Source: an uncultured Actinomycetota bacterium
GTDB lineage: Bacteria; Actinomycetota; Actinomycetes; Mycobacteriales; SCTD01
Reading direction: 5' to 3'
NCBI GenBank assembly: GCA_963761695.1
Contig: CAVXIB010000010.1
Coordinates: 69,559-133,558 of the forward strand
Length of the DNA stretch: 64,000 bases
Part shown: piece by piece, positions 1-64,000 of the stretch
How positions within the stretch are numbered: position 1 is the stretch's first letter
Layout of the letters: every line of letters begins with the position of its first letter
Position numbers and translations under genes: made by a program
The notes under the pieces: generated by a model
Told to the model about the DNA's origin: nothing
Seen by the model: the letters and a program-made list of their open reading frames with translations, nothing else
The model's database searches: none

Positions 1-169
1 CGATGGCGTCGCGCTGGCGCCGGAGCAGCACGACGCTGCCCAGCGCCGACAGCACCAGGGCTCCGACGATGGCGAGCAGGTTGCGCACACCCGCCACGAG
101 CAGCACGCCGTAGGCCCCGCAGAACAGCACGAAGCGCAGGAGCGTGTAGACGACGACAGGACGCAGCAC
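1..169 (-). CDS. Small membrane protein, DUF4229-like (N-terminal part only; gene runs off the window start)
   Basis: GTG at 169, then VLRPVVVYTLLRFVLFCGAYGVLLVAGVRNLLAIVGALVLSALGSVVLLRRQRDAI. Two hydrophobic helices followed by RRQRD. Absent from the ORF track because it is truncated. Confidence 0.4.
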   Translation of the reverse strand, partial: MLRPVVVYTLLRFVLFCGAYGVLLVAGVRNLLAIVGALVLSALGSVVLLRRQRDAI

Positions 170-230
170 GCCGACCAGCCTAGGCCGGTCGGCGTGCTGC
201 TGCAGCGTGGCGGGCGCAGGGCCCGCCGGG

Positions 231-2249
231 TCAGTCCTGGGCGACCCGGCGACGCCGGACGACGGCGGCGCCACCGGCCAGGAGCAGGCCGAGAACGGCG
301 AGGCCGGCGCTCGCGCCGGTGCGGGGCAGGCTGAGCGGGCTGGTCTGCGGGCCGGCGGCCGTCGGGTCGGCTCCGGTCGGCGCCCCGCTGGTCGGAGCGC
401 CCGTGGTCGGGGTTGCCGTGCCGGCCGCCGTCACGGCGGGGCGGAACCGGGCCCCCTCGGACAGGCTGCCGAAGCCCAGCGTGGTCGGCGTGCTGGTCAG
501 CAGGTCCCCGACGGCGAGGGCGCCGAGGCCCCCCGGGACGACGGCCTTCGGCAGCAGCGACAGGCCCGGGAGGGCGAGCGCACCGGGGAGCGCCACCTCC
601 ACGGGAAGGGTGATGGCGGGGACGGTCACCGTGAGGCCGGTGATCGTCGTGCCCGCGGTGCCGTAGTCGCCGTCCACCGCCGTGGTGGCCGCCTTGGTGA
701 GCAGCTGCACAGTCGGCGCGGGGACCTTCAGCGCCGGCAGGCCCGGGACGCTGGACAGCACCGACGACAGCGCTCCGGTGAGCCCGGCGACCGCCTGGCC
801 GACCGTCGCGAGGGTCGGGCCGGTGGTGGCGGCGAGGTCGAGGGTGCGGCCCTGCAGGACATCGGTGCCGAGGACCTCGAGCCCCTCGACGGTGCCTCCC
901 TCGACGACCGCCCGCTGCTGTCCCGAACCGGCCCCGGTGACGACCGACTCGGTGCTGACGGCGACCCGGCGCAGCGACAGGACGGGGGTGCCGTCGAGCA
1001 CGTCCATGAGGGCGTCGAGCAGGGCCTGCAGCTGCGGGGCGAGCAGGCGGCTGAGGTCGGTGAGCGCCTGCTGCGCCGTGTCGAGCAGCCGGTTGGCCGC
1101 GGCCAGCGCGCTCTGCGCGAGGGTGACGGCCTGCTGCGCTGCGGCCAGGGCAGCCGCGGTGAGCTCGGCCGCGGTGGAGGCCGCCGCGAGCTGGGTGGCA
1201 GCCTGCCCGGCCGCGGACTGCGCCTGCGCGACCAGCGCGTCGGCCTCGGTCACCGCCCCGGTCAGCGTGGGGTCGACCGCCTGGAGCGCTCCCCCGAGGC
1301 CGGGCACCGGGCGCAGCAGCGCCTGCGCCGCGGCGAGCGCCGAGCGCGCGGCCGCCGCGGCCTGCTGACGCTCAGCCAGCTGGGCGTCGGCCGCGGTGAC
1401 CGCGTCCTGCGCCGCCTTCTGCGCCGCAGCCTGGCCGAGGACACCCCGGGTCAGCGGGTCCAGGGCGGCGGTCGCGGCGGAGAGGTCCTTTCCGGCGGCC
1501 TGCACGTCGGCGAGCCGCGCTGCGACCTGGGCGGTGGCCGCGTCCGTGGTCGCACCGAGGGCGGCCTGCGCGGCGTCCAGGGCCGCGTTGGCCGTGGCCA
1601 CGGTGCCGTTGGCGAGGTCGAGGCGGGCCACCAGGTCGTCGAGCACGCCCGCGGGGAGCTTGCCGAGGTCCAGGCCGAGGGCGGCGAGCAGGTCGGCGAT
1701 GCTGGGCAGCTCGACGTCGCTGACCTCCAGGGTCTTGGCCGAGCGGGCGGCCCGGCCGTCGACGGCCGAGCCCGCGGTGAGCAGCCCGTGCACGTCGATC
1801 GGCAGTCCGAGGACCTCCAGACGGCCCAGCGAGGTGGCACCGGCCACGGTGCTGGCGGCGCCGTCGACGACCGAGGCTCCGACCTCCAGAGCCGGGCCGG
1901 TCACCGAGGCGATGCCCGCGAGCGCGGGGACGGCGGCGCTGCTGCTCAGGGGCGCGACGGTGCGGCTGGTGCCGGCGTCGACGGTCTGCACGCCCAGCGC
2001 GACGCCGTCGGCCGTGAGCGGGGTGACGACGATCTGCGCCGAGGGGACGCCGCCGATCGTGTCGGTGACCAGGCGGACCCCACCGGCGGCGAGGTCGTGG
2101 CCGGCGGCGGAGACCGACAGGAGGCTGACCGCGGAGGTGGCGCGCCCGGCGGCGGGCACCTCCGGCGTCGCCGCGAGGGCCGGAGCCATGACGGAGGAGA
2201 CGAGCGCGACGACGGCGCAGGCGGCGGGAACGGAGGGACGGACGCGCAC
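231..2249 (-). CDS. LPXTG cell-wall-anchored surface protein with Ala-rich coiled-coil-like centre
   Basis: GTG 2249 is preceded by GGAGA. Signal peptide RVRPSVPAACAVVALVSSVMAPALA. C-terminal LPRTG, hydrophobic helix and RRRR sorting signal. The ORF track extends to 2333, but those extra codons often end in A/T, which is atypical here. Confidence 0.7.
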   Translation of the reverse strand: MRVRPSVPAACAVVALVSSVMAPALAATPEVPAAGRATSAVSLLSVSAAGHDLAAGGVRLVTDTIGGVPSAQIVVTPLTADGVALGVQTVDAGTSRTVAPLSSSAAVPALAGIASVTGPALEVGASVVDGAASTVAGATSLGRLEVLGLPIDVHGLLTAGSAVDGRAARSAKTLEVSDVELPSIADLLAALGLDLGKLPAGVLDDLVARLDLANGTVATANAALDAAQAALGATTDAATAQVAARLADVQAAGKDLSAATAALDPLTRGVLGQAAAQKAAQDAVTAADAQLAERQQAAAAARSALAAAQALLRPVPGLGGALQAVDPTLTGAVTEADALVAQAQSAAGQAATQLAAASTAAELTAAALAAAQQAVTLAQSALAAANRLLDTAQQALTDLSRLLAPQLQALLDALMDVLDGTPVLSLRRVAVSTESVVTGAGSGQQRAVVEGGTVEGLEVLGTDVLQGRTLDLAATTGPTLATVGQAVAGLTGALSSVLSSVPGLPALKVPAPTVQLLTKAATTAVDGDYGTAGTTITGLTVTVPAITLPVEVALPGALALPGLSLLPKAVVPGGLGALAVGDLLTSTPTTLGFGSLSEGARFRPAVTAAGTATPTTGAPTSGAPTGADPTAAGPQTSPLSLPRTGASAGLAVLGLLLAGGAAVVRRRRVAQD

Positions 2250-2375
2250 GGGATCTCCAGGCGGCAGGACGTGCGGACGCGGCGGCGTCCGGGACTGCTT
2301 CCCAGGATCACCAGGTGACGCGCGTCGCACCATGACCCGTTGTGACCATCTCCGACCAGATCGACCCGGAGCGGG

Positions 2376-2879
2376 TCAGGCTGCCCCGGTTGCGTCCGGG
2401 GTGGGAGGGATCGTGCCGGGCACCCGGCGCCGGGCCTCGAAGCGGCCGCTCAGCACCACGGTGGTCCGCGTGCGCGCCACGCTCGGGATCCGGCGCAGCA
2501 CCCCCAGGGTGCGCTCGAGGTCGTCGACGTCCTCGACCCGCACCTTCACCACGAACGCCTCCTCGCCGGCGACCGACCAGCAGTCCTCCACCTCGGGCAC
2601 CTCGGCCAGGCTGGTCGCGAGGTCCTCCTGCTCGGCGTCCTCCCGCTGGTGGACCGCCACGAGCGCACTCACCCCCAGTCCGAGCAGCGCGCTGTCGACG
2701 ACGGCGGTGTAGCCGCGCAGCACGCCGGCGCGCTCGAGCCGCCGCACCCGCTCGAGCACCGACGGCGGCGACAGCCCCACCTGGCGCGCCAGGTCGGCGT
2801 TGGACGTGCGGGCGTCGTCCACCAGCGCGGCCACCAGCTGACGATCGATGTCGTCCATGTCACTACGACGGACGCTCAC
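2376..2879 (-). CDS. Lrp/AsnC family transcriptional regulator
   Basis: N-terminal HTH (IDRQLVAALVDDARTSNADLARQVGLSPPSVLERVRRLERAGVLRGY) followed by an AsnC-type ligand domain. 167 aa. Confidence 0.85.
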   Translation of the reverse strand: MSVRRSDMDDIDRQLVAALVDDARTSNADLARQVGLSPPSVLERVRRLERAGVLRGYTAVVDSALLGLGVSALVAVHQREDAEQEDLATSLAEVPEVEDCWSVAGEEAFVVKVRVEDVDDLERTLGVLRRIPSVARTRTTVVLSGRFEARRRVPGTIPPTPDATGAA

Positions 2880-2943
2880 GGTTTCGCTCCTTCTGTCGTT
2901 AGGAGTAGTGTCACGTCAACCTACTGATCGAAGGAAGAATCTC

Positions 2944-3093
2944 ATGAACACCGTGTACGACGGCCAGAGCCTGCAGTCCTACGGCCTTCGCCTGCAGACC
3001 GAGGCCCGCCGTCCCGTGGAGCGCGGGGCCCGCAGCGCCGGTCGCAGCCTCGCACCCCGGCTGCGCGACCTCGTGGCCCGCCGCTCCCACTAG
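2944..3093 (+). CDS. Hypothetical small protein (49 aa), divergent from the Lrp gene
   Basis: ATG 2944 with GAAGGAAG upstream, next to the only AT-rich stretch in this area (2881-2943). No recognisable family. Could be non-coding. Confidence 0.2.
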   Translation: MNTVYDGQSLQSYGLRLQTEARRPVERGARSAGRSLAPRLRDLVARRSH

Positions 3094-3148
3094 GCGCTCC
3101 GGCCCCCCTCCCGGTACCGACGGGGCCGTTCGGCCCAGCCTGTCTGCT

Positions 3149-3175
3149 CCGTCCGGACCGTCCCGGTCCGGACGG
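3149..3175 (+). terminator. GC-rich hairpin (11-bp perfect stem, 5-nt loop)
   Basis: ccgtccggacc-gtccc-ggtccggacgg, downstream of the small ORF. No U-tract. Confidence 0.35.
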
Positions 3176-3266
3176 CTGTGCGGCCCGCGTCCCAGCCGTC
3201 ACCGCCGTCCGGTTCGCTCGTTACGGTGGGCGACGGGCCACCTCGGCCCGGGCACGAGGGGGAACC

Positions 3267-3560
3267 ATGACCGAGTCGATCACCAGCCGCACCGAGAAGG
3301 CGTCCCGTCCCACGGTGCCGCGCGACCGGCTGCTGACCCCCGGCGAGGTGGCCACCCTGTTCCGCGTCGACCCGAAGACGGTCACGCGCTGGGCCGCCGC
3401 CGGCCGGATCGGGTCCATCCGCACCCCGGGCGGCCACCGGCGCTTCCGGGAGGCCGAGGTCCACGCCCTGCTGCAGGGCGACGGCCTGCTCGAGGACCTG
3501 GCCTCCGTGGTCCCCGCGCAGCCCGTCGGCCCGGCGCGCACGGCGGCCCCCACCGCCTGA
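3267..3560 (+). CDS. bldC: BldC-like MerR/excisionase-family small DNA-binding protein
   Basis: LLTPGEVATLFRVDPKTVTRWAAAGRIGSIRTPGGHRRFREAEVHALL closely matches the BldC HTH core as I remember it from Streptomyces. Confidence 0.7.
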   Translation: MTESITSRTEKASRPTVPRDRLLTPGEVATLFRVDPKTVTRWAAAGRIGSIRTPGGHRRFREAEVHALLQGDGLLEDLASVVPAQPVGPARTAAPTA

Positions 3561-3600
3561 TCGCGCGTAGGGTCGGCCTCCCGTCCCAAGGAGGCCCGCT

Positions 3601-3960
3601 GTGCTGTACGGCTACGGGATCCTCGCGGTCGTCGAGATCACCCTGCTCGTCTACTGCGTCCTGAACATCGTCACCACCCCGCAGGAGCAGGTGCGGAACC
3701 TGCCCAAGCTGCTGTGGCTCGTCCTCGTGCTCTTCTTCCCGCTGATCGGCGGGGTCGCCTGGCTGGTGGCCGGCCGGCCCCAGGGCGGCGCCGGGGGGCG
3801 TGGACAGGGGGGTGGCCGGGGCCCGCGCGGAGGCGTGCGTCCACCGTCCGGGCCCGTGCGCCCGAGCAACCCCGACGACGACGAGGACTTCCTGCGCCAG
3901 CTGCGCCAGCGCGCGCAGGAGCAGCGCCGACGGGCCCGCGACGAGGACACCCCGCCCTGA
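3601..3960 (+). CDS. PLD nuclease N-terminal (PLDc_N) domain membrane protein
   Basis: Two TM helices with the LWLVLVLFFPLIGGVAWLVAGRP motif, then a Gly/Arg-rich acidic tail. Confidence 0.65.
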   Translation: MLYGYGILAVVEITLLVYCVLNIVTTPQEQVRNLPKLLWLVLVLFFPLIGGVAWLVAGRPQGGAGGRGQGGGRGPRGGVRPPSGPVRPSNPDDDEDFLRQLRQRAQEQRRRARDEDTPP

Positions 3961-3969
3961 GGATCTTCC

Positions 3970-4953
3970 TCAGGCGTAGCTGTGCAGGCCCACCACGAAG
4001 ATGTTGACCACGTAGTAGTCGACGATGAGGGCTCCGGCCGCCGCCACGGCGACCCAGGCCGCCTTGCGACCCTTCCAGCCGGCGGTGGCGCGCGCGTGCA
4101 GGTAGCCGGCGTACAGGACCCAGGTGATGAACGACCAGGTCTCCTTCGGGTCCCAGCCCCAGTACCGGCCCCAGGCCGCCTCGGCCCAGATGGCTCCGGC
4201 GACGATCGCGAAGGTCCAGACCGGGAACGCGAAGGCGATGACCGAGTAGGACGCCCGGTCCAGCGTGGACGCCGCCGGGAGCGACTGGCCGAGCGACAGG
4301 GGGAACCGGGGGGAGGCCCCGGCCGCGAGCGCGGCGTCGTAGCGCGCCCGGGTGAGGTACAGCAGGGCCACGACGCCCGACAGCAGGAACGCGCCGCTGC
4401 TCATCACCGCGGCGGCGACGTGGATCTTCAGCCAGTAGCTGTCGAGCGCCGGCACCAGCGGCCCCACCGGGGTGTAGAGCACCGTGCCGGCGAGTCCGAG
4501 GTAGAGCACCACCGGGACCATGACGAAGGCGCCGACCGTCCGTTCGACCCGGCCCTGCGCGATCAGCCACAGGAACGCGACGACGGCGACGAAGGCCACC
4601 GACACCGAGAACTCGTACATGTTGCCCCACGGCGGCCGCCCGGCCGCGATCCCGCGCAGAAGCAGCGAGACCGCGTGGACCACGGCGCCACCGGCGGTGA
4701 GGACCACCGCCAGGCGGCCGATCCCCCCGGGGCGGACCGGCTCGCGGACGGCCACCTCGGCCGGCGGCACGGGAGCTCCGGCACCCACGAGGACCTTCGC
4801 GGCCGACCGGGCCCGGCCAGCCGGCGCGGAGGTCGCCGCCCGGGCCTTGCGGGCCGCCTGCTCGCCGGCGAAGCACAGCATGGCGAGGGCGTAGACGACG
4901 ATGGTGGCGAACAGCAGCTTGTCGCTGATGCCGGCGAGGGACTGCACGGTCAC
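3970..4953 (-). CDS. ccsB: c-type cytochrome biogenesis protein CcsB/ResC
   Basis: Polytopic membrane protein ending in the WGRYWGWDPKETWSFITW tryptophan-rich heme-handling motif. GTG 4953 overlaps the resB stop (GTGA). Length is a multiple of 3. Confidence 0.9.
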   Translation of the reverse strand: MTVQSLAGISDKLLFATIVVYALAMLCFAGEQAARKARAATSAPAGRARSAAKVLVGAGAPVPPAEVAVREPVRPGGIGRLAVVLTAGGAVVHAVSLLLRGIAAGRPPWGNMYEFSVSVAFVAVVAFLWLIAQGRVERTVGAFVMVPVVLYLGLAGTVLYTPVGPLVPALDSYWLKIHVAAAVMSSGAFLLSGVVALLYLTRARYDAALAAGASPRFPLSLGQSLPAASTLDRASYSVIAFAFPVWTFAIVAGAIWAEAAWGRYWGWDPKETWSFITWVLYAGYLHARATAGWKGRKAAWVAVAAAGALIVDYYVVNIFVVGLHSYA

Positions 4954-6578
4954 ACGTCCTTGTCCAGGTCGGGGTGGGGCTCGGGGGCGAGGTCGGGAGA
5001 GGCGTCGGGCCCGCCGACGGCGGCGGTCTGCAGGCGCAGCCGTTCGGTGAGGGTCGCGAACTCCGCGGCGAACGACTCGGCGTCGGTGCGGGACAGGCCA
5101 CCCACCTCGACCACGGTACGGGCCGGACCGCCGTCCGGCGAGGTCCCGGGGACCGCCCGCACCCAGAGCCGCCGACGCCGGACGAACAGCGACAGCAGCA
5201 GGCCGAGGACCATCCCGCCGGAGGCCCACAGGGCGAGGACCTTGCCGGGGTCCTGGGTGACCTGGAAGGTGGCCCACTCGTCGGTGCCGGCGTAGGTGAT
5301 GCTCCCGCCGCCCGGCAGCGTCCAGGTCTCGCCCGGTCGCAGGGCCTGGGGCGGGGCGTCGACCTGCGTCATCCTGGCGGTCTTCTCCAGGGAGTACACC
5401 GAGGCGGGCACCCCGGCGTCCAGGCCGAGGTCGCCGCGGTAGGCCACCAGGGTCAGGGCCGGCACGCGGGGGGCCGGGTGCACGGAGGTGACCCGGCCGG
5501 TGGTGGGGTCCTGCACGGTGGTGGGGGTGAAGACGCCTTCGAAGGACAGCTGGTCCGGAGCGGCGTCGGGCGCCTTGATCGTGCAGTTGGACAGGAACTG
5601 CGGGTTGGCCGGCAGGCACGGCACCGACTGGTCCAGGGCCACCTGGCCCGCGCCGTCGCGCACCACGATCCGCGGCGCGTAGCCATGCCCGATCAGGTAC
5701 ACCTTCGTGCCGTTGCCGGTGACGAGCGGGTGGTTCACCCGCAGGCGGTACGGCCGCTCGGGGGCGTCGGCGGTCGGCGCCCACCGGACGTCGGCCTCGA
5801 AGGTGCGCGCGGCGCCGTCCTCGGTGTAGGTCGCGTCGAAGGCCGACAGCGCGAAGTGGAAGGGCGCCAGGGAGTCGGGGTCGAACCGCCGACCCGGCGT
5901 GATGTCGTCGTAGTTGAGCAGCGCGTTCGCGAAGCCGTCGCCCTCCTTGACCAGGACGGTGCCCTTGAACCCGAACAGCCCGCCGAGGGCGATGCCGACC
6001 AGCAGGGCGACCAGGCTCACGTGGAAGAGCAGGTTGCCGGTCTCCCGCAGGTAGCCCTTCTCCGCGCTGAGCCCGCTGCCGCGCACGACCGTCCGCCAGC
6101 GCGGCAGCCCGGCCCTGGCGGCGTCGAGCACCTGCTGCGGGCTGAGGTCGGTCTCCCAGCGCTCGGACGCCGCGAGCCGGCGCAGCGTGGTCGGCACCTT
6201 CGGCGGGGCGCTGCGCAGGGCCCGGACGTGCAGGCGGGTGCGCGGCACGATGCAGCCGACCAGAGAGACGAACAGCAGCAGGTAGATGGCGGCGAACCAG
6301 GGGCTGGCGAAGACGTCGAACAGCGATAGCCGGTCCAGCAGCGGACCCAGGGTGGGGTGGGCCGCGGTGTACTCCTGCACCCGGGCCGGCGCGAGGGCGC
6401 GCTGCGGCAGGAAGCCGCCGGGCACGCTCGCCAGCGCCAGCAGGAACAGCAGCAGCAGCGCGGTGCGCATGCTGGTCAGCTGGCGCCAGGCCCGACGGAA
6501 CGGCGCGATCGCCGACCCGCGGACGGGTGGCCCGACCTCCAGCGGCTGGGTGGTCAGCTGGTCGGTGAGCGCGGTCAT
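4950..6578 (-). CDS. resB: Cytochrome c biogenesis protein ResB/Ccs1
   Basis: N-terminal RRAWRQLTSMRTALLLLFLLALASVPG, a large extracytoplasmic domain and a C-terminal TM. ATG 6578 overlaps the ccdA stop (ATGA). Confidence 0.9.
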   Translation of the reverse strand: MTALTDQLTTQPLEVGPPVRGSAIAPFRRAWRQLTSMRTALLLLFLLALASVPGGFLPQRALAPARVQEYTAAHPTLGPLLDRLSLFDVFASPWFAAIYLLLFVSLVGCIVPRTRLHVRALRSAPPKVPTTLRRLAASERWETDLSPQQVLDAARAGLPRWRTVVRGSGLSAEKGYLRETGNLLFHVSLVALLVGIALGGLFGFKGTVLVKEGDGFANALLNYDDITPGRRFDPDSLAPFHFALSAFDATYTEDGAARTFEADVRWAPTADAPERPYRLRVNHPLVTGNGTKVYLIGHGYAPRIVVRDGAGQVALDQSVPCLPANPQFLSNCTIKAPDAAPDQLSFEGVFTPTTVQDPTTGRVTSVHPAPRVPALTLVAYRGDLGLDAGVPASVYSLEKTARMTQVDAPPQALRPGETWTLPGGGSITYAGTDEWATFQVTQDPGKVLALWASGGMVLGLLLSLFVRRRRLWVRAVPGTSPDGGPARTVVEVGGLSRTDAESFAAEFATLTERLRLQTAAVGGPDASPDLAPEPHPDLDKDV

Positions 6579-7366
6579 ACGACGGTCTGGTAGCTGCTGA
6601 CGAAGACCTGCATCTCCAGCACGATCCGGGCCCACAGCCCGCTGACCAGCAGGAGCCCGACCACCACGAGCAGCCCGCCACCCACCTTCATCACCAGTCC
6701 GTAGTGGCGCTTGACGACGTCGAACGCCCCGAGCGCCCGGCGCATGGCCAGCCCGGTGGCGATGAACGGCAGGCCCAGGCCCAGGCAGTAGGCCGCGGTG
6801 AGCAGCGCGCCCCGACCGGCACTGGCCTGGGTGTACGCCAGCGTCTGCACCGCCCCGAGCGTGGGCCCGAGGCAGGGTGTCCAGCCGACGCCGAACAGCA
6901 CCCCCAGCAGCGGGGCGCCCGCGAGGCCGGCATCGGGGAGGGCGTGGAAGCGCAGCTCGCGCTGCATGCCGGGGATCAGCCCGAGAAAGCTCAGGCCCAG
7001 CACCACCGTGAGCGCGCCGAGCACCCGGTCGACCACCGCCTTGTGCGCCACCAGGGCTCCGCCGAGGCCGCCGAACAGGGCGCCCGTGGTGACGAAGACC
7101 GCGCTGAAGCCCAGGACGAACAGCACGCTGCCGACCAGCACGCGGCCGCGGCGCACCCTGGTCTGCACGAGCGTGTCGCCGGCCGCCCCGCGGGTGTCGC
7201 CGAGCTCGGCGCCGGACAGCCCCGTCATGTAGGACAGGTAGCCGGGCACGAGCGGCAGCACGCACGGGGACAGGAACGACACGAGCCCCGCCGCAGCCGC
7301 CACCGGCAGCGCGAGCAGCACGGGCCCGCTGGTGACGGTGTCCACGAAGGTGTCCGCGATGCTCAC
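6575..7366 (-). CDS. ccdA: Cytochrome c biogenesis thiol-disulfide transporter CcdA (DsbD-family membrane domain)
   Basis: Conserved SPCVLPLVPGYL and WTPCLGP cysteine motifs in a 6-TM protein. GTG 7366 overlaps the upstream stop. Confidence 0.9.
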   Translation of the reverse strand: MSIADTFVDTVTSGPVLLALPVAAAAGLVSFLSPCVLPLVPGYLSYMTGLSGAELGDTRGAAGDTLVQTRVRRGRVLVGSVLFVLGFSAVFVTTGALFGGLGGALVAHKAVVDRVLGALTVVLGLSFLGLIPGMQRELRFHALPDAGLAGAPLLGVLFGVGWTPCLGPTLGAVQTLAYTQASAGRGALLTAAYCLGLGLPFIATGLAMRRALGAFDVVKRHYGLVMKVGGGLLVVVGLLLVSGLWARIVLEMQVFVSSYQTVV

Positions 7367-7992
7367 GACGACCCTCCCCCGGGGGGTTCCCCGAGCAGGA
7401 CCTGCACCGGCCCGTCGAGCTCGGCCTCGGTGACCCCGCCGATGAAGCGTCCCGCGATCCGGCCCTGCCGGTCCAGCAGCAGCGTGCTCGGCGGGGTCTG
7501 CGGCGCCAGGGCGCGGAACCGGGTGAGCACCAGGCCGGCCTGGTCGAACAGCGACGGGTAGGGCACCGCCTGCGTGCGCTCGAAGGCGCGGGCGGCGTCG
7601 GCGTCGTCCTTGATCGCGACGCCGACGAAGGAGACGCCCTCGGGCCCGCGGCGCTCGGCGACGGCCTTGAGGTTGGGGGCCTCGGCCCGGCAGGGGGCGC
7701 ACCAGGAGGCCCAGAAGTTGACGACGACCACCCTGCCGCGCATCGACGCCACGTCCAGCGCCTGGCCGTCGAGGGTGGTGCCCTTGATCTCGGGCGCCGC
7801 CTGCCGGTCGGCGATCCGGAAGACCCCGGTGGGGCCGGGGTCGAACACCTTCAGCTGCGGCGTGCCGGCCCGGTCGACGTCGACGGCGTTGCTCCCGGTG
7901 CAGCCGGACAGCGCGAGCACGGCGGCGAGAACCGCCCAGGCCGCGCGAGCCGGCGGGAGCACAGGTCGGGGCACCCCACCATCATCGGTCAT
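7363..7992 (-). CDS. TlpA/ResA-like thioredoxin-fold lipoprotein
   Basis: Lipobox LALSGC, thioredoxin motif FWASWCAPCRAE. First gene of the ccs operon. Confidence 0.85.
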   Translation of the reverse strand: MTDDGGVPRPVLPPARAAWAVLAAVLALSGCTGSNAVDVDRAGTPQLKVFDPGPTGVFRIADRQAAPEIKGTTLDGQALDVASMRGRVVVVNFWASWCAPCRAEAPNLKAVAERRGPEGVSFVGVAIKDDADAARAFERTQAVPYPSLFDQAGLVLTRFRALAPQTPPSTLLLDRQGRIAGRFIGGVTEAELDGPVQVLLGEPPGGGSS

Positions 7993-8047
7993 CGTGCGGC
8001 GCGTCGCCTACCCCGCGAAGGAGACCTGCGCGACGTGCGGTCGGCCG

Positions 8048-10111
8048 TCAGGTCCCGTCGACGCGCCAGACCGAGACCGAGACCGGCACACGGTGGGCCG
8101 CCCGGGGCCGCTCGAGGTCGCTCTCGTCCCACATCGGCAGGCTCAGGGTGAAGTCGTCGACGGGCGTCAGCCCGGCCGGGTCGACCCCCTCGGGCACCGT
8201 CTGCCTGGCCCCGACGACGAAGACGGGCATGTCCGGGAAGGCCCGCTCGTAGAGGGCGAGGATCTCCTCGCGGCGCTCGGGCAGGCTCGGCAGCAGCACC
8301 GACACCTGTCCGCGGGCCAGCCAGACCGGGGTGGCGAACAGCGCGGTGGCGTTGTTGGTGCGCAGCGTGTCCCACAGGAACAGGCCCTGCTCGTCCCCCG
8401 ACAGCGCGGCGATCCGGGCACTGGCCTGGAAGGAGCCCTTCCACTCGTCGTGCCGGCGCAGCGGGACGGACTGCGACAGGAAGACCGCCAGCAGGCCGGC
8501 CAGGGCCAGCCCGGCCAGCGGAGCGAGGACGGCCCGACCCCGGCGGCTGGAGAAGAAGGCGAAGGTGAGCACCAGGGCGATGAGCACGATCACGCCCGGC
8601 AGCACGGTGGGCACGTAGCGGCGGCTCCACCAGAGCATCCGGCTGGAGTTGCGGGCCGAGTAGGCGTAGAGCGGGAACAGCATCAGCGTCGGCAGCACCA
8701 CCACCCAGGCACTTGCCACCCAGCGGCGCAGCGCGACGACGGCGAGGCCGAGGCCCATCAGGGCGAACCCCGGCAGGGTGAGGAACCACGACAGCCGGCG
8801 CAGGACCTGCTCGTCGTAGCTGCGCAGGGTGCGGCCGTTGTAGTCGAAGTAGTCGATGCCGAACAGCCTCGTGCGCAGGAACCCCACGACGAGCAGCACC
8901 GCGGCAAACGAGCAGACGGCCAGGCCCACGGCCACCTGCGGACGCCGCTGTTCCAGCAGCCGCTGCAACGGGTCGAGCGCCACCCGGCCGAGCACCAGGC
9001 GCAGCACCAGGGCGACGACGAACAGCCCGACGACGAGCGCCACGACCTTCGGCAGCGAAGGGATGCCGTTGGCGTTGGAGTAGAACAGCGCGAGCCGGTA
9101 GGCCTGCAGCAGCGCGTGCGGGGTGACGACGGCGAGCCCCGCGACGAACCACCACGACCGGGCGTCCCAGCGACGCAGGGCCACCAGGGCCGCCCCGGTG
9201 CCGGCGGCCAGGAGCACCAGCAGCAGCCCGTCGGGCCGGTTGAGCCAGCCGATCCCGACGAAGAGCCCGGCCAGGGCCGCCGGTCCCCGGCGGCCGGTCT
9301 GCACGGCCAGGACGATCCCGAGCAGGGCGCCCAGGTACAGCGCCTGGGCCAGCACCTCCGTGGTGGGGTAGCGCGTCTGCCAGACCTGGAGCAGGTTCGT
9401 CGCCAGGAGCAGACCCCCGCACAGCCCCGCGACCACCCCCGGAGACCACCAGCGCCCGGTGCGCTCGGGCCAGAGCACGTCGCCGACGCGGCGCAGCAGG
9501 GCGACCAGCACGAGGACCGACAGCACCCCCATGAGCGACACCAGGGCGCGCAGCGCGTCGTAGCCGCCGAGGTCGAGCGAGGTGGCCAGCAGGGCCGGCC
9601 ACAGGTGATAGAACTGCGGCACCACGAGCCCGTCGGTCTCCGGTCCGCGCAGCCACACGCCCGGCATCCGGGCTCCCGGCGAGGCCAGCTGCACCGGCAG
9701 CGGCTTCCCGTCGATCCGGGCCGACAGCACGGGGTCGACAAACGAGTAGTCGCCGGTCCGCGCGATCTCGGCCGCGTGGGTGACGTAGCCGCCGGGGTCC
9801 TTGTCGGCGACGCCGTAGGAGAAGCCCGGGAACGCGAGCGCCGCCATGACGGCCGCCGCCGCCGCCGCGGCGGCCAGTCCCGGGCCGTCCGAGGCGAACC
9901 GGAGCCCGCGGCGCACGAGGACCGCTCCGGCGGCGAGGAGCACCGCAGCGGTGATCGCCACCGCGCCGACGCCGCTGTGCAGCCCCGTGTGCGCGAGCGC
10001 GAGGCTGACCCATCCGAGCAGGGCCACCGTCACCAGCGAGCCGAGGGCGACGGCGTCGAGCGCGGTCAGCGCCGGGCGGGGGCGCGGAACGGCACGGGGG
10101 TCCGCGGTCAC
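8048..10111 (-). CDS. Large polytopic membrane protein, probable GT-C-fold (ArnT/PMT-like) glycosyltransferase
   Basis: About 12 or more hydrophobic helices followed by a soluble C-terminal domain. GTG 10111 is in frame, just after the stop of the upstream phosphatase gene. The function is inferred from architecture alone. Confidence 0.45.
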   Translation of the reverse strand: MTADPRAVPRPRPALTALDAVALGSLVTVALLGWVSLALAHTGLHSGVGAVAITAAVLLAAGAVLVRRGLRFASDGPGLAAAAAAAAVMAALAFPGFSYGVADKDPGGYVTHAAEIARTGDYSFVDPVLSARIDGKPLPVQLASPGARMPGVWLRGPETDGLVVPQFYHLWPALLATSLDLGGYDALRALVSLMGVLSVLVLVALLRRVGDVLWPERTGRWWSPGVVAGLCGGLLLATNLLQVWQTRYPTTEVLAQALYLGALLGIVLAVQTGRRGPAALAGLFVGIGWLNRPDGLLLVLLAAGTGAALVALRRWDARSWWFVAGLAVVTPHALLQAYRLALFYSNANGIPSLPKVVALVVGLFVVALVLRLVLGRVALDPLQRLLEQRRPQVAVGLAVCSFAAVLLVVGFLRTRLFGIDYFDYNGRTLRSYDEQVLRRLSWFLTLPGFALMGLGLAVVALRRWVASAWVVVLPTLMLFPLYAYSARNSSRMLWWSRRYVPTVLPGVIVLIALVLTFAFFSSRRGRAVLAPLAGLALAGLLAVFLSQSVPLRRHDEWKGSFQASARIAALSGDEQGLFLWDTLRTNNATALFATPVWLARGQVSVLLPSLPERREEILALYERAFPDMPVFVVGARQTVPEGVDPAGLTPVDDFTLSLPMWDESDLERPRAAHRVPVSVSVWRVDGT

Positions 10112-10113
10112 CC

Positions 10114-10743
10114 TCAGGCTCCGAAGCCGGGACGCCGGGAGACCGCTCCCGCGGGCTCGCTGTAGGTGACGTGCAGCAGCCGGTCGTCCTCCCAGGTCAG
10201 CGACGTCAGGGAGGCCAGGCCGCACTGCCGCAGGTCGGGCCGGTGCCACAGCCTGCGACCCTCGACCCAGCGGCGGCAGGTCCAGATGGGCAGCTGGTGG
10301 CTCACGCAGACGGCCTCGTGGCCGAGCGCCGCGTCGCGGGCGGTCTCGGCCGCGGCGAGCATGCGCTGGGCCACCACCTGGTAGGGCTCGCCCCAGGACG
10401 GGGTGAACGGGTTCCACAGGAACGGCCAGTTCGCCGGGTGCTTGAGCGCGCCGTCGCCGACGCCGAAGGTCTTGCCCTCGAAGTGGTTGCTGCTCTCGAT
10501 CAGCCGCGCGTCGGTGGCGATCGGCAGCCCCAGGACCTCGCTCATCGGCGCGGCCGTCTCCTGGGCGCGCTGCAGCGGGCTGGCCACCAGGTGGGTGACG
10601 TCGCGGCCGCGCAGGGCCTCGGCGGCGTCGCGGGCCATCTGGTGGCCGGTCTCGGACAGCCCGAACCCGGGCAGCCGCCCGTAGAGCACGCCGCCGGGGT
10701 TCTCGACCTCGCCGTGCCGCAGCAGGTGCACCGTCGTCCTCAC
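10114..10743 (-). CDS. Histidine phosphatase (phosphoglycerate mutase) family protein
   Basis: Catalytic LLRHGE motif at the N-terminus and [10 protein letters not shown] further in. GTG 10743 overlaps the hemL stop (GTGA). Confidence 0.85.
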
Positions 10744-12116
10744 GCGCGGTCCTTCGCGGTGGCCGGGGTGGGGGTCTCGGCGGCGGGCACGGCGGCCGCC
10801 GCCCGCGCCGCGTACGGGACGGCGTCGGCGATCCGGGCGAGCGCGGCGTCGTCGTGCGCCGCGCTGACGAACCACGCCTCGTAGGCCGACGGCGGCAGGT
10901 ACACCCCGCGCGACAGCATCGCGTGGAAGAAGGCCGTGTAGCGCTCGGTCGCCTGCCGGGTCGCGCTCGCGTAGTCGACCACCTCGTGGTCGGCGAAGAA
11001 GATGCTGAACAGGCTGCCGGCGCGGTTCACCCGGTGGGCGACGCCCTCTGCCGTGAGCGCGTCGGAGGCCAGCGCCGCGACGGCGGCGGCCGTGGCGTCG
11101 ACGTGCGCGTAGACCTCGTCGGTGCAGGCGTCGAGCGTGGCCTTGCCGGCCGCGACCGCGAGCGGGTTCCCGGAAAGGGTGCCCGCCTGGTAGACCGGCC
11201 CGGCCGGTGCGAGGTTGGCCATGACGTCGGCCCGACCCCCGAAGGCGGCCGCCGGGAGCCCGCCGCCCATCACCTTGCCGAAGGTGAACAGGTCGGCGTC
11301 GACCCCTCCGCCCTCGGCGGGGTCCAGGCCGTAGTGGCCGGCCCGGCTGACCCGGAAGCCGGTCATGACCTCGTCGCTGATGAGCAGCGCGCCGTGGCGC
11401 CGGCAGAGCTCGAGCAGGCCGGCGTTGAAGCCGGGACGCGGCGGGACCACCCCCATGTTGGCGGCGGCCGCCTCGGTGATGACGCAGGCGATCGCGTCGC
11501 CGAACTCGGCGAAGGCTGCCTCGACGGCGGCCAGGTCGTTGTACGGCAGCACGATCGTGTCGGCGGCGCTCGCCCCGGTGACCCCGGGGGTGTCGGGCAG
11601 CCCGAAGGTGACCAGGCCCGAGCCGGCGCTGGCGAGCAGGGCGTCGACGTGGCCGTGGTAGCAGCCGGCGAACTTCACGACCTTGCTGCGACCGGTGGTG
11701 CCCCGGGCCAGCCGGACGGCGCTCATCGTCGCCTCGGTGCCGCTGTTGACCAGGCGCACCTGCTCGACAGGGGCGACCCGCGCCACGATCTCCTCGGCCA
11801 GGGCGACCTCACCGGGGCTCGGCGTGCCGTAGGACGTGCCGCGGGTGGCGGCGTCGCGCAGCGCCTCGACCACCGCGGGGTGGGCGTGGCCCAGGATCAT
11901 CGGGCCCCAGGAGCACACGAGGTCGACGTACTCGCGGCCGTCGGCGTCGGTCAGGTACGGGCCCGAACCGCTGACCATGAAGCGCGGGGTGCCGCCCACC
12001 GCGCGGAACGCCCGGACGGGGCTGTTGACCCCGCCGGGCACCACCGCGAGGGCACGGTCGAACAGCGCCTGGGACGCGGGGGCGTCGTAGGGGTAGGGCA
12101 GGGCCGGGGAGGTCAC
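10740..12116 (-). CDS. hemL: Glutamate-1-semialdehyde 2,1-aminomutase
   Basis: [20 protein letters not shown] and DEVMTGFR motifs with the PLP-lysine context [11 protein letters not shown] 12116 gives 458 aa. The longer track ORF runs into the neighbouring VOC gene. Confidence 0.95.
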
Positions 12117-12139
12117 CCCTCCAGTGTCGCCGACGCGGG

Positions 12140-12931
12140 TCAGTCCTGGCGCTCGGGGACCGGCTGCCCGGTGTTGTTCTCGTAGACCCAGAAGGTGGCG
12201 CCCTCGGGGTCGACGACCGGAGCCATCCGTCCGTAGGGGGTGTCGAACGGCGGCGCCGGCACCGTCCCACCGGCCGCGGTCGCCGCGGCGCAGGCGGCGT
12301 CGGCGCTCTCGACGGCGAAGTAGACCAGCCAGTGCGACGGGCCCTCGTCGCCCATCATCGGGCCGATCCCGCCGTAGGGGGCGGCGTCGGCGGCGGGTCC
12401 GAAGGTGACGTAGTCCGGGCCGGCCATCTCGACCGGCGTCGTCGCGAAGCCGAACAGCCCCGTGTAGAAGGCCTGCGCCGCGGCCGGCTCGGTCGAGCGC
12501 AGGTCCTCCCAGGCCAGGCAGCCCGGCTCGCCCACCAGCTGGCTGCCGACGAAGGTGCCCGCCTGCCAGAGGCCGAACATCGCTCCGGACGGGTCGGCGG
12601 CGATGACCATGCGACCGAGGTCCATCACGTCCCTCGCGGGGGCGACCAGGCTGCCGCCGTGCGCGGTGATCGCCGCCGAGGTCGCGTCGGCGTCCTCGGT
12701 GGCGAAGTACAGCGTCCAGGCCGTGCGGGCCCCCGGCTGAGTCGGGCCGATCCCCGCGGTCGAGGCGCCTGCCACGTGCGCGACGACGTAGCCGCCGAAC
12801 TGCTCGTCCGGCGCGGGCACCTCCCACCCGAGGACGGAGGCGTAGAAGCGCCCCGCCGCCTCGACGTCGTCGGCCATGAGGTCGGCCCAGCAGGGGGTTC
12901 CGGGGGTCCAGGGAGTGCTCCGGGTGCTCAT
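12140..12931 (-). CDS. Two-domain VOC (glyoxalase/bleomycin-resistance) family protein
   Basis: Duplicated VOC halves ([10 protein letters not shown] / FYTGLFGF followed by WLVYFAV-type strands). Confidence 0.75.
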
Positions 12932-12941
12932 GGGGCGGTGT

Positions 12942-14216
12942 CTAGCCCCGGGACAGCACCGCCGTCAACGCCTGCACCATGAGCGGCACGTCGGCGGCCG
13001 AGGCCAGCTCGCGGCACGAGTGCATCCCGAGCATCGGGCTCCCGACGTCGAGCGTGGAGATGCCCAGGCGCATTGCCGTGAGCGGCCCGATGGTCGACCC
13101 GCAGGGGAGGTCGGCGCGGGTCACGAACGACTGCACCGGCACGCCCGCGTCGCGGCACAGGGCGCTGAACCAGCCTCCGCTGCGGGCGTCGGTGGCGTAG
13201 CTCTGGTTGGCGTTCAGCTTGAGCACGGGGCCGCCACCGAGCACCGGGGCGTGCTGCGGCTCGTGCCGCTCGCCCTGGGTGGGGTGCTGCGCGTGGGCCA
13301 TGTCGGCGCTGACCAGCGTGCTGCGGGCGATCGCCACGTGCAGGTCCTGCGGGTCGGTCGACCCGGTGGCCGCCACCAGCCGGGCGACGACGTCGGCGAG
13401 GAAGCTGCCGCGGGCGCCCTCCATGGAGCCGCTGCCGACCTCCTCGTGGTCGTTGGCGACCCACAGCTGGGTGTGCGCGGCGGGCTCGGCGGCGAGCAGG
13501 GCCAGCAGGGCGCTGTGGCACGAGCCCAGGTTGTCCAGCCGCGGGCCGGCGATCCACGAACCGTCGGCCCCCGTGGCGGCCGCAGGCTGGGTGTCGGCCA
13601 GCACGAGGTCGTGCCCGACGACGTCGTCGGGGTCGACCCCCGCGACGGCGGCCAGCGACGCCAGCAGCGACGGCTCGCCGTGCCGGGCGCCCCACACGGG
13701 GACGAGCTGGTGCTGCGGGTCGAGCGTGAGCCCCTCCCGCACGCTGCGGTCGAGGTGGATGGCCAGGCTGGGCAGCCGGATCGGGCCCCCGGGCAGCAGC
13801 ACCGGGTGCAGGACGCCGTCGCTGGTGGCGAGCCGCCCGGCGACGGTCAGCTCGCGGTCGAGCCAGGTGTGGGCGAGCAGCCCGCCGTAGGGCTCGACGC
13901 CGATCAGCCGGTAGCCACCGCGGAGCACGTCGTAGCGGGGGCGCACCTTGAAGGTCGGCGAGTCGGTGTGGGTGCCGACCAGGCGCATCCCGGCGTCGGG
14001 CAGCGGTGCGGTGCCGACCCGGAAGGCGATCAGGCTGCCGCCGTCGCGGACGACGAACCGCGCGTCGCCGGGCGACAGGGTCCACCGTTCGTCCTCGCGC
14101 AGGGCCGTGAAGCCCGCGGCCCTGAGCCGCCGGGCGCTCTCGAGCACGGCGTGGAACGGCGACGGCGAGGCGTCGACGAAGGCGCGCAGGTCGGCGCCGG
14201 CGGTCTCGGGGGTCAT
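12942..14216 (-). CDS. M18 family aminopeptidase
   Basis: N-terminal FVDASPSPFHAV, then GTHTDSPTFKV and a C-terminal GSTIGP...GISTLDVG..MLGMHS motif, typical of aspartyl aminopeptidases. Confidence 0.85.
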   Translation of the reverse strand: MTPETAGADLRAFVDASPSPFHAVLESARRLRAAGFTALREDERWTLSPGDARFVVRDGGSLIAFRVGTAPLPDAGMRLVGTHTDSPTFKVRPRYDVLRGGYRLIGVEPYGGLLAHTWLDRELTVAGRLATSDGVLHPVLLPGGPIRLPSLAIHLDRSVREGLTLDPQHQLVPVWGARHGEPSLLASLAAVAGVDPDDVVGHDLVLADTQPAAATGADGSWIAGPRLDNLGSCHSALLALLAAEPAAHTQLWVANDHEEVGSGSMEGARGSFLADVVARLVAATGSTDPQDLHVAIARSTLVSADMAHAQHPTQGERHEPQHAPVLGGGPVLKLNANQSYATDARSGGWFSALCRDAGVPVQSFVTRADLPCGSTIGPLTAMRLGISTLDVGSPMLGMHSCRELASAADVPLMVQALTAVLSRG

Positions 14217-14225
14217 GCCCCGACG

Positions 14226-14602
14226 CTAGGTCGTGCGCAGCCACAGCAGCCCGAGGACCGGCAGCACCAGCGGGACGAAGCCGTACCCCGAGCCGTAGAC
14301 CGGACCAGACGGTCGCGTCGGGGAAGGCGGCCCGGTCGGCCAACGACAGGGTGCCGACCGTCAGGACACCGACCAGCTCGAACGCCACCGCCGTCAGGGC
14401 CGTCCGACGCTGCTCGCGCAGCAGCGCCACCGTCGCCACCAGGTACACCGCCGCCGCCAGCGCCGACAGCAGGTAGGCCAGCGGCGCCTGCCCGAACCGG
14501 GTCGCGAGCTGCACCGCGGCGCGGGCCCCCGCCGCGAGCGGTGAAGACGGCGTAGACCGCCACGAGCAGCCGCCCCGGCCCCGACGAGATGCGGCCCGTC
14601 AC
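14226..14602 (-). pseudogene. Small conserved-type 4-TM membrane protein, readable only across three frames (two frame disruptions as sequenced)
   Basis: GTG 14602 overlaps the upstream stop. ...GRLLVAVYAVF is in one frame, PLAAGARAAVQLATRFGQAPLAYLLSALAAAVYLVATVALL...DATVWSG in the next, and VYGSGYGFVPLVLPVLGLLWLRTT* in the third. Length is not a multiple of 3. Confidence 0.45.
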
Positions 14603-14946
14603 GCGGTCGCCTGCAGCCGCAGCTCGACGACGGCGACCACCAGGCAGCCGGCCCCGAGCACCAGGCTGCCGAACCGGGTCCGCTCCTCGACCGTCAACGC
14701 GAAGGCTCCGGGCAGCAGCAGCACCGACAGGAGCAGGTAGCCGGCGTAGGTGCCCGTGCTGGGCGGGGAGTCGCTCCCCTGCAGCAGCCGGTAGCCCTGC
14801 AGCGCCGCCTGCACCAGCAGCAGGGCCTGCAGCGCCAGGACGGCGCGCAGCAGCCCGCGGTCGGGCGCCCGGTCGCGCAGGCCGAGCACCGCCGCGTACA
14901 GCCCGACCAGCAGCGTGGCGAGCAGGACGGCGGGGAGCAGCAGCAC
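14599..14946 (-). CDS. Hypothetical membrane protein (115 aa, about 4 TM)
   Basis: The intact ORF is hydrophobic throughout and has high GC3. Its stop overlaps the next gene's start. Confidence 0.5.
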   Translation of the reverse strand: MLLLPAVLLATLLVGLYAAVLGLRDRAPDRGLLRAVLALQALLLVQAALQGYRLLQGSDSPPSTGTYAGYLLLSVLLLPGAFALTVEERTRFGSLVLGAGCLVVAVVELRLQATA

Positions 14947-14955
14947 CGGCGAACG

Positions 14956-15866
14956 CTAGCCCTGCGCCTGCACGAAGCCCACGACGGCGCTGACGACGGC
15001 GGACGCCACGACCTCCTGGCCCTTGCCGCTCACCAGGAGGTCGGCGTCGGCGGCGTCGCGCAGGTTGCCGACGTCGAGCGCGCACCACCGGGACGGTCGA
15101 CCGGTCGAACGGGCCCAGGCCGGAGCGCTCGTCGAGGCCGAACAGCCCGACGTCGTCGGCGTAGGCGAGCCCGGCCGACAGCAGGGCGTCCCGCAGGCCC
15201 ACGGCCAGTGCCCGCGACGGCCCGCGGACGTCGACCTGTGGCGCAGCCGCGGTGGGGACCGTGACCGAGAAGCCGTGACCGGTCGCCGTGGCGCCCTCGG
15301 CGTGCAGGGAGACCAGCAGGTCGGCCCGTTCCCGGGGCGCCACCGCCGCGCGCGCGTCCACGCACGGACCCACCCCGCGGTCGGACGGCCGGGTGAGCAC
15401 CACCCGCGCGCCGAGTGCCGTCAGGGAGCGCCGGGCTGCGGTGGCGATCCGCCAGACCACCGTCGACTCGGGGTACCCGGCGGCCGTCGCCGCCCCCGCG
15501 GTGCCGCAGGCGGTCCGGACGCCCCCGGCCTGCACCTCCCGCGAGAGCTGCTCGGGTCGCGTGTCGTCGTCGAGGTCGTGCCCGGGGTCCAGGACCACGG
15601 TGCGGCCGGCCAGCAGCTGCGGGAACGCTCCGGCCGTGGTGACGGTGGGGGTGGCGGCCGACGGCGTCGGTGTCGGCTGTCGGCGTCGGTGTCGACGTCG
15701 GGAGGCCGGGCCCGGACGGCAGGACCTGCACCGCTGGGGGGGCGGCGTCGGGCGGGGAACCGAGCTGCAGCCCCGCGTTCAGCAACAGGCCCAGTCCACC
15801 CACCAGGCAGCCGCCGGCGACCGCCGCGGTCAGGGCGAACCGCCAGGGAGCCCTCGGCACCGCCAT
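14956..15866 (-). pseudogene. N-acetylmuramoyl-L-alanine amidase (Amidase_3 type) with two frame disruptions as sequenced
   Basis: The signal/TM segment MAVPRAPWRFALTAAVAGGCLVGGLGLLL... is in one frame. The catalytic core ...RTVVLDPGHDLDDD...LLVSLHAEG... is in a second. The C-terminal ALDVGNLRDAADADLLVSGKGQEEVASAVVSAVVGFVQAQG* is in a third. Total length is 911 nt. Confidence 0.6.
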
Positions 15867-15947
15867 GCTCCTCCTCGGACCGGACGTCGACGGCGCCCCG
15901 GACGGACACTCCACCAGACTGGGCGTCCCCGCCGCGCAAGGAGCAGC

Positions 15948-16814
15948 ATGCCCGTCCCCGTCCTGCTCCCGTTCGTCCTCGTGTCGTTCGCGGCCAACTC
16001 GCTGATCACCCGGCACGTGGTCGCCGACGGCCTGCTCGACGCCGGGCTGCTGTCCGCCGTCCGCTTCGTCGCCGGCGCCGTCGTCCTGCTGGCGATCACG
16101 CTGGCCCGCCGGGAGCGGCCGGTGGTGGGCGCCGCCAACGTGCGGCCGGCCCTGTGGCTGGGCCTGTACGCGCTGGCGATCTCCTACGGCTACGCCAGGA
16201 TCGGGGCGGCCCCGGGCACGTTCGTGTTCTACGCCGCGGTGCTCCTGACCCTGGTGGCCGGCGACCTCGCCGGACGGGTCGAGGTGGCCCCCCGTCGTGC
16301 CGTCGGCGCCGCGGTGTCCCTCGTGGGACTCGGCGTGCTGGCCGCCGGCTCCATCGACACGGTCACCCCCGCGGGCGTGGCCCTGCTGGCTGCGACCGGC
16401 GTCTTCTGGGGGCTCTACACCGCGGCCGGTCGCACCGGGACCGACCCGCGGGTCGCCACCACCGGGCACTTCCTGCTGCTCGCGGCCGTCGTCGCCCTGC
16501 CCGCGGCGGCGGGGATGGCCGCAGGGCTGCACGTGACGGCGTCCGGCCTGGCCTGGGCAGCCGTGCTGGGCGCTGGTCCGACCGCCCTGGCCTACGTCGC
16601 CTGGTACGCCTGCCAGCGCACCCTGTCCGGGGCCACCGCCGGCTCGGTGCAGCTGGTCATCCCCCTGCTGACCACGGCCGGCGCCGTCGCCCTGCTGGAC
16701 GAACCCGTCACGGCGCGGCTGCTGGCGGCCGCCGTCCTCGTGGTGTCGGGCCTGTGGCTCGGACGGGCCCGCAGCGCCCCGACGCGAACCGAACCGGTGC
16801 GCGCTGCGTCCTAG
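15948..16814 (+). CDS. EamA/DMT family transporter
   Basis: About 10 TM helices in two EamA-like halves. ATG 15948 follows GGAG. Confidence 0.8.
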   Translation: MPVPVLLPFVLVSFAANSLITRHVVADGLLDAGLLSAVRFVAGAVVLLAITLARRERPVVGAANVRPALWLGLYALAISYGYARIGAAPGTFVFYAAVLLTLVAGDLAGRVEVAPRRAVGAAVSLVGLGVLAAGSIDTVTPAGVALLAATGVFWGLYTAAGRTGTDPRVATTGHFLLLAAVVALPAAAGMAAGLHVTASGLAWAAVLGAGPTALAYVAWYACQRTLSGATAGSVQLVIPLLTTAGAVALLDEPVTARLLAAAVLVVSGLWLGRARSAPTRTEPVRAAS

Positions 16815-16818
16815 CGGC

Positions 16819-17385
16819 ATGGACGCTCCGAACCGGCCCGACGGGCCGCCCGCCGACCGGGACCTCGAGGACTGGCTCGCCGAGCGCTACCCGACCGCCT
16901 TCCGCACCGCCTGCCTGGTGCTCGGCGACCCGCACGACGCGCAGGACGCCGTGCAGGAGGCCTACCTCAAGGTGTTCCGGTTCCGCGACGCGATCCCGGG
17001 CGGCGACGGTCGGCGGGCGTGGCTCTACCGCGTGGTGGTCAACGCCTGCCTGTCGCGCGTGCGGTCCGAGCAGGCCCGCACCGGGCGCGACGTCGGGCCG
17101 GCCGCCCTGGAGCTCCTCCAGGACGACGCCGCCGGACCCGACCGCTCGGCCGAGCGCAGCCAGCTCGCCGCCGACATGGTGGCTGCCCTGGCCGACCTGC
17201 CGGAGCACCTGCGGGTGCCGCTGGTCCTGCGCTTCTACGCGGGACTGTCGGAGAAGGAGATCGCCGTCGCGATCGACCGGCGCCCCGGAACCGTGAAGAG
17301 CCGCCTGCACGACGCGAGGCAGCGGCTGGCCCTGGACCCGCGGCTGTCCGCCTGGGTCCGCGACGACGAGCTGGAGACGGTCTGA
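16819..17385 (+). CDS. ECF (sigma-70 family) RNA polymerase sigma factor
   Basis: Region 2 (DAQDAVQEAYLKVFR...WLYRVVVNACL) and region 4 (LPEHLRVPLVLRFYAGLSEKEIAVAIDRRPGTVKSRL). Confidence 0.85.
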   Translation: MDAPNRPDGPPADRDLEDWLAERYPTAFRTACLVLGDPHDAQDAVQEAYLKVFRFRDAIPGGDGRRAWLYRVVVNACLSRVRSEQARTGRDVGPAALELLQDDAAGPDRSAERSQLAADMVAALADLPEHLRVPLVLRFYAGLSEKEIAVAIDRRPGTVKSRLHDARQRLALDPRLSAWVRDDELETV

Positions 17386-18536
17386 TGGGCACGTTCACCG
17401 ACGACGACCTGCGGCACCTGCTGGGCGAGGCTGCCGCCTCCTACGACGTGCCGGACGACGCCGCCGACGAGACGGTGGCCACCCTGGCCGAGGACCGGAC
17501 GGTCGTGCCGCTGCTGCGGCGCCGGCCGGTGCAGCTGATCTCGGCCGCCGCGGCCGTGGCGGTGGTCCTGCTCGGCATCGGGCTGTTCCAGGGGGACCGG
17601 GTCGACCGGGTCGGGCAGCTGGCCGGGTCGTCCGGGGACCTGCAGAGCGGAGCCGGCCGGGTGCCCGCCGCGGGGCCGGAAGCGCTGCCGAACACCAAGG
17701 GCCTCGACGACAGGGCCTTCACGTCCGACACTGCCGGCTCGAGCGGTGGCACGGCGCCCGGCGCGAGCGGTGGCACGGCGGCCAGCGCCGGCGTCGCCGC
17801 TGCTGCTCCCGTGCCGGTCGCGGGCGCCGTCGCCGGGAGCGCCGCGGCGGTGCCGACCGACGGCGCCCGGATCGTCAAGAAGGGTTCGGTCGCGCTGGTC
17901 GTCGACGACGGCCGGGTCAGCTCCACGCTGACCCGCGTCGCGGGGTTCGCCGACGCGGTCGACGGCCTCGTGGCCAGCGGCCGCACCGAGGAGGCCGGCG
18001 ACACGCCGTCGGGGTCGCTGACCCTGCGGGTGCCGGTGGACGCCTTCGAGCGGGTCGTGGACCAGGTGCGGGGCCTGCCCGGGGAGGTGAAGGCCGCCAC
18101 CACGAGCGGCCAGGACGTGACGGCGCAGTACGCCGACGTCGAGACGCAGCTGCGGACGCTCAAGGCGGCCCGGGAGCGTTTCCTGACGATTCTGGCCCGG
18201 GCGAACAGCATCGGCGACGTGCTCGCGGTGCAGCAGCGGGTCGACGAGGTCACGGGCCGGATCGACCGGCTCGAAGGCCAGCGACGGGTCCTGGCCGACC
18301 AGAGCGACACCGCCACCCTGGTGGTCACCGTGACCGAGGCGGCCGACGAGCCGGCGGTGGTGGAGCCCGACACCGGGTTGTCGAAGGCGTTCTCCGACGC
18401 CTGGACCGGGTTCACCAGCGGGGTGGAGGGGCTGATCCGGTTGTCCGGGCGCGGCGTTCTGCTGCTGCTGGTCCTGGGGCTGGGCTACGCCGCCGTGCGC
18501 GGGGGCCGGCGCGCGCTGCGGCGTCGGGCGCTCTGA
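17385..18536 (+). CDS. DUF4349-type membrane protein co-transcribed with the ECF sigma (possible anti-sigma or partner)
   Basis: ATG overlaps the sigma stop by 1 nt (TGATG). N-terminal cytoplasmic segment, TM, coiled-coil region (QYADVETQLRTLKAARERFLTIL...VLAVQQRVDEVTGRIDRLEGQRRVL) and a C-terminal TM. Confidence 0.65.
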   Translation: MGTFTDDDLRHLLGEAAASYDVPDDAADETVATLAEDRTVVPLLRRRPVQLISAAAAVAVVLLGIGLFQGDRVDRVGQLAGSSGDLQSGAGRVPAAGPEALPNTKGLDDRAFTSDTAGSSGGTAPGASGGTAASAGVAAAAPVPVAGAVAGSAAAVPTDGARIVKKGSVALVVDDGRVSSTLTRVAGFADAVDGLVASGRTEEAGDTPSGSLTLRVPVDAFERVVDQVRGLPGEVKAATTSGQDVTAQYADVETQLRTLKAARERFLTILARANSIGDVLAVQQRVDEVTGRIDRLEGQRRVLADQSDTATLVVTVTEAADEPAVVEPDTGLSKAFSDAWTGFTSGVEGLIRLSGRGVLLLLVLGLGYAAVRGGRRALRRRAL

Positions 18537-18602
18537 CCGGCTCGCCGGTATTGCTGCCGCGGCGGGGGCGTGCCCCGACCGGGGGGCGGGCACGGACTGC
18601 CC

Positions 18603-18758
18603 ATGACCGAGATCCCGAGTGGCCCCGCCGACGACAAGACCCTGACCGCTGACGAGGCCCGGGCGGCCTCCCTGCCCGACGACAGCCCGCTGAAGCCCGG
18701 CATCGCCGCCCAGGTGGTCGACCCCGCCACCGGCGAGAGCCACACCGGCGCGCAGTAG
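18603..18758 (+). CDS. Hypothetical small acidic protein (51 aa)
   Basis: ATG 18603. No family recognised. Weak call. Confidence 0.2.
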   Translation: MTEIPSGPADDKTLTADEARAASLPDDSPLKPGIAAQVVDPATGESHTGAQ

Positions 18759-18779
18759 ACCGGTGCGCAGTAGACCGGC

Positions 18780-20330
18780 CTAGGACCCCGCACCCTCCGT
18801 CACCCAGCCCCACTCGTCCAAGACCCGTCCATCCCGGAGCCGCAGCCGATGGTGCCCGTCGTGGACGTCGTGGTGGTGGTGCTCGCAGATGGGCACCAGG
18901 TCCTTCAGCGCGGTCTCCCGGCTCTTCCAGAACGGCTCCGCGTGGTGCGGGACGTCCCCGGGCAGGCCGCAGCCGTTGACGGCGCAGGTGCGTCCCCAGG
19001 CGGCCTGCAGCGCTCGGCGCTCCCGCGGGGTGGCGTGCCGGTGCTTCCCGCCTGCCGCAACCGGTCTGCCCCGGGCGTCGAGGAGAACGGCGGACAGCAG
19101 GCTCCCGCAGGCCAGCCGCCGCAGGTGAGGCGTCGTCAGTGGAACATCGCCCTTCGCCGTCCGCAGCACCCCCGAGGGCGCTCCCGGTCGACCGTCCCAG
19201 GCGTCGAGCGGAGCGATGATCGTCAGCGAGGCGGGGGGTGGGACGCCCGAACCGGGCACCACCGCGGCGAGGTCGGCGAGCAGCTGTCCGAGGGCGTCGT
19301 GCCACTGCTGGTCGTGGGAGCCGAGGGGAGTCCCCTGGACGACCGGGCCGGCACCGCCGGTGAGGTGGTCCTCGAACGCAGCGAGCGGCGTCCCGGGTCC
19401 CGCGGCGCCGAAGCAGTCCGAGCTGTCGCTGCTGTCGGCTGCTCCGATCCCACCCGGTCCGGCGCCGTCCTGTCCCGGCTGCGGCGCGGGCCGTCGCCGC
19501 CGAGCGGTGAGCTCCGCGTGCAGCAGCTGGCCGGTCTCGTCGGTCAGGTGGGCCCGCAGCGACCACCCACCGTCCGAGAGCCTGCGCAGCGTCAGCCCGC
19601 GCGAGCGGTACTCCTGCTCCGCGGCGTCCTGAACGGCGGCCTCCGGCTGCAGGGCGTCGACGAGGACCGAAAGACCCGGCAGCAGCTCGGCGGGCGGTAG
19701 CACCCGCGCGGCGACCACGAAGGCCGGCTCCAGCTGACCGGCGGCCTCCGACCAGCCGTCACTCAGTCCCGCTTGCACGGCCGCGGCCAGGACCTGGCGA
19801 CGACGGTCGAACTCGGCCTCCTGCGCAGCCGTGGGGCTCAGGCAGGCCGCTCCCGCCCAGACCCGCAGCAGGTCACCGAGGCCGTCGACCAGCACCGCCT
19901 CGAGCTGGGATGCCGGGACGCAGGCCGGAACCCGGGCGAGCTCACGGGCGATCAGGGTCGCCGTGCGGACCGACACCTGGCCGTCTGCCAGGGCGGTAGC
20001 CAACAGCGGTCGGTCCGCCAGCAGACGCGCCGCCGACAGCTGCCCCCGGTCACCGCAGGGCAGCGTCCGCAGCCAGGTGCGGGTCGATCCGGCCGCCCGC
20101 TCGCGCCACAGGTCACGGCGCTCGACGTCGGCCACGGCCTGCAGCGCGGCCGCCGCCAGCCGCTCCTGCAGGGCCAGCAGGCTCTCGGCCCGCGCGACCG
20201 CGTCCTGCGGGGCAAGGGCGGTCGGTACGACGGCCAGGGCCTGCTCGACCGCGGCGGTGAGCGCCGCAATGTCAGCCGCGGGACCCTGTGGGGGCTCGGG
20301 CGACGAGGACGGGCCGACGCCGAACGGCAC
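18780..20330 (-). CDS. DUF222 / HNH endonuclease protein (13E12-repeat-family-like selfish gene)
   Basis: The N-terminal DUF222-like region (ESLLALQERLAAAALQAVADVERRDLW...TRTWL) and the C-terminal HNH motif (CAVNGCGLPGDVPHHAEPFW...LVPICEHHHHDVH) are both present. Confidence 0.85.
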   Translation of the reverse strand: MPFGVGPSSSPEPPQGPAADIAALTAAVEQALAVVPTALAPQDAVARAESLLALQERLAAAALQAVADVERRDLWRERAAGSTRTWLRTLPCGDRGQLSAARLLADRPLLATALADGQVSVRTATLIARELARVPACVPASQLEAVLVDGLGDLLRVWAGAACLSPTAAQEAEFDRRRQVLAAAVQAGLSDGWSEAAGQLEPAFVVAARVLPPAELLPGLSVLVDALQPEAAVQDAAEQEYRSRGLTLRRLSDGGWSLRAHLTDETGQLLHAELTARRRRPAPQPGQDGAGPGGIGAADSSDSSDCFGAAGPGTPLAAFEDHLTGGAGPVVQGTPLGSHDQQWHDALGQLLADLAAVVPGSGVPPPASLTIIAPLDAWDGRPGAPSGVLRTAKGDVPLTTPHLRRLACGSLLSAVLLDARGRPVAAGGKHRHATPRERRALQAAWGRTCAVNGCGLPGDVPHHAEPFWKSRETALKDLVPICEHHHHDVHDGHHRLRLRDGRVLDEWGWVTEGAGS

Positions 20331-20790
20331 GCCCGGGCCCGGACAACGCGTGGGCGGCCGGACCGAACGGCACGCCGGGCGCGGACCAGCCGTCGTGTGT
20401 CGCTGCGACCGACATGACTGCCCCCTCCCCGCTCGGTGAGAACAGTGTCTGTCCCGGGTCCGACAGAATCGGGCCGATCCCGGCCGTCCCGATCATCGAG
20501 TTGGACATCGTTTCGGGCGCCCCGAGCGAGACCGCACCGCACCCCACGCGTAGCACCGTCGGGGACCGCACGCCGCACCGTCCGCGACAGGACGCACCCA
20601 GACGAAGGACCAGCCCGAGACCGACGTCGTCAATACGCCCCTCGGCGACGTCTCCGACGCAGGACAGAGCTCCGGGACGACGACTGGGTGCAGACCGTCG
20701 CGTTGCTGCGCCAGCCGTACTGCCCAGGGACATGGGTCAGGGGCGTGTAGCGACACGGCCCAGGGCAGGTGGGTGAGCTGAACGACCCTG

Positions 20791-21780
20791 CTAGCGCAGC
20801 CACCCCGCGGCCTCGGTGGCCCAGTAGGTGAGGATCGTGCCCGCGCCGGCCCGCCGGATGCCCACGAGCTGCTCGAGGATGATGCGCTCCCGGTCGATCC
20901 AGCCCCGCGCGGCGGCCGCCTCGACCATCGCGTACTCGCCGCTCACCTGGTAGGCCGCCACCGGCACATCCACGGCCTCGGCGACCGCGCGCACGACGTC
21001 GAGGTAGGCCCCCGCGGGCTTGACCATGACCGCATCGGCGCCCTCGGACACGTCCTGCAGGGCCTCCCGCACGCCCTCGTCGGCGCCGCGGGCGCCGTCC
21101 TGCTGGTAGCTGCTGCGGTCACCGAAGCTCGGTGCGCACTCGGCGGCGTCGCGGAACGGTCCGTAGTAGGCGCTGGCGTACTTCGTGGAGTACGACCAGA
21201 TGGGGACGTCGAGGAACCCGGCGGCGTCGAGTCCGGCGCGGATCGCGGTGACCTGGCCGTCCATCATCCCGCTGGGGGCGACCACCTGCGAGCCCGCCCG
21301 GGCCTGCGCGACAGCCGCCGAGGCGTACCGGACGAGGGTCGCGTCGTTGTCGACCTCGCCGTCGTCGGTGAGCAGGCCGCAGTGGCCGTGGTCGGTGTAC
21401 TCGTCCAGGCACAGGTCGCTCATGACGACCAGGGCGTCCCCCACCTCGGCGACCACGTCGGCGAGCGCCTGCTGCACGATGCCGTCCGGGTCGTCGGCCC
21501 CGCTGCCGCGGGCGTCCTTCACCGCCGGGATGCCGAACAGGATGACCCCGCCGACGCCGGCCTGCGCCGCGTCGTGCGCCGCTGCCCGCACCGAGTCGCG
21601 AGTGTGCTGCACGACGCCGGGCATCGAGGCGATCGGCGCCGGGGCGTCGATGCCCTCCTTGACGAACACGGGCAGCACCAGGTCGGACGGCCGCACGTGC
21701 ACGTCGGCCACCAGCCGACGCAGCGCCGGGGTGCGGCGCAGGCGTCGCGGCCGCGGACCGCTCCAGGCAGGGGGAGTCAT
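20791..21780 (-). CDS. hemB: Porphobilinogen synthase (delta-aminolevulinate dehydratase)
   Basis: RRLRRTPALRRLV...DLVLPVFV, active-site MVKPA and YQVSGEYAM motifs. ATG overlaps the upstream stop. Confidence 0.95.
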   Translation of the reverse strand: MTPPAWSGPRPRRLRRTPALRRLVADVHVRPSDLVLPVFVKEGIDAPAPIASMPGVVQHTRDSVRAAAHDAAQAGVGGVILFGIPAVKDARGSGADDPDGIVQQALADVVAEVGDALVVMSDLCLDEYTDHGHCGLLTDDGEVDNDATLVRYASAAVAQARAGSQVVAPSGMMDGQVTAIRAGLDAAGFLDVPIWSYSTKYASAYYGPFRDAAECAPSFGDRSSYQQDGARGADEGVREALQDVSEGADAVMVKPAGAYLDVVRAVAEAVDVPVAAYQVSGEYAMVEAAAARGWIDRERIILEQLVGIRRAGAGTILTYWATEAAGWLR

Positions 21781-23339
21781 CGCTGCGCCTTGGCCGCCTT
21801 GGCCAGCTTCTTGCGACGCGCGGCCGACGGCAGGCCGCCCTCGCGCTGCGCGGCATGCTCGGCGAGCGCCTCGACCAGGGCGCCGATCTCGGGCTGCGGC
21901 GCCACGACGTCGACCCGCAGCCCGAGCTCCTGCGCGGTGGCCACGGTGGCCGGCCCGATGCAGGCGAGCACCGTCGACTCGTGCGGCTTGCCGGCGATGC
22001 CGACGAGGTTGCGCACCGTGGACGACGACGTGAACAGCACAGCGTCGAACCCGCCGCCCTTGAGGGCCTCGCGGGTCTCCGCGGCCGGCGGGGCGGCCCG
22101 CACGGTGCGGTAGGCCGTCACGTCGTCCACCTGCCAGCCGAGGTCCCGAAGGCCCGCGAGCAGCGTGTCGGTGGCGATGTCGGCACGCGGCAGCAGCACC
22201 CGGTCGAGGGGGTCGAAGACGCTGTCGTGGGCCTGCCAGTCGGCGAGCAGCCCCTCGGAGGACTGCTGGCCCGAGGGCACGAGGTCGGGGCGGACGCCGA
22301 ACTCGACCAGGGCGGCAGCGGTGGCGTCCCCGACGGCGGCCACCTTCACCCCGGCGAGGCTGCGCGCGTCGAGACCGAACTCCTCGAGCTTCTCCCGCAC
22401 GGCCTTGACGGCGTTGGTCGAGGTGAAGGCGACCCAGAGGTAGCGCCCGGTGACCAGACCGCGCACGGCGCGCTCCATCGGCGCGGGGGTCCGGGGCGGC
22501 TCGACCGCGATGGTCGGCACCTCCACCGGGATCGCCCCGTGCCCGCGCAGGGCCTGGCTGAGCACCCCGGCCTGGTCGCGCGTGCGCGGCACGAGGACGC
22601 GCCAGCCGTACAGGGGCCGCGACTCGTACCAGCCGAGCCGGTCGACCTTCTTGACCGCGGCACCGACGACGACGACGACCTCGCCGGACAGCTCGCCGGT
22701 CTCGGCGTCGGCGGCGTCGAGGGTGGTGACGACCGTGCGCTGCTCGTCGCCGGTGCCCCCGGCGGTGACGGCGACCGCCTCGGTGGGCTTGCGGCCGTGC
22801 TCGACGAGCGCGCTGGCCGCCTTGCCGACCTCGCTCGCGTCACCGAGGAGCACCAGCGTGCCGGGGGCGGCGGCCAGGCCGCGCCAGTCGGTGGTGTCGC
22901 CCAGGCGCGCGACCGTCCGGGGCAGTCCCACGGGCACGCCGGCCAGAGCGGGGACGGCGACCGGTGCGGGCACGCCCGGCACCACTTCCAGGCGCAGCTT
23001 GGCCCGGACGACGGCCTCGGCCTCGGGAGCCCCCTGCGGCGTCGCGTACGGGTCGCCGGGTAGCAGGCGGACGACCGACCGGCCGGCCTTGGCCGCGGCC
23101 ACGATCTGGGCACCCTGCGGCTCGCCGGCCGCCGTGACGACGACCTCGGCGGTCGCGCCGATCCGCCCGAGCACCCCGCCGCTGACGCACTCGTCGACGA
23201 GCACCAGGTCGGCGCCGGCGAGGACCTCGGCGGCCCGCAGGGTCAGCAGGCCGGGGCTGCCGGCGCCGGCGCCGACGAGCGCGACGCCACCGAGCACCTT
23301 CCGGGCGGTCTTCTTGGGGCTGCTGGGGGCGGCGGTCAT
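21777..23339 (-). CDS. Bifunctional uroporphyrinogen-III C-methyltransferase / uroporphyrinogen-III synthase
   Basis: N-terminal TP-methylase domain ([29 protein letters not shown]...LLPGDPY) fused to a HemD domain ([12 protein letters not shown]...[12 protein letters not shown]). ATG 23339 overlaps the hemC stop. Confidence 0.9.
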
Positions 23340-24265
23340 GCGGTTCCTCCGGGGACGGGGACGTCGTTCATCAGGTCTGCGGCACCGAGGTCGAGCAGCT
23401 CGGCGGCCAGGCGGCGTCCGATCCCCTCGGCGTCGGCCACGGGTCCGGTCGCGGACAGGCGCAGGGCGTCGCTGCCGTCCGGGGCGAGGACGAGGCCGCG
23501 CAGGAACACCTCGTCGCCGTCGTCGCCCTCGGCGACCTCGGCGAGGGCGCCCACCGGTGCGGTGCAGCCGGCCTCGAGGGCGCCGAGCAGGGCACGCTCC
23601 GCGGCGACGGCCGTGCGGGTGTCGGCGTGGTCCAGCCGTTCGAGCAGGGCGATCATCTCGACGTCGTCGGCGCGGCACTCCACCGCGAGGGCGCCCTGCG
23701 CCGGCGCGGGCAGCAGCTGCAGCGGGTCGAGGACCTCGGTCACCTCGTCCAGGCGGCCGAGCCGCGCCAGGCCGGCCCGGGCGAGGACCACGGCGTCGAG
23801 CGCCCCGCTGGTGACGAAACCGATGCGGGTGTCGACGTTGCCACGCACCGGCACGACCTCGAACCCGAGCCCGAGCGCCTGCAGCTGCGCCGTGCGGCGC
23901 GGGGACCCAGTACCGATCCGCGCGCCTGCGGGCAGCTCGCCGAGCGAGCGCCCACCGGAGGCGACGAGCACGTCGCGGGGGTCCTCGCGGGGCGGCACCG
24001 CGGCGATCACGAGCCCGGGAGCGGGCGCGGTGGGGAGGTCCTTGAAGGAGTGCACGGCGAGGTCGCACTCCCCGCGCAGCAGCGCCTCACGCAGAGCGGT
24101 GACGAAGACCCCGGTCCCGCCGATCTGGGCGATCGCGGCCGACGACGTGTCGCCGGAGGTCACCACCCGGTGCAGCTCGACGTCGGCGCCGAGGGCGCGC
24201 AGCGCGTCCGCCACGTGACCGGACTGGGTCAGCGCGAGGGCGCTGCCGCGCGTGCCGAGCCTCAT
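23336..24265 (-). CDS. hemC: Hydroxymethylbilane synthase (porphobilinogen deaminase)
   Basis: [14 protein letters not shown]..., [19 protein letters not shown] and the cofactor cysteine context [11 protein letters not shown]. Confidence 0.95.
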
Positions 24266-25552
24266 GACAGCTCCAGCCCGGTGGCCACGACCGCGGCCGG
24301 GGTCTTGCGGTCGAGGCCGAACAGCTCGTGCAGGGCCTCGGTGTAGACGCCGCCGTTGGTGTCGGCCAGCTCCTTCACCCGCACGGTGGGGGTGTGCAGC
24401 AGCTTGTCGACGACGCGGCGTACCGCCTGCTCGACCTCGGCGCGGTCGTGGTCGGACAGCCCCGGGGCGCGCCCGGTCAGACGGGTCGAGCTCGGCCGCC
24501 ACCACCGACTCGGCCCGGGCCCGCAGCGCCGCCACGGTCGGCGCGACGCGGGAGGCCCGCTGCCAGGACAGGAACTTGCCGACCTCCTCCGCGACGATCG
24601 CGCGGACCGCCTCGACGTCGGCTCCGGCCGAGGTGCCCTTCAGCACCTGGCCGAGCTGCTCGAGGTCGACCAGGGTGACGCCGTCGAGCCCCGCCACCGA
24701 CGCCTCGACGTCGCGGGGGAGCGCCAGGTCGAGCAGCGCGAGCGGTCGGCCACCCCGGCGGGCCACCGCCCGGGCCACGAGCGCCTCGGACAGCACCACG
24801 CCGGTGGCACCGGTCGACGAGACGACGACGTCGGCCTCGACCAACGCGTCCTCCAGGGCCTCCAGACCCACGGCGCGGCCTTCGAGCGAGGTCGCGAGGC
24901 GGGCGGCGTTGTCCAGGCTCCGGTTGGCGACGACGACGTCGGTGACGCCGCCCCGGCGCAGGGTCGCACCCGCGAGCGCGCCCATCGACCCGGCGCCCAC
25001 GATCAGCGCGGCCCGCCCCTCGAGCGGACCGACGACGGCCATGGCGTGCTCGAGGCCGACCGTGACGAGCGACCGCCCGGCGGCGTCGATGCCGGTCTCG
25101 CTGTGGGCGCGCTTGCCGACATTGAGCGCCTTCTGGAACAGCTCGTGCAGGGTGCGGCCGGCCCCCTCGGCAGCCGACCCGTAGGAGCGCCGCAGCTGGC
25201 CGAGGATCTGCGCCTCACCCACGACCATCGAGTCCAGGCCGCAGGCCACCTGGAACAGGTGCAGCACCGCCTGGTCCTCGTAGTGCACGTACAGGTGCTT
25301 CTTGAGCTCCTCGAGGCTGACCCCGCTTTTCGCCACCAGCAGGTCGGTCACCTCGTCGAGGCCGCCGTGGAAGGTGGCGACGTCGGCGTAGACCTCCACC
25401 CGGTTGCAGGTCGACAGCAGGACGGCCTCGCCGACGACGTCGCCCCGCAGCTCCTGGGCCAGCGCCCCGGAGTCGCCGACCCCGACGGTCACCTTCTCCA
25501 GCAGCGAGACCGGGGCGCTGCGGTGCGAGACCCCCACGATGAGCACGCTCAT
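24262..25552 (-). pseudogene. hemA: Glutamyl-tRNA reductase, one extra base as sequenced (frameshift at 24483-24485)
   Basis: The first ~350 aa are intact ([20 protein letters not shown]...[10 protein letters not shown]...GAGSMG...). After ...VVAAELD the conserved tail [41 protein letters not shown]...GLELS* continues in the +1 frame and ends in an ATGA overlap with hemC. Length is 1291 nt. Confidence 0.85.
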
Positions 25553-26379
25553 GCGGTGACCCTCGCGGCGCTCTTGCGGTGCTCGTGGAAGCTCAGGATC
25601 TGCAGCTCGAGCGCGAGGTCGACCTTGCGGACGTCCACCCCGTCCGGCACCTGCAGCACGACCGGCGCGAAGTTCAGGACGCTGGTGACCCCCGCCGCCA
25701 CGAGCCGGTCGCACACCGCCTGCGCGGCCCCCGCCGGTGTCGCGATGACGCCGATGCTGACCCCCGTCTCGGCGACCACGCGCTCGAGCTCGGACAGCGG
25801 GAGCACCGTCTGACCGGCCACGCGCTCGCCCACCCGGGCGGGGTCGACGTCGAGCAGGGCCGCCATGCGAAAGCCGCGTCCGGCGAAGCCGCCGTAGCCG
25901 GCGAGGGCGTGGCCCAGGTTGCCGACGCCGACCAGCACCACCGACCAGCCCTCGGTGAGCCCCAGCTCGCGGCTGATGTGGAAGACCAGCTCCTGCACCT
26001 CGTAGCCGACGCCCCGGGTGCCGTAGGACCCCAGGTGCGACAGGTCCTTGCGGACCTTCGCCGAACCGACACCGGCCCGCTCGGCCAACCCCTCGCTGCT
26101 CACCGTGGTGCGGCCCGACTCGGCCAGCTCGTGCAGCGCGCGCAGGTACACCGGCAGCCGGGCCACGGTCGCCTCGGGCACCGCGCGGCTGCGACTGCGG
26201 ACGGCGGCGTCGGGCTCCTGGTCGGCGCCGGGGTCGGGCTGCGGTGCGGCGTCGAGCTGCGGGCCGGCGTCGAGCTGCGGGCCGGCGTCGGGCTGCGGGC
26301 CGGCGTCGGGCTGCGGGCCGGCGTCGGGCTGCGGCGCGGCTCTGCCGTCCGGCCGGACGCGCGGCGCGTGCTCAGACAC
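25549..26379 (-). CDS. rex: Redox-sensing transcriptional repressor Rex with a repeat-containing N-terminal extension
   Basis: The core [16 protein letters not shown]...[12 protein letters not shown]...VLNFAP is typical Rex. Its stop overlaps the hemA start. The N-terminus carries [12 protein letters not shown] hexapeptide repeats. Confidence 0.9.
26230..26340 (-). repeat. 18-bp in-frame tandem repeat (about 6 units) inside the 5' end of rex
   Basis: Units ggcgtcg(a/g)gctgcgg(g/c)(c/g)c at 26248, 26266, 26284, 26302 and 26320, plus a degenerate unit before them. They encode (P-Q-P/L-D-A-G)n. Confidence 0.85.
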
Positions 26380-26455
26380 GGGCGGCTGACACGGACGGCT
26401 CCTGCCGGCCGCACTGCGGCCGCGACGAAGGACGGGGTGGGCTCAGATTACGCGC

Positions 26456-26474
26456 TTGTGAACGCGTGCACGAA
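26456..26474. promoter_or_regulatory. Rex operator (ROP-like inverted repeat) upstream of rex-hem operon
   Basis: TTGTGAACGCGTGCACGAA versus the Streptomyces ROP consensus TTGTGAACGCGTTCACAA. It lies about 77 nt upstream of the rex start. Confidence 0.65.
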
Positions 26475-26606
26475 GTCCTGTCGCGGAGGTCACAGCCACC
26501 CCTGTCTCCGCCGTCCGGCCACCTCCTCGGCCTCCTCGCCCGCCGACCCCTCCTCGCACACCCCTCCCCGCAGACCCCGTCCCGCAGACCCCTTCCCGCA
26601 GACCCT

Positions 26607-27045
26607 CCCCGCTGCGTCAGGGTCCGGGCAGCCGCCCACGCTCCCGATCCCCTGACGCAAGGGAGCTCCGGCCTGGGCCAGCGCTCCGCCGATGCCCCTC
26701 CCCGTCGCCCACCCCGCTGCGTCAGGGTCCGGGCAGCCGCCCACGCTCCCGATCCCCTGACGCAAGGGAGCTCCGGCCTGGACGAGCCCAGGGCAACCCC
26801 GCTGCGTCAGGGTCCTGGCAGCGGCCCACGCTGCCGATCCCCTGACGCAAGGGGGCTCCGGTCGGGCCAGTGCTCCGCCGATGCCTCTCCCCGTCGCCAA
26901 CCGCACTGCGTCAGGGTCTGGGCAGCGGCCCACGCTCCCGATGCCCTGACGCAGGGGCTTCCGGCCTGGACGAGCCCAAGGGGACCCCCGCTACGTCAGG
27001 GTCTGGGCAGCGGGCCACGCTCCAGAAGTTCTGACGCAAAGCGAT
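26607..27045. repeat. Array of five palindrome-containing repeat units (alternating ~105/85-bp spacing, i.e. a ~190-bp super-unit x2.5)
   Basis: Each unit has the form ccccgctgcgtcaggg-N27-ccctgacgcaaggg (arms gcgtcaggg / ccctgacgc). Units start near 26607, 26712, 26797, 26901 and 26986. Confidence 0.8.
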
Positions 27046-27167
27046 CCGCGGGGCAGGGACGACGGCGGCAAGGCCAACCGCGGAACAGGGACGACGGCGG
27101 CAAGGCGAACCGCGGGGCAGGCGAACCGCGGGGCAGGGACAACCGCGGCGCGGAAACGGCGAGGCGG

Positions 27168-27425
27168 TCAGCCGCGCAGGGCCCGGCGCAGGACCCGCTC
27201 GTCGACCTGCCAGTAGGCGTGCTCGACCCCGTCGAGGAGCACGACGGGGACCCGGTCGGTCCAGGTCGCCCGCAGGGTCGCGTCCGCGTCGACGTCGAGC
27301 ACCTGCAGGACCAGCCCCGCATCGGTCGCGGCCCGGCGCACCACCGGCTCGGCCGCCTCGCACAGGGTGCACCCCGCGCGGGTCACGAGAGCGATGCTCG
27401 ACGGCGGGCGCCGGCGGCGGAGCAC
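27168..27425 (-). CDS. Glutaredoxin-like small protein (DUF836-type, CxxC)
   Basis: VTRAGCTLCEAAEPVV...VPVVLLDGVEHAYWQVDE. Its start abuts the stop of the upstream acyl-CoA synthetase gene. Confidence 0.65.
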   Translation of the reverse strand: MLRRRRPPSSIALVTRAGCTLCEAAEPVVRRAATDAGLVLQVLDVDADATLRATWTDRVPVVLLDGVEHAYWQVDERVLRRALRG

Positions 27426-28934
27426 CTAGGCGCCTGCGGCGCGGAGCTTGCCCTTGCTGACCTTGCCGGTGGCGGTCTGCGGGAGGGACGCGACGAACTC
27501 CACGGAGGTCGGGCACTTGAAGCGGGCCAGCGACCGCGAGCAGTGCGCGATGACCTCCTCGGCGGACAGCCGGGCGCCCGGTCGCAGCACCACCAGCGCC
27601 TTGACCGACTCACCCGTGTACGGGTGGGGCAGACCGAGGACCGCCGCCTCGACCACGTCGGGGTGCCCCGTGAGCACCTGCTCGACCTCACGCGGGTACA
27701 CGTTGAAGCCGCTCACCAGCACCATCTCCCGTCGCCGGTCGATGAGGTGGAGGTCGCCGTCGTCGTCCAGGACGCCGATGTCGCCCGTGGCGAACCAGCC
27801 CTGCTCGTCCGGTCCGTCGATGCCGTCGGGCCAGTAGCCGGAGAACAGGTTGTCGCCGCGCACGACGACCTCACCCGGGTCGCCGTCGTCGACGGCCCGT
27901 CCCTCCTCGTCGACCAGCCGCATCTCGACGCCGGGAATGGGCCGGCCGACCGAGCCGGCCTTGGCCACCTCGCTGCGCAGGGTGGTGGTCAGCACGGGAG
28001 CGGTCTCGGTCAGGCCGTAGCCCTCGAAGACGTGGTGCCCGGACGTGTCGAGCATGCGGTGGAGCACGGTGGCCGGCAGCGGCGCGGCCCCGGACAGCGC
28101 CAGGCGCACGCTGCTGAAGGCGTCACCGAGGTCGGGCAGCATGGACCAGGCGACGTACATGGGCGGCGCCCCCACCAGAGCGGTCACCTCGCAGCGGCGG
28201 ACCTGCTCCAGCGTCTCCACCGGGTCGAACCGCTCCACCAGCACCCCCGTGGCGGCCTGGTGCGCGACCAGGCCCAGCGCGCCGTTGAGCCCGTACACGT
28301 GGAACAGCGGCAGGACGAGCAGCACGACGTCGTCGGGGGCGACCACCGGCGGGTCGATCTCGGCGCACTGGTCGAGGTTGGCCCGCAGGGCCCGGTGGCT
28401 CAGCATCGCGCCGCGGGGCGTGCCGCTGGTCCCGCTGGTGTAGAGCACGACCGCGATCTGCTCACCGCCGTCGGCGCTCCCGGGGACCGGCGCGGATCCG
28501 GCCAGGAGCGCCTCCAGAGACCCGGGCCCGCTCCCGCCCACCAGCACCACGTGCTCCAGCGACGGCGCCTGCTCCCGTACCGCCTCTGCGTCGTCGGCGG
28601 CCGCGCGCGAGGTGATCAGGGCGCGCGCTCCGCTGTCGGCCACCAGGTGGCGAAGCTCGTCGCGGGTGTACCCGGTGTTGGCCGGCACGGCGACGAGCCC
28701 GGCCCGCAGGATGCCGAAGTAGGCGACCGGGAACTCGAGGGTGTTGCCGACCTGCAGCGCCACCCGGTCGCCCACCTCGAGCCCGAGCGCCCGCAGCCCC
28801 GCCGCGCAGCGGTCGATCTGCGCGTCGGTCTGCGCCCACGTCAGGGTGAGGTCGCGGTCGAGGAAGGCCGCCTTGTCCGGGTGGGCCCGGGCGGCGTCCC
28901 GCACCAGGTCGTCCAGGCGCGGTGCAGCGGTCAC
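27426..28934 (-). CDS. AMP-dependent synthetase / long-chain fatty-acid-CoA ligase
   Basis: AMP-binding signature YTSGTSGTPRGAM, GYGLTE, the TGDIGVLDDDGDLHLIDRRREM hinge and a C-terminal GKVSKGKLR. Confidence 0.85.
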   Translation of the reverse strand: MTAAPRLDDLVRDAARAHPDKAAFLDRDLTLTWAQTDAQIDRCAAGLRALGLEVGDRVALQVGNTLEFPVAYFGILRAGLVAVPANTGYTRDELRHLVADSGARALITSRAAADDAEAVREQAPSLEHVVLVGGSGPGSLEALLAGSAPVPGSADGGEQIAVVLYTSGTSGTPRGAMLSHRALRANLDQCAEIDPPVVAPDDVVLLVLPLFHVYGLNGALGLVAHQAATGVLVERFDPVETLEQVRRCEVTALVGAPPMYVAWSMLPDLGDAFSSVRLALSGAAPLPATVLHRMLDTSGHHVFEGYGLTETAPVLTTTLRSEVAKAGSVGRPIPGVEMRLVDEEGRAVDDGDPGEVVVRGDNLFSGYWPDGIDGPDEQGWFATGDIGVLDDDGDLHLIDRRREMVLVSGFNVYPREVEQVLTGHPDVVEAAVLGLPHPYTGESVKALVVLRPGARLSAEEVIAHCSRSLARFKCPTSVEFVASLPQTATGKVSKGKLRAAGA

Positions 28935-29040
28935 GGCAGAGCTCCTCGGCGGGCGGTAGGTCCGGCGGTCAGGGTCGAATCGGTCAGGGTCAGATCGGTC
29001 AGGGGCGGGCGCTCAGGGTCGGGCGCTCAGGTCGGATCGA

Positions 29041-31434
29041 TCAGGGATCCGGCCGGGCGGACACGGTCCCACGGCCGGCGCCAGGTGGCGCGGGACTCCC
29101 CGGAGGCCCGGGCAGCAGGGTCGGCTGCGGAGCAGGGGACGGCGGCGGGTCGTCCGGCGGCGGGCTCGCCTGCGGCTCCTCGGTGGCCGGCTGGGGCGAC
29201 GGGACCGCCGACGGCCGCTGCACGACCACCGGCGGGGGCGTCGACCGACGACGGCGACGCCGCGTCTCGGCGGTGGCGTCCGTCGAGGGCACGACCTGCG
29301 ACGACGGTGAGGCCGACGGTGGTCGCGGCGCCGCGCGCCCGGCCTGGATCTCGCGCAGGATGCCGAACGAGCGGTCGAAGATCCGCGCCGGGAGCGTCCC
29401 GCCGTAGACCTGCGGCACGCCGTGGATCCCCTTCATGCCTCCGCAGGAAGAGCTGGCCTGCACGCCCTTGCAGGTGATGTCCTCGTAGCCCATCCACACG
29501 GCGAGGCACAGGTTCTGGGGTGACCGCGCGCAGCCGATCCACCAGGCGTCGGTGCTGTCGTTGGTCGTGCCGGTCTTGCCGAAGACCTCGAACGCCTGCG
29601 CCGCGGCGCGGCCGGTACCGCGGGTGACGACGTCGCGCATGGCGGAGACCACCCGGTCGGCGACGTCGACCGGGAGCACGCGCTCACCCGCGGGCTTGGC
29701 CGGCTCGGCGTCGACCACCTGCGACGGCGCCCCCGCCTCGCCGGTGCGGCGGATCTCGGTGAAGAAGCGGGGCGGCACGCTCACGCCGTGGTTGGCCAGG
29801 GTGCCGTAGGCGTTGGCCATCGACAGCGGCGTGACCAGCGCGGTCGTTCCCAGGCCGAAGCTCTCCGGGTTCGGGTCCAGCGGCAGGCGCGGGCCGTCGC
29901 CGTCGGGGTCCAGCGCCTTGACCCCGGCGTCGAGCATGGTCTGGCGCACCTTGCTGTGGCCGGCCTCGTCGGCCAGCGGCACGAAGATCGTGTTGACGGA
30001 GCTCGCGAGCGCGCTGCGCAGCGAGAAGGTGCCCTGCTCCCCGCCGTCGCTGTTGCAGTACTCGCCCTTCTCCCGCTTGTCCTGGTAGGGCCGGCACTGG
30101 GGCGCGTAGCGGGTCTCGGACAGCCGGCGGCCCTGCTCCAGCGCCGTGGCCAGCGTGAAGGGCTTGATGGTCGACCCGGTCGAGCGGTAGGCGTTGGTCG
30201 CCAGGTTGTAGCCGTCGCGCTGGTAGCCCGAGACGGCCGGCCGCGGCGCCCGCACCCGGCCCTTGCTGTCCGGCTCGTAGGTCTTGGCGGGGTGCCGGCG
30301 CAGCGTGGTCATCGCCTTGACGTCGCCGTTGCGGATGTCGATCGCCACGACGGCGGTCTGCGGGTCGCGGTCGTCGGGGAGCACCTCCCGCGCGGCGCGC
30401 GAGACGGCCTCCTGCAGGTCGAGGTCGAGCGTGGTCCGCACCCGCAGGCCGCCGCGGAAGAGCACGTCCTCGTCGTTCTCGAACTTCGCCCGCAGCTGCG
30501 CCTTGACCAGGTCGGCGTACTCCGGGGCCGAGGTCGGCGGCTCCGGCGGCGTCTCCTGCAGGGGCTTGACGCCCCGGTCGGCGGCCCGGCTGGCGTCGGC
30601 GCTGTCGATGTACCCCGCGATCACCATGCGGTTGAGCGTGTACTTCTGCCGCGTCTTGGAGGTCGCGAAGTCGCGCACCGGGTTCCAGGCCGACGGCGCG
30701 GGCGCCATGCCGGCCAGCAGGCTGGCCCGGGCGAGCTCGAGGTTGGGGTCCCTCTCCCCGGTGCCCTCGTTGAGCGCGAGGTCCTTCACCGGCACGCCGA
30801 AGTAGTAGCGGGCCGCAGCATCGACGCCGTAGGTGCCGTTGCCGAGGTACAGGGCGTTGAGGTAGTCGGTGAGGATCTCCTCCTTCGACTTCTCCCCCTC
30901 GAGCCGCACCGCGAGCGCCGCCTCCCGCACCTTGCGCAGCAGGGTGCGGTCGTTGCCGACGTAGGCGTTCTTGACGTACTGCTGGGTGAGGGTCGAACCG
31001 CCCTGGCGCCGGCCGCCGGACAGGTCGCGGTAGGCGGCGCGGACGGTGGCGAGCGGGTCGACGCCGTCGTGGTCGAGGAAGCGCTCGTCCTCGGCCGAGA
31101 TGATCGCCTCGCGCATCACCGGCGGGATCTCCTCGGCCGGCACCACCTTGCGGCGGGTCGGCGGCGGGATCGAGGCGAACTGGGTCTTGCCGTCCGCGGC
31201 CAGCAGCAGCACGGACTTCTGCTCGGGCAGGATGTCCTTGCTGAAGTCGGCGGGGGCCGCGAGCAGCCCGCCCACGAAGGTGGACGTGCCGACGAGCACG
31301 GCCAGGACCAGGACCAGGACCACCCGGGCGGCCCGGCGGCCCCGACGGCGGCGTCGGGCGGCGCGGGACAGCCGCGGCCGCGGCGCGGACGGGTCGGCAC
31401 GACGCGGGGCTCGGACCGGACCCGCGGACGCCAT
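29041..31434 (-). CDS. Class A penicillin-binding protein (transglycosylase + transpeptidase) with Pro-rich C-terminal tail
   Basis: GT51 motifs (AIISAEDERFLDHDGVD, RQGGSTLTQQYVKN), transpeptidase STIKPF and KTGTTND. ATG 31434 is in frame. Confidence 0.9.
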   Translation of the reverse strand: MASAGPVRAPRRADPSAPRPRLSRAARRRRRGRRAARVVLVLVLAVLVGTSTFVGGLLAAPADFSKDILPEQKSVLLLAADGKTQFASIPPPTRRKVVPAEEIPPVMREAIISAEDERFLDHDGVDPLATVRAAYRDLSGGRRQGGSTLTQQYVKNAYVGNDRTLLRKVREAALAVRLEGEKSKEEILTDYLNALYLGNGTYGVDAAARYYFGVPVKDLALNEGTGERDPNLELARASLLAGMAPAPSAWNPVRDFATSKTRQKYTLNRMVIAGYIDSADASRAADRGVKPLQETPPEPPTSAPEYADLVKAQLRAKFENDEDVLFRGGLRVRTTLDLDLQEAVSRAAREVLPDDRDPQTAVVAIDIRNGDVKAMTTLRRHPAKTYEPDSKGRVRAPRPAVSGYQRDGYNLATNAYRSTGSTIKPFTLATALEQGRRLSETRYAPQCRPYQDKREKGEYCNSDGGEQGTFSLRSALASSVNTIFVPLADEAGHSKVRQTMLDAGVKALDPDGDGPRLPLDPNPESFGLGTTALVTPLSMANAYGTLANHGVSVPPRFFTEIRRTGEAGAPSQVVDAEPAKPAGERVLPVDVADRVVSAMRDVVTRGTGRAAAQAFEVFGKTGTTNDSTDAWWIGCARSPQNLCLAVWMGYEDITCKGVQASSSCGGMKGIHGVPQVYGGTLPARIFDRSFGILREIQAGRAAPRPPSASPSSQVVPSTDATAETRRRRRRSTPPPVVVQRPSAVPSPQPATEEPQASPPPDDPPPSPAPQPTLLPGPPGSPAPPGAGRGTVSARPDP

Positions 31435-31651
31435 GGGCCAAGGGTACGTCCGGGCACCCTTTCCGCCCGCGGTCCTCAACAGTGCGACCAGGTCTGCCGA
31501 TGGGCTGTCAGGAGGCCCTCGAAGCCTTAGCATCTGGCGAAGCCGCGCTCCCCGCCCCCCTCCCGGGTCGACGGCCCGTCGTCCGTCCGAGCCTGGAGAG
31601 GTCCGTCATGTCCCGGCCCGCGCCCGTCGACCCCGTGGCCTGCGCCGCGCG

Positions 31652-32542
31652 GTGCGCGCCGTGAGCCGGCCGTCGCGGGGGCCGTCCCAGCGTGCCGGCC
31701 TGGCCGCACTGTCCGCCGCGGTCCGCGAGGTGCAGGTCGACCAGGTGCGGCGCCGCGCGCGGGCGTCCCTGCTCGCCGCCTCGGGTGACCCGGGCGAGAT
31801 CGTGGCGGCCCGGTACCGCATCGCGACCGAGCGGGTCGGTGGGCTCGGCGGGCCCCCCGCCGTCGTCGAGGTCACCGTCCCCACGCCCGCACCGGCCGGC
31901 GACGACGACCCCGCCCTGGGCGGCGACGTCGCGATCCCCGGCCAGCTTGCCGGGGGGACCGTGGCCGCCGCGGAGGGCGACGTCGCCGTCGCGCTGGCCC
32001 TGGTGCACCGCGCGCAGGCGGGCGACGCCGAGGCCTTCGGCGAGCTCTACGACCGCTACGTCGACCTCGTCTACCGCTACGTCTACTACCGGGTGAGCAG
32101 CCAGCAGCTGGCCGAGGACCTCACCAGCGAGACCTTCCTGCGGGCGCTGCGCCGGATCAGCTCGTTCACCTGGCAGGGCCGCGACGTCGGCGCGTGGTTC
32201 GTGACCATCGCCCGCAACCTCATCGCCGACCACTACAAGAGCAGCCGCTACCGCCTCGAGGCGACCACGGACGACGTCACCACGTCGGTCCCCACCGCCC
32301 GCCTGACCCAGGACGGCCCCGAGGACTCGGTGCTGGAGGCCATGCAGAACAAGGTGCTGCTCGAGGCGGTCAAGCAGCTCGGCCCCGAGCAGCAGGAGTG
32401 CATCGTGCTGCGCTTCCTGCAGGGCCTGTCGGTCGCCGAGACCGCCCAGGTCATGGGCAAGAACGAGGGGGCGATCAAGGCGCTGCAGTACCGCGCCGTA
32501 CGCGCGCTCGGCCGCCTGCTCCCCGAGGGGGTGCAGGTGTGA
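31652..32542 (+). CDS. Sigma-70/ECF-type sigma factor with N-terminal extension (start uncertain: GTG 31652, 31661 or later)
   Basis: Region 2 (FGELYDRYVDLVYRYVYYRV...AEDLTSETFLRAL...WFVTIARNLIADHYK) and region 4 (QQECIVLRFLQGLSVAETAQVMGKNEGAIKALQYRAVRAL). The longer track ORF overlaps the PBP gene on the other strand. Confidence 0.8.
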   Translation: MRAVSRPSRGPSQRAGLAALSAAVREVQVDQVRRRARASLLAASGDPGEIVAARYRIATERVGGLGGPPAVVEVTVPTPAPAGDDDPALGGDVAIPGQLAGGTVAAAEGDVAVALALVHRAQAGDAEAFGELYDRYVDLVYRYVYYRVSSQQLAEDLTSETFLRALRRISSFTWQGRDVGAWFVTIARNLIADHYKSSRYRLEATTDDVTTSVPTARLTQDGPEDSVLEAMQNKVLLEAVKQLGPEQQECIVLRFLQGLSVAETAQVMGKNEGAIKALQYRAVRALGRLLPEGVQV

Positions 32543-32675
32543 GGAGCCGGATGCGTGCGTTCCTGGTCACATCGGGTCATCCTGGGCGTCCACCCGTTGC
32601 CTGCGAGGGGGTCCCCTCGTTGACCTCTCCGACGACCGGCGCGGTCGGCACGACGTTCCGAGGGGAGACCGCACG

Positions 32676-34094
32676 ATGAGCGTGTTCGGCACCCGCTCGG
32701 CCGCAGCCGAGCTCGCCCGCCTGCTCGATGCCGCCTCGACCGGGCTGACGGCCGGGATCGCCACCGGCCCCGCTCCGGCTGCCGGCTCCCCCGCCCGGCT
32801 GGCCGACCTGGCCCTGCGCCTGCAGGCCAGCGCCCCCGCGCTGGCCGCCGCGGCGGCTCCCCGAGCCGACTTCCGGGCCACGCTGCGCACCCGTCTGGTC
32901 GCCGTCGCCTCGGTCCAGTCCTACGCCCCGACCGCCGTCGAGGGCGCCGGTGCCGTGCGTGCGGCGGCCCGTGAGGCCGCGCTGTCCTGGAGCCAGGGCG
33001 CCCGGGCCCGCCGGGCCGCCGGTGTCGCGGTCGGCGCCATGGCCGGCGTCGTCGTCGTGGCCGGGATCGGCGCGGCCGGCGCCCAGTCGCTGCCGGGCGA
33101 CCCCTTCTACGGCGTGAAGAAGGCCGGCGAGTCGGCCGAGCTGCGCGCCGCCGACGGCCCGGCCGAGCGCGGCACGACGCACCTGCGACAGGCCACCCGG
33201 CGGCTCGACGAGGTCACCCGCCTCACCCGCGGCCGCGACGCCGTGTCGGTCGCGGCGCTCGGCGGGTCCGGGCCGGTCGCCGGGGGCGCGACCACCGAGC
33301 TGGTCGTCGACACCCTCACCGCCATGGACGACGCCACCCGCGAGGGGTCGCGGCTGCTCCTGCAGGTCGCCGACGCCGAGAACCGGCCCGCGCTGCTCGA
33401 GCGCGTGACCACCTTCTCGGCGCGCCAGGACCGCGCGCTGCAGGCGTTGGTCCCCGGGCTGCCGCTCGCGGCCGCCTACCGCGTCCAGCAGAGCCGCGTG
33501 CTGGTGGGCGAGATCGGCACCACCGCGCTGACCCAGCTGCTCGAGGACCTTCCGGTCCCTTCCACCGTCACCGCGCCGCCGACCGCCCCCGGCGCCGACG
33601 TGCCTGCGCCCCCGTCCGCCGCCGTCGACGGCTCCACTCCGGCCGAGGTCACCCCCCGCCCTGCCGCGGCGACCACCCCGACGGCGCAGGCCGAGCCGAC
33701 GCCGGCCCCCGCCGCGTCCGGGCCCGGCTCGACGTCGACCGCCCCGGCCCCGACGCCGACCCGCATGCCCTCGCCGAGGCCCACGTCGGGCCTGCCGGTC
33801 CCCGGGCCGGTGGTCTCCTTCCCGGTGACCCTCCCGGTGCCCGTGCCGACCGCACTGCCCTCGGTGCCGCTGCCCTCGCTGCCGCTGCCTTCCGTGCCGC
33901 TGCCTTCCGTGCCGGCGCTGCCGGTGCCGCTGCCCTCGGTGCCGGCGCTGCCGACGGCGACTCCGTCGTTGCCGGCCCTCCCCCCGCTGCCGGGCCTGCC
34001 GGTGGTCCCGACGCTGCCGGGGCTCCCCGGTCTCCCGGCGCTGCAGGTGGTCCCGGCGGTGCCGAGTCCGTCCGCCGGTCCCGCGGCCTCCTGA
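32676..34094 (+). CDS. DUF5667-like membrane protein downstream of the sigma factor (possible anti-sigma) with Pro-rich repeat tail
   Basis: TM AAGVAVGAMAGVVVVAGIGAAGA followed by LPGDPFYGVKKAGE. The C-terminus has LPSVPLPS / LPGLPG repeats. Confidence 0.55.
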   Translation: MSVFGTRSAAAELARLLDAASTGLTAGIATGPAPAAGSPARLADLALRLQASAPALAAAAAPRADFRATLRTRLVAVASVQSYAPTAVEGAGAVRAAAREAALSWSQGARARRAAGVAVGAMAGVVVVAGIGAAGAQSLPGDPFYGVKKAGESAELRAADGPAERGTTHLRQATRRLDEVTRLTRGRDAVSVAALGGSGPVAGGATTELVVDTLTAMDDATREGSRLLLQVADAENRPALLERVTTFSARQDRALQALVPGLPLAAAYRVQQSRVLVGEIGTTALTQLLEDLPVPSTVTAPPTAPGADVPAPPSAAVDGSTPAEVTPRPAAATTPTAQAEPTPAPAASGPGSTSTAPAPTPTRMPSPRPTSGLPVPGPVVSFPVTLPVPVPTALPSVPLPSLPLPSVPLPSVPALPVPLPSVPALPTATPSLPALPPLPGLPVVPTLPGLPGLPALQVVPAVPSPSAGPAAS

Positions 34095-34283
34095 TCCCGT
34101 CGCCCTGACCCTGTTTCCGACAGGGCGCGTCCGGCGAGGCCCTGGTCGCTGCCGGCTGCCCTCCGGAGCGAGGCCACCCGGCGCGAAGCAGTCCTGTGGC
34201 ACCCGTCACCGCCGGGACGGCCGCTCGTTGAGGTGTCCGAGCAGCCGCGCCGCGCGGCCCCCGTTCGTGGAAGAGGACCCTGG

Positions 34284-35747
34284 ATGACCGCCCCCGCCCG
34301 CAGCACCCGCACCCTCGCGCTTGCCCTCGCGACCGGCACCCTGTTCGCCGCCGGAACCGGGAGCGCCCTCGCCGCCCCCGCTCCCGCACCTCTGGTGGCC
34401 GCCGCGGGCACGGGCTCGGCGCTCGAGATCACCCTCAACCTGCCCACCGGGATCAGCCTCCCGGGCCTTGGCTCCTCCGTGACCCAGACGATCGCGCTGA
34501 CCGACGGATCGGTCTCCACCGTGGGGACCGCCAGTGCGGTCACGAGCGCACTGCTCGGCAAGGGCGCCACTCCGGTGCTGTCCCAGCTGCTCGCCGCCTC
34601 GACCTCCGCCTCGCTGACCGCTCCCGAGCAGCGCAGCGCGGCCGGTCCGACGCTGGACCAGGCCGGCCTGAAGCTGGCGCTGCTCCCCCTGCTCAGCCGG
34701 GTCCAGGACCCGACCCGCGACGGCGTCCTCGCCCAGAGCACCAGCGGCATCGCCCGGCTGGCCGTCACCGGCGACCTGCTTCCGGCCCAGCTCGACGCCG
34801 TCACCGCACCCGTCCAGGCGGTCCTCGCTCCGGCGCTCGAGCAGGTCTCCGGCACGGCCACCGAGGCCACGACCACGGTGGCGCAGACGGTCGGCACCGC
34901 CGTCGACACGCTCAACGACGCCCTCGCCCCCACCCCGGCCGGCGCGCCCACCGCTCCCCTCACCGGGGCGGCCAAGGACGCCGTGACCGACGCCGTCGCG
35001 GCCCTCAACAGCACGCTGACCGGCCTCACCGACACGCTGGCCCACCTCGACGACGTCACCAGCCTGGTGTCCCTCGGCGCGGTCTCGAGCGACCAGACGA
35101 TCACCCGCAAGGGCTCGGCGGTCACCTCGACGGTCGCCAACACCGTCACGTCCCTCGACGTCCTCGGCGGACTGGTCGCCATCGACGCGATCACCTCCCG
35201 CGCCGTGGCGACCGCCGGCGGTTCCGCCGGTTCCGGCAAGGCCTCCTTCACCGCGCCGGTCCTGGACATCAAGGTCGCCGACGGCGCCCTCGGCTTCCGG
35301 ATCGACGAGGCCGGGGCGCAGCTGACCGGCCTGGTCACCGACGCCCTGCCAGCCGACCTCAAGCCCGTCGTCGACGGCGCGCTCGGCTCCGTCAACGGCC
35401 TGCTGTCGCAGCTCGCCGGCGTCGAGGTCTCCTACGGCAAGGGCCTGACCGAGATCGCTCCCGACGGCACGTCCTCGGCCTCGGAGGTCGCCGCCACGAC
35501 GCTGACGGTCAACCCGGCCGGGCTCGCCGCCCTCATGCCCGCCGGCAAGAAGTTCCTGACCGTCCGCCTGGTCCAGGCCAAGGCCAGCGCCTCCAGCCGG
35601 CTCGTCGCCGCGCCGGTGACGGCTCCCGTGACCGCCCCCAAGGCGCTTCCGCGCACCGGCGGCGCCCCGCTGGCCGCCGTCGTCGCCTCGGCCCTGGTGG
35701 GCCTGGCCCTGGTGGTCCGCCGCCGCCGGGTCGGCCTGCAGGGGTAG
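34284..35747 (+). CDS. LPXTG cell-wall-anchored surface protein (same sorting-signal type as 231-2249)
   Basis: ATG 34284 follows GAAGAGGA. Signal peptide TLALALATGTLFAAGTGSALA. C-terminal LPRTG, hydrophobic helix and RRRR. Confidence 0.7.
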   Translation: MTAPARSTRTLALALATGTLFAAGTGSALAAPAPAPLVAAAGTGSALEITLNLPTGISLPGLGSSVTQTIALTDGSVSTVGTASAVTSALLGKGATPVLSQLLAASTSASLTAPEQRSAAGPTLDQAGLKLALLPLLSRVQDPTRDGVLAQSTSGIARLAVTGDLLPAQLDAVTAPVQAVLAPALEQVSGTATEATTTVAQTVGTAVDTLNDALAPTPAGAPTAPLTGAAKDAVTDAVAALNSTLTGLTDTLAHLDDVTSLVSLGAVSSDQTITRKGSAVTSTVANTVTSLDVLGGLVAIDAITSRAVATAGGSAGSGKASFTAPVLDIKVADGALGFRIDEAGAQLTGLVTDALPADLKPVVDGALGSVNGLLSQLAGVEVSYGKGLTEIAPDGTSSASEVAATTLTVNPAGLAALMPAGKKFLTVRLVQAKASASSRLVAAPVTAPVTAPKALPRTGGAPLAAVVASALVGLALVVRRRRVGLQG

Positions 35748-35761
35748 CCCTCCGCCGCTCG

Positions 35762-35796
35762 CAGCGCCCCCGTCCGCACCTCGGACGGGGGCGCTG
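35762..35796 (+). terminator. Strong hairpin (15-bp perfect stem, 5-nt loop) after the LPXTG gene
   Basis: cagcgcccccgtccg-cacct-cggacgggggcgctg, starting 15 nt after the stop codon. Confidence 0.6.
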
Positions 35797-36010
35797 CCGC
35801 GTTCCGCTCCTGCTCAGCCCGCTTCTCGCCCGCTGCTTCTTGCCCGCTCCTTGCCCGCTTCTTGCCCGCTGATCTTCCCCTCGGTGCGGCCGACCCGCCG
35901 CGGCGGACCACCACGGGTCGACGCTCGACGCGAGGGAAGCGCGGCCTAGATTGGGGCCGCCCGACCGACAGCCCGCACCGACCGACAGCCCGCACCGACT
36001 GGAGTCCCCC

Positions 36011-36964
36011 GTGCCGAGCCCTCTGAGCCTGCGCCGCCGACGTCCGGGCGGGGAGGACGGGGTCGCCGCCGTGCTGGCCGGAGCGGCGTCGGCGGCCGCC
36101 GCCGAGGTGGAGGCCTCGATCGGTGTGTCCCCCGACCCCACCGCGGCGGCCTTCTTCGACTGCGACAACACCATGATCCGCGGCGCCTCGATCTACTTCT
36201 TCGGCAAGGGCATGGCCGGGCGGGGACTGATCAGCACGGGCGACATCCTGCGGTTCGGCTGGGAGCAGCTGCGCTTCCGGGTGCGCGGCAAGGAGGACCT
36301 CGAGGCGGTGGCCGAGGCCCGCGACAAGGCGCTCGGCCTCGTCGCCGGCAAGTCGGTCTCGGAGATCGTCACCTACGGCGAGGAGATCTACGACGAGCTC
36401 ATGGAGCGACGGATCTGGTCCGGCACCCGGGCGCTCGCCCAGCAGCACCTCGACGCCGGTCAGCGCGTCTGGCTGGTGACCGCCACCCCCGTGGAGCTCG
36501 CCCGGATCATCGCGCAGCGGCTCGGCCTCACCGGTGCGCTCGGGACGGTCAGCGAGGTCGAGGACGGCCTCTACACCGGGCGTCTGGTCGGCGAGCCGCT
36601 GCACGGTCCGGCCAAGGCCGAGGCCGTCCGCGCGCTGGCCGAGCGGGAGGGGCTCGACCTGTCGCGCTGCACCGCCTACAGCGACTCCTCCAACGACATC
36701 CCGCTGTTCGAGGCGGTCGGCCACGCCGTGGCCATCAACCCGGACTCCGCCCTGCGTGCCACGGCTCGTGAGCGGGGCTGGGTCGTCCGTGACTTCCGCA
36801 CCGGACGCCGCGCGGCGAAGATCGGCGTCCCCACGGCCGCCGGCGTGGGGGCACTCGCGGGCGGCATCGTCGGGGGGCTGGCCCTGCAGCGACGGCACGC
36901 GGGCCACGGTCACCTCGAGCAGTGGCGCCGGGCCGCGCGGCACCCGGTACGCCACTTCCGCTGA
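36011..36964 (+). CDS. HAD-IB family hydrolase (SerB-like) with C-terminal membrane-like tail
   Basis: Motif I FFDCDNT, motif II VTATP, motif [19 protein letters not shown] 36011 follows GGAG. Confidence 0.8.
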
Positions 36965-37234
36965 CCGCATCGGAGCGGGCTCCGGAGGGTCGCGGTCCTG
37001 AGCGCCCGAGTGTCCGAATGTCCGAGCGCAGGTGCTGCCAGGCCGTGACCTGCCATGCCGTGATCTCCCCAGCCCCGTGAGCTGCCTGGCGGGTGACCTC
37101 CCCAGCCCCGTGCGACGGACTGCACCCGGACGGGGCGGCACCGGACCGCAGGACCCGCCGGGAGCCTCAGGAGTTGCCCCAGGTCACAGGTCTGGGCGCA
37201 CGCCGTCGCACGCCACCCCGCGTCGCGGTAACGG

Positions 37235-38246
37235 TCAGCCGAGCCGGGTCCCGATCGACTCCCGCCCCGCAGACGGCTCCGGCGCGTCCGCAGCCCCACC
37301 CTCGGACCCACCCCCGGGCACTCCTGCCGGCGCCCCGGCCGCCGCTGCGAGGTCGGGCCCGGCCAGCGCAGCGGCCACCCCGGCCCGCGGTCGCCGCCCG
37401 GCCAGGTAGGCCCCCGCCAGCACCAGCACGAGTCCCAGCGCCCCGAGGGCGGTGACCCGCTCGTCCCGCAGCACCACCCCGTACCCCACCGCGAACACCG
37501 GGGCGAGGTAGGTGACCAGGACGGTCCGCTCGGGTCCGACCTCGTCGACGAGCCAGTAGAAGCCGACGAAGGCCAGCCCGGTGCCGACCAGGCCGAGCAC
37601 CGCGACGGCGGCGACCCCGCGGCCGCTCGGCAGCCGGTTCGGCAGGTCGAGCAGGAACGGGGGCAGCAGCAGGACGCTGCTGGCCGTGAGGACGCCGGTG
37701 AGCAGCGCCTGCCGCGGGATGTCCGGGAAGCGCACCGCCGTCCAGGACGCCCCGACGGCGTAGCCCGCCGCGGCCAGCAGCACCAGACCGCAGCCCACGA
37801 GGCCGTCCCGACCGGCGGCCTGGGCACCCAGCAGCAGCCCGACCCCCAAGATCCCGACGAGCAGGCCGGCCCAGACCAGGCCGCGGGGCGCCGGACGGCC
37901 GAGGGCCGGCGCCAGCAGCGCCCCCCACAGCGGGGTGCTCGCCACCAGCGTCCCCGCGAGACCGCTCGGGATGCTCGCGCTCCCCCACGGCGATCAGCAG
38001 CATGGGCGCCGCCTGCTGGACGAGCGCCAGCAGGAAGACCGCCCGCCACCGGCCGCGCAGGGCGCCGAGCTGACGACGGGAGAGCAGACCCACCAGGACG
38101 GCGGCGGGGACGAACCGGAACAGGGTGAGCGCCGCCGGCGTCGTGGAGTCGAGCGCCACCGAGATCAGCAGGTAGGAGCCGCCCCAGGTCGCGGCCAGGC
38201 CGAGCAGGACGAGCAGGGGCAGCAGGCGGGTCGACCGGGGAGTCAC
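37235..38246 (-). pseudogene. EamA/DMT family transporter, one extra base as sequenced (C5 run at 37982-37986)
   Basis: The N-terminal half MTPRSTRLLPLLVLLGLAATWGGSYLLI...LLIAVG is in one frame. The continuation SIPSGLAGTLVASTPLWGALL... is in the next. Removing one base from the run restores IAVGSASIPSGLAG. Length is 1012 nt. Confidence 0.7.
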
Positions 38247-38327
38247 CCCGGCAGGTTCGCACCGGCGACCCGGTAGATCCAGCGACGAGTTCTGACGAAC
38301 ACATCACGTCCGCTGTACGGTCGCGCC

Positions 38328-39239
38328 ATGCTCGACCTCCGGCGGCTCCGCGTGCTGCGCACCGTGGTGCGGTCGGGATCGATGGCGGCCGCCGCGGCCG
38401 AGCTCGGCTACACCCCGAGCGCGGTCAGCCAGCACGTGAGCGCCCTGGAGCGGGAGACCGGCACGGTCCTGCTCGAGAAGGCCGGCCGGGGGGTGCGGCC
38501 CACGCCGGCCGCCCTGCTGCTCGCCGAGGTCGCCGACGACGTGCTCGCCCGCCTGGCCGACGCCGAGACCCACCTCGCTGCCCTGCGCGCGGGCCGTACC
38601 GGCCGCCTGCACCTGACGAGCTTCCCGAGCGCCGGCGCGTCCCTCGTGCCGCCTGCCGTGGCGGCCCTGCGGCGGCGCCACCCCGACGTCGAGCTGGCCC
38701 TCGGCATGGCCGAGCCCGACGAGGCGCTGCGGGCGCTGCGGGCCGGCGCGAGCGACGTCGCCGTGGTCGTCCCGCCCGCCCACGTCGGCGACGACCTCCT
38801 GCTGGTCCACCTGCTCGACGACCCGTACTCGGTGCTCCTGCCCGCCGACCACCCGCTGGCCGGACGGTCCGCGGTCGACCTCGCCGACCTGGCCGGGGAG
38901 CACTGGGTGGGGACGGCGTCGGCGCCCGGACACTGCCAGCAGGCAGCCCTCGACGCATGTGCCGCGGCCGGCTTCACGCCGTCGTACACGGTCCAGGCCG
39001 ACGAGTACCCGACCACCCAGGGCTTCGTCGCCGCGGGGCTGGGGGTCGCCCTGGTCCCGGGGCTGGCGCTCGGCCTGCTGCACGAGCGGGTCGTGGCCCG
39101 CCCCCTCGTCGGGGCGCAGCCGTCGCGCCGGGTCTGCGCGGCCGTGCGCCGGGCCCGTGCCGACGACGTCGTCGTCCGCGCGGTGCTGCACGCCCTGGCC
39201 GACGCCGCAGCCCACCGGCCGCTGACCGCGGGACGTTGA
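38328..39239 (+). CDS. LysR family transcriptional regulator (divergent from the DMT gene)
   Basis: [44 protein letters not shown] plus a LysR substrate-binding domain. Confidence 0.9.
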
Positions 39240-39287
39240 CCGCGGGACGTTGACTCGGCGTTGACCCCTTCGCGCTGAACTGACGCC

Positions 39288-40811
39288 ATGCTCCGTCGGC
39301 GGCTGGCTCTCGCGGGCGCAGCGTGCGTGCTGCTGGCCGGCCCCGCCACCGGAGCCTCCGCCACCGAGTACCGCGGTTTCGACGACGACGACGTCGTGCA
39401 CGCGTGCTTCCACGTCGACACCGGGGCCGTCCGCATCGACGACCTCGAGGGGCGCGGCTGCAACGGGGCCGAGCAGCCCGTGGTGTGGGCCCGCGCGGGA
39501 GAGCAGGGCGACGCCGGCGCCACGGGCGCCCCGGGCGCCGAGGGCCAGCGTGGGGAGACCGGTGCCGCCGGCCCGCAGGGCCAGGCCGGCGAGCCGGGTC
39601 CGCAAGGGCCTGCGGGCGACGCCGGCCCGCAGGGCGCCGACGGTCCGGCCGGCCCTCCCGGCCCTCCCGGTCCGACCGGCCCGCAGGGCGACCCCGGGCC
39701 GACAGGCCCCTCCGGCGCAGCGGGCGCGGACGGCCCCCGCGGCCCGGCCGGCCCCCAGGGCACCCCGGGTCCGGCCGGCCCGACCGGACCCGCCGGATCC
39801 CCCGGACCGGCCGGGCAGCAGGGGTCACCGGGGGCGCCGGGCTCGCCCGGTCCGCAGGGCACCCCCGGTCCTCAGGGACCGGCCGGGTCGCCGGGTCCGT
39901 CGGGGCCCCAGGGCGTGTCCGGGCCCACGGGCTCGCCCGGTCCCTCCGGCGCCCCTGGTCCCGAGGGCTCGCCCGGTCCGCCCGGACCGCAGGGCCCGGC
40001 CGGGCCGATGGGCTCGCCCGGGCCGCCCGGCCCGCAGGGGTCACCCGGTCCGCAGGGGTCGCCGGGTCCGCAGGGAGCACCCGGCTCACCGGGCCCGGAC
40101 GGCTCACCCGGCCCCACCGGGCCGAGCGGACCGGCCGGACCGCAGGGGTTCGCCGGGCCGACGGGATCACCCGGACCGTCCGGCCCCCAGGGGTCTCCCG
40201 GCCCGCAGGGGTCGGCCGGCCCGGCCGGCTCCCCGGGTCCCGCCGGGCCGGACGGTTCGCCCGGACCGCAGGGCTCGCCCGGACCGCAGGGGGTGCCCGG
40301 CGGCCCCGGCCCCAGCGGTCCGCCCGGGCCGACCGGCGCCCGCGGCAACGACGGACCCACCGGCGACCAGGGCGCCCCCGGGCCCACGGGGTCGCCGGGT
40401 CCTGCCGGCCAGGACGCCGTCCTGCTGCGTCAGCAGGTCGTGTTCCAGACCGGCGAGCCGGGCATCACGACCGGCGCCGTGCGGTGTCCGGACGGCTACG
40501 TGGTGGTGTCCGGCGGCGCGCAGCAGGCCACCAGCAGCACCGGCAACCTGGTCGCGAGCTACCCCGCGTCGGACCTGGTCTGGCAGAGCACCGTCCGCAA
40601 CATCGGCGCCGACGAGCAGGTGACCTTCTTCGCCGTCTGCCTGCAGGGGGTGACCGCGAACGCCCCCGCGTCGCCGGCCGCCTCCGTCGCTCCGGCCCTC
40701 GTCCCCGCGCCACCCGCGAGGGTGACGACCGCGACGGACTCCGGCCCGTCGCTGCTCGAGCGGCTGCTGCTGCGTCCGCTGCGGCTCGGCCTCGGCCGCC
40801 TGCTCCGATGA
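39288..40811 (+). CDS. Secreted collagen-like triple-helix-repeat protein 1
   Basis: Signal peptide, a Cys-containing N-domain, 102 uninterrupted Gly-X-Y triplets (aa 71-376, counted by hand) and a 131-aa C-terminal domain with two Cys. Confidence 0.85.
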
Positions 40812-42211
40812 GGCGTCTGCTGCTCGCCGCCGCCGTCGCCGTGGCCCTGGTCGCCGTCGCGAACGGGGTCGCCCCGGCCGCCACGGTGGACCCGGCCGCC
40901 GGCCCCGGGGGCGTCCGCGGCTGCTTCGACGCGCAGGCCGGACGGCTGCGGATGGACGACCGCCAGGACTGCCTGAGCTACGAGGTCCCGCTGGCCTGGG
41001 CGATGCAGGGAGGTCCTGGGGCGCCCGGGGTCGCCGGACCGCCGGGGCAGCCGGGCGCGGCCGGCCCCACCGGCGCCGCGGGTCCGGAGGGGGACCGCGG
41101 AGCAGAGGGGGCAGCGGGTCCGGCCGGTCTGCCGGGTCTTCCGGGACCGGTCGGGGACGGCGGCCCGTCCGGCACGGCCGGTCCCCGGGGAGCCGTCGGG
41201 TCGCCCGGTGACCCCGGGCCGGGCGGCGCGGGCGGGGCCGCCGGCGCCGCCGGACCGCAGGGCGCCAGGGGGTCCTCCGGACCGGCCGGCGCCACGGGTC
41301 CGTCCGGCAGCCCGGGCTCCCGGGGGGACGCCGGATCGGCGGGGCCCACCGGCTCCGCCGGCCCCACGGGCACCCCTGGACCGGCCGGCGCCACCGGCAC
41401 CCAGGGGCCCGCCGGCGGCCGTGGCACGGCCGGGCCGGACGGGGCCGCCGGGAGCACCGGCGACACCGGCGCGCCGGGGGCCCCCGGGCCCTCAGGCTCG
41501 CCCGGCCCCCGCGGACCGGCCAACCCGCAGGGCGTCGTCGGCCCGGCAGGCGAGCCCGGGCCGGGCGGGCCGCCAGGTGTCCGGGGGCCGGCGGGCGCAC
41601 CCGGTGAGGCAGGGGCCGAGGGCGCCATGGGCCCGGCTGGTGCGCGCGGCCAGTCCGGCCCCCCTGGCTCCACGGGGCCGGCCGGGCCGCCGGGAATTCC
41701 GGGGGCGGTCGGTGGCCCCGGACCGTCCGGGCCGCCCGGATCGGCCGGGCCCGTCGGCACGCCCGGACAACCCGGCGGGCCGGGACCTCGAGGAACGCCA
41801 GGCCCGGACGGGCCGGCCGGGGAAGCGGGCACGACCGGACCCGCCGGCATCGATGGCCGGCAGGGACGCACGGGACCCATCGGGTCCCCGGGACCCGCCG
41901 GCCCGACCGGCGCCGACGGCAGCGGCCCGGCCGGCTACGTCCGGATCGTCGAGGTGCACCGCCTCGAGGCCGGCCCCAGCAGCGTGACGGCCACCTGCCC
42001 GAGCGGGCTCGTCGCGCTCGGTGGCGGTCCCCAGGTGCTGGACGCCGCGTCGCGCGTGCTGGTCACCTCGTCCTACCCGGACGTCTCCGTCTGGCGGGTG
42101 GACGTCGTCGTCGCGCCGCTCACACGGCGGGAGACCCGGCCCCGCGCCGACGTCTGGGTGGTGTGCGCGCAGACGCGGACGCCCCAGACGCTGTCGTCCG
42201 TGACAGGGTGA
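40808..42211 (+). CDS. Secreted collagen-like triple-helix-repeat protein 2 (paralogue)
   Basis: ATGA overlap with gene 1. Signal peptide, related N-domain ([14 protein letters not shown]...C), 57 + 44 Gly-X-Y triplets split by one NPQ, and a related C-domain ([14 protein letters not shown]...VWVVCAQ). Confidence 0.85.
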
Positions 42212-43926
42212 CGCCCGTGACCGCTGTCGCCGCAGGCGGACCGACCACCCGGTCCCTGCGCCTGGGCCTTCTCGTCCTGGGCCTGTCCCTGCTCCTGCTG
42301 GCCTTCCTCGACCTGGTGCTCCTGTCGTCGTCGGAGAACGCGCCGTTCCACGTCCTGGCGCTGTTCGTCGTCGAGGGCGTGCTGTGGTGCACCACCGGCC
42401 TGATCGCCTGGAGCCGCCGCCCCAGCAACCGGACCGGCCTGCTGCTGGTCGGCGGGGGCTGCGCCTTCCTGGTGTCCGCCCTCGGCAACGTCCCGCAGCG
42501 CCCGATCGCGGCCGTCGGCGCCCTGCTCGCCAGCCTCCCCCTCGCCCTGAACGTGCACCTGCTGATGGCGTTCCCGTCCGGGCGGCTGCGCGGCCGCGGC
42601 ATCCTCGCCCTCGTCGTCGTGATCTACGTCCTGGCCGGGCTCGGGCCGCTGCCCCAGCGGCTGTTCACCCCGGGCGGCCCGGCCTTCATCGCCGACCTGC
42701 CGGGTCTGGCCCAGGTCAGCGAGACCGCGGCACGTCTGGGACGCGTCGTGTCGATCGGGGTCGCCGCCGTGCTGCTCGCTCGCCTGCGGGGGACGCCCCC
42801 CGCGCAGCGGCGCACCCTCGGACCGCTGTACCTCTACGGCGCCGTCGCCCTGGTGGCCGTGAGCTTCGCCGCGCAGCTGCAGGAGGCGGCCGGGATCTCG
42901 ACCGACCTCCGTTTCAGCCTGCAGGTGGCCGCCCTGGCCGTCATCCCGGTGGCCTTCACCGCCGTGCTGCTGCGTGGGGGGTTCGCCCGCGCCGGCGCCG
43001 TCGAGGAGATGAGCCTGCTCCTGAGCAACGAGCAGGCTCCGACGCAGGACGTGCTCGCCGCCGTGCTGGGCGACAGCTCCCTGACCCTGCTGCACTGGTT
43101 GCCCGACGAGCAGACCTGGGTCGACGGCGACGGGCAGCTGTGCGACCTGCCGCGCGCGGACGCCCGGCACGGCGTGGTCGAGGTGACCGCCGGCCCGCGC
43201 CTGCTGGGGGCGATCACCTACGACGCCCTCCTGCTCCCCGACGCCGATCTGGTGCGCCTCGCCGCCCGCCCGGCCGGGCTGGCCCTGGAGGCCGAGCGTC
43301 TGTCGGTGGAGCTGCGCCGGTCGCGCGCCCGCCTGGTGGCCACGGCCGACGACGAGCGACGGAGGCTGGCCGGCAACCTGCACGACGGACTGCAGGTGCG
43401 GCTGGTCCTGCTGGCCCTGCAGGCCGGCACCCTGGCCGCGTCGGCGACCGACCCCACGACCGCCCAGGCCTTCGCCGACCTGCGCCGTGAGGCCGACGAG
43501 GCGGCAGCCGAGCTGCGCCGGACGGTGCACGCGCTCCTCCCGGCGGCCCTGGTCGAGCGGGGGCTCGCGCCGGCGGTGGAGGACCTCGTCGACCGGCTCC
43601 CCCTGCGGTCCAGCCTGGTGGTCAGGCAGGTGCCCGGCGACCTGCGGGTCGACGTGGTGACCGCCGCCTGGTACGTCGTCACCGAGTCGGTCAGCAACGC
43701 CCTCAAGCACGCCGACGCGTCCCGGCTCGACGTGGAGCTCGGCACGGCCGACGGCCGGCTGGTGGTCATCGTCGACGACGACGGCGCCGGGGGCGCCACG
43801 CTCGTCGGGGGAACGGGCCTGCGCGGACTGGTCGACCGGCTCGACGTCGTCGGAGGACTGCTCCATCTCGACAGCCCGCTCGGCCGCGGGACCCGGGTGC
43901 GGGCCGAGATCCCGTGCCCCGCCTGA
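42208..43926 (+). CDS. Membrane sensor histidine kinase (HisKA_3 / NarL-type)
   Basis: GTGA overlap with collagen-like gene 2. Multi-TM N-terminal half, H-box [14 protein letters not shown], and ATPase motifs ([31 protein letters not shown]). Confidence 0.85.
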
Positions 43927-44570
43927 TGCGGCTGGTCGTCGCCGAGGACGAGGCCCTGCTGCGCCGTGGCCTGGTGCTGATGCTGGAGCAGGCCGGCCAC
44001 ACGGTCGTGGGTGAGGCCGCCGACGCCGAGGAGCTTGTCCGCCTGGTGGACGCCGAACTGCCGGACCTGCTCGTCACCGACATCCGGATGCCCCCTCGCG
44101 GCTCCGACGACGGCCTGCTGGCAGCTCTGGAGGTCCGGGCCCGCCATCCCGCCCTCGGTGTGCTCGTGCTCTCGCAGCACGTGCAGCGCAGCTACGCCCA
44201 GGAGCTGCTCCGGCACTGCCCCGACGCCGTCGGCTACCTGCTCAAGCAGCGGATCTCCGACGTCACGCAGTTCCTGGCCGACCTGCAGGCGGTGGGCGAC
44301 GGCGCCATCGTGCTCGACCCGGACGTCGTGGACGTGGCGATGGCGCGGGCCCGGGCCGAGGCCGCGGGGGTGGACCGGCTGACCGAGCGGCAGCGCGAGG
44401 TGCTGGGGCTGATGGCCCAGGGCCGCAGCAATGCGGCGATCGCCCGCAGCCTGTTCGTGTCCGAAAAGGCCGTGGTGGTGCACGCCTCCAACATCTACGC
44501 CGCGCTCGACCTCCCGCCGAGCGGTGACGACCACCGGCGGGTGCTCGCCGTCCTGCAGCTGCTCGGCTGA
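43926..44570 (+). CDS. LuxR/NarL-family response regulator
   Basis: The REC domain ([13 protein letters not shown]...DLLVTDIRMP) is followed by a LuxR HTH (LTERQREVLGLMAQGRSNAAIARSLFVSEKAVVVHASNIY). The start overlaps the kinase stop by 1 nt (TGATG). Confidence 0.9.
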   Translation: MRLVVAEDEALLRRGLVLMLEQAGHTVVGEAADAEELVRLVDAELPDLLVTDIRMPPRGSDDGLLAALEVRARHPALGVLVLSQHVQRSYAQELLRHCPDAVGYLLKQRISDVTQFLADLQAVGDGAIVLDPDVVDVAMARARAEAAGVDRLTERQREVLGLMAQGRSNAAIARSLFVSEKAVVVHASNIYAALDLPPSGDDHRRVLAVLQLLG

Positions 44571-44577
44571 CGCCCGG

Positions 44578-45504
44578 TCAGCCGACCGCGAGCTCCTGCA
44601 GAAGGGAGGCGTAGTCGCCCTCCGCACGGTCGGCGGCCATCTGGTCGTCGTCGGCGCGCAGCGAGGCCACGAGGACCCGCCACAGCGCATCGGAGTGCCG
44701 GTCGACGGCCAGGCCCCGCCGTGCGGCGCGCACGGCCGGCCCGGTCTGCCCGCGCCGATAGCGCAGCACCGCAAGCTCGTGCGAGGCGCCCGCCATCCGC
44801 TGCCGCCACTGCTCGCGGGGCTCGACCACCCACTCGGCCGGCCCCTCCTCCTCCAGGAGGTCGCCGGCGTACAGGTCGAGCGCCGACTCGTAGGCGGCGT
44901 CGACCTCGCGGGACGGTGCATGGCGGGCCTGCTCCAGCGACCGTTCGGCGAGCGCGATGTCGGTCACCACCACCTCGGGCAGGAGCCGGTAGGCCGCCCC
45001 GTCCCGGACGAGCGCTCCGGCCGCGGGGGTCATCGCCAGGACTCCGCGCAGGGACGACAGCGTGGTGAGCATCGACCGGGCGGCCGAGGCCTGGTCGGCT
45101 CTCGGGCCACAGAGCGGACAGCAGGACCTCGCGGTGAAGGGGTCGGCCGCCCTGCAGCGCGAGCAGCCGCAGGACGCTGCGCGCCCGCGGGCGCAGACTG
45201 CCCAGAGGGAGGGGTCGGCCCCGGCGGACAGCGAGAAGGAGCCGAAGCAGGCTGCCCGGGCAGGGGTGTCCCGGCTCGGGACGTCTGCCCGGGTCGCCGC
45301 CCCGTGCCGGCAGGCGAGAGCGACGGCAGCACGACGGAGGTCGTCGGCGGCGACGCCGTCACCATCCCGGTCGGCCTCCGCAGCCTCGATCCGGAGCGCC
45401 TCCAGCAGGGCCTGCACCTCCCGGACGGCGCCGGACGGCTGCTGCGGCAGGGCCCGGAGCGCCACGACACAGGACGTCGCCGGTGTTCGGCTGCCGATCT
45501 CCAT
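44578..45504 (-). CDS. BTAD-domain (SARP/AfsR-like) putative transcriptional regulator
   Basis: The C-terminal half resembles a bacterial transcriptional activation domain (VVVTDIALAERSLEQA...YESALDLYAGDLLEEE...EWVVEPREQWRQR...LAVDRHSDALWRVLV). The N-terminal winged-helix part is degenerate and Cys-rich, and may also be frame-damaged. Confidence 0.5.
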   Translation of the reverse strand: MEIGSRTPATSCVVALRALPQQPSGAVREVQALLEALRIEAAEADRDGDGVAADDLRRAAVALACRHGAATRADVPSRDTPARAACFGSFSLSAGADPSLWAVCARGRAASCGCSRCRAADPFTARSCCPLCGPRADQASAARSMLTTLSSLRGVLAMTPAAGALVRDGAAYRLLPEVVVTDIALAERSLEQARHAPSREVDAAYESALDLYAGDLLEEEGPAEWVVEPREQWRQRMAGASHELAVLRYRRGQTGPAVRAARRGLAVDRHSDALWRVLVASLRADDDQMAADRAEGDYASLLQELAVG

Positions 45505-45567
45505 GCGCTACCCCCCGAAAGTGCGACAAAGGGAGCGAACCGCAGAACGGGCCCGAGGGCACTAGAC

Positions 45568-46964
45568 CTAGGTCCCCGATCCGTCGGCCGCCGACCTCGG
45601 CGACGGCGAGGGCAGGGGCTGCGCCGTCCTCGCCGGCTCTGGGGCGGCTGCCGGGGCCGGCGCAACCGGTCCCGGCTCGGGAGCAGGCGTCGACACCGGG
45701 ACCGTGCGCACGGTGCCGGTCACGAGGAGGGCGGCGTCGCAGGGATCCCCCTCGGGGTTGCGGCACAGGACGGTGAACTGCAGCGTCGAGGCCGGGCCGA
45801 AGGCGACGGGTGCCGGCAGGGTGAAGACCTGGGTGTCGCCGAGCCGCGCCGTCAGCAGCGCCGCGCCGTCACGCAGGACCGTCATCTCGCCCCGGTCGCC
45901 GTTGGGCTGCAGGACGAAGCCCGCGATCGACAGCGACTCGTCGGGCGCCACCCGCAGGAACGGCCCGCTGTCGGCGCCCCGGACCTGCAGGCGTGAGGTG
46001 AACGGGCCGGCCCGACCGGCGTCACGGCGCGGGCCGGAGCCGCGGAAGGGGCTGCACCGGTCGGCGCCGCACCCCGTCGGGCCGTGGTGTCCTGCACCGT
46101 CCGGCGGGCCGCGTCGGCGTCGGCGGCGGCCTCCAGCGTCGTGTCGTCCAGCGGCGCGGGGCTCGCCTGCTCGCTGACCGCGGCGGCGTCCTCCCGAGCG
46201 GCGTCGCCCGCCGGGCTCAGCCGCGGCTGCACCAGCACCAGCAGCGCCAGCAGTCCGAGGCCCACCAGCAGCGCCCGACCGAGCAGTCTCGGCAGCGACT
46301 GCGGGAGCAGCGCCGTGGAGCTGAGCGTGCCGGGCAGCTCGATCGGCTCGGCCGAACCGGGCACCTGCACCAGGACGAGGAAGCCCCGGGTCAGGGGCGG
46401 TCCACGCCAGTAGGTGCCCTGGCCCCGGGCGAGCAGCGTGCCGAAGACCGCGCCCCCGGGCGGGCACTCCAGCTGCGACTGACCGACGGCCAGCACGAGG
46501 TCCTGGTCCGGGTCGTAGGCGTCCAGGGTCACCGTCAGCGGCGCGTTCCCCCGGTTGTCGATGGCCACGACGAAGCTGGCCCGGCGCCGGCTGCGGGCGG
46601 TGCGGCTGCGCGGGACGAGCTCGGCGTCGACGTCCACGAAGGGCAGGACCTCGAGCACGGCCTCCTCCACGCAGCCGCCCGACGGGTCCTCCCGGCAGGT
46701 GGCACGCAGCCCCAGCACCGACAGTCCGGTCGAGGTGGCGCTCGCCCGCGGCGGTGACACCACCAGGTCCACGTCGCGCTTGCGCCCCGGGAGCAGACGC
46801 ACCTCGGGCGGCTCGACCCGGGCCCACCCCTCGGGCAGGCCGACCACGTCCAGAGCGATCGCGTCGACCACGTTGCCGGTGTTGGTGACGACGGCCCGGA
46901 CCGTCAGCGTCTCGCCCGGGACGACCTCGAGGCTGGCGTCGGCGAGGACGACGGAGGCGCTCAT
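45568..46964 (-). pseudogene. Bitopic membrane protein with beta-sandwich-like domains on both sides of one TM; one frame disruption near 46000-46015 as sequenced
   Basis: The N-terminal part MSASVVLADASLEVVPGETLTVRAVVTNTGNVVDAIALDVVGLPEGW... has two NEW3/CARDB-like repeats. TM is LLGRALLVGLGLLALLVLV. The C-terminal part FTSRLQVRGADSGPFLRVAPDESLSIAGFVLQPNGDRGEMTVL... is in another frame with high GC3 and no nearby start. Length is 1397 nt. Confidence 0.55.
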
Positions 46965-47113
46965 GGCCCCAGCCTGGACCGGTCGCGGCCGGGTGTTGAG
47001 GTCGGGCGGGTGCCCGTTGGGGCAGACCCGGATGCCCGTTGTGCCGGTGTTGACCGTCGGGCGGTTCAGTGCCGCTGACCCGTTCGGGTCAGTGGTCGAA
47101 GGAGGTGGACCGG

Positions 47114-47764
47114 ATGTCCGTGCCCGTGCCGTCCGTGGTGGTCGAGCTCGTCCGGGTCGTGGTGCTCGCCGACGACCCCGTGTCACGCAGCGGCGTCGTC
47201 GCCGGGTTGCGCGAGGTGCGCACGCTGCACGTGGTCGACGACCGCGAGGCCGCGCGCGCCGACGTCGTCGTGTGCATCGCCGACGACCCGGTGCGCGCCG
47301 CGCTGCTGGTCCGGCAGGTCCTCGCGAGTGGCGCCCGCCGCGCGGTCGCCGTGGTCGGGGCGCTCGACGACGCCGCGCTGCTGACCCTCGTCGAGGCGGG
47401 CGCGTGCGGACTGCTGCGCCGCAGCGACGCGACCCCGGAGGCCCTTGCCCACGCCGTCCGCACAGCCGACGACGGCGACGGCACCCTCCCGCCGGACCTG
47501 CTCGGCCGCCTGCTCGAGCACGTGCAGCGGCTCGGCCGCGACGTGCTCGCACCGCGGGGGCTGACGTCGTCGGGCCTCACGTCGCGGGAGACGCAGGTGC
47601 TGCAGCTGCTCGCCGACGGCGAGGACACCCATGGCGTCGCCCGGCAGCTGGCCTACAGCGAGCGGACCGTGAAGTCGGTCGTCCACGACCTCACCAGCCG
47701 CCTGGGTGTGCGCAACCGGACGCAGGCGGTGGCGCATGCGCTGCGGCACGGCCTCATCTCGTGA
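47114..47764 (+). CDS. LuxR-family regulator (REC-like N-domain + LuxR HTH), first gene of the CIS locus
   Basis: ATG 47114 follows GAAGGAGG. C-terminal LTSRETQVLQLLADGEDTHGVARQLAYSERTVKSVVHDL. Confidence 0.8.
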   Translation: MSVPVPSVVVELVRVVVLADDPVSRSGVVAGLREVRTLHVVDDREAARADVVVCIADDPVRAALLVRQVLASGARRAVAVVGALDDAALLTLVEAGACGLLRRSDATPEALAHAVRTADDGDGTLPPDLLGRLLEHVQRLGRDVLAPRGLTSSGLTSRETQVLQLLADGEDTHGVARQLAYSERTVKSVVHDLTSRLGVRNRTQAVAHALRHGLIS

Positions 47765-48378
47765 TCGGGGCCGTCGACGAAGCGCTGCGGCGGGCCGTGC
47801 GGGAGGCGGTGCCGGACGGCGCCGTCGCTGTCAGTTTCGAGGCACCGACCAAGGACTGGGCCGCCCGCCGGAACGGACCGGCGGTGGACCTGTACCTGTA
47901 CGACGTGCACGAGGTCGTCGCCCGGCGCCACGCCGGACGGGTGCCGCTGCGTGAGGACGGCCGCGTGGTGGGTGTCCGGTCGCCGCAACGCTGGTACGCC
48001 CTGTCCTACCTGCTCACCTGCTGGACGTCGCGGCCGGAGGACGAGCACGCGCTCCTGTCGGCCTGCCTCGTCGGGCTCCTCCGCCACGAGTCGCTGCCGC
48101 CCGCGTGGCTGGACAGCGGTGGCGTCGCCCTGGACCAGGCCTGCCAGCTGCAGGTGGCGCAGCCGCCGCCGACCGACCGCAAGTCGCCCGACCTGTGGTC
48201 CGCGCTCGGCGGTGAGCTCAAGCCGTCCCTGCACCTCGAAGTCGTCGTCGCGCTGGACGCAGGTCGCACCACGGCGCTCGCCCTCCCGGTGACGCAGCCC
48301 CCCGTGCTGCAGACGGACTCCCGCACCCCTGGGATCGGTGGCAGCGAGAGCAGGTCGGGGCGTCAGCGGGTCGGCTGA
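47761..48378 (+). CDS. DUF4255 (Pvc16/Afp16 N-terminal type) protein, putative tail terminator/cap
   Basis: GTGA overlap with the LuxR gene. VSFEAPTKDW...AVDLYLYDVHE...WYALSYLLTCW is the usual DUF4255 pattern. Confidence 0.7.
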   Translation: MIGAVDEALRRAVREAVPDGAVAVSFEAPTKDWAARRNGPAVDLYLYDVHEVVARRHAGRVPLREDGRVVGVRSPQRWYALSYLLTCWTSRPEDEHALLSACLVGLLRHESLPPAWLDSGGVALDQACQLQVAQPPPTDRKSPDLWSALGGELKPSLHLEVVVALDAGRTTALALPVTQPPVLQTDSRTPGIGGSESRSGRQRVG

Positions 48379-48383
48379 GGCGG

Positions 48384-50355
48384 TCACGTCGAGGCGAGCT
48401 GCCCGCTCCAGGCGGCGAAGTCGGCAGGCGCGGTCAGCCGTCCGAGCTTGCGGTACTCCTGCTGGACGGCCCGCACCAGGTCCAGCGTCGTCAGCGTCCG
48501 CCGGGCTGCCGCGGTCACCGTCACCGCTGTGACGGCGACGTTCCGGATCTCCCCTCCGGACAGGTCGAAGCGGGCCAGCGCGTCGAGGTCCAGGTCGGGG
48601 TCGCGGGGAACGAGCCGGCCGAGGCATGCGGCGAACAGCGCCCGTCGGGCCACGGCGTCAGGCCGGGGGAAGTCGACGATCACGTCGATGCGGCGGGCGA
48701 ACGCCTCGTCCAGGTTGCTCCGTAGGTTGGTGGCCAGCACGGCAAGGCCGTCGAAGTCCTCCAGGCGTTGCAGCAGATAGGCGACCCCCAGGTTCGCGTG
48801 CCGGTCCTTGGCCTCGCTGACCTGCCCGCGGCGACCGAACAGCGCGTCGGCCTCGTCGAAGAACAGCACGCCGTTGACGCCCGCGGCCTGCGTGAAGATC
48901 CGCTCGAGGTTCTTCTCGGTCTCGCCGACGTACTTGTCGACGACGGTCGACAGGTCGACGGCGTACACGTCGACGCCGAGCTCGTGCGCCAGCACCTCGA
49001 CCGCCAACGTCTTGCCGGTGCCGGGCGGGCCGCCGAACAGCGCGGTGACGCCCCGGGAGATCGACGAGGGCCCGCCCACGCCGTAGGCCCGCAGGGCATC
49101 CCGGTGCCGGAAGCGGGCCACCAGCTCGGCCAGCAGGCGTCGCGGTTCGTCGGGCAGGACCAGGTCGTCGGGACCGGCCTGGGGCCGGATGCGTCGCGCC
49201 AGCCGTTCCAGGCCCGACCCGTTCTGCCGCTGCGCACCACGCACGAGCGCGTCGTAGGACACCGGGACGCCGTCGGCAGCGGCGGCGAGCGCTGCGGCGG
49301 ACACGGCGCGCACGACCTGGACACTGCCCAGGCGCAGGTGGGCCAGGCGGACGGCCAGGGCCGGCGCCTCGGGCACGCCCCCCTGCTCGAGGGCCTGCTG
49401 CCAGAGCAGCTCCCTGCTGTCCCCTCCGCGGCTCGTGACGTCGACCTCCACCGGCACCTGCGAGGTCCAGGCCGGGTCCCACGGGCGTGCGCCGTGCAGA
49501 ACCACGGGCCAGCCTGAGCGGGCGAGCAGCCGCAGCGCCGGCACCACCTGCTCGACGGGGACGTCGTCGACCGGACCCACCACCAGTCCCCGGGCGGTGA
49601 GCTGCGCGTCACGCAGCGCGGTGCGCACCAGGTCGGTGACATCGGCTGCCGGAAGCACCAGGGCGAGGTCCAGCACGAACGGCGAGCCCATCACGGGACC
49701 GAGCGCCGCCTGAGCGCGTGAGGGCGCGAGACCCCCGGCGCGCTCACGCAGGTAGGTGAGGCGGGCGCCCGCGTCGAAGGCGCAACGCAGCCGGTCCGCC
49801 TCCTCGCACGGCACGGCCGGGACCTCGACGAGCACGTCGGCCAGTGCGGGGTCGTGGCCGGTACCCCCCAGAAGCGCGTCCAGGACCGTGGGCGGGACCG
49901 TCCACGGTCGACGCAGCATCGGTCCACTGCCGCGGGCGCTCCAGCAGGCCCTCCACCAGGAGCGCACCGTCGTCGCCGAGGTCGGCACGGGCCGACGCCT
50001 CCCACGCCGGGACGTCGGCCAGGCACAGCACGAGCTCTGCGGTCGCGTGCCGCAGGTCCGGCTGGCCGGCCAGCGCGGCGTAGAGGTCGCCGAACCGCGC
50101 GTCGAGGTCCGGGGCGGCGGCGACCAGAAGGGCCGTCACCTGCAGCTCGGACAGTCCGAAGACGGCCTGCACCTCGCGCAGCCGGACGCGCCCGCCCCCC
50201 GCCTGCGCCTCGTCCGCCCGGCACTCCGCAGCGGCCATCAGCGCGGTGGCCTCCTGGGGGACGGCCGCGCCGTCGATCAGGGACACGAGCTGCGCCTCGA
50301 GGGCGGCCATCCGGCCGAGGACGTACGCGGCCGACGGGTCGAGCGGGGCCGACAC
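48384..50355 (-). pseudogene. CIS-associated AAA+ ATPase (Afp15/Pvc15-like), one extra base as sequenced (GGG at 49934-49936)
   Basis: The C-terminal AAA module has Walker A GPPGTGKT and Walker B VLFFDEADAL. The N-terminal 140 aa (GTG 50355) are in another frame. Deleting one base joins ...LLVEGLLER to RGSGPMLRRPWTVPPTVLDALLGG. Length is 1972 nt. Confidence 0.8.
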
Positions 50356-50358
50356 GGG

Positions 50359-50811
50359 TCAGGCGCCCTCGGCGGCCGCGACGGCGTCGGCGGGGGAGGC
50401 GGTCCCCGCGACGACGGCCGCCACCGCGGGCAGGTACATGGCGGCCGTGGTCAGGGCGTCGCGGACGAGCCGGGCCAGGAGCGGACCGGTCGGCTGCTGC
50501 AGCTGCAGGTCCAGGCTCGCTCTCGTGCGCACCTCGCCGTCATCGAGGTCCAGCTCGACCGTGACGCCGAGCAGACCCCAGTTGGCCCGGGCGGCGACCT
50601 GCGCGACGTCGGCCCGCCGGGCCTGCGGCACGACGTCGTCCGCGACCGCGTAGACGAGCAGCGCCTCGTCCTCCTCGTCCACGACGACGGCGACGTGGAG
50701 CACCTCGTCGCCGACCTCGAACGCCCCGCGCAGGACACCCGCCTCCGGGTCGCGCTCGAGGTCGAGGTCCGCACTGGTCAGCAGGTCGGCGACCTCGTCG
50801 AACCGGCTCAT
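50359..50811 (-). CDS. YbjN-like (type III secretion chaperone-fold) protein
   Basis: A 150-aa acidic protein (...FEVGDEVLHVAVVVDEEDEALLVYAVADDVV...ANWGLLGVTVELDLDDGEV...). It lies 3 nt upstream of the ATPase gene. Confidence 0.55.
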   Translation of the reverse strand: MSRFDEVADLLTSADLDLERDPEAGVLRGAFEVGDEVLHVAVVVDEEDEALLVYAVADDVVPQARRADVAQVAARANWGLLGVTVELDLDDGEVRTRASLDLQLQQPTGPLLARLVRDALTTAAMYLPAVAAVVAGTASPADAVAAAEGA

Positions 50812-50824
50812 GCCGGCACTCCGG

Positions 50825-52567
50825 TCACGCCCGTACCGGCTTGCGCTTCATCAGTCCGGCGCCGACCAGCGCCTCCTCCAGCCGCTGCTCCCGGTCCGCC
50901 TGGTCGCCGGGGTTGCGGCGCTTCGGCCGTCTCGGCGCAGGTCCGGCGACGACGGGCGCCGCGGCCGGCACGACGGGGGCGGGAGGCGGGTCGGCAGGCA
51001 GCGCCAGGGGGGTGAGCTTGTGGCTCGCTCCGCTCCTGGCCATGTCCTGGAACTCGGCCGCCTTCTTGAGGTAGCCACCGTGTGCGGTGTCTGCTGTGGC
51101 GTCGGCGTAGGCGGCGTCGTCCCAGTCCGTGACCAGCTTGCCGTCCTTCTTCAGGCCCTTGACGTGCTTCTTGACATGCTGGAAGCGCCGGACGGCGTCC
51201 TTCACCGTGGCGTCGTCGAGCCGCGCCGGATCGTCGGCGCGACCTTGGACCACCTTGCGGTACTGCTTGCTCCGCATCCCCAGCAACCGTTCGGCGGTAC
51301 CCGCGTCGACCTGCTGGGGCAGGCCGAAGTAGCTGTCCCGCTCCTCGTTGAGCTCCTTGGGGTCGTACCGCCCGCCCTGCCCGGCGAACCGGCGGTCGAA
51401 CGCCTGGTCGTTGTCGATGCCCCTGGCCCTGCCGGTCTTGGTGTTGATCATGATGTTACCGCCGTGCCGGTCGCTCTGGCCGGTGATGGCGTCCTGCAGC
51501 TGCAGGTCAGCCAGCGACTTCTGCGTGGCAGGGTTCTTGAAGTCGTGCTCCAGGACGTGCTCGCTCCCCTTCCACATCAGCGTGCCGTCGACCCGCTTGA
51601 CGGTGCCCTCCGGGTACATCCACTCCTCGCCCTCGGCGATCGGCGTGTCGTAGTTGCCCTGCACCAGGGGTGCGTGTCCGGCGCCGAGGTCCGCCGATAC
51701 CGAACCCTTCTCCGTGCCGTGCACGGCGAACTCCTCGCGCGCGAGCTGACGAAAGCCCAGCGCGCGGTCGACGCGGGAGGACGCCACAGCCCGGGCCGAG
51801 TTGCCCTCCTGGCTGAACGCCGACTGACCATCGGGCTTGAAGTAGCCCTTCCGGCTCCCGCCGGCGATCCGGCTCTTGTAGGCCACCTTGTGCACAGGGT
51901 TGACCGAGCCTCCGTCACCGCGCTGCATCGAGACCAGGTCCGCGGAGGTCTTCCCCCACTTCTCACCGTCGGTGGTGTCGTCCGACTCGGGGGTCGGAAG
52001 CGGTGTCGGTGCGGGCGGTAACGGCTGGGCCTGGGCGGGGGAACCCTTCCTCCCGGCCTTGCGCTTGATCCAGTCCAACGGACCCAGCTGGAGCGCGGCG
52101 GCCGGTGCCGCGCTCACGGCGATCTCCCCCCCGCTCACCGCCCGCGCCTCGGCTGCGCCTGCCTCGCGCTCGGACGCGTCGTGCGTGGCGCTCACCGCCC
52201 TGGCGGCGGCACTCCCGCCACGGTTCTGCAGCACGTGGGTGACCTCGTGAGCGACCTCGTGCAGGGCGGGCTGGTCGTTGCCGAAGACGACCGTGTCCTG
52301 CAGCGTCGCGGCACCCGCACCGATCCGGACCATCTCGTCCCGGGCTCCGGTGCGCACGGTCACGTCCGACAGGTCCGCGCCGAACGAGCGCTCGAGCCTC
52401 GCGCGGAACGGCAGCGTCGAGGGCCGGCCCAGGCGCTGCAGCGCCGCGGTGCCACCGGCCACCAGCGTTCGGGCCGCCCGCTCCGGGGCCGACACTTCGG
52501 TCTGCCGGTCTGCAGGCGTTGTCCGCCGGGATGGCGCTTCGTGGTCGTGCTGGACCTGCTGCTGCAC
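50825..52567 (-). CDS. DUF4157 (HExxH) domain fused to a PI3/PI4-kinase-like catalytic domain; candidate CIS cargo/effector
   Basis: GTG 52567 lies 6 nt after GGGGGAGG. The DUF4157 part is LPFRARLERSFGADLSDVTVRTG...HEVAHEVTHVLQ. The kinase-like part has KGYFKPDG, GQSDRHGGNIMIN and GIDNDQAF (DRHxxN catalytic loop plus IDND in the DFG position). G+C is lower than in the neighbouring genes. Confidence 0.65.
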   Translation of the reverse strand: MQQQVQHDHEAPSRRTTPADRQTEVSAPERAARTLVAGGTAALQRLGRPSTLPFRARLERSFGADLSDVTVRTGARDEMVRIGAGAATLQDTVVFGNDQPALHEVAHEVTHVLQNRGGSAAARAVSATHDASEREAGAAEARAVSGGEIAVSAAPAAALQLGPLDWIKRKAGRKGSPAQAQPLPPAPTPLPTPESDDTTDGEKWGKTSADLVSMQRGDGGSVNPVHKVAYKSRIAGGSRKGYFKPDGQSAFSQEGNSARAVASSRVDRALGFRQLAREEFAVHGTEKGSVSADLGAGHAPLVQGNYDTPIAEGEEWMYPEGTVKRVDGTLMWKGSEHVLEHDFKNPATQKSLADLQLQDAITGQSDRHGGNIMINTKTGRARGIDNDQAFDRRFAGQGGRYDPKELNEERDSYFGLPQQVDAGTAERLLGMRSKQYRKVVQGRADDPARLDDATVKDAVRRFQHVKKHVKGLKKDGKLVTDWDDAAYADATADTAHGGYLKKAAEFQDMARSGASHKLTPLALPADPPPAPVVPAAAPVVAGPAPRRPKRRNPGDQADREQRLEEALVGAGLMKRKPVRA

Positions 52568-52833
52568 GGCAGACCTCCCCCTCGTGTTGAGCTGCGAGCC
52601 TCCCACTGCCGAGCCCCTCCGGCTCCTGCCTCTTGGGGCGGTACGGGTGGCGCACCTCCGCGACGCCGTCGTCCAGCTGGGCCGGTCAACGGTGTCCTCG
52701 CTCGCCACCCCCAACGAGGCGCACTGCCCCGACGGGCAGGTCCGACCGCCCCTTCCGACGCACCGCCGGTCGTGCGCCCGGGCCGTCCCCCTCGACAGTC
52801 TGGGCGCACACCAGACATCCCGAGGGGGCCGCA

Positions 52834-54387
52834 ATGCCGCAGTACCTGTCGCCGGGCGTGTTCGTCGAGGAGCTGCCGCCCGCAGCCCGGCCGATCGAGG
52901 GCGTCAGCACCTCGGTCGCCGCCTTCGTGGGCCTGGCGGCCTCCGGACCGTTCGACACGCCCGTGCTCGTCACCAACTGGACCCAGTTCTGCAAGAGCTT
53001 CGGCGACTTCGTCGAGGGCAGCTACCTGGCGCACGCCGTCTACGGCTTCTTCACCAACGGCGGGTCCACCTGCTACGTGGTCCGCGTCGGGGCGGCGGCC
53101 GCGAAGGCCGAGCCCGCGGAGCTGCCGCCGGCCGCCGCCGAGCTCAACGGCACCGACAAGACGCCGGCCTACACGGTCCGAGCCCTGGCGGCGGGCGCCG
53201 AGGGCAGCACGCTCAGCGTCGACGTCAACCCGGCACCGGCGACCGAGGGCGGCGACGAGACCTACACCGTCGTCGTGCGTCGCGGCACCGAGGCCGTGGA
53301 GACCTTCGAGGGCCTCACGACCAAGCGCGGCAGGACCAACGTCGCGACCACGGTCAACGCCCAGTCCAAGCTGATCAAGATCGAAGAGGTCGCCAAGGCC
53401 GGGACGATCGAGAAGCTCGCTCCCGGCAGCACCGCCCTGGCGGCCCCCGCCTCGGCGCTGATCCCCGCGCAGGCTGCGGTCGGCCCGGACGACTACGTCG
53501 GCTCGGCCGCGAACCGCACCGGCTTCGGCGTCCTCGAGACGCTCGAGGACGTCACCATGGTCGCGGTCCCGGACCTGGTCGCCGCGCTGCAGCAGGGAGC
53601 CATCGACCTCGAGGGCTTCAAGGCCGTGCAGCTCGGGATCATCAACCACTGCGAGCTCATGGGCGACCGGATGGCCATCCTGGACCCGCCCCCCGGGCTC
53701 GGCGCGCAGCAGGTCAAGGACTGGCGGACCGACGTCGCCGGCTACGACAGCAAGTACGCGGCGCTCTACTGGCCGCAGGTCAAGGTCTTCGACCCGCTGT
53801 CCGGTCGCAACGTCTTCATCCCGCCGTCGGGCCACCTCGCGGGCATGTGGAGCCGCAGCGACGCCGAGCGCGGCGTGCACAAGGCTCCCGCCAACGAGGT
53901 GCTCCGCGGCGTCGTCGACGTCGAGGCGACCCTCACCCGCGGCGAGCACGACCAGCTCAACCCGATCGGCGTCAACGTCATCAAGTCCTTCCCGGGCCGC
54001 GGCATCCGCGTCTGGGGCGCCCGCACCCTGTCGAGCGACCCGGGCTGGCGCTACATCAACGTCCGTCGCCTGTTCTCCTTCGTCGAGGACTCGCTGCTGG
54101 GTTCCATGGACTGGGTCGTGTTCGAGCCGAACGACCGCGACCTGTGGGCCCGCATCTCGCGCGAGGTCAACGCGTTCCTCTACCGCCTCTGGCAGTCCGG
54201 CGCCCTGTTCGGGAACTCCCCGGACGAGGCGTACTACGTGCGCTGCAACGACGAGACGAACCCCTCCGAGAACATCGAGGCGGGTCTGGTGACCACCGAG
54301 ATCGGCCTGGCCGCGGTCAAGCCGGCCGAGTTCGTCGTCTTCCGCCTGGCCAGCCTGCCGACCGGCACGGCGTCGGTCTCCGAGTGA
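52834..54387 (+). CDS. Contractile tail sheath protein
   Basis: MPQYLSPGVFVEE...STSVAAFVG at the N-terminus and NPIGVNVIKSFPGRGIRVWGARTL in the C-terminal sheath domain. 517 aa. Confidence 0.95.
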   Translation: MPQYLSPGVFVEELPPAARPIEGVSTSVAAFVGLAASGPFDTPVLVTNWTQFCKSFGDFVEGSYLAHAVYGFFTNGGSTCYVVRVGAAAAKAEPAELPPAAAELNGTDKTPAYTVRALAAGAEGSTLSVDVNPAPATEGGDETYTVVVRRGTEAVETFEGLTTKRGRTNVATTVNAQSKLIKIEEVAKAGTIEKLAPGSTALAAPASALIPAQAAVGPDDYVGSAANRTGFGVLETLEDVTMVAVPDLVAALQQGAIDLEGFKAVQLGIINHCELMGDRMAILDPPPGLGAQQVKDWRTDVAGYDSKYAALYWPQVKVFDPLSGRNVFIPPSGHLAGMWSRSDAERGVHKAPANEVLRGVVDVEATLTRGEHDQLNPIGVNVIKSFPGRGIRVWGARTLSSDPGWRYINVRRLFSFVEDSLLGSMDWVVFEPNDRDLWARISREVNAFLYRLWQSGALFGNSPDEAYYVRCNDETNPSENIEAGLVTTEIGLAAVKPAEFVVFRLASLPTGTASVSE

Positions 54388-54415
54388 TCACCCCCTACGT
54401 CCGAGGAGCACGAGC

Positions 54416-54895
54416 ATGACCACGCCCGCCGTCGGGATGAACCCGACCCAGAACGTCGCCGTCACCACCTGGTACCTCGACGCGAGCGGCACGTCGCTCG
54501 CGGCCTTCAAGACGATCTCCGGCATCAGCCTGGAGCTCAACGTCGTGGAGATGCAGCACACGATCAAGGGCGGCAAGACGTCCATCATGAAGTCGGTCAA
54601 CGCCGGCGGTGTGAAGCCCGGGAAGCTCACCTGCACCCGCGGCCTGATCCTCGACGACTCCATGTGGACCTGGATCCAGGACGCCATCGACGGCAACATG
54701 GCCAAGGCCCGCAAGAACATCACCATCATCCTGTACAACGCGGACGGCAGCGAGAGCAAGCGGTACGAGTTCCGCAACGCGTTCCCGTCCGGATGGTCGC
54801 TCGGTGACCTCGACGCGGCTGGCACCGACGCCCTCATGGAGACCCTCACGATCGAGCACGAGGGCTTCAGCCTCAAGGGCAAGAACGGCTTCTAG
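54416..54895 (+). CDS. Tail tube protein (T4 gp19 / Afp1-like)
   Basis: A 159-aa protein directly after the sheath gene. WYLDASG...FKTISGISLELNVVEM...YEFRNAFPSGWSLGDLDA is the tube-family pattern. Confidence 0.9.
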   Translation: MTTPAVGMNPTQNVAVTTWYLDASGTSLAAFKTISGISLELNVVEMQHTIKGGKTSIMKSVNAGGVKPGKLTCTRGLILDDSMWTWIQDAIDGNMAKARKNITIILYNADGSESKRYEFRNAFPSGWSLGDLDAAGTDALMETLTIEHEGFSLKGKNGF

Positions 54896-54901
54896 GCCAC
54901 C

Positions 54902-55360
54902 GTGGAGCGGACCGTGCGAGGACCGTCGGCGCTGCTGCCGCCGCGGCCCCCCGAGCACAGCGACCAGCAGCCGCACGGTCCGCAGGAGGGCCTCAGCACG
55001 GAGTTCTCGTTCGTGCTGCCCCGGGGGTACGTCGACGAGGACGGCCGGGTGCACCGCGAGGGCGTCATGCGCCTCGCGACCGCACGCGATGAGATCGCCC
55101 CGCTCCGCGATCCCCGGGTGCAGCAGAACGAGGCGTACCTGACCGTGCTGCTGCTCGCCCGCGTGGTCGAGCGGCTGGGCAGCCTCGACGTCGTCGATCC
55201 CCGGGTGGTCGAGGGCCTGTTCGCCGTCGACCTCGCTTTCCTGCAGGACCTGTACCGGCGGGTCAACCAGGAGGGCCACACGCAGGCCCTCGTCACCTGC
55301 CCGTCCTGCGAGCACGAGTTCACGGTGGACGTGGCGGGGAGCGGCCAGGGGGGGTCCTGA
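54902..55360 (+). CDS. CIS/phage tail assembly protein (chaperone-position gene) with C-terminal CxxC
   Basis: EFSFVLPRGYVDEDGRVHREGVMRLATARDEIAPLRDPRVQQNEAYLTVLLLARVV...VTCPSCEHEF. It sits between the tube and the tape-measure-position gene. Confidence 0.65.
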   Translation: MERTVRGPSALLPPRPPEHSDQQPHGPQEGLSTEFSFVLPRGYVDEDGRVHREGVMRLATARDEIAPLRDPRVQQNEAYLTVLLLARVVERLGSLDVVDPRVVEGLFAVDLAFLQDLYRRVNQEGHTQALVTCPSCEHEFTVDVAGSGQGGS

Positions 55361-55527
55361 CGTACGCGGCCGACCGCCTGCTCGAGGAGGTCGCGTACGT
55401 CGCCTACCACTTCCACTGGCCTCTGGCGGACATCCTCGACCTCGAGCACCCGCTGCGTCAGCAGTTCATCCAGCACATCGGTCGACTGAACGGCGCCGCG
55501 GGAGGTGAGCAGGGGTGGGACGGCTGA
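55357..55527 (+). CDS. DUF6760-like small protein in the -1 frame, no canonical start codon (CTG start or -1 frameshift extension of 54902-55360)
   Basis: The translation LTYAADRLLEEVAYVAYHFHWPLADILDLEHPLRQQFIQHIGRLNG... matches the small conserved CIS protein that normally begins MTY... There is no ATG/GTG/TTG in this frame in the 24 codons upstream. The GGGGGGG run at 55348-55354 is in X_XXY_YYZ phase. Confidence 0.5.
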   Translation: MTYAADRLLEEVAYVAYHFHWPLADILDLEHPLRQQFIQHIGRLNGAAGGEQGWDG

Positions 55528-58500
55528 GGGACGCCCTGCGTGGTCGTTCGACGTCGGTGCTGCTCGCCGGCGCGGGGTCACAGGCAGCGCTCCCGTCCGT
55601 GCCGGGCGAGGCCGGGAGCGCCGTCCCGCCGGCGGTCCTGACGACCGCCGCTCCGCGCGCACGGCAGGCCTCGGTGCGCGCGGCCTGGCGCGACGCCGCA
55701 CCCCTCGTCCCCCTGCTCGCGCAGCCCCTGGCCTGGGAGGCGGGCGCCGGGTTCACGCGCTCGCTCGCCACCGCGCCGCACCCTGCCGCGTGCTCTGGCC
55801 CCGCTCGGCCACGAGCTGCGCCAGGATGCCCCGCGCGGTCTGCTCGTCGGCGTCGCGAGGTCGCACGCGCCGGGCCTGGTCCCCGACGCGCTGCCCCTGC
55901 CGCGTCAGCGTGCAGGCCTCGACGGCGACACTGCACCCCGCGACACCGCATTCGGCGACACCGCATTCGGCGACACCGTGCCGACCAGCGTCGCGCCGCC
56001 CGCACCTGCCCGCACCGGCGACCGGCTGCTGCGCCGGGTCCGGCAGCGGCGGGCGACGCCGTCACCGACCGACGTCGTGCCTGCCGCCCCCGGCCGGGAC
56101 GAGCGGGCGCCCGTCGCCGCACCGGAGAGCCGCGCCGTCGCGCCTGCAGCAGCAGCCCTCGACGCACCCGCGGGCGAGGCGGTGCCGGCGCTGCCGCAGC
56201 CGTGGGCTGCCCGTCGCCTGTCCCTCACCCGTTCCACTGCCGGTGCTACTGCCGGTGCCGCTGCCACTGCTATGGCCGGTGCTACTGCCGCTGCCGCTGC
56301 CGCTGCCGCTGCCGGTGCCACTGCCGGTGCCGGTGCCGGTGCCGGTGCCGGACCGACGGTGCCCGTCGGCCGCGTGACGCTGCCGACGGCCCGCCGCCTG
56401 CCCAGCGTCGCGGCCGAGCTGCCCCGGGTCGGCGGGCCGGCCGACGTGGCGGGACCGCGCCGCGCGAGCGGACCCGCGAGCCCGCTCGGCCCGGGCCTAC
56501 CTCTCCCGGTCGCACCGCTGCTGCCCTCACCGGAAGGGACCCCCGCCGACAGCCGCACGGCCCCGGCCGAGGCGACCACGGCGCCACCGCAGCCGGCCCC
56601 GGCAGCCGGCCCGACGGCGCCACCCGTGGAGCGCGGGGCGCCGCCGCGCGCAGGTCGTGGTCCCGAGTCTGCGACCCCCGCCGTCCCGTCGCCCCTTCCT
56701 CCTGCCGTCGAGACCCCTCGTCGACCGGGTCCGGGGCGCAGTCGGCTGGGGGCACCCCTGCGCGGAGCGACGCCGCCGTCACCTGCACCTGCGACTGCGG
56801 CTGCGGCTGCCTGCTCCTGCCCCTGACGCCGACGCCTACGGCGACGGCAGACCCGCAGACCGCCGCCACGAATGGCCCCTCGACGGTGGCGCACCAGGTC
56901 CCCACCCGGACACCAGCTGCCCCCGACCCGGCCACGCTGCCGCAGCGCCCTCCGGGCGAGGGACCTCCCCCCGCCGAGGCGGTACCGGTTCCGTCCGGCA
57001 CGCATCCGCCGCCGACGCCGACGCCGACGTCCTCCAGCAGCATCTCGCCGGTCGAGCGGTCCCCGCTCGCACCGGCCCGCGGCGTCTCCGGACCCGTCAC
57101 TGCCGACGAGGCACACCCCACGTCACTGATGACAGCACCGCCGGTCGAGCCCGGGCACGAGGGGCTGCTGCCGCTGGCTGCGTCGACCCCCCTGACGCCT
57201 GCTGGCCTCACCGTCCCGCACGAGGTCGGGCCGCCCTCCGCGGACGGGCTGGTCGACCTGCCGCCGGCCCGCGGCGCACGTGCGGGCTCGCCGGAGGCCC
57301 TCCCGGGAGGGCCTGGCGCGTCGGGAACATCCGTCCCGTCCTCGCTCCCCGGAGCGGGCCCGACCGCCATGCCGGTCGGCCCGGCCGTCGGCCTGCCGCC
57401 GTCCGCCTCGGCACGTCCCACCCCTGGAGGTGCCGACCCTGCAGGTCCTGCCGCCACCCGTCCCGACCCTGCAGGTCCCGTCCTGCCCCTCACGGGAGCC
57501 GGCCCGACCGCACCGGCCGCTCCGCCGTTGTCGACGCCCGTCCCGCAGCTGCCCGTCGGCGAGGGGGATCCGCCGCCGGCCGCCGCCGGCCCGCTGACCC
57601 AGCGGGCGGCCACCCCCCCAGCGCAGCCTGACGAGCCTGGACCCCGACCGCTGTCGCCGACGTCCCCCGCCGCCCTGCCGCTGACGTCCGCCACGCCGCT
57701 GACCGTGACCGACCTGACCTCCCGTCGTCTGTCCGGCCCCGCGTCCGTCCCGGCCGGGCCCCCGTCCGCGCTCCTCCCGAGCCCCGCGCTCCTCCCGAGC
57801 CCCGCGGTCCTCCCGAGCCCCGCGGTCACCCGCGCGCCCCATGCCCCCGTGCCCGATTCCTCCGTGCCCCCGCCCGCCCCGCTGTCCGGCGACGGCGGCG
57901 CGCGCCCGACCACGATCCCCGACCTCACCCGTGCCTCGAGCACCGGCCCGTCGGCCCCGACCTTCGACCGGCATGAGGCCGGGTCCGGGCCGAAGGACCG
58001 TTCCGGCGTGCCCGCGCAGCAGCCGCTCGAGCAGTCGCTCGTGACGCGGCGCCCCGCCCCGGCAGCCCCGGCCTCCCCGGTGACGCGCCCGTCGACCACC
58101 CCCGACGCCGGGCCTCCCGCGCCCCCCGCCGGCGCCCCCGAGCCGGTCTCCGCGGACGGGGCCACCGAGCCGCCCGCCACCGCGCGGCCCCTGGTGGGGG
58201 CCGAGCGCACGTCCACCCTGCCCTCGGACATGGACGCGGGCCACCCTGTTCCCGGGGCCGGTCCCGCGGCACTCGTCCCGGCCGACCTGGTGCCCCTCGT
58301 GCTTCGCCGACCCGGCCAGCAGGGCGACCAGCCCCCGGCACCGGGGCCGCTGCCCGCCGACGCCGGGGGCATCTCACGCGGAGCAGCCGACCGGCCGATG
58401 GCCGCCCCAGGCACGCCGCCCGTTCGCACGCCCGTGACCGCTCCTGCCGCGTCCGCGACGCCGGTGGCGCCGTCCGTCCAGCCGGGGCCGGTGAGCATGC

Positions 58501-60158
58501 CGAGCCTGCTGCCGACCGTCGGCGTGACACCCGCCTCGGTCCTGCGGCCACCGACCGACGTCCCGCCGGCAGCACCGGCCCAGCCCGGGAGTCGGCCGGT
58601 CGGCCAGCTGCCGTCCTCGCGCGCTGCGGTCAGTGCCGCCCTGCCGCACGCGCCGCAGCCGCCCCTGACCGACCGCGCCGCCGCACGCGAACCGGACTCC
58701 CGACCGCAGGCCCCACCGCCGCAGCCCGCCCGCGCCCTCGACGACGTCGCGCCCGGCGAGCCCGCCACGAGCCGACGGGCGACGGCACTCCCCTCGCCGG
58801 TCGACGGTGTCCGCCCGCTCGTCGGCACCCGTGAGGTAGCAGCACCACGGAGCGGCGAAGAGGTGGTCCCGTCGGACCGCAGCGCCGCGACGACGTCGGC
58901 CCAGCCCCTCCCGGGAGCAGCCGCGGCGCCGGGCGCCCACCACGACCTGGCGGGAGCCACCGACGCTCCCCGACCGGCAGCCGCCCGACCCTCGGCGCCT
59001 GCCCTGCAGGCTCCCGGCGCCCGCAACGACAACGACAACGGCACGTCTGCGGTCGCCGCACCGACTGCGCGTCCACTCGCCGGGCGGCCCCGGACGCGCC
59101 TCGGCGCACCCCTCACCGAGGCCGGCGCGCGCCCGTCGCCCTCGTCCGACCCTGCCCACCCCCGGACCCTCCTGCCGCCGACCGGCCAGGGAGCGCTCCC
59201 TGCAGACGCCGACCAGGCGGCCCGCCCGGTGTCGACCGTCCCGAACCGGGACGACGCCGTCCGGTCCCCCACCGCCCTGCAGCCCGCCCGGGCAGGAGTG
59301 CCCTACGAGGTGCGCCCCTCCAGCCTGGCAGGGCCCACGCAGGACCCTGGCTCCGGGCCGGCCGCCGAGCAGCGGGCCGTCGAGCGGGCGGTCCAGACGG
59401 TGGAGCGGCGCACCGGCCGGCCGCTGCCCCCGGTGCTGCTGGACCGGAGCACGGCGAGCGCTGCGGCCCTGCGCCCGGCGTCCGCCCTCGCCGCCGCCAC
59501 CGGTCAGCGGGTCGTGCTCCCCCTCGCGGCCGGCCCGCTCACCGGTCCACGCGCCGCCGGGCTGCTCGCCCACGAGCTCACGCACCTCGCGCAGCAGGCG
59601 GCCGGGCGCCTGGAGGCGACCCCGGAACAGGACGAGCAGCAGGCCCGGTCGGCCGAGGCTGCCGCCGGGGGTCGGCCGGCGACTCGCGTGCTCACCGCCA
59701 CCCGTCCGGCGGCGGACCGCAGCCCTGCGCCTACTCCTGCCCTGCCGCACCAGCAGGGACGTGAGACGGAGCACGAGGGCGGTGACGCCGGATCACCGGT
59801 GCGCCGCGCCGCGGCCGTCGCTGCCCAGCTGGAGCGGGCGACGCGCGCACCGGCACCAGCCGCAACCCGTGCACCAGCACCCGCACCAGCACCCGCACCA
59901 GCACCCGCACCCGCACCTGCACCCGCACCCGCACCCGCGGCCGCGCCCGTGCAGCTCGCCGAGTCCGACACCTCCCGGCGACCGGCCGCGCCGTCCTCAC
60001 CGGCACCAGCCGCGCCGGTCGACCCCCTGGCCGCCCTCACTCCCGCCTCCCTCGACCACCTCGCGGCCCGCCTCTACGGACGACTGCGCAGCCAGCTCCG
60101 CAGCGAGCTGCTCGCCGACCGCGACCGCACCTCCGACCTCGCCGACCTGTGGACCTGA
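55515..60158 (+). CDS. Giant Pro/Ala-rich protein with internal DUF4157 (HExxH) domain in the tape-measure position; middle ~1 kb reads better in another frame
   Basis: GTG 55515 follows GGAGG. The DUF4157-like core is ...VERRTGRPLPPVLLDRS...GQRVVLPL...LLAHELTHLAQQ. The conserved-looking C-terminus is LDHLAARLYGRLRSQLRSELLADRDRTSDLADLW. Between about 55780 and 56810, frame +1 has higher GC3 and natural sequence. Confidence 0.65.
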   Translation: MGRLRDALRGRSTSVLLAGAGSQAALPSVPGEAGSAVPPAVLTTAAPRARQASVRAAWRDAAPLVPLLAQPLAWEAGAGFTRSLATAPHPAACSGPARPRAAPGCPARSARRRREVARAGPGPRRAAPAASACRPRRRHCTPRHRIRRHRIRRHRADQRRAARTCPHRRPAAAPGPAAAGDAVTDRRRACRPRPGRAGARRRTGEPRRRACSSSPRRTRGRGGAGAAAAVGCPSPVPHPFHCRCYCRCRCHCYGRCYCRCRCRCRCRCHCRCRCRCRCRTDGARRPRDAADGPPPAQRRGRAAPGRRAGRRGGTAPRERTREPARPGPTSPGRTAAALTGRDPRRQPHGPGRGDHGATAAGPGSRPDGATRGARGAAARRSWSRVCDPRRPVAPSSCRRDPSSTGSGAQSAGGTPARSDAAVTCTCDCGCGCLLLPLTPTPTATADPQTAATNGPSTVAHQVPTRTPAAPDPATLPQRPPGEGPPPAEAVPVPSGTHPPPTPTPTSSSSISPVERSPLAPARGVSGPVTADEAHPTSLMTAPPVEPGHEGLLPLAASTPLTPAGLTVPHEVGPPSADGLVDLPPARGARAGSPEALPGGPGASGTSVPSSLPGAGPTAMPVGPAVGLPPSASARPTPGGADPAGPAATRPDPAGPVLPLTGAGPTAPAAPPLSTPVPQLPVGEGDPPPAAAGPLTQRAATPPAQPDEPGPRPLSPTSPAALPLTSATPLTVTDLTSRRLSGPASVPAGPPSALLPSPALLPSPAVLPSPAVTRAPHAPVPDSSVPPPAPLSGDGGARPTTIPDLTRASSTGPSAPTFDRHEAGSGPKDRSGVPAQQPLEQSLVTRRPAPAAPASPVTRPSTTPDAGPPAPPAGAPEPVSADGATEPPATARPLVGAERTSTLPSDMDAGHPVPGAGPAALVPADLVPLVLRRPGQQGDQPPAPGPLPADAGGISRGAADRPMAAPGTPPVRTPVTAPAASATPVAPSVQPGPVSMPSLLPTVGVTPASVLRPPTDVPPAAPAQPGSRPVGQLPSSRAAVSAALPHAPQPPLTDRAAAREPDSRPQAPPPQPARALDDVAPGEPATSRRATALPSPVDGVRPLVGTREVAAPRSGEEVVPSDRSAATTSAQPLPGAAAAPGAHHDLAGATDAPRPAAARPSAPALQAPGARNDNDNGTSAVAAPTARPLAGRPRTRLGAPLTEAGARPSPSSDPAHPRTLLPPTGQGALPADADQAARPVSTVPNRDDAVRSPTALQPARAGVPYEVRPSSLAGPTQDPGSGPAAEQRAVERAVQTVERRTGRPLPPVLLDRSTASAAALRPASALAAATGQRVVLPLAAGPLTGPRAAGLLAHELTHLAQQAAGRLEATPEQDEQQARSAEAAAGGRPATRVLTATRPAADRSPAPTPALPHQQGRETEHEGGDAGSPVRRAAAVAAQLERATRAPAPAATRAPAPAPAPAPAPAPAPAPAPAPAAAPVQLAESDTSRRPAAPSSPAPAAPVDPLAALTPASLDHLAARLYGRLRSQLRSELLADRDRTSDLADLWT

Positions 60159-60159
60159 C

Positions 60160-60708
60160 ATGACGATGCCCCAGCAGCGCCCCGCTCCCCCGCCCCCGCC
60201 GCGCCCCACGCTGCCCGCGCCCAAGCCCTTCGGCCGCTACACCAGCGTCCCGCGCCCGACGTCGAGCGACGCGGCCCCGCGGCACATGACGGGCTTCTGG
60301 GTGGTCGTCGACGGCGTCTCCCTGCCGACCTTCACCGAGTGCACCGGCCTGGCCGCCGAGTACGGGGTCGAGCCATGGACCGAGGGCGGCCAGAACGAGT
60401 TCATCCACCAGCTCCCGGGACGGATCTCCTACACACCGGTGAGCCTCACCCGCTACGTCGACGGTGCGAGCGGCGGGCTGGCCGCCTGGTTCAGCAGCGT
60501 CGCCGACATCAGCCAGAAGTACCGCACGGCGCGCATCAGCGCCGTCGACGCCGCCGGCGACCCGGTCGCGCACTGGGACCTCACCGACGTCTTCCCGTCG
60601 AAGTACACCGGGCCCAGCTTCACCGTCGGCGGGACGACCGCCGCCTCCGAGACGCTCGACCTCGTCCACCACGGGTTCGTCTTCGCCTACGACGCGCCGA
60701 GGGGCTGA
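60160..60708 (+). CDS. Second tail tube family protein (gp19/Afp5-like) with Pro-rich N-terminal extension
   Basis: FWVVVDGVSLPTFTECTGLAAEYGVEPWTEGGQNEFIHQLPGRISYTPVSLTRY...HWDLTDVFPSKYTGPSF. An alternative start is the internal ATG before TGFWVVV. Confidence 0.85.
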   Translation: MTMPQQRPAPPPPPRPTLPAPKPFGRYTSVPRPTSSDAAPRHMTGFWVVVDGVSLPTFTECTGLAAEYGVEPWTEGGQNEFIHQLPGRISYTPVSLTRYVDGASGGLAAWFSSVADISQKYRTARISAVDAAGDPVAHWDLTDVFPSKYTGPSFTVGGTTAASETLDLVHHGFVFAYDAPRG

Positions 60709-60709
60709 G

Positions 60710-61384
60710 ATGGCCGCGATCGCCAAGCTCACCCTGCGCCCGAAGACCGGGGGTGGCGCCGCGCTCGAGCTGCCCTACAACCCGGAGTCGCTGACCTTCT
60801 CGGCCAGCGCGACGTTCAACGACGTCCCCGCCGGAGCCGACGTCGCCGGCGTGCAGTTCATGGAGCGCCAGGCCCGGTCGACGTCGGTGACCGCACGTCT
60901 CGACGCCCGGGCCCTGACGCGCAGCGTCGCCGACACGGTGCAGCAGGTGTTCGACTGGCTGGAGCCGACGGAGGAGTCGGTGAAGCGCAACGCGCCGTCG
61001 CCGCCGCTGCTGGACCTGAGCTGGGGCAAGCACTGGTTCGACGTCGTGCTCGAGTCGGCGAGCGCGGAGTTCACCTTGTTCTCCGCCGACGGCGCCCCCA
61101 CCCGCGCGACGGTGATGATGACGCTCAAGGAGGTGCCGCTCAAGGAGAAGCGGCAGAACCCGACGTCGGGGAGCCTCGTGGGCCGCCGCTCGCACCAGGT
61201 GGTCTCGGGCGACAGCCTGCACTCGATCGCCACGGCCGAGTACGGCGACCCGCGGCACTGGCGCGACCTCGCCCTGGCGAACCGCCTGGACGACCCGCTG
61301 GCCCTGCGGCCGGGTACCCGGGTGCTGCTCCCGGACCTCGCCGAGCTGCCCTCCTCGCTGATCCGGACGGTGTCCCCGTGGTGA
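60710..61384 (+). CDS. Tube-initiator-like protein with C-terminal LysM domain (Afp7/Pvc7-like)
   Basis: N-terminal tube-like fold (LELPYNPESLTFSASA...). C-terminal LysM (HQVVSGDSLHSIATAEYGDPRHWRDLALANRLDDPLALRPGTRVLLP). Confidence 0.8.
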   Translation: MAAIAKLTLRPKTGGGAALELPYNPESLTFSASATFNDVPAGADVAGVQFMERQARSTSVTARLDARALTRSVADTVQQVFDWLEPTEESVKRNAPSPPLLDLSWGKHWFDVVLESASAEFTLFSADGAPTRATVMMTLKEVPLKEKRQNPTSGSLVGRRSHQVVSGDSLHSIATAEYGDPRHWRDLALANRLDDPLALRPGTRVLLPDLAELPSSLIRTVSPW

Positions 61385-63090
61385 CCACGGCCGGAACCGA
61401 GCTGGGCCACGAGCCGGTCGTCAAGGTCCTGGGATCGCCGCTGCGCGAGGAGGTCGCGAGCGCCGTCGAGCGGATCGTCGTCGACCTCGCCGTCGGGCTC
61501 CCGGCCAGCGCCACGGTCCACCTGCGCGACCCGGATCTGCGCGCCCTCGGCAACGCCGGGCTCCAGGTCGGGAGCCCCGTGCAGATCGCCCTGAACAGCC
61601 TGGGCGACCCCCGGCACGTCACGCTGTTCGACGGCGAGGTGACGGCTCTGGAGTACGAGTACGACGCCCGGGGCTCGCTGGTGGTCGCGCGCTGCCACGA
61701 CAAGCTCCACCGCCTCACCCGCGGCCGGCGCACCCGCTCGTGGACGCAGACCGACGACGCGAGCGTGGCCCGCGCGGTCCTGTCCGGCGCCGGGCTGCCG
61801 ATCGGGACCGTGGAGGGAGCGACGCTGCGCCACGACCACGTCGCCCAGCTGGACGTGAGCGACTTCGACTTCCTGTCGGCGCGGGCGCGCGAGACGGGCC
61901 GCGTCCTGGTGATGGACGACGGCAAGGCGCACGTCCGGGTCCGCCCGACGACGGCCGGCGGCACACCGGTGGAGCTCGAGGTCGGGCGCGAGCTCGAGCG
62001 CCTGCGGGTGCGGGTGACGAGCGCGGGGCAGGTCAAGGCCGTCACGGTCGACGGCTGGGACCCCGCGACCCAGAAGGCCGTCTCAGGACAGGCGCCGCTG
62101 CAGGGGACGGCCGCGAAGGCGGGGGTCAAGCACGCCTCCCTGGCATCCCGGTTCGGCCCCGCGCCGGCCCACGTCGGCAGCCCCGTGCTGCGGACGGCCG
62201 CGGAGGCGAAGGCGCACGCCGACGGGCTCGCCGTCCGGCTGTCGGACGTGCACGCCGAGGTCGAGGGCGAGTGCGGCGGCGACCCGCGCCTTGTGCCCGG
62301 CGGCGCCGTGAAGATCGTGGGTACGGGCCCGGCCCACGACGGCACCTACGTGCTCAGCCGGGTGCAGCACGTCTCCGACCGGGACGGCTACCGGACGCGG
62401 ATCGAGTGCGCCGGCGGCGAGGACCGCAGCCTGCGCGGGCTGCTGGGGAGCGGACGCCCCGGCGCGCCGACCGGCAGCGGCAACCGTCCCGTACCGGGCG
62501 TGACGGTCGGCGTCGTGACCGACCTGAAGGACCCGACGAGGAAGGGCCGGGTCAAGGTGAAGTTCCCGTGGCTGTCCGGTGAGTACGCCACCGACTGGGC
62601 CCGGGTCGCCGCGCCGGGTGCCGGCAAGGACCGGGGTCTGGCCTGGCTGCCCGAGGTCAACGACGAGGTGCTCGTGGCGTTCGACCACGGCGACACGCGC
62701 ACGCCCTACGTCGTCGGCGGGCTGTGGAGCGCGCGGTCGGCCCCTCCGCTCGCCGCGACCCTCGTCGACGGGACCGGCGCGACGGCCGTCCGGGCGCTGC
62801 GAAGCCGGACCGGGCAGCGCCTGGTGCTGTCGGACGAGACCGGTCGCAGCGGCGCCCTGCTGTCGTCGGGCGACGACAAGATGGTGGTCAGGCTCGACGG
62901 CAGCCAGACCACGGTCACCATCGACAGCAAGGGCAAGGTCGTCGTGTCCGGGAGCCAGGACGTCTCCGTGACCTCGATGTCGCGGCTGCTGCTCGAAGGC
63001 AAGGCGGGCGTCGAGATCAAGGGCGCCACGGTCAAGGTCGACGCGCAGGGGCCGGTGACCGTCAAGGGCGCCGTCATCCAGCTCAACTGA
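61378..63090 (+). CDS. VgrG-like baseplate hub/spike (gpD + gp5 OB-fold + beta-helix)
   Basis: The gpD-like N-terminal half is followed by an OB-fold (GVTVGVVTDLKDPTRKGRVKVKFPWLS...WARVAAPGAGKDRGLAWLPEVNDEVLVAFDHGDTRTPYVVGGLW) and a C-terminal beta-strand repeat region. Confidence 0.9.
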   Translation: MVTTAGTELGHEPVVKVLGSPLREEVASAVERIVVDLAVGLPASATVHLRDPDLRALGNAGLQVGSPVQIALNSLGDPRHVTLFDGEVTALEYEYDARGSLVVARCHDKLHRLTRGRRTRSWTQTDDASVARAVLSGAGLPIGTVEGATLRHDHVAQLDVSDFDFLSARARETGRVLVMDDGKAHVRVRPTTAGGTPVELEVGRELERLRVRVTSAGQVKAVTVDGWDPATQKAVSGQAPLQGTAAKAGVKHASLASRFGPAPAHVGSPVLRTAAEAKAHADGLAVRLSDVHAEVEGECGGDPRLVPGGAVKIVGTGPAHDGTYVLSRVQHVSDRDGYRTRIECAGGEDRSLRGLLGSGRPGAPTGSGNRPVPGVTVGVVTDLKDPTRKGRVKVKFPWLSGEYATDWARVAAPGAGKDRGLAWLPEVNDEVLVAFDHGDTRTPYVVGGLWSARSAPPLAATLVDGTGATAVRALRSRTGQRLVLSDETGRSGALLSSGDDKMVVRLDGSQTTVTIDSKGKVVVSGSQDVSVTSMSRLLLEGKAGVEIKGATVKVDAQGPVTVKGAVIQLN

Positions 63091-63103
63091 GGAGGACGGG
63101 ACC

Positions 63104-63487
63104 GTGGGAACACCTGCCGCCGTCATGGGCGACCGCATCACCGGCATCTGCCCGAACCACCTCATCCCAGGACCGCTGGGGGTGCCGGTCCCGGCCGGCC
63201 CGCTCCCGTTCTCGGCACCGGTCGTCGTCGGTGTCGTGCCGACCGTCCTCATCACCGGCAAGGCGGCGGTCACCGCGACCTGCTCGGGCCTGAACACCCC
63301 GCCGCACGTCGGCCTGCACCCGAGCGACCCGTTCCTCGGCCCGCCCGTGCAGATCGGACGCGTGCTGGTGGGCAGCCCCACGGTGCTCGCGGGCGGGAAG
63401 CCGCTGGCCCGCCTCGGGTCGAGCGTCACCTGCTGCGTCGCACCGGGCGTGCTCGCGGCGTCGGCGTCCACGGTGCTGGTCGCGTGA
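63104..63487 (+). CDS. PAAR-like spike-tip protein
   Basis: A 127-aa protein immediately after the spike gene. AAVMGDRITGIC...VLITGKAAV...VLVGSPTVLAGGKPLARLGSSVTCC is PAAR-like. Confidence 0.75.
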   Translation: MGTPAAVMGDRITGICPNHLIPGPLGVPVPAGPLPFSAPVVVGVVPTVLITGKAAVTATCSGLNTPPHVGLHPSDPFLGPPVQIGRVLVGSPTVLAGGKPLARLGSSVTCCVAPGVLAASASTVLVA

Positions 63488-63897
63488 GCACGCCGCAGAA
63501 CGGCTCGCCCTTCACCGGCCGGGGCTGGGCGTTCCCGCTGCGCACGACGGCGAGCGGCGGCATCGCGCTGGTCGACGGCGACACCGAGATCGCCGAGGCG
63601 ATCCGCCTGGTGCTCGGCACCGCCAAGGGCGAGCGGCCGATGCGACCGGAGTTCGGCTGCGGCATCCACGACCTCGTCTTCGCCCCGACCGACCCCGCCC
63701 TGCTCGGTCAGATCGAGGCCGAGGTGCGGGCCTCGCTGCGCCGCTGGGAACCGCGGATCCTCGTCACCGAGGTGGCCGCCAGCCCGGACGGCGACGACAG
63801 CGGAACCGTCTGGATCACCGTCCGCTACCTGGTGCTCGACACCGACGACCCCCGCAACCTGGTCTTCCCCTTCTACTCACTGCCTCCGGAGGAGTGA
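63484..63897 (+). CDS. GPW/gp25 baseplate wedge protein
   Basis: GRGWAFPL...IALVDGDTEIAEAIRLVLGTAKGERPMRPEFGCGIHDLVF is the canonical gp25 core. Start overlaps the PAAR gene stop by 4 nt (GTGA). Confidence 0.9.
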   Translation: MSTPQNGSPFTGRGWAFPLRTTASGGIALVDGDTEIAEAIRLVLGTAKGERPMRPEFGCGIHDLVFAPTDPALLGQIEAEVRASLRRWEPRILVTEVAASPDGDDSGTVWITVRYLVLDTDDPRNLVFPFYSLPPEE

Positions 63898-63899
63898 AC

Positions 63900-64000
63900 G
63901 TGGCCCTCCCCGCGCCCGACCTCGACGACCGCCGCTTCCAGGACCTCGTCGACGACGCCAAGCGCCTGGTCCAGCAGCGCTGCCCCGAGTGGACCGACCA
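63900..64000 (+). CDS. Baseplate J (gp6)-like protein, first 33 codons only
   Basis: GTG 63900, then VALPAPDLDDRRFQDLVDDAKRLVQQRCPEWTD, the usual N-terminus of CIS baseplate-J-like proteins. Truncated by the window end. Confidence 0.6.
   Translation, partial: MALPAPDLDDRRFQDLVDDAKRLVQQRCPEWTD

Follow-up and report, generated by a model that had tools for sequence, protein, structure and literature searches.

A contractile injection system of the Streptomyces CIS-Sc/SLP lineage with a probable kinase-like cargo in a Frankiales-like actinomycete

In the 64,000-nucleotide stretch of DNA analysed here (the window), the best explanation of the locus as a whole is, with fairly high confidence, a chromosomal contractile injection system (CIS) of the major actinobacterial class, in the lineage of Streptomyces coelicolor CIS-Sc and Streptomyces lividans SLP. 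Its host is a Frankiales-like actinomycete, and its gene order is a shuffled yet ordinary variant of a headless phage-tail-like machine. Four transcription units are grouped about two divergent spacers (Table 1). The plus-strand operon encodes the particle, from sheath, tube, a chaperone with a -1-frame extension and a giant DUF4157 protein to tube adaptor, LysM initiator, spike, PAAR, gp25 and Baseplate J. A second unit joins a LuxR regulator to the cap gene by translational coupling, and the minus-strand unit carries, in order, a DUF4157-kinase protein, a YbjN-family protein and an AAA+ ATPase, with gaps of 13 nt and 3 nt. A sequence-only reading had named the gene families, and every one was borne out by Pfam profile searches. 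Its spacings proved exact: the LuxR TGA and the cap GTG share GTGA at 47761-47764 (read directly), 5 bp separate the convergent stops of the cap (DUF4255) gene (48376-48378) and the ATPase (48384-48386), and 266 bp of control region lie between the cargo and sheath starts at 52567 and 52834. No outstanding hairpin was found at the 5-bp junction (z +0.87). That reading had left out the ATPase split, the giant ORF, the DUF6760 ORF, the kinase domain and the palindrome.

Table 1. Features of the CIS locus and its left flank (positions within the window).
Feature	Position	Strand	Support
Membrane protein, NPCBM_assoc-like domain	45882..46964	-	Pfam NPCBM_assoc E 3e-5 on long ORF
Second palindrome copy, GTGCCCGTTGGGGCAG, 1 mismatch, in divergent NPCBM/LuxR spacer	47010..47025	.	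Motif search
LuxR/GerE-family regulator, NarL-like layout	47114..47764	+	Pfam GerE 2e-14; NCBIfam NarL-like alignments
Tube/sheath terminator cap, Pvc16_N (DUF4255), Cis16-like	47761..48378	+	Pfam 2e-35
AAA+ ATPase, Cis15/Afp15-like, WHD + AAA	48384..50355	-	Pfam AAA 3e-26, WHD 3e-8
YbjN-family protein, candidate cargo chaperone	50359..50811	-	Pfam YbjN 1e-9
Cargo candidate, 580 aa, DUF4157/eCIS_core + atypical kinase domain	50825..52567	-	Pfam eCIS_core 6e-14
266-bp divergent control region	52568..52833	.	Palindrome CTGCCCCGACGGGCAG at 52724-52739; second inverted repeat 52772-52809
Sheath, Cis2-like, 517 aa	52834..54387	+	Pfam
Inner tube, gp19, Cis1a-like	54416..54895	+	Pfam 1e-28; best PDB match 8bl4_v
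Tail assembly chaperone + -1-frame DUF6760 ORF	54902..55527	+	phrog_508 2e-6; DUF6760 2e-7
Giant Pro/Ala-rich ORF, tape-measure position, 4.6 kb	55515..60158	+	Pfam eCIS_core 6e-8
Second tube paralogue/tube adaptor, Cis1b/Afp5-like	60160..60708	+	Pfam gp19 2e-27
LysM tube initiator, Cis7/Afp7-like	60710..61384	+	Pfam CIS_tube 2e-17, LysM 4e-4
Spike, VgrG/gp5-like, Cis8, GPD + base_V	61378..63090	+	Pfam; 9gtr_q E 3e-76
PAAR tip, Cis10-like	63104..63487	+	Pfam PAAR_motif 7e-9
Baseplate wedge gp25, Cis9-like	63484..63897	+	Pfam 1e-25
Baseplate-J-like wedge protein, Cis11-like, first 35 codons, cut by window end	63894..64000	+	Homology to relatives

The best solved-structure match of the sheath, tube, tube adaptor, cap and spike was each time the S. 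coelicolor CIS, with a full-length match of the sheath to 8bky/8bl4 (E 2e-191) and of the cap to chain 9gts_0A (E 4e-44). The tube adaptor matched 9gtp_a at 9e-27, alongside a weak NCBIfam CIS5_fam match, and the sheath is 94% identical to one from a Frankiales MAG. Core synteny is kept across 82 related loci, and the eCIS marker set is present as a Pvc16_N cap, an AAA+ ATPase, two DUF4157 proteins and a GerE regulator (PMC10020575, PMC8213781). The ORF cut at the window end had been taken as the start of baseplate J, in agreement with its 91-94% identity to the N-termini of ORFs after gp25 in related loci, one of which (L005) matched the S. coelicolor Baseplate-J-like chain 9gtp_1K at E 1e-146. 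Genes for the distal baseplate, for a CisA-like anchor if there is one, and for anything further downstream would be found past position 64000. Pfam and PHROGs searches of the called ORFs found no capsid, portal, terminase or integrase families in the window, as the sequence-only reading had stated, and no tRNA gene was found there. The 47 kb upstream of the CIS hold heme, cytochrome c, PBP and sigma-factor housekeeping genes. That the region is instead a prophage tail module or a lytic R-type tailocin is extremely improbable. The structural genes all descend from phage tails, the locus still has a chaperone frameshift of the G/GT type and an ORF where a tape measure would stand, and the view of the DNA stops at the window end; however, the eCIS markers, the absence of head, lysis, integrase and tRNA genes from the 47 kb upstream, and closest solved homologues that all belong to the S. 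coelicolor CIS, whose particles are reported with cap, sheath-tube and baseplate and without a head, argue for the Streptomyces-type CIS first proposed.

The ORF directly behind the first tube (54902-55360) encodes a tail assembly chaperone and no tube protein; 5 kb separate it from the second tube gene. The DUF6760 ORF that follows the chaperone lacks a start codon and runs to a TGA at 55525-55527, and a run of seven G at 55348-55354 is a candidate slip site of the G/GT type. This arrangement recurs, with DUF6760 in the -1 frame behind GGGGGAA, GGGGGGA or GGGGGGG in 65 of 66 loci and its start codon absent in 22 of the 66. The giant ORF spans 1,547 codons, with eCIS_core (the current name of DUF4157) at aa 1293-1364, near the C-terminus. 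Its last ~40 aa are conserved, and in many loci this C-terminal tail stands directly before the second tube gene.

The ATPase is not encoded by a single ORF; it consists of two overlapping minus-strand ORFs in different frames, an AAA part (48384-49988) and a WHD N-part (49744-50355). Alignment and inspection of the junction placed the frame break near 49930-49945, and the homologue in L002 is one 631-aa ORF carrying both WHD and AAA. The coding frame of the giant ORF likewise changes, at ~55776 and ~56800. Since the giant ORF and the essential hemA in the window are also shifted, the ATPase split is probably an assembly indel, and assembly indels rather than biology most likely account for the frame changes in both CIS genes. 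If the ATPase frameshift were real, the system would be loading-defective. It is possible, though unlikely, that the locus is decaying and non-functional, with real mutations in both genes and particles that may assemble without loading or delivering cargo. The frames do differ, and in S. coelicolor particles still assemble unaffected when the ATPase is lost, whereas function is abolished (PMC10020575). Nevertheless, the same kind of shift in housekeeping hemA is hard to square with real mutations, the other CIS genes, 14 in number, are intact and show strong codon bias, and both flanks of the giant-ORF shift differ from relatives mostly synonymously. Furthermore, the giant ORF is in a single frame in L002, and in the independent assembly L001 its frame moves the other way at this very position, suggesting that indel calls arise easily in this sequence context.

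The 580-aa DUF4157-kinase protein is the probable cargo of this CIS, loading and delivery being suggested by its domain architecture and neighbourhood; its kinase-like domain is what makes it interesting. It starts at a GTG (52567) behind the ribosome-binding site GGGGGAGG, is identical to database protein P0127, and carries an N-terminal DUF4157 domain (aa 53-118; 52214-52411), followed by a disordered Pro-rich linker and a C-terminal domain at aa ~205-520. The latter is an undescribed atypical kinase-like domain related to PI3/4K, Fam20 and CotH, with a DRHGGN loop (51455-51472), K244 (51836-51838) and D385 (51413-51415). K244, D359, R367, H368, N371 and D385 are invariant in the 90 nearest kinase-family representatives, 30 of which are DUF4157 fusions and 60 of which match PI3_PI4_kinase. 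The cargo scores 21 bits against the Pfam gathering threshold of 27, and most family members also fall below it. The AF2 model has a mean pLDDT of 83, above 90 within the kinase domain, and matches Fam20C, CtkA, CotH, PI4KII-alpha, ATM and PI3K; these matches are modest (TM ~0.43-0.46 on target) and include both protein and lipid kinases. Homologues occur in two other CIS loci, L004 and L083.

A contractile system governed by a kinase has a precedent in type VI secretion, whose assembly is controlled by the threonine kinase PpkA, and the protein might similarly regulate the machine rather than be injected. The gene is co-transcribed with the ATPase and does not stand at the 3' end of the structural operon, and an immunity gene is not evident. 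Nonetheless, we consider this role distinctly improbable. Proteins with DUF4157 at the N-terminus and a toxin domain at the C-terminus follow an established pattern, and the N-terminal DUF4157 is a hallmark of toxins associated with eCIS (PMC8213781, PMC11297309). The fusion is shared by a third of the nearest family members, and homologues occupy classic effector positions in L083 and the cargo slot in L004. Moreover, close relatives with the same structural genes hold a different protein in this slot, which fits an exchangeable cargo and not a core regulator.

The minus-strand unit carrying this probable cargo fills the slot between the cap and sheath genes, where relatives hold different cargo genes in varied orientations, such as an unrelated 843-aa protein in L002 and L001 and a kinase-like protein in L004. 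Every orientation of the cap/ATPase/cargo block was found among the 82 related loci; Chloroflexia have it entirely on the minus strand, Acidimicrobiia and some Streptomyces entirely on the plus strand, and the nearest two relatives (L002, L004) have the ATPase on the minus strand. The inverted ATPase/chaperone/cargo operon had been called unusual. Its exact order (cap+ / ATPase- YbjN- cargo- / sheath+) was indeed found in no other of the 82 loci, which makes it a local variant within a variable, rearrangement-prone cargo slot; the word is nevertheless too strong, as divergent DUF4157 genes were already known in Streptomyces. The S. coelicolor cluster has two divergent promoter regions (PMC10020575), and in S. 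lividans Sle1 and the DUF4157 protein Sle2 run in the reverse direction just upstream of the sheath (PMC13277306). The YbjN-like gene is no general CIS component, because it occurs in only 2 of 82 related genomes; L001 has a 39% identical protein after a different cargo gene, and an HMM search of the 82 loci recovered no further YbjN-like proteins. In its fold, YbjN is similar to the class I chaperones of type III secretion (PMC5398634, PMC3575483); this protein could equally be an immunity or regulatory protein.

A 16-bp palindrome is present in both divergent spacers; members of two phyla have it ~110 nt ahead of the sheath gene. With up to 2 mismatches allowed, 37 of 56 related loci contain it at a distance of 90-160 nt before the sheath start, compared with 0-3 of 56 in control windows, and L002 has the same motif ahead of both the GerE gene and the sheath gene. 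The GerE regulator encoded next to it is the natural, though unproven, candidate to bind it, and the palindrome could alternatively form an RNA hairpin; its presence was not significantly associated with a LuxR gene within 10 kb (Fisher p = 0.24). In Streptomyces, particle production requires SCO4263/SlpR-type regulators (PMC8505568). On the left flank, the NPCBM_assoc-like gene is transcribed divergently from the LuxR gene, an arrangement that tblastn also found in Frankiales, Chloroflexia and Ilumatobacteraceae loci, and it is a conserved neighbour of this class of CIS. Its identification as CisA was rejected, since CisA sits downstream of the baseplate (PMC12237407).

Taken together, we propose a mechanism in which the palindrome copies in the two divergent spacers would coordinate expression, and the YbjN-like protein would hold the cargo loading-competent, like a type III secretion chaperone. 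The ATPase may then load it, as in reports on Pvc15. The DUF4157 domain would dock the kinase at the tube-initiator/spike complex or in the tube lumen, as in reports on Tme and on Sle2, which binds the tube initiator (PMC13277306). Sheath contraction would expel the kinase; the invariant Lys, DRHxxN and Asp predict an active phosphotransferase, which may modify a membrane lipid or a protein of the target.

Several known systems resemble parts of this locus. As in phage G/GT, the chaperone gene precedes an ORF at the tape-measure position and gains a downstream -1-frame extension after a slippery run a few nucleotides before its stop; the motif here is G-rich (GGGGGGG or GGGGGAA), in contrast to lambda GGGAAAG, and frameshifting is a candidate mechanism. 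The cargo shares with Fam20C, CotH, Helicobacter pylori CtkA and PI3/PI4 kinases the predicted fold and a catalytic signature (Lys in a GxFKP strand, DRHxxN loop, metal-binding Asp in IDxD), although identity is only 10-16% and TM ~0.4. Like the eCIS-associated toxins (EATs; Geller 2021, Danov 2024), it is encoded inside a CIS locus, and its disordered N-terminal leader and HExxH-bearing DUF4157 are joined by a long linker to an effector domain at the C-terminus; however, published EAT activities include ADP-ribosyltransferase, deaminase, nuclease and peptidase and no kinase, and our literature search found no published link between CIS and PI3_PI4_kinase or YbjN. The giant ORF recalls Tme (BN159_7576), the tape-measure-related effector of the S. 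davawensis CIS, as both are the largest ORF of their cluster, contain DUF4157, are mostly disordered and directly precede the tube-initiator and spike genes. Tme has its DUF4157 at the N-terminus and a C-terminal EndA-like nuclease as its active part, whereas DUF4157 is near the C-terminus here and Pfam detected no nuclease or other enzymatic domain; the S. davawensis sheath also belongs to a different clade (PMC11126660).

The closest system is S. coelicolor CIS-Sc/S. lividans SLP (dbeCIS class IId; SCO4242-4263), from which this locus differs in its Frankiales-like, not Streptomyces, host, in its PAAR gene (present as in S. venezuelae), in an ATPase within the cargo's minus-strand unit and convergent with the cap gene, and in the 1,547-codon DUF4157 ORF, a tape measure being reported absent in the S. 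coelicolor papers. Its cargo is a DUF4157-kinase fusion with a YbjN-like partner, unlike the Sco4256-4258 transmembrane/ricin effectors and the coiled-coil protein Sle1. Both share the part list and the core order of sheath, tube, chaperone-like gene, tube 2, LysM initiator, spike, gp25 and Baseplate J, together with the cap, the AAA+ ATPase, the LuxR-type regulator, the divergent promoter regions and a DUF4157 gene pointing away from the sheath, and matches to the solved S. coelicolor particle range from E 1e-14 (tube) to 2e-191 (sheath).

At a G+C content of about 75%, mechanical ORF lists of the window are swamped by spurious frames. Gene calling used GC at the third codon position together with a codon model that had been trained on the clearest genes, and each ORF was then tested against Pfam. 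All the gene identities proposed in the sequence-only reading were borne out: a GerE/LuxR regulator, a Pvc16_N cap, an AAA ATPase, a YbjN-like protein, a DUF4157 protein (a domain that Pfam at present names eCIS_core), the sheath and both gp19 tubes, together with the LysM initiator (CIS_tube plus LysM), the spike (GPD/base_V), PAAR and gp25. A sheath and a gp19-type inner tube are therefore present both by Pfam (Phage_sheath_1/1C and Phage_T4_gp19) and by sequence matches in the PDB, and the baseplate set comprises the LysM tube initiator, a VgrG-like spike, PAAR, gp25 and the start of Baseplate J. The last of these genes is cut by the window end, and its call, also made in that reading, rests on the first 33 residues and a transitive match: the 35-codon stub shares 91-94% identity with the N-termini of ORFs located after gp25 in related loci, and this ORF in one of them (L005) matches the Baseplate-J-like chain of Streptomyces coelicolor (E 1e-146).

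For sheath, tube, tube adaptor, cap and spike, the best solved-structure match was each time the contractile injection system (CIS) of S. coelicolor. The accessions 9GTP, 9GTR and 9GTS belong to that CIS (PMC12237407), and 8bl4 has its tube chain in common with them. Furthermore, cap, ATPase, DUF4157 and GerE make up an eCIS marker set (PMC10020575, PMC8213781). Because of these matches and markers, the locus belongs to the major actinobacterial CIS class, and the Streptomyces-type assignment stands, the class being placed by sequence matches and gene order. As had also been claimed, Pfam detected no family of head, portal, terminase or integrase proteins in any called ORF of the window, nor did PHROGs in the ORFs without a Pfam family (64 kb, ending inside the baseplate genes). 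Neither a lysis gene nor a tRNA gene was found in the 64-kb window and, judged from the ORF calls, the locus bears no sign of a Sco4256-type effector. Taken on its sequence matches, the locus is a real and correctly identified CIS of known class. Its value lies in a DUF4157-kinase cargo family, a palindrome, a putative G/GT-like frameshift and a module in tape-measure position, all of which are conserved beyond the window.

Features of the CIS locus and of its upstream neighborhood, in window coordinates
Feature	Position	Strand	Family evidence or remark	Best solved-structure match (E value)
Cytochrome c biogenesis, heme biosynthesis block, Rex			Upstream	
Class A PBP, ECF sigma factor			Upstream	
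hemA (glutamyl-tRNA reductase)	~24270-25714	-		
Two adjacent collagen triple-helix repeat proteins	39279-42211		Pfam Collagen, E 4e-49 and 9e-38	
HisKA_3 kinase and NarL-type response regulator	42163-44570		Two-component pair after the collagen genes, upstream of the CIS regulator by a few kb	
Membrane protein	45882-46964	-	Weak NPCBM_assoc-like domain	
Palindrome, one-mismatch copy	47010-47025		Divergent spacer of the regulator	
GerE/LuxR regulator	47114-47764	+	Pfam	
Cap, Pvc16_N (DUF4255)	47761-48378	+	Pfam, 1.8e-35; 9gts cap chain, 3.7e-44	9gts_0A (4e-44)
ATPase, AAA part	48384-~49925	-		
ATPase, WHD part	49744-50355	-		
Cargo	50825-52567	-	eCIS_core/DUF4157	
TTA codon of cargo	52019-52021	-		
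Palindrome	52724-52739		Cargo/sheath spacer	
Sheath	52834-54387	+	Phage_sheath_1/1C	8bky/8bl4 (2e-191/1e-188, full length; next entry 2e-104)
Tube			Phage_T4_gp19	8bl4_v (1e-14)
Tail assembly chaperone	54902-55360		phrog_508	
G7 run	55348-55354			
DUF6760 ORF	to 55527			
Giant Pro/Ala-rich ORF	55515-60158	+		
Tandem repeats in giant ORF	~56240-56350			
Tube adaptor				9gtp_a (9e-27)
Spike			GPD/base_V	9gtr_q (3e-76)

According to Pfam on the called ORFs, the 47 kb upstream of the CIS are ordinary chromosome; the collagen-repeat genes account for the 82% G+C peak of the window. Of the public relatives, a Frankiales MAG is nearest, its sheath being 94% identical; an uncultured Actinomycetota MAG comes second (84%). 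The gene of the NPCBM-like membrane protein is also the divergent LuxR neighbor in CIS loci of Frankiales, Chloroflexia and Ilumatobacteraceae. On this recurrent position, the protein is possibly an unrecognized accessory CIS component, distinct from CisA; an identity with CisA was ruled out, as CisA is SCO4242, encoded downstream of the baseplate, a position that here falls past 64000.

The junctions inside the locus had been described to the base and were found exact: the regulator and cap genes overlap by GTGA (47761-47764), the convergent stops at 48378 and 48384 leave 5 bp, and 266 bp separate the GTG of the cargo gene (52567), itself preceded by GGGGGAGG, from the ATG of the sheath gene (52834). 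A hairpin at the 5-bp convergent junction was not more stable than those of shuffled sequences. With gaps of 13 nt and 3 nt, the minus-strand unit of cargo, YbjN-family and ATPase genes reads naturally as one operon. Gene order was compared with that of 82 related loci, 80 of them sheath-anchored and 2 obtained by exact look-up, onto which the window proteins were mapped by tblastn. The core (sheath, tube, chaperone, DUF6760, large variable ORF, tube 2, LysM, spike and gp25) was collinear in all mapped loci, with PAAR between spike and gp25 in some of them, and its order, including the two tube paralogues and the chaperone-like gene, is kept in Streptomyces, Kitasatospora and Micromonospora. 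Unlike the core, the accessory genes were not collinear among the 82 loci. In Chloroflexia, the minus strand carries the cap, WHD-AAA and DUF4157 genes, all divergent from the sheath; in Acidimicrobiia and several Streptomyces and Kitasatospora loci, the plus strand carries cap, ATPase and DUF4157 genes alike; and in Ilumatobacteraceae, Micromonospora and Kribbella, the cap alone is inverted. The two closest informative relatives, L002 (94%) and L004 (66%), have the order cap (+), cargo (+), ATPase (-), sheath (+). When the DNA was aligned with L002, the two sequences were homologous up to the end of the cap gene and again from about 40 bp before the sheath ATG, the intervening 4.4 kb being replaced.

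The sequence-only reading had considered the inverted ATPase/YbjN/cargo module unusual, which holds in part: its exact order, with all three genes on the minus strand, did not recur among the 82 loci mapped, but divergent DUF4157 layouts are already known in Streptomyces. In S. lividans, Sle1 and the DUF4157 protein Sle2 are reverse-oriented directly upstream of the structural genes (PMC13277306), and the cluster of S. coelicolor is served by two divergent promoter regions and four promoters (PMC10020575). Judged from gene order, the inverted operon amounts to a locally permuted version of an exchangeable cargo cassette and is no new design. Such a cassette between cap and sheath would be of use in effector discovery and engineering. 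In L001/L080, the relative with the 84% identical sheath, positions 1-2305 contain a second, inverted ATPase, 65-72% identical to that of the window and itself called as two ORFs, which adjoins a LuxR copy running off the locus start; the collinear ATPase is also present. This extra ATPase suggests a duplication and rearrangement of the accessory block.

Several reading frames of the window are disrupted. The WHD and AAA parts of the ATPase are both present but in different frames, with the join near GAGCGCCCGCGGCAGTGGACCGATG; the homologue in L002 is one 631-aa ORF containing WHD and AAA. The giant ORF, at tape-measure position, leaves its frame at about 55776 and is back in it from about 56800. 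In L002, the two segments flanking this shift are contiguous in one frame (...GFTRTLATQRSLPRALAPLGHELR...), relative to which the window has one extra C, and the giant ORF of L001 shifts at the same place in the opposite direction. The coincidence with L001 made a programmed frameshift in the giant ORF worth considering; it was rejected, as the ORF keeps to a single frame in L002 and shifts oppositely in L001. A truly decaying locus would make the disruptions real, but we hold this to be unlikely, as the essential gene hemA is shifted in the same way: its frame is lost about 75 codons before the end and runs into hemC, and the canonical C-terminus is readable in the +1 frame. Since hemA is broken likewise, assembly indels are the most economical explanation of the frame disruptions, and the split of the ATPase is probably one of them.

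The first tube gene is followed by a tail assembly chaperone gene whose 3' end reads CAG GGG GGG TCC TGA, and the conserved DUF6760 ORF that follows in the -1 frame contains zero ATG, GTG or TTG codons. Among 66 non-redundant loci, DUF6760 lies in the -1 frame behind GGGGGAA, GGGGGGA or GGGGGGG, 5-6 nt before the stop, in 65, and is without a start codon in 22. This layout, with its conserved G-rich and putatively slippery motif, is that of phage G/GT, whose programmed frameshift it resembles; no published description of it in a CIS was found. The giant ORF carries DUF4157 near its C-terminus, and its last ~40 residues are conserved directly before tube 2 in many loci. It resembles Tme of S. 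davawensis, a protein at the tape-measure position (PMC11126660), although the DUF4157 of Tme is N-terminal. For the S. coelicolor CIS, a tape measure gene has been stated to be absent (PMC10066040, PMC12237407). In our view, the chaperone/DUF6760 pair and the conserved tail of the giant ORF speak for a tape-measure-like module that has persisted in a lineage said to be without one. Such a module would bear on how length is set, the particles of S. coelicolor being reported as uniform, at 268 nm. The giant ORF has 80% G+C and short tandem repeats that, depending on the frame, encode (RC)n or poly-Ala/Gly-Ala. In L001 and L004, its homologues have about double the length seen in most other loci. 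Without composition correction, tblastn of its low-complexity segments gave mostly noise.

The cargo/sheath spacer contains a 16-bp palindrome, CTGCCCCGACGGGCAG (yTGCCC-N4-GGGCAg), and a copy with one mismatch lies in the spacer between the regulator and the NPCBM-like gene. Across 79 non-identical loci of Actinomycetota and Chloroflexota, the best match clusters at -106 to -118 upstream of the sheath, and changes in the half-sites are symmetric. Allowing up to two mismatches, the palindrome was found at -160 to -90 in 37/56 loci versus 0-3/56 in control windows. The GerE regulator is the obvious candidate binder because SlpR/SCO4263 is required for particle production (PMC8505568). The palindrome and a LuxR gene within 10 kb of it did not co-occur significantly (p = 0.24), so that binding by GerE stays hypothetical. 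The palindrome is a candidate operator or 5'-UTR hairpin and, given its fixed distance from the sheath in both phyla, a candidate master operator of the class; no published description of it was found. Scans of 46900-55600 returned no sigma-70 promoter, that consensus being probably unsuited to this organism, and sites resembling intrinsic terminators no more often than expected by chance.

The most novel element of the locus is the kinase-like domain of the cargo, a protein of 580 aa identical to database entry P0127. It is composed of eCIS_core/DUF4157 (aa 53-118), with HExxH intact as HEVAH, a Pro-rich linker and a C-terminal domain; in the AlphaFold model, the linker is disordered (aa 163-200) and the C-terminal domain folded. 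With its gene inside the CIS locus, 266 bp from the sheath gene, the cargo has the layout of a DUF4157-type eCIS-associated toxin (EAT): an N-terminal eCIS_core with HExxH, a linker and a C-terminal effector domain. N-terminal DUF4157 with a C-terminal toxin domain is a known eCIS toxin pattern (PMC8213781, PMC11297309). The sole Pfam signal of the C-terminal domain was a catalytic-loop match to PI3_PI4_kinase, limited to profile positions 132-174 and below the gathering threshold (21.4 versus 27.1 bits); thus, the domain is kinase-like and no filed member of PF00454. The linker also contains, at codon 183, the sole TTA among the 19,303 called codons of the window.

A word-indexed search yielded five cargo relatives only. 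An exhaustive profile search retrieved 2,672 cluster representatives (E <= 1e-3), 280 of which had E <= 1e-30. When the 90 closest members were aligned, K244 (GYFKP), D359, R367, H368, N371 and D385 (GIDND) were invariant; R367, H368 and N371 sit in a DRHGGN loop, whose D366 is at least 90% conserved. The presumed catalytic Lys, the DRHxxN catalytic loop and the presumed metal-binding Asp are all conserved in the family. PI3_PI4_kinase matched 60 of these 90 members, eCIS_core 30 and Fam20C 2. With this alignment, AlphaFold gave a mean pLDDT of 83, exceeding 90 through the kinase domain. Foldseek matched the model to Fam20C, Helicobacter pylori CtkA, Bacillus cereus CotH and PI4KII-alpha (probability 1.00) and to ATM and PI3K (~0.99-1.00), all with a TM of ~0.4, and a bilobal kinase fold was recognized in the C-terminal domain from model and matches together; the cargo sequence itself had no usable match in the PDB. 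The C-terminal domain is therefore a predicted atypical protein-kinase-like enzyme, for which a lipid or a protein substrate is alike possible. Two other CIS loci contain relatives without DUF4157: L004, in its cargo slot, and the unrelated locus L083, at its 3' end. The 843-aa proteins of L001 and L002 were ruled out as relatives, having no similarity to the cargo. Some family members, such as P0126 (2,154 aa) and P0129 (1,978 aa), have four or five tandem kinase-like domains. Few actinomycete CIS effectors have a recognizable activity, and for the question of how these CIS kill or reprogram cells, the cargo, whose enzymatic activity is predicted and whose catalytic residues are clear, offers a directly testable handle.

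The YbjN family has a fold like that of type III secretion class I chaperones (PMC5398634, PMC3575483). In L001, a 39% identical YbjN-like protein follows an entirely different 843-aa cargo gene, and an iterative HMM search of the 82 loci retrieved such genes in L001/L080 only, which rules out a general CIS role. The YbjN-like sequence had no usable match in the PDB, and an NCBIfam scan of chaperone, DUF6760, YbjN, cargo, cap and the C-terminus of the giant ORF returned no families. Since the YbjN-like protein is paired with two unrelated cargos, we tentatively consider it more likely to be a chaperone or adaptor than a cognate immunity protein. We found no publication, PMC8213781 and PMC11297309 included, that ties a kinase-like domain or YbjN to a CIS.

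We infer four steps, in which the cargo would dock through DUF4157, be chaperoned by the YbjN-like protein, be loaded with assistance from the ATPase and act as a kinase in the target. Actinomycete membranes contain phosphatidylinositol. A joint reading of all these elements is a long shot: the DUF4157-linked kinase would be a new, widespread class of CIS effector; a cytoplasmically fired CIS would put it at the membrane of the producer or a sibling, where phosphorylation of lipids or membrane proteins would trigger regulated cell death as in Streptomyces; the TTA codon would hint at bldA-like developmental gating; and both the class-wide palindrome and the G/GT-like frameshift would act as control elements, so far undescribed, throughout the CIS lineage. 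In Streptomyces, the bldA-dependent TTA is found in the CIS regulator and not in the cargo, whereas the TTA of the locus described here lies in the cargo gene.

Follow-up and report, generated by a model that had tools for sequence, protein, structure and literature searches.

The eCIS are known to carry nucleases, deaminases, ADP-ribosyltransferases, peptidases, and pore formers as cargo. To our knowledge, no kinase is among the eCIS cargo that have been characterised experimentally. DUF4157 has been established as a marker of eCIS toxins (PMC8213781, PMC11297309), and the DUF4157-tagged toxins, or EATs, have been described by Zhang et al. (2012, PMC3482391), Geller et al. (2021, PMC8213781), and Danov et al. 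(2024, PMC11297309). In Streptomyces coelicolor, Sco4256-4258 were found to be cargo present in the particles and in the tube lumen, as judged from mass spectrometry and from the empty lumens of a deletion mutant (PMC10066040, PMC10020575). As far as kinases are concerned, Table 1 of Zhang et al. 2012 (PMC3482391) contains a "Tox-Peptide Kinase" of Firmicutes, which is fused to the PVC-metallopeptidase and is predicted to take a PVC/eCIS route; it is related to the Ser/Thr kinases of lantibiotic synthetases and is described by the motifs DxH, YKP[KR], DxHxEN, and DxE. Since this is a predicted kinase toxin behind the same tag, it provides a computational precedent for kinase-type cargo. Moreover, Francisella OpiA is a phosphatidylinositol 3-kinase delivered by a T6SS (reviewed in PMC7641602 and PMC8208517). 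The original prediction for the gene analysed here knew of no described CIS cargo of this kind; taken as a claim that there is none, this is too strong, because OpiA and the predicted kinase toxin of 2012 precede it. The PI3K/PI4K-like kinase type was absent from the main text and the supplementary tables examined of PMC8213781 and PMC11297309, and the literature search found no paper in which DUF4157 is paired with phosphatidylinositol.

The gene lies in a window of 64,000 nucleotides, that is, the whole stretch of DNA that was analysed, and its features are collected in Table 1. The 580-aa model starting from the GTG at 52567 was identical to a public protein (P0006). A longer ORF of 669 aa, starting from the TTG at 52834, was also considered as the real protein and was rejected. 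The public gene model and the ribosome-binding site speak against it, and so does the codon-position G+C, as the in-frame stretch 52568-52834 had GC1/GC2/GC3 values of 0.58/0.80/0.85, which are unlike those of coding DNA. The heptamers in the divergent intergenic region formed a cluster with a Poisson P of approximately 2e-6, or approximately 1e-3 once corrected for window number. Promoter and terminator scans of this 76% G+C DNA gave no useful signal.

Table 1. Coordinates of the kinase-like gene, its parts, and its immediate flanks in the window.
Feature	Position	Strand	Basis or remark
Whole gene, 580-aa DUF4157 + kinase-like protein	50825..52567	(-)	GTG start, TGA stop; in ORF list
Shine-Dalgarno-like GGGGGAGG	52574..52581	(-)	6 nt 5' of GTG start; sequence reading
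Divergent intergenic region between kinase operon and sheath operon	52568..52830	(.)	Four GGCGCAC/GTGCGCC heptamers at 52649-52809
N-terminal leader, residues 1-52	52412..52567	(-)	Polar composition; without Pfam match
DUF4157/eCIS_core (PVC-metallopeptidase), residues 53-118	52214..52411	(-)	Pfam PF13699
Zincin motif HEVTHVLQ (HExxHxxQ), residues 107-114	52226..52249	(-)	Intact; read in translation
Ala/Pro-rich linker, residues 119-194, with PLPPAPTPLPTP	51986..52213	(-)	Composition
PI3K/PI4K/HipA-like kinase-fold domain, residues 195-525 (~330 aa), predicted	50993..51985	(-)	AlphaFold2, Foldseek
K244 in GYFKPDG, predicted ATP-binding lysine, N-lobe beta-strand	51836..51838	(-)	Alignments A2 and A3; model
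Catalytic loop D366-R367-H368-G-G-N371, predicted	51455..51472	(-)	Alignments
GIDNDQAF, predicted metal-binding loop at DFG position (D385, D387)	51398..51421	(-)	Alignments
C-terminal tail, residues 526-580, Pro-rich, then basic (PRRPKRR...KRKPVRA)	50828..50992	(-)	Composition
YbjN-like gene, 13 nt downstream of kinase gene	50359..50811	(-)	Pfam YbjN, E = 1.3e-9
CIS AAA+ ATPase (Pvc15-like; WHD + AAA domains), two frames	48384..50355	(-)	Pfam

An N-terminal DUF4157 domain had been read from the sequence beforehand, and the Pfam search agreed with this reading. The eCIS_core profile (PF13699) scored 52.4-52.7 bits (E about 5e-14 to 6e-14), above its gathering threshold of 22. Furthermore, the intact HEVTHVLQ was followed, about 20 residues on, by EREA at residues 132-135, so that the zincin signature of the PVC-metallopeptidase, HExxHxxQ with a downstream Glu (defined in PMC3482391), is complete. 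By analogy with the work on eCIS signal peptides (PMC11297309), the leader could serve as a CIS loading signal. Within this locus, DUF4157 is found in the tape-measure-like protein as well; it is therefore not a strict toxin mark. The first nine residues of the modelled segment, which adjoin the linker, were disordered in the AlphaFold model, and the C-terminal tail displayed no conservation among the relatives.

In the predicted structure, the C-terminal domain is a bilobal kinase fold of the PI3K/PI4K/HipA-like type. The AlphaFold2 model of this domain, built from a 58-sequence alignment, had a pLDDT of 90.2 and a pTM of 0.89; it replaced an earlier, poor model from five sequences (pLDDT 51). 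When the model was compared with the PDB by Foldseek, 128 matches at E <= 1e-3 were obtained, and the best 50 of the 128 were kinases, led by CtkA (3akk, E = 4e-6), PI4KII alpha and beta, PI3K p110, VPS34, ATM, and SMG1. The TM-scores ranged from 0.4 to 0.5, with the best (0.49) to PI4KII alpha, and the sequence identity to any characterised kinase among the Foldseek matches was 10-16%. Since the TM-scores were below 0.5, the fold match is one at the superfamily level. The matches in the viral library included proteins annotated as PI3K/PI4K catalytic domains. The Pfam profile PI3_PI4_kinase (PF00454) scored 21.2-21.4 bits with the protein, under its cutoff of 27.1, and the match covered profile positions 132-174 alone. 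It recognised 52 of 80 relatives, and those above the cutoff included P0005 (84.9 bits), L070 (56.1), P0017 (46.2), P0010 (41.3), and L014 (32.4). When the C-terminal domain was searched by phmmer in the PDB as a single sequence, no match was obtained at E <= 10, and the NCBIfam and PADLOC searches gave nothing for the kinase protein or for the YbjN protein. The original prediction had proposed a DUF4157 domain fused to a PI3/PI4-kinase-like core, with an AlphaFold/Foldseek check of the C-terminal part; Pfam, the model, and the structural matches all support this composition, and the check returned a kinase fold.

The motifs KGYFKPDG (which contains K244), GQSDRHGGNIMIN (residues 364-376), and GIDNDQAF (residues 383-390) were located where the original prediction had placed them, and their conservation in the family argues that they are not there by chance. 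K244 was invariant in alignment A3 and conserved to at least 90% in A2, and was situated on strand 46-51 of the model. In the 80-sequence family alignment, K244, D359, D366, R367, N371, and D385 were invariant, and H368 and D387 were conserved to at least 90%. DRHxxN was present in 148 of 151 relatives, and GIDND was near-universal among the genome loci. The activation-loop region was variable and uninformative about the substrate. When the family profile was compared with the PDB, the matches were confined to the catalytic loops of PIKK, PI4KA, and FAM20 proteins, and the segment from DRHxxN to ID aligned without gaps with Tel1 and SMG1, the predicted metal-binding Asp lying approximately 18-19 residues downstream. 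The full canonical phosphotransfer set is invariant, as would be expected for an active conventional kinase. A kinase fold with another chemistry, such as a pseudokinase scaffold, AMPylation, glutamylation, or a similar reaction (cf. SelO and SidJ), would be in keeping with the low identity of 10-16% to characterised kinases, with the weak side matches to Fam20-type kinases and pseudokinases, and with the helix-C region, where no invariant acidic residue was seen in the alignments. However, the Lys, the DRH, the N, and the DFG-position Asp have stayed invariant over thousands of diverged relatives, with the same spacing as in the PIKK catalytic loops; we consider another chemistry to be quite improbable.

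The protein belongs to a bacterial kinase-like family without a name, which comprises approximately 3,500 representatives when clustered at 50% identity; of these, 290 had E < 1e-30. The family was gathered by an exhaustive HMMER search; word-indexed searches had given four relatives, and then 10 proteins with alignment A2. The genome scan was carried out with alignment A1, as A2 was too diverse for scanning. The eCIS_core domain was found in 32 of the 80 longer representatives (~40%). Among the 80 genome loci, DUF4157 was encoded in the same ORF at 14, and genes for a CIS ATPase, sheath, tube, or Pvc16 were found no more than 10 kb away at nine. About 70 of the 80 loci had no CIS gene inside 10 kb, and most family members had no DUF4157. 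Therefore, the kinase domain itself is not CIS-specific, and many members were found far from any CIS or as parts of multi-kinase giant proteins. Nevertheless, kinase-like genes were found within CIS loci or no more than 10 kb from them in at least five phyla, usually adjoining the CIS AAA+ ATPase gene; the phyla with such a gene near the ATPase, sheath, or tube gene were Actinomycetota, Chloroflexota, Cyanobacteria, Myxococcota, and Firmicutes, and one member (P0080) sits within a complete CIS locus.

Since the pair of the tag and an intact kinase domain recurs beside injection machines in several phyla, the gene is probably a modular, kinase-type cargo (effector) of the surrounding CIS. The effector reading of the original prediction has thus been strengthened by the recurrence of the fusion across lineages and by the kinase-like genes near CIS genes in five phyla. 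An internal regulator acting in the producer, which would phosphorylate CIS components or regulators for assembly, loading, or firing, much as the PpkA threonine-kinase pathway acts in some T6SSs, would also suit a gene that repeatedly adjoins the CIS AAA+ ATPase gene and not the distal "toxin end", in a locus full of regulators (GerE, BTAD, and a two-component system), and a family with which no obvious immunity gene is conserved. However, the kinase is fused to DUF4157, a module tied to variable toxin domains, and many relatives are remote from CIS or lie in the multi-kinase giants. Moreover, when 61 metagenomic loci were retrieved via the sheath protein, mostly at best-segment identities of 44-66%, the kinase domain was present in none of these close CIS relatives; it is therefore not a core regulatory part, and an internal regulator seems unlikely. 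In related CIS loci, DUF4157-X proteins of other kinds adjoin the ATPase. The tblastn searches against plasmids and against phages gave no match.

By its gene content, the locus is a bona fide CIS, having genes for sheath, tube, VgrG-like, PAAR, gp25, Pvc16_N, and AAA proteins, for GerE/BTAD regulators, and for a two-component system. The kinase gene is flanked by the sheath gene (52831-54387) on one side and by the genes for the YbjN-like protein and the AAA ATPase on the other. The original prediction had the kinase gene heading an operon with these two. The layout was as described: all three run in the same direction at close spacing, with 13 nt between the kinase and YbjN genes and 3 nt from there to the ATPase region. 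However, the ATPase gene appears frameshifted, and YbjN proved not to be a general partner. A conserved partnership of YbjN with the kinase was ruled out, because a YbjN gene was found only here and in one other locus (L126), where it comes after another DUF4157 toxin, and beside no other kinase gene among approximately 80 loci. The YbjN-like protein is a possible chaperone or immunity protein; the literature search found no paper that connects YbjN to CIS.

The small gene 13 nt after the kinase gene would equally suit a stand-alone, toxin-antitoxin-like pair, placed in the CIS locus by chance, in which a HipA/CtkA-type Ser/Thr kinase and a YbjN-like antidote act in the producer, independently of the particle. 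CtkA, a HipA-like protein kinase, was the best Foldseek match, and the YbjN gene of L126 behind a different DUF4157 toxin points the same way. However, YbjN accompanies the kinase gene in none of the other ~80 loci, and the HipA-type Pfam models matched neither the protein nor any of the 80 relatives, against 52 of 80 for PI3_PI4_kinase. Such a pair would also fail to explain why the kinase is fused to DUF4157 and why it repeatedly adjoins CIS genes, and we give it little probability.

The Pfam WHD and AAA domains of the ATPase fell on separate ORFs, whereas alignment with the ATPases of relatives covers both frames and puts the break near 49922-49942. The Afp7-like tube-initiator gene appeared frameshifted as well, at about 60.69 kb. 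These two frameshifts may reflect a defective machine or indel errors of the assembly. If the locus were decaying, the kinase gene could be a relic whose CIS-linked function has been lost, and two CIS core genes split by apparent frameshifts would accord with this. Nevertheless, the kinase gene is full length, none of the conserved residues has been lost, its ribosome-binding site is strong, and its GC3 of 0.90 is host-like; assembly errors would equally give two indels per 64 kb at 76% G+C. A relic is thus very unlikely. The low G+C of the gene, with hand counts of 75/120 in the gene (51061-51180) against 49/60 in its surroundings (49021-49080), had also been taken to fit recent acquisition. 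The counts were exact, but the acquisition did not hold up. The GC3 of the kinase gene was 0.90-0.92 (0.915 for the kinase domain), which is host-like, and the deficit fell on the first two codon positions, a pattern shared with the sheath and tube genes. Therefore, the low G+C results from the amino-acid composition and not from recent acquisition. It is not peculiar to the kinase gene, since the G+C of the tube gene was 64% and that of the sheath gene was 71%.

If the protein is cargo, as we consider probable, its leader and DUF4157 zincin-like module would be the constant part, which would mark proteins for association with the CIS particle. The neighbouring Pvc15-type AAA+ ATPase would help this association, and the YbjN-like protein might act as a chaperone or immunity factor for the cargo. 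The DUF4157 module may cleave the protein and thereby free the C-terminus. The variable part would be the 330-residue bilobal kinase of PI3K/PI4K/HipA-like fold, in which K244 is predicted to bind ATP, D366-R367-H368 and N371 to form the catalytic loop, and D385 and D387 to hold the metal. Upon sheath contraction, the cargo would be released, and the kinase would move a phosphate from ATP to a hydroxyl on a target molecule. As a rough division, a phosphoinositide or another lipid head group is the favoured substrate, at somewhat less than an even chance; a protein Ser/Thr is not far behind, and another small molecule is clearly less probable.

Actinomycete membranes contain phosphatidylinositol, and regulated cell death has been attributed to the cytoplasmic Streptomyces-type CIS. 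We speculated that the DRHxGN/GIDND domains may be widespread injected phosphoinositide kinases, and that the enzyme released from the CIS may phosphorylate the phosphatidylinositol of the producer or its siblings, leading to regulated cell death. This proposal is doubtful, and we put it forward as an outside chance. If it were true, the CIS-linked death pathway would gain its first enzymatic mechanism, and the enzyme would be the first kinase of a bacterium to be directed at bacterial phosphatidylinositol. The analysis delineates a large family, a sizeable fraction of which is eCIS-tagged and, in five phyla or more, adjoins CIS ATPases. If the cargo reading is true, phosphorylation would join the chemical repertoire of eCIS effectors, the function of actinobacterial CIS would gain an enzymatic handle with clear catalytic residues, and engineered injection systems would gain a new type of natural payload. 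The nature of the substrate, a host-like phosphoinositide or a protein, bears on whether the CIS is aimed at eukaryotes, at other bacteria, or at the producer.

Among the known kinases, the domain resembles type II PI4K, PI3K, and the PIKKs in its bilobal fold (Foldseek E ~1e-5, TM up to 0.49), and shares with the PIKKs the DRHxxN followed by an ID motif 19 residues on. The stretch QDAITGQSDR...IDNDQAF resembles LDYIIRNTDR...IDNGLAF of type II PI4K. However, the long insertion that separates catalytic loop and IDN motif in type II PI4K is missing here, and the protein differs from type II PI4K, PI3K, and the PIKKs in having no helical or C2 accessory domains and an identity of 10-16%. Helicobacter pylori CtkA, the top structural match, belongs to the same superfamily of folds and is a small bacterial kinase that is secreted, but with a TM of ~0.4 and an identity of ~10% the likeness is at the fold level only. 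The HipA catalytic motif is DxHxKN, whereas the catalytic loop here is DRH.

Compared by the published motif description, the Tox-Peptide Kinase motifs differ from the YFKPD, DRHGGN, and IDND found here. The Paenibacillus and Cohnella members of the present family also have DRHxGN and GIDND, and the Pfam family nearest to the present one is PI3_PI4_kinase. As far as motifs can tell, the two families are unlikely to be the same. OpiA, likened by description, is also a PI-kinase-type enzyme of a contractile, phage-tail-derived injection machine. However, its machine is a membrane-anchored T6SSii, it has no DUF4157 tag, and its target is host phagosomes. The genes for Sco4256-4258, likened by position, sit in the corresponding slot, with the ATPase gene (sco4259) on one side and the sheath gene (sco4253) on the other. 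However, these proteins have a transmembrane segment, which is absent here; their C-terminal domains are of the ricin type or unknown, and no kinase domain has been reported in them. The closest likeness of plan is to the DUF4157-tagged EATs, which share the constant N-terminal HExxHxxQ module, the linker, and the variable C-terminal enzymatic domain, with a gene in or beside the CIS locus and adjoining the AAA+ ATPase; unlike in those EATs, the C-terminal domain here is a predicted PI3K/PI4K-like kinase.

The minus-strand ORF ending at 50825 was found to be real. The 580-codon model from the GTG at 52567 is the right one, since the public protein P0006 is identical to it at every residue except the initiator, GGGGGAGG lies 6 nt upstream of this GTG in the sequence, and the codon-position G+C further upstream is non-coding-like. 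A longer ORF, in frame to a TTG at 52834, was rejected, because GC1/GC2/GC3 of the extension (0.58/0.80/0.85) differ from those of the coding DNA of the window (75.6% G+C). The original prediction had read the lower G+C of the gene as fitting recent acquisition. Its hand counts were exact; nevertheless, the dip lies at codon positions 1 and 2 (GC1 0.67, GC2 0.46, and GC3 0.915 in the kinase domain), and the core sheath and tube genes, with a GC3 of 0.97, exhibited an equal or deeper dip. Therefore, the dip provides no evidence for recent acquisition.

A genuine contractile injection system (CIS) is encoded here, with the kinase gene divergent from the sheath gene. The features are listed in the table.

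Features of the CIS locus and its left flank (window coordinates)
Feature	Coordinates	Strand	Remark
Collagen-repeat-like short ORF	40293-40811	+	
HisKA_3 histidine kinase	42163-43926		
Response regulator with GerE	43914-44570		
BTAD protein	44578-45504	-	
GerE regulator	47069-47764		second GerE protein
Pvc16_N	47761-48378		
CIS AAA+ ATPase (WHD + AAA)	48384-50355	-	
ATPase, AAA part	48384-49988	-	overlaps WHD part, different frame
ATPase, WHD part	49744-50355	-	overlaps AAA part, different frame
YbjN-like	50359-50811	-	
DUF4157-kinase gene	50825-52567	-	
Sheath	52831-54387		
Tube	54416-54895		
Long Pro/Ala-rich DUF4157 protein	55515-60158	+	tape-measure position
Afp7-like, first ORF	59761-60708	+	overlaps second ORF, different frame
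Afp7-like, second ORF	60464-61384	+	overlaps first ORF, different frame
CIS_tube + LysM; VgrG-like; PAAR; gp25			CIS genes of the locus

To the left of the CIS locus, GerE, BTAD and two-component regulators form a dense regulatory block (42163-45504, plus 47069-47764); GerE and BTAD are regulator domains reported as enriched beside eCIS loci (PMC8213781). The heptamer GGCGCAC/GTGCGCC has only 35 copies in the 64-kb window, four of which fall within 161 bp (52649-52809), in the 263-bp divergent region that separates the kinase operon from the sheath operon (Poisson P ~2e-6; ~1e-3 after correction for the number of windows). The GerE/BTAD regulators nearby could use it as an operator. In the long Pro/Ala-rich protein, DUF4157 lies near the C-terminus (residues 1293-1364), not at the N-terminus; the ORF stands where S. 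davawensis encodes its tape-measure-related effector Tme (PMC11126660), and the frame plot backs coding in this frame only from ~56.6 kb, the start of the ORF being uncertain. The short ORF at 40293-40811 matches collagen triple-helix repeats at 26.7 bits, just under the Pfam cutoff of 27.2, where G+C content is unusually high (80-85% at 39-42 kb); it may encode a fibre-like protein, or it may be an artefact of composition.

As predicted, the N-terminal part of the kinase-gene protein is DUF4157 (Pfam eCIS_core, residues 53-118, E = 5e-14, 52.7 bits vs a cutoff of 22), and every motif originally quoted was present in the translation where the original prediction had placed it. The zincin signature, HEVTHVLQ with EREA further downstream, fits the HExxHxxQ-E definition of 'PVC-metallopeptidase' (PMC3482391).

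Three comparative results support an association of the kinase gene with CIS. The eCIS_core domain was found at the N-terminus in 32 of the 80 longer family representatives, and at 14 of 80 species-level genome loci the kinase and DUF4157 share one ORF, in members of Chloroflexota, Bacteroidota, Cyanobacteria, Myxococcota, Actinomycetota, and Paenibacillus/Cohnella; P0080, a further fusion, has a complete CIS locus on either side of it. At 9/80 loci (L014, L016, L017, L025, L044, L045, L046, L047, and L059), genes for a CIS ATPase, sheath, tube or Pvc16 lie within 10 kb, and the kinase gene usually directly adjoins the ATPase gene. Since CIS loci make up a tiny fraction of genomes, we infer, informally rather than from a formal statistic, that this adjacency is far above chance. 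In the CIS loci retrieved as relatives by way of the sheath protein, this kinase was never found beside the ATPase; other DUF4157-X proteins flank it instead, fitting the constant tag with exchangeable payloads of eCIS toxins (PMC8213781; PMC11297309; PMC3482391).

The PI3_PI4_kinase match of the protein itself was weak (Pfam, 21.4 bits, below the 27.1 cutoff, residues 350-392 only), leaving it without curated membership. No match was obtained for the C-terminal domain in the PDB by phmmer, nor for the protein in NCBIfam, PADLOC, or the sequence searches of plasmids and phages, and a word-indexed homologue search returned four relatives only. When 1.84 billion cluster representatives were searched exhaustively with a HMMER profile, 3,506 matched at E <= 1e-3, 1,467 of them at E <= 1e-10 or better and 290 at E <= 1e-30; the domain is part of a large, unnamed, and uncharacterised bacterial family. 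DRHxxN was present in 148 of 151 family sequences, followed ~18 residues later by [IVL]D[NH]x in most of them (~125). Two independent alignments yielded the same conserved positions. Among 58 sequences, D165, R173, N177, I190, D191, and D193 were invariant and K50, D172, and H174 at least 90% conserved (domain numbering; K50 = K244); among 80 sequences, K244, D359, D366, R367, N371, and D385 were invariant and H368 and D387 nearly so. The family profile matched only the catalytic loops of Tel1, SMG1, TOR, DNA-PKcs, PI4KA, and Fam20 kinases in the PDB, with marginal E-values (0.009-1) and gap-free spacing from DRHxxN to the ID at the DFG position. In Pfam, PI3_PI4_kinase was found in 52/80 relatives at E <= 1e-3, several above the curated cutoff, and no HipA, APH, or Pkinase model competed with it in the protein or the 80 relatives.

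An AlphaFold2 attempt with 5 sequences gave a pLDDT of 51, and the model from the 58-sequence alignment reached a pLDDT of 90.2 and a pTM of 0.89. Foldseek returned 128 PDB matches at E <= 1e-3, the best 50 of which were all kinases of a single fold class. They include CtkA of H. pylori (E = 4e-6), the human PI4KII alpha and beta enzymes (TM up to 0.49), PI3K p110 isoforms, VPS34, ATM, and SMG1. The predicted PI3/PI4-kinase-like core is upheld by the conserved K/DRH/N/D set, these structural matches, and the Pfam matches of the relatives, and we conclude that the C-terminal domain, whose catalytic set is complete, is a predicted kinase of the PI3K/PI4K-like branch. Lipid and protein are both candidate substrates: the IDNxxAF motif and the best TM-scores of the model point to type II PI4K, and its single best E-value points to the protein kinase CtkA.

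Foldseek also matched the kinase-like fold in viral models, within large multidomain proteins of tailed phages, actinophages among them, whose annotations read portal, head-morphogenesis or ADP-ribosyltransferase; a 1,340-aa protein of Mycobacterium phage Onyinye and a 1,479-aa protein of Gordonia phage GodonK are examples. The similarity is at the fold level only, the phage sequence search having returned no match; judging from these models, PI3K/PI4K-like modules may be reused in virion-associated phage proteins. Giant relatives of 1,200-2,150 aa (P0005, P0007, P0010, P0017, and L070 5759-11278) carry two to five tandem kinase-like domain copies and no other recognisable Pfam domain.

The most likely reading, which we hold with moderate confidence, is a DUF4157-directed CIS cargo. 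The leader and DUF4157 module would target the protein to the CIS, aided by the AAA+ ATPase; the C-terminal kinase would be released on contraction, possibly after DUF4157 autoproteolysis, and would phosphorylate a target hydroxyl group via K244, DRH/N371, and D385/D387. The proposed kinase-YbjN-ATPase operon held in its tight spacing (gaps of 13 and 3 nt, in this order downstream of the kinase gene), but not in an intact ATPase frame, the ATPase being split over two frames near 49922-49942; residues 70-178 of the relatives' ATPases align to one frame and 186-696 to the other. The Afp7-like tube-initiator/LysM gene (59761-61384, +) also appears split, near 60.69 kb, and its two ORFs match successive stretches of single ORFs in loci L087 and L115. 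These breaks are either assembly indels or real decay, and real decay would weaken the claim of an effector currently loaded. A YbjN-family gene is also present in locus L126 (7650-9035, +), where it follows another DUF4157 toxin, a 1,199-aa protein with a weak MLD match, making two unrelated CIS loci in all; none was found beside other kinase genes at the family genome loci, and the literature searched contained no paper linking YbjN with contractile injection systems. The YbjN-like protein may serve DUF4157 cargo as a chaperone or as an immunity factor. Rival explanations are that the protein is an internal regulator, that it forms a toxin-antitoxin-like pair with YbjN, that its chemistry is non-canonical, or that the gene is a relic; even taken together, they are less likely than the cargo reading.

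The literature searched contained no paper combining DUF4157 with phosphatidylinositol, and a PI3_PI4-kinase toxin was absent from the main text and the examined supplementary tables of the two papers on eCIS-associated toxins (PMC8213781; PMC11297309). The original remark that no described CIS cargo of this kind was known is too strong, since the Francisella T6SS delivers a PI 3-kinase, OpiA (PMC7641602; PMC8208517), and a predicted 'Tox-Peptide Kinase' was listed behind PVC-metallopeptidase in Firmicutes (Zhang et al. 2012, PMC3482391). Identity with the latter is unlikely; its published motifs, DxHxEN and DxE, differ from the DRHxGN and GIDND of the present family, including its Firmicute members. 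As far as computation can tell, the main reading is sound, and the kinase-gene protein would add a new type of payload to a class already known, that of modular CIS cargo. The value of the finding would rise sharply if the enzyme is a delivered phosphoinositide kinase, or if it explains CIS-mediated cell death in actinomycetes. In S. coelicolor, Sco4256-4258 are encoded between the ATPase gene sco4259 and the sheath gene sco4253; Sco4256 is present in purified particles, and deletion of the Sco4256-4258 genes empties the tube lumen (PMC10066040; PMC10020575). The kinase gene of the window occupies the equivalent ATPase-to-sheath slot.

What the first reader, a model, noticed from the sequence alone, without database searches (positions are those of the whole stretch)
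55340..55527. Candidate programmed -1 frameshift (G_GGG_GGG) joining the tail-assembly protein to a start-less DUF6760-like ORF
**Seen:**
- The 152-aa gene between the tube and the tape-measure-position gene ends ...CAG GGG GGG TCC TGA.
- The -1 frame from 55354 onward encodes GVLTYAADRLLEEVAYVAYHFHWPLADILDLEHPLRQQFIQHIGRLNG... This is a small protein conserved in actinomycete CIS loci, where it normally starts MTY.
- Here the expected ATG is CTG, and there is no ATG, GTG or TTG in that frame for 24 codons upstream.
- The G7 run at 55348-55354 is exactly in X_XXY_YYZ phase, 4 nt before the zero-frame stop.

**Known:** dsDNA phage tail chaperone pairs (lambda G/GT, P2 E/E') sit at this same position and use a conserved -1 frameshift.

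**Inference:** this locus may make a chaperone plus a chaperone-extension fusion in the same way.

**Alternatives:** a rare CTG start, or a miscounted homopolymer (G8 would fuse the two ORFs permanently).
Basis: partly seen in the sequence, partly recalled or inferred. Interest (0 to 1): 0.7.

Follow-up and report, generated by a model that had tools for sequence, protein, structure and literature searches.

The report
Frameshift site in injection-system chaperone gene
A phage-tail-like injection system gene cluster carries a conserved signal that most likely makes some ribosomes slip back one base at a run of Gs, so that its tail-assembly chaperone gains a short extra domain (DUF6760); tailed phages do the same, but I found no report of it for these bacterial systems.

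Summary
The 152-aa gene (54902-55360) ends CAG GGG GGG TCC TGA. G7 (55348-55354) is in X_XXY_YYZ phase. The -1 frame (open 55093-55527) encodes a DUF6760 domain and has no ATG, GTG or TTG anywhere.

The frameshift reading is supported by comparison, not by experiment. I compared about 160 related loci from Actinomycetota, Chloroflexota, Cyanobacteria, Bacillota and Proteobacteria (GC 39-72%).
- DUF6760 always lies in the -1 frame directly after this gene.
- A G-rich heptamer (GGGGGAA, GGGGGAG, GGGGGGA or GGGGGGG; once GGGAAAA) sits in the same phase in 158 of 160 evaluable loci.
- A stem-loop with compensatory changes follows a few bases later (4 nt in the window).
- 28% of one set and 65% of the other lack a canonical start codon; eight lack even near-cognate starts.
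- The only set-1 locus without the heptamer has its own GTG start.

The upstream protein matches a phage tail assembly chaperone family (phrog_508).

This is best read as a lambda G/GT-type -1 frameshift in a contractile injection system. In many actinobacterial loci a GTG overlapping the stop (GTGA) may also allow separate expression; the window has CTG there. I found no paper describing this.

The parts
52633..54387 (+). Contractile sheath gene (context)
   Evidence: Pfam Phage_sheath_1 (E 2.8e-24) and Phage_sheath_1C (E 2.8e-13).
54416..54895 (+). Tube gene (T4 gp19-like), immediately upstream of the chaperone gene
   Evidence: Pfam Phage_T4_gp19, E 1.2e-28.
54902..55360 (+). Zero-frame gene for the tail-assembly-chaperone-like protein (152 aa). 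A database homologue starts at the GTG at 54914.
   Evidence: phrog_508 'tail assembly chaperone', E 1.7e-6; all 14 aligned homologues match it. There are about 8000 homologues. It ends ...SGQGGS*.
55348..55354 (+). Slippery heptamer G_GGG_GGG in X_XXY_YYZ phase
   Evidence: An in-phase G-rich heptamer sits at the same position in 79 of 80 set-1 loci and 80 of 81 set-2 loci. The X base is G in 157 of 158 although it is the third base of a variable codon.
55355..55358 (+). Spacer between the heptamer and the stem. The zero-frame stop TGA is 55358-55360.
55359..55401 (+). Stem-loop: arms 55359-55371 and 55389-55401 (13 bp), candidate frameshift stimulator
   Evidence: MFE -30.7 kcal/mol, z -2.9. 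Across 79 loci, 89% of cells are paired, 7 pairs show changes on both sides, and 0 of 500 shuffles reach this. Per-locus mean z is -3.55.
55354..55527 (+). -1 frame segment encoding the DUF6760 domain (57 codons plus stop 55525-55527). It has no canonical start codon, and CTG at 55357 stands where relatives have GTG or ATG.
   Evidence: Pfam PF20546, 31.7 bits against cut-off 27. No ATG, GTG or TTG in 55093-55524. Against the 93% relative L001/L004 there are 3 substitutions, all synonymous in this frame, and one in-frame 3-nt indel.
55515..60158 (+). Large gene (1547 aa) in the tape-measure position, with an eCIS_core (DUF4157) domain. It is the likely client of the chaperone.
   Evidence: Pfam eCIS_core, E 5.9e-8, at residues 1293-1364. 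Tape-measure-related DUF4157 effectors in this position are described in PMC11126660.

Best explanation
The locus carries a programmed -1 ribosomal frameshift signal of the phage tail-assembly-chaperone (lambda G/GT) type, inside a contractile injection system cluster.

Most ribosomes translating the chaperone gene terminate at TGA 55358-55360 and make a protein of about 150 aa. A fraction slip back one base while Gly-tRNAs occupy GGG GGG (G_GGG_GGG, 55348-55354). A 13-bp hairpin starting 4 nt downstream probably helps. These ribosomes continue in the -1 frame through 57 further codons. The product is a fusion of about 207 aa, ...VDVAGSGQGG-VLTYAADR..., that carries the DUF6760 domain.

In this lineage the fusion is probably the main or only route to DUF6760, because the usual GTG is CTG.

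What is shown here:
- the sequence anatomy;
- its conservation, phase and covariation across about 160 loci;
- the absence of start codons in many of those loci;
- the chaperone homology of the upstream protein.

What is inferred:
- that slippage actually happens, and how often;
- that the chaperone part binds the large tape-measure-like protein while DUF6760 recruits tube subunits, by analogy with lambda gpG/gpGT.
For: 1. Frame. DUF6760 lies in the -1 frame directly after the chaperone gene in all 84 loci of set 1 except three error-prone long-read assemblies. The same holds in all but one evaluable locus of set 2.

2. Slippery site.
- Set 1 heptamers: GGGGGAA 61, GGGGGGA 10, GGGGGGG 7, GGGAAAA 1.
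- Set 2 (GC 39-72%): GGGGGAA 33, GGGGGGG 22, GGGGGAG 12, GGGGGGA 12, GGGGGGT 1, in phase in 80 of 81.
- The Gly codon is GGG in 78 of 79 loci against a 26% background. The Glu codon is GAA in 61 of 61 against a 13% background.
- The first G is the third base of a variable codon (L, P, S, A, Q, M, V, T, E) yet is G in 157 of 158 loci.
- In L010 the G run is broken, and the site reads G_GGA_AAA, a canonical heptamer.

3. Missing start codons.
- 22 of 79 loci in set 1 lack a canonical start. In 12 of them a -1 frame stop lies only 6 codons upstream.
- 53 of 81 loci in set 2 lack one between the G run and the conserved Tyr.
- 8 loci have no near-cognate codon either.
- L020, the one set-1 locus without the heptamer, has its own GTG start.

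4. Hairpin.
- Window: -30.7 kcal/mol.
- Set 1: 89% paired, compensatory changes that alter amino acids in L022 and L037, and 0 of 500 shuffles as good.
- Set 2: a hairpin in a different register at the same place, with GC-to-CG changes in 12 sequences and CG-to-UA in 4.

5. Context. The upstream protein matches phrog_508 tail assembly chaperone. It sits between the tube gene and a tape-measure-position gene.

6. Selection. The window and its 93% relative differ in the DUF6760 frame only by synonymous changes and an in-frame indel.
Against: - There is no direct evidence of a fusion protein: no proteomics, ribosome profiling or reporter assay.
- The commonest heptamer, G_GGG_GAA, is not a strict X_XXY_YYZ. 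Its slipperiness in these organisms is unknown, and G-rich heptamers are not among the best-characterised efficient bacterial sites (from my own knowledge).
- 57 of 79 actinobacterial-type loci have GTG or ATG overlapping the stop (GTGA or ATGA). There the G run could act as a Shine-Dalgarno sequence and the hairpin could gate translational coupling, so part of the conservation has a conventional explanation.
- The window's spacer (4 nt) is shorter than the usual 5-9 nt.
- The chaperone assignment rests on one PHROG match (E about 1e-6 to 1e-8). Pfam, NCBIfam, PDB sequence search and phage tblastn gave nothing, and the AlphaFold model was unusable.
- The fusion proteins found in the database come from assemblies with fragmented genes and are not evidence.
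Confidence: 0.8

Rival explanations
1. There is no frameshift. DUF6760 is a separate small protein made by translational coupling. The G run is its Shine-Dalgarno sequence. The codon overlapping the stop (GTG or ATG in most loci, CTG in the window) is the start. The hairpin keeps the start closed until a terminating ribosome opens it. In the window, initiation or re-initiation would occur at CUG 55357.
For: - 57 of 79 set-1 loci have GTG or ATG in a GTGA or ATGA overlap with the stop.
- G:C at that base is 53:17, while TCG and TCC are equally common in the background. This suggests some selection for a start codon or for Val.
- GGGGG can pair with the anti-Shine-Dalgarno sequence (from my own knowledge).
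- L020 shows that DUF6760 can exist as an independent gene.
- RefSeq annotates it as a separate 'DUF6760 family protein'.
Against: - 22 of 79 and 53 of 81 loci lack a canonical start. Eight lack even near-cognate codons, and three of those have only six open codons.
- In TAG-stop loci the codon is GAG, GCC or GCG.
- GAA is used in 61 of 61 cases in set 1, although GAG would make a better Shine-Dalgarno sequence.
- The G run keeps its phase while the stop codon moves (-8, -5, +7, +16, +28 relative to the Tyr codon).
- The G run is conserved in genomes of 40-45% GC.
- GG plus a hydrophobic residue is conserved as peptide in the -1 frame, upstream of the supposed start.
Confidence: 0.1
2. The G7 is an assembly error in a homopolymer. 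The true sequence would be G8 (a plain in-frame fusion gene) or another length, and the apparent frameshift would be an artefact.
For: - The window's closest relatives are long-read metagenome bins.
- Three such assemblies (L002, L003, L038) show frame errors and fragmented neighbouring genes at this locus.
Against: - An independent bin (L004, 93% protein identity) has the identical G7 and CTG.
- G7 in the same phase occurs in 7 of 79 and 22 of 81 loci, including short-read (Illumina-type) assemblies.
- No locus has G8.
- The -1 relationship holds whatever the run length (G5AA, G6A or G7).
Confidence: 0.03
3. The extra base is added in the mRNA. RNA polymerase slips on the G run and inserts one G in a fraction of transcripts, which are then translated normally into the fusion protein.
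For: - A G7 homopolymer is present in the window.
- The product would be identical to the ribosomal frameshift product.
Against: - Most relatives have only G5 followed by AA or AG, which is too short for known transcriptional slippage. That usually needs runs of about 7-9 A or T (from my own knowledge; reviewed in PMC5009743).
- The conserved phase of the run and the conserved hairpin shortly downstream are features of ribosomal slippage, not of polymerase slippage.
Confidence: 0.05
4. In the window's lineage DUF6760 lost its GTG start and is an untranslated, decaying remnant.
For: The start-position codon is CTG.
Against: - The ORF is intact and still scores above the Pfam threshold.
- Against the 93% relative all three substitutions are synonymous and the indel is in frame.
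- A start-less group of loci spanning Streptomyces, Kitasatospora, Amycolatopsis, Planosporangium and Krasilnikovia keeps the domain.
Confidence: 0.02

Closest known systems
Phage lambda gpG/gpGT tail assembly chaperone frameshift (Levin et al. 1993; Xu, Hendrix and Duda 2004, 2013, 2014; summarised in PMC5009743)
   Same: - The gene sits between the tube (major tail) gene and the tape-measure-position gene.
[quoted passage not shown]
- The downstream ORF is short and often has no start of its own.
- The heptamer begins G_GG. Lambda uses G_GGA_AAG, and locus L010 here has G_GGA_AAA.
   Different: - The host element is a bacterial contractile injection system, not a phage.
- The heptamer is G-rich (G_GGG_GAR or G_GGG_GGN).
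- A conserved hairpin follows. Lambda is not thought to need one (from my own knowledge).
- The extension is only about 57 aa.
- Many actinobacterial loci also have a start codon overlapping the stop.
- There is no detectable sequence similarity to lambda G or T.
Phage P2 E/E+E' and R-type pyocin chaperone pairs (contractile-tail versions of the same frameshift; from my own knowledge)
   Same: They belong to a contractile tail and occupy the same position between tube and tape measure. The -1 shift gives a C-terminal extension.
   Different: - P2 uses a T-rich site.
- tblastn of the window protein against 50,697 phage records found nothing.
- The only link to phages is phrog_508.
Streptomyces injection-system clusters with tape-measure-related DUF4157 effectors (S. 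davawensis Tme, PMC11126660; S. coelicolor, PMC10066040)
   Same: The cluster type and gene order match: cap, sheath, tube, small genes, large DUF4157/eCIS_core protein, tube initiator, spike, PAAR, gp25. Streptomyces loci in set 1 carry the same junction.
   Different: Term searches of these papers found no mention of 'frameshift'. 'Chaperone' appears only in one reference-list title of PMC11126660 and not at all in PMC10066040. PMC10066040 says a typical tape measure is absent.
Translationally coupled gene pairs with a 4-nt ATGA or GTGA overlap
   Same: 57 of 79 set-1 loci have exactly this overlap between the chaperone stop and a GTG or ATG before T-Y.
   Different: The window and 74 further loci in the two sets have no start codon there. 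The upstream G run is constrained in phase and in codon choice beyond what a ribosome-binding site needs.
E. coli dnaX -1 frameshift (A_AAA_AAG with a downstream stem-loop; from my own knowledge)
   Same: It is a bacterial cellular -1 frameshift with a heptamer followed a few bases later by a stable hairpin.
   Different: dnaX also uses an upstream Shine-Dalgarno-like element. Its shift truncates the protein rather than adding a domain. The heptamer is A-rich.

Membership tests
Phage-type tail assembly chaperone pair with conserved -1 frameshift (lambda G/GT class) | The two ORFs lie between the tube (major tail) gene and the tape-measure gene. | tested here: met
   Tube 54416-54895, chaperone 54902-55360, DUF6760 55354-55527, then the 1547-aa eCIS_core protein 55515-60158. 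That the large protein is a tape measure is inferred from its position and from PMC11126660.
Phage-type tail assembly chaperone pair with conserved -1 frameshift (lambda G/GT class) | The upstream ORF is a tail assembly chaperone. | tested here: inconclusive
   phrog_508 'tail assembly chaperone', E 1.7e-6 for the window, matched by 14 of 14 homologues, best E 2e-8. RefSeq names relatives 'phage tail assembly protein'. No hit in Pfam, NCBIfam, PDB or phage tblastn. AlphaFold pLDDT 49.6.
Phage-type tail assembly chaperone pair with conserved -1 frameshift (lambda G/GT class) | The downstream ORF overlaps the end of the upstream ORF in the -1 frame and lacks its own initiation site. | tested here: met
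   Window: no ATG, GTG or TTG in the whole -1 ORF. Relatives: start-less in 22 of 79 and 53 of 81. The remainder do have an overlapping GTG or ATG.
Phage-type tail assembly chaperone pair with conserved -1 frameshift (lambda G/GT class) | A slippery sequence lies in the correct phase within the overlap and is conserved among relatives. | tested here: met
   G_GGG_GGG in the window. In-phase G-rich heptamers in 79 of 80 and 80 of 81 loci.
Phage-type tail assembly chaperone pair with conserved -1 frameshift (lambda G/GT class) | Both the short product and the frameshift fusion are made, in a fixed ratio, and both are needed for tail assembly. | not testable with these tools
   This needs western blot, proteomics and genetics.
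Canonical -1 frameshift cassette (X_XXY_YYZ heptamer, spacer, downstream RNA structure) | Heptamer of the form X_XXY_YYZ. | tested here: met
   The window's G_GGG_GGG fits. The family's commonest form, G_GGG_GAA or G_GGG_GAG, does not fit strictly, because the A-site Glu-tRNA would re-pair on GGA with a G.U in the middle position.
Canonical -1 frameshift cassette (X_XXY_YYZ heptamer, spacer, downstream RNA structure) | A stable structure lies 5-9 nt downstream and is supported by covariation. | tested here: met
   The window stem is 13 bp and starts 4 nt after the heptamer, slightly short of the usual range. Covariation is seen in both sets. The set-2 spacer is 5-6 nt.
Pfam DUF6760 (PF20546) | HMM score above the gathering threshold. 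| tested here: met
   31.7 bits against a cut-off of 27, E 1.6e-7; residues 4-47 of the -1 frame peptide.
Translationally coupled overlapping gene pair (ATGA or GTGA) | A canonical start codon of the downstream gene overlaps the upstream stop. | tested here: not met
   The window has CTGA (55357-55360). The feature is met in 57 of 79 set-1 relatives.

The most novel reading that the evidence does not exclude
An ancient recoding signal spans several phyla: a G-rich heptamer (mostly the non-canonical G_GGG_GAR) plus a hairpin whose pairing partner has been replaced during evolution. It is built into the chaperone gene of a large class of contractile injection systems. DUF6760 would then be the counterpart of the lambda T domain. 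These systems, said to lack a typical tape measure, would assemble their tube around the large DUF4157 or tape-measure-like 'effector' by a phage-like chaperone and fusion pathway. In some lineages the same site also serves as ribosome-binding site and start for a free DUF6760 protein, so it would have two modes of expression.
Probability: 0.6. Interest if true: 0.7.

Novelty: new member of a known kind. Interest (0 to 1): 0.66.

Why it matters
- It would assign a function and a mode of expression to an uncharacterised family. DUF6760 had no hits in the literature search. It is currently annotated as a stand-alone gene, given an ATA start in one RefSeq record, or left unannotated in another.
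- It would extend the conserved tail-chaperone frameshift of tailed phages to bacterial contractile injection systems.
- It links the chaperone to the large tape-measure-like DUF4157 proteins now being described as effectors. This gives a testable model for how they are loaded and how tube assembly starts.
- It adds a family of G-rich -1 heptamers, conserved from 40% to 75% GC genomes, to the few known non-mobile-element bacterial frameshift sites.
- It is a practical warning for annotation: about 28-65% of these genes have no start codon.

Tried and rejected
- Database 'fusion' proteins as evidence (P0004-P0009, P0017, P0021, P0032, P0058). Rejected. The three I traced or recognised lie in long-read assemblies with fragmented sheath and tube genes, and the frame switch falls at different places in different proteins.
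- Structure route. AlphaFold on a 14-sequence alignment of the chaperone gave pLDDT 49.6, so I did not run a fold search.
- PDB profile search: only noise, E about 0.7.
- NCBIfam for the three proteins and Pfam for the chaperone: nothing.
- tblastn against 50,697 phage records: no match.
- Enrichment of strict X_XXY_YYZ heptamers among start-less set-1 loci: 8 of 22 against 10 of 57, Fisher p = 0.13. Not significant and not corrected for phylogeny.
- Literature. The searches used DUF6760; contractile injection system with frameshift or chaperone; and Streptomyces injection-system papers. None describes this. The GeneTack survey reports only an HK97-like phage chaperone cluster.
- Considered and rejected: a +1 or -2 shift (the frame relation is always -1), stop-codon readthrough (the frames differ), and the idea that the G run merely reflects high GC (it persists at 39-45% GC).
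Full report
**1. The observation**

The + strand ORF 54902-55360 (152 aa) ends CAG GGG GGG TCC TGA.
- The G run is 55348-55354, seven bases long. Its first G is the third base of CAG, so the site reads G_GGG_GGG in X_XXY_YYZ phase, 4 nt before the stop.
- From 55354 the -1 frame reads VLTYAADRLLEEVAYVAYHFHW... to a stop at 55525-55527. It matches Pfam DUF6760 above threshold: 31.7 bits against 27.
- The -1 frame is open from 55093 and has no ATG, GTG or TTG anywhere.
- Only four homopolymers of 7 or more bases occur in the whole 64 kb window, which has 75.6% GC.

**2. Context**

The region is a contractile injection system cluster:
- Pvc16-type cap, 46555-48378
- sheath, 52633-54387
- tube, 54416-54895
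- the 152-aa gene, then DUF6760
- a 1547-aa protein with an eCIS_core (DUF4157) domain, 55515-60158
- a second tube gene
- a tube and LysM protein, 60464-61384
- spike, 61378-63090
- PAAR, 63104-63487
- gp25, 63484-63897

The 152-aa protein has no Pfam or NCBIfam family. It does match PHROG phrog_508, 'tail assembly chaperone', at E 1.7e-6, and all 14 aligned homologues match too. RefSeq calls relatives 'phage tail assembly protein'.

**3. Set 1: 80 species-representative genomes plus the window**

I fetched 80 loci. They come from Actinomycetota, Chloroflexota, Dormibacterota and others. They include isolates of Streptomyces, Kitasatospora, Amycolatopsis, Micromonospora, Krasilnikovia and Planosporangium. 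All carry both genes side by side.

*Frame.* DUF6760 is in the -1 frame in all loci except three long-read bins (L002, L003, L038). Two of these (L002, L003) have visibly fragmented neighbouring genes, which points to indel errors.

*Junction.* The junction is conserved at the nucleotide level.
- Zero frame: CGC CTG GGG GAA TCG TGA.
- -1 frame: CCT GGG GGA ATC GTG ACG TAC, which reads P G G I V T Y.

*Heptamers.* GGGGGAA 61, GGGGGGA 10, GGGGGGG 7, GGGAAAA 1.
- The Gly codon is GGG in 78 of 79 loci, against 26% in the same genes.
- The Glu codon is GAA in 61 of 61 loci, against 13%.
- The first G of the heptamer is the third base of a codon that varies (CTG, CCG, TCG, CAG, GCG, ATG). It is G in 79 of 79 loci.
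- L010 has lost the G run. Its site reads G_GGA_AAA, a canonical heptamer close to lambda's G_GGA_AAG.

*Codon before T-Y.* GTG 53, ATG 4, CTG 17, and GCG, GAG, GCC or GTA in 5.
- So 22 of 79 loci have no canonical start there.
- In 12 of these a -1 frame stop lies just six codons upstream. Any frame change must therefore happen within about 20 nt that contain the G run.
- L020 is the one locus without the heptamer. It has its own GTG start and ten extra codons.

**4. Set 2: distant and low-GC relatives**

A protein search of plasmid records found the pair in Nostoc, Brasilonema, Paenibacillus, Paraburkholderia, Ralstonia, Rhizobium and Deinococcus. I added 80 metagenome loci retrieved with those chaperones as query. 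Their GC content ranges from 39% to 72%.
- A run of five or more G is in the same phase in 80 of 81 evaluable loci.
- Heptamers: GGGGGAA 33, GGGGGGG 22, GGGGGAG 12, GGGGGGA 12, GGGGGGT 1.
- 53 of 81 loci have no ATG, GTG or TTG between the run and the conserved Tyr.
- 25 of 83 loci have none anywhere in the open -1 frame.
- Eight loci have no near-cognate codon either. In L102, L137 and L138 only six codons are open.
- The zero-frame stop moves (-8, -5, +7, +16, +28 nt relative to the Tyr codon), but the run stays in place.

Annotators have trouble with this gene. RefSeq starts the Nostoc DUF6760 gene at ATA, and the Brasilonema record leaves it unannotated.

**5. RNA structure**

In the window a 13-bp stem (55359-55371 with 55389-55401) begins 4 nt after the heptamer. 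Its energy is -30.7 kcal/mol, z -2.9.

Across set 1:
- 89% of cells pair, 7 of 13 pairs show changes on both sides, and no shuffle of 500 reaches the observed values.
- L022 and L037 carry compensatory changes that alter the encoded amino acids.
- L029, L033 and L069 form different hairpins at the same place.
- The per-locus mean energy is -26 kcal/mol and the mean z is -3.55.

In set 2 the stem is GGCTACC with GGTAGCC, 5-6 nt after the heptamer.
- It shows GC-to-CG changes in 12 sequences and CG-to-UA changes in 4.
- The Tyr codon pairs with a different downstream partner in the two sets. So the hairpin is conserved while its sequence has been replaced.

**6. Interpretation**

Three elements are conserved well beyond what either protein sequence requires: the in-phase slippery site, the short spacer and the hairpin. 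Many loci offer no way to start DUF6760 translation. This is the signature of a programmed -1 ribosomal frameshift. With the chaperone homology and the gene position, it matches the lambda G/GT arrangement (Xu et al. 2004; PMC5009743).

In the window both slippage models give the same product: ...AGSGQGG followed by VLTYAADR..., about 207 aa.

The window and its 93% relative differ in the DUF6760 frame by three synonymous changes and one in-frame indel. This argues that the frame is translated.

**7. Rivals**

*Translational coupling from a GTG or ATG start.* This probably operates alongside the frameshift in many actinobacterial loci. G is favoured over C at the first base of that codon (53:17), although TCG and TCC are equally common in the background. 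Coupling cannot explain the start-less loci, the preference for GAA, the phase conservation with a moving stop, or the G run in low-GC genomes.

*Homopolymer error.* This is unlikely. An independent bin has the same G7, G7 is a common variant, and G8 is never seen.

*Transcriptional slippage.* This does not fit G5 runs or the conserved hairpin.

**8. Limits**
- No experiment supports the fusion protein.
- The slipperiness of G_GGG_GAR is unknown.
- The window's spacer is short.
- The chaperone assignment rests on one profile match. The structure prediction failed, and PDB and phage searches were empty.
- The counts are not corrected for phylogeny.

**9. Novelty**

Full-text searches found no paper that mentions DUF6760. 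None links a contractile injection system chaperone to frameshifting. One Streptomyces paper states that a typical tape measure is absent. Others describe the neighbouring large DUF4157 proteins as tape-measure-related effectors.

I file this as a new member of a known kind: the conserved tail-chaperone frameshift, here in injection systems and with G-rich heptamers.

Noticed in passing
window 55515-60158: The 1547-aa ORF in the tape-measure position starts at a GTG that overlaps the end of DUF6760 by 13 nt. Its eCIS_core (DUF4157) domain lies near the C-terminus (residues 1293-1364), whereas the S. davawensis Tme paper describes the domain as N-terminal. In this 76% GC sequence the long ORF could also be more than one gene.
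   Followed up: partly
L084 1860-2030 (Nostoc sp. UHCC 0926 plasmid pn3); L086 (Brasilonema plasmid pBOCT2): RefSeq annotates the Nostoc DUF6760 gene from an ATA codon because no canonical start exists. The Brasilonema record does not annotate it at all. So the family is systematically mis-annotated or missed.
   Followed up: yes
L002, L003, L038 (long-read metagenome bins); proteins P0004-P0009, P0017, P0021, P0032, P0058: Apparent natural chaperone-DUF6760 fusion proteins exist in the protein database. Those I traced or recognised (L002, L003, L038) come from long-read assemblies, and L002 and L003 have visibly fragmented sheath and tube genes. The frame switch falls at a different place in each protein, so they look like indel artefacts.
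   Followed up: yes
L010 (Dormibacterota bin), junction at about 2880-2895: This is the only set-1 locus that has a heptamer but a broken G run. It reads CTG GGA AAA GCG TGA, that is G_GGA_AAA, a canonical heptamer one base away from lambda's G_GGA_AAG. Its downstream hairpin is weak (-6.4 kcal/mol).
   Followed up: partly
L020 2860-2925 (Dormibacterota bin): This exceptional locus has no G-rich heptamer. DUF6760 has its own GTG, overlapping the stop as GTGA, and a ten-codon N-terminal extension. So the domain can exist as a free protein.
   Followed up: partly
Alignment A2 columns 30-42/60-72 against alignment A4 columns 34-40/63-69: The two groups of loci use different pairing partners for the Tyr-codon region: CGCGTACGT in the actinobacterial type and GGTAGCC in the other type. 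Both still place a hairpin just after the heptamer. L069, from set 1, uses the set-2 type.
   Followed up: partly
L086 1106-1453 and 1483-1863: The Brasilonema plasmid has two tandem copies of the chaperone gene. Only the second is followed by the G run and DUF6760.
   Followed up: no
L030, L032, L035, L037, L043, L048, L057, L060, L064 (Streptomyces, Kitasatospora, Amycolatopsis, Planosporangium, Krasilnikovia and others): These loci share L-W-E-E and Y-Y-L-H-W motifs in DUF6760 and a CTG instead of a start codon. All but L043 also share a -1 frame TGA six codons upstream. This looks like an inherited start-less lineage rather than scattered mutations.
   Followed up: partly
L140 and L154 (metagenome contigs): These are the two loci where the G run is degraded (CGGGGCA and GAGGGAA) and no start codon is present. 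L140 has a T_TTC just upstream that might substitute. They may be defective copies.
   Followed up: no
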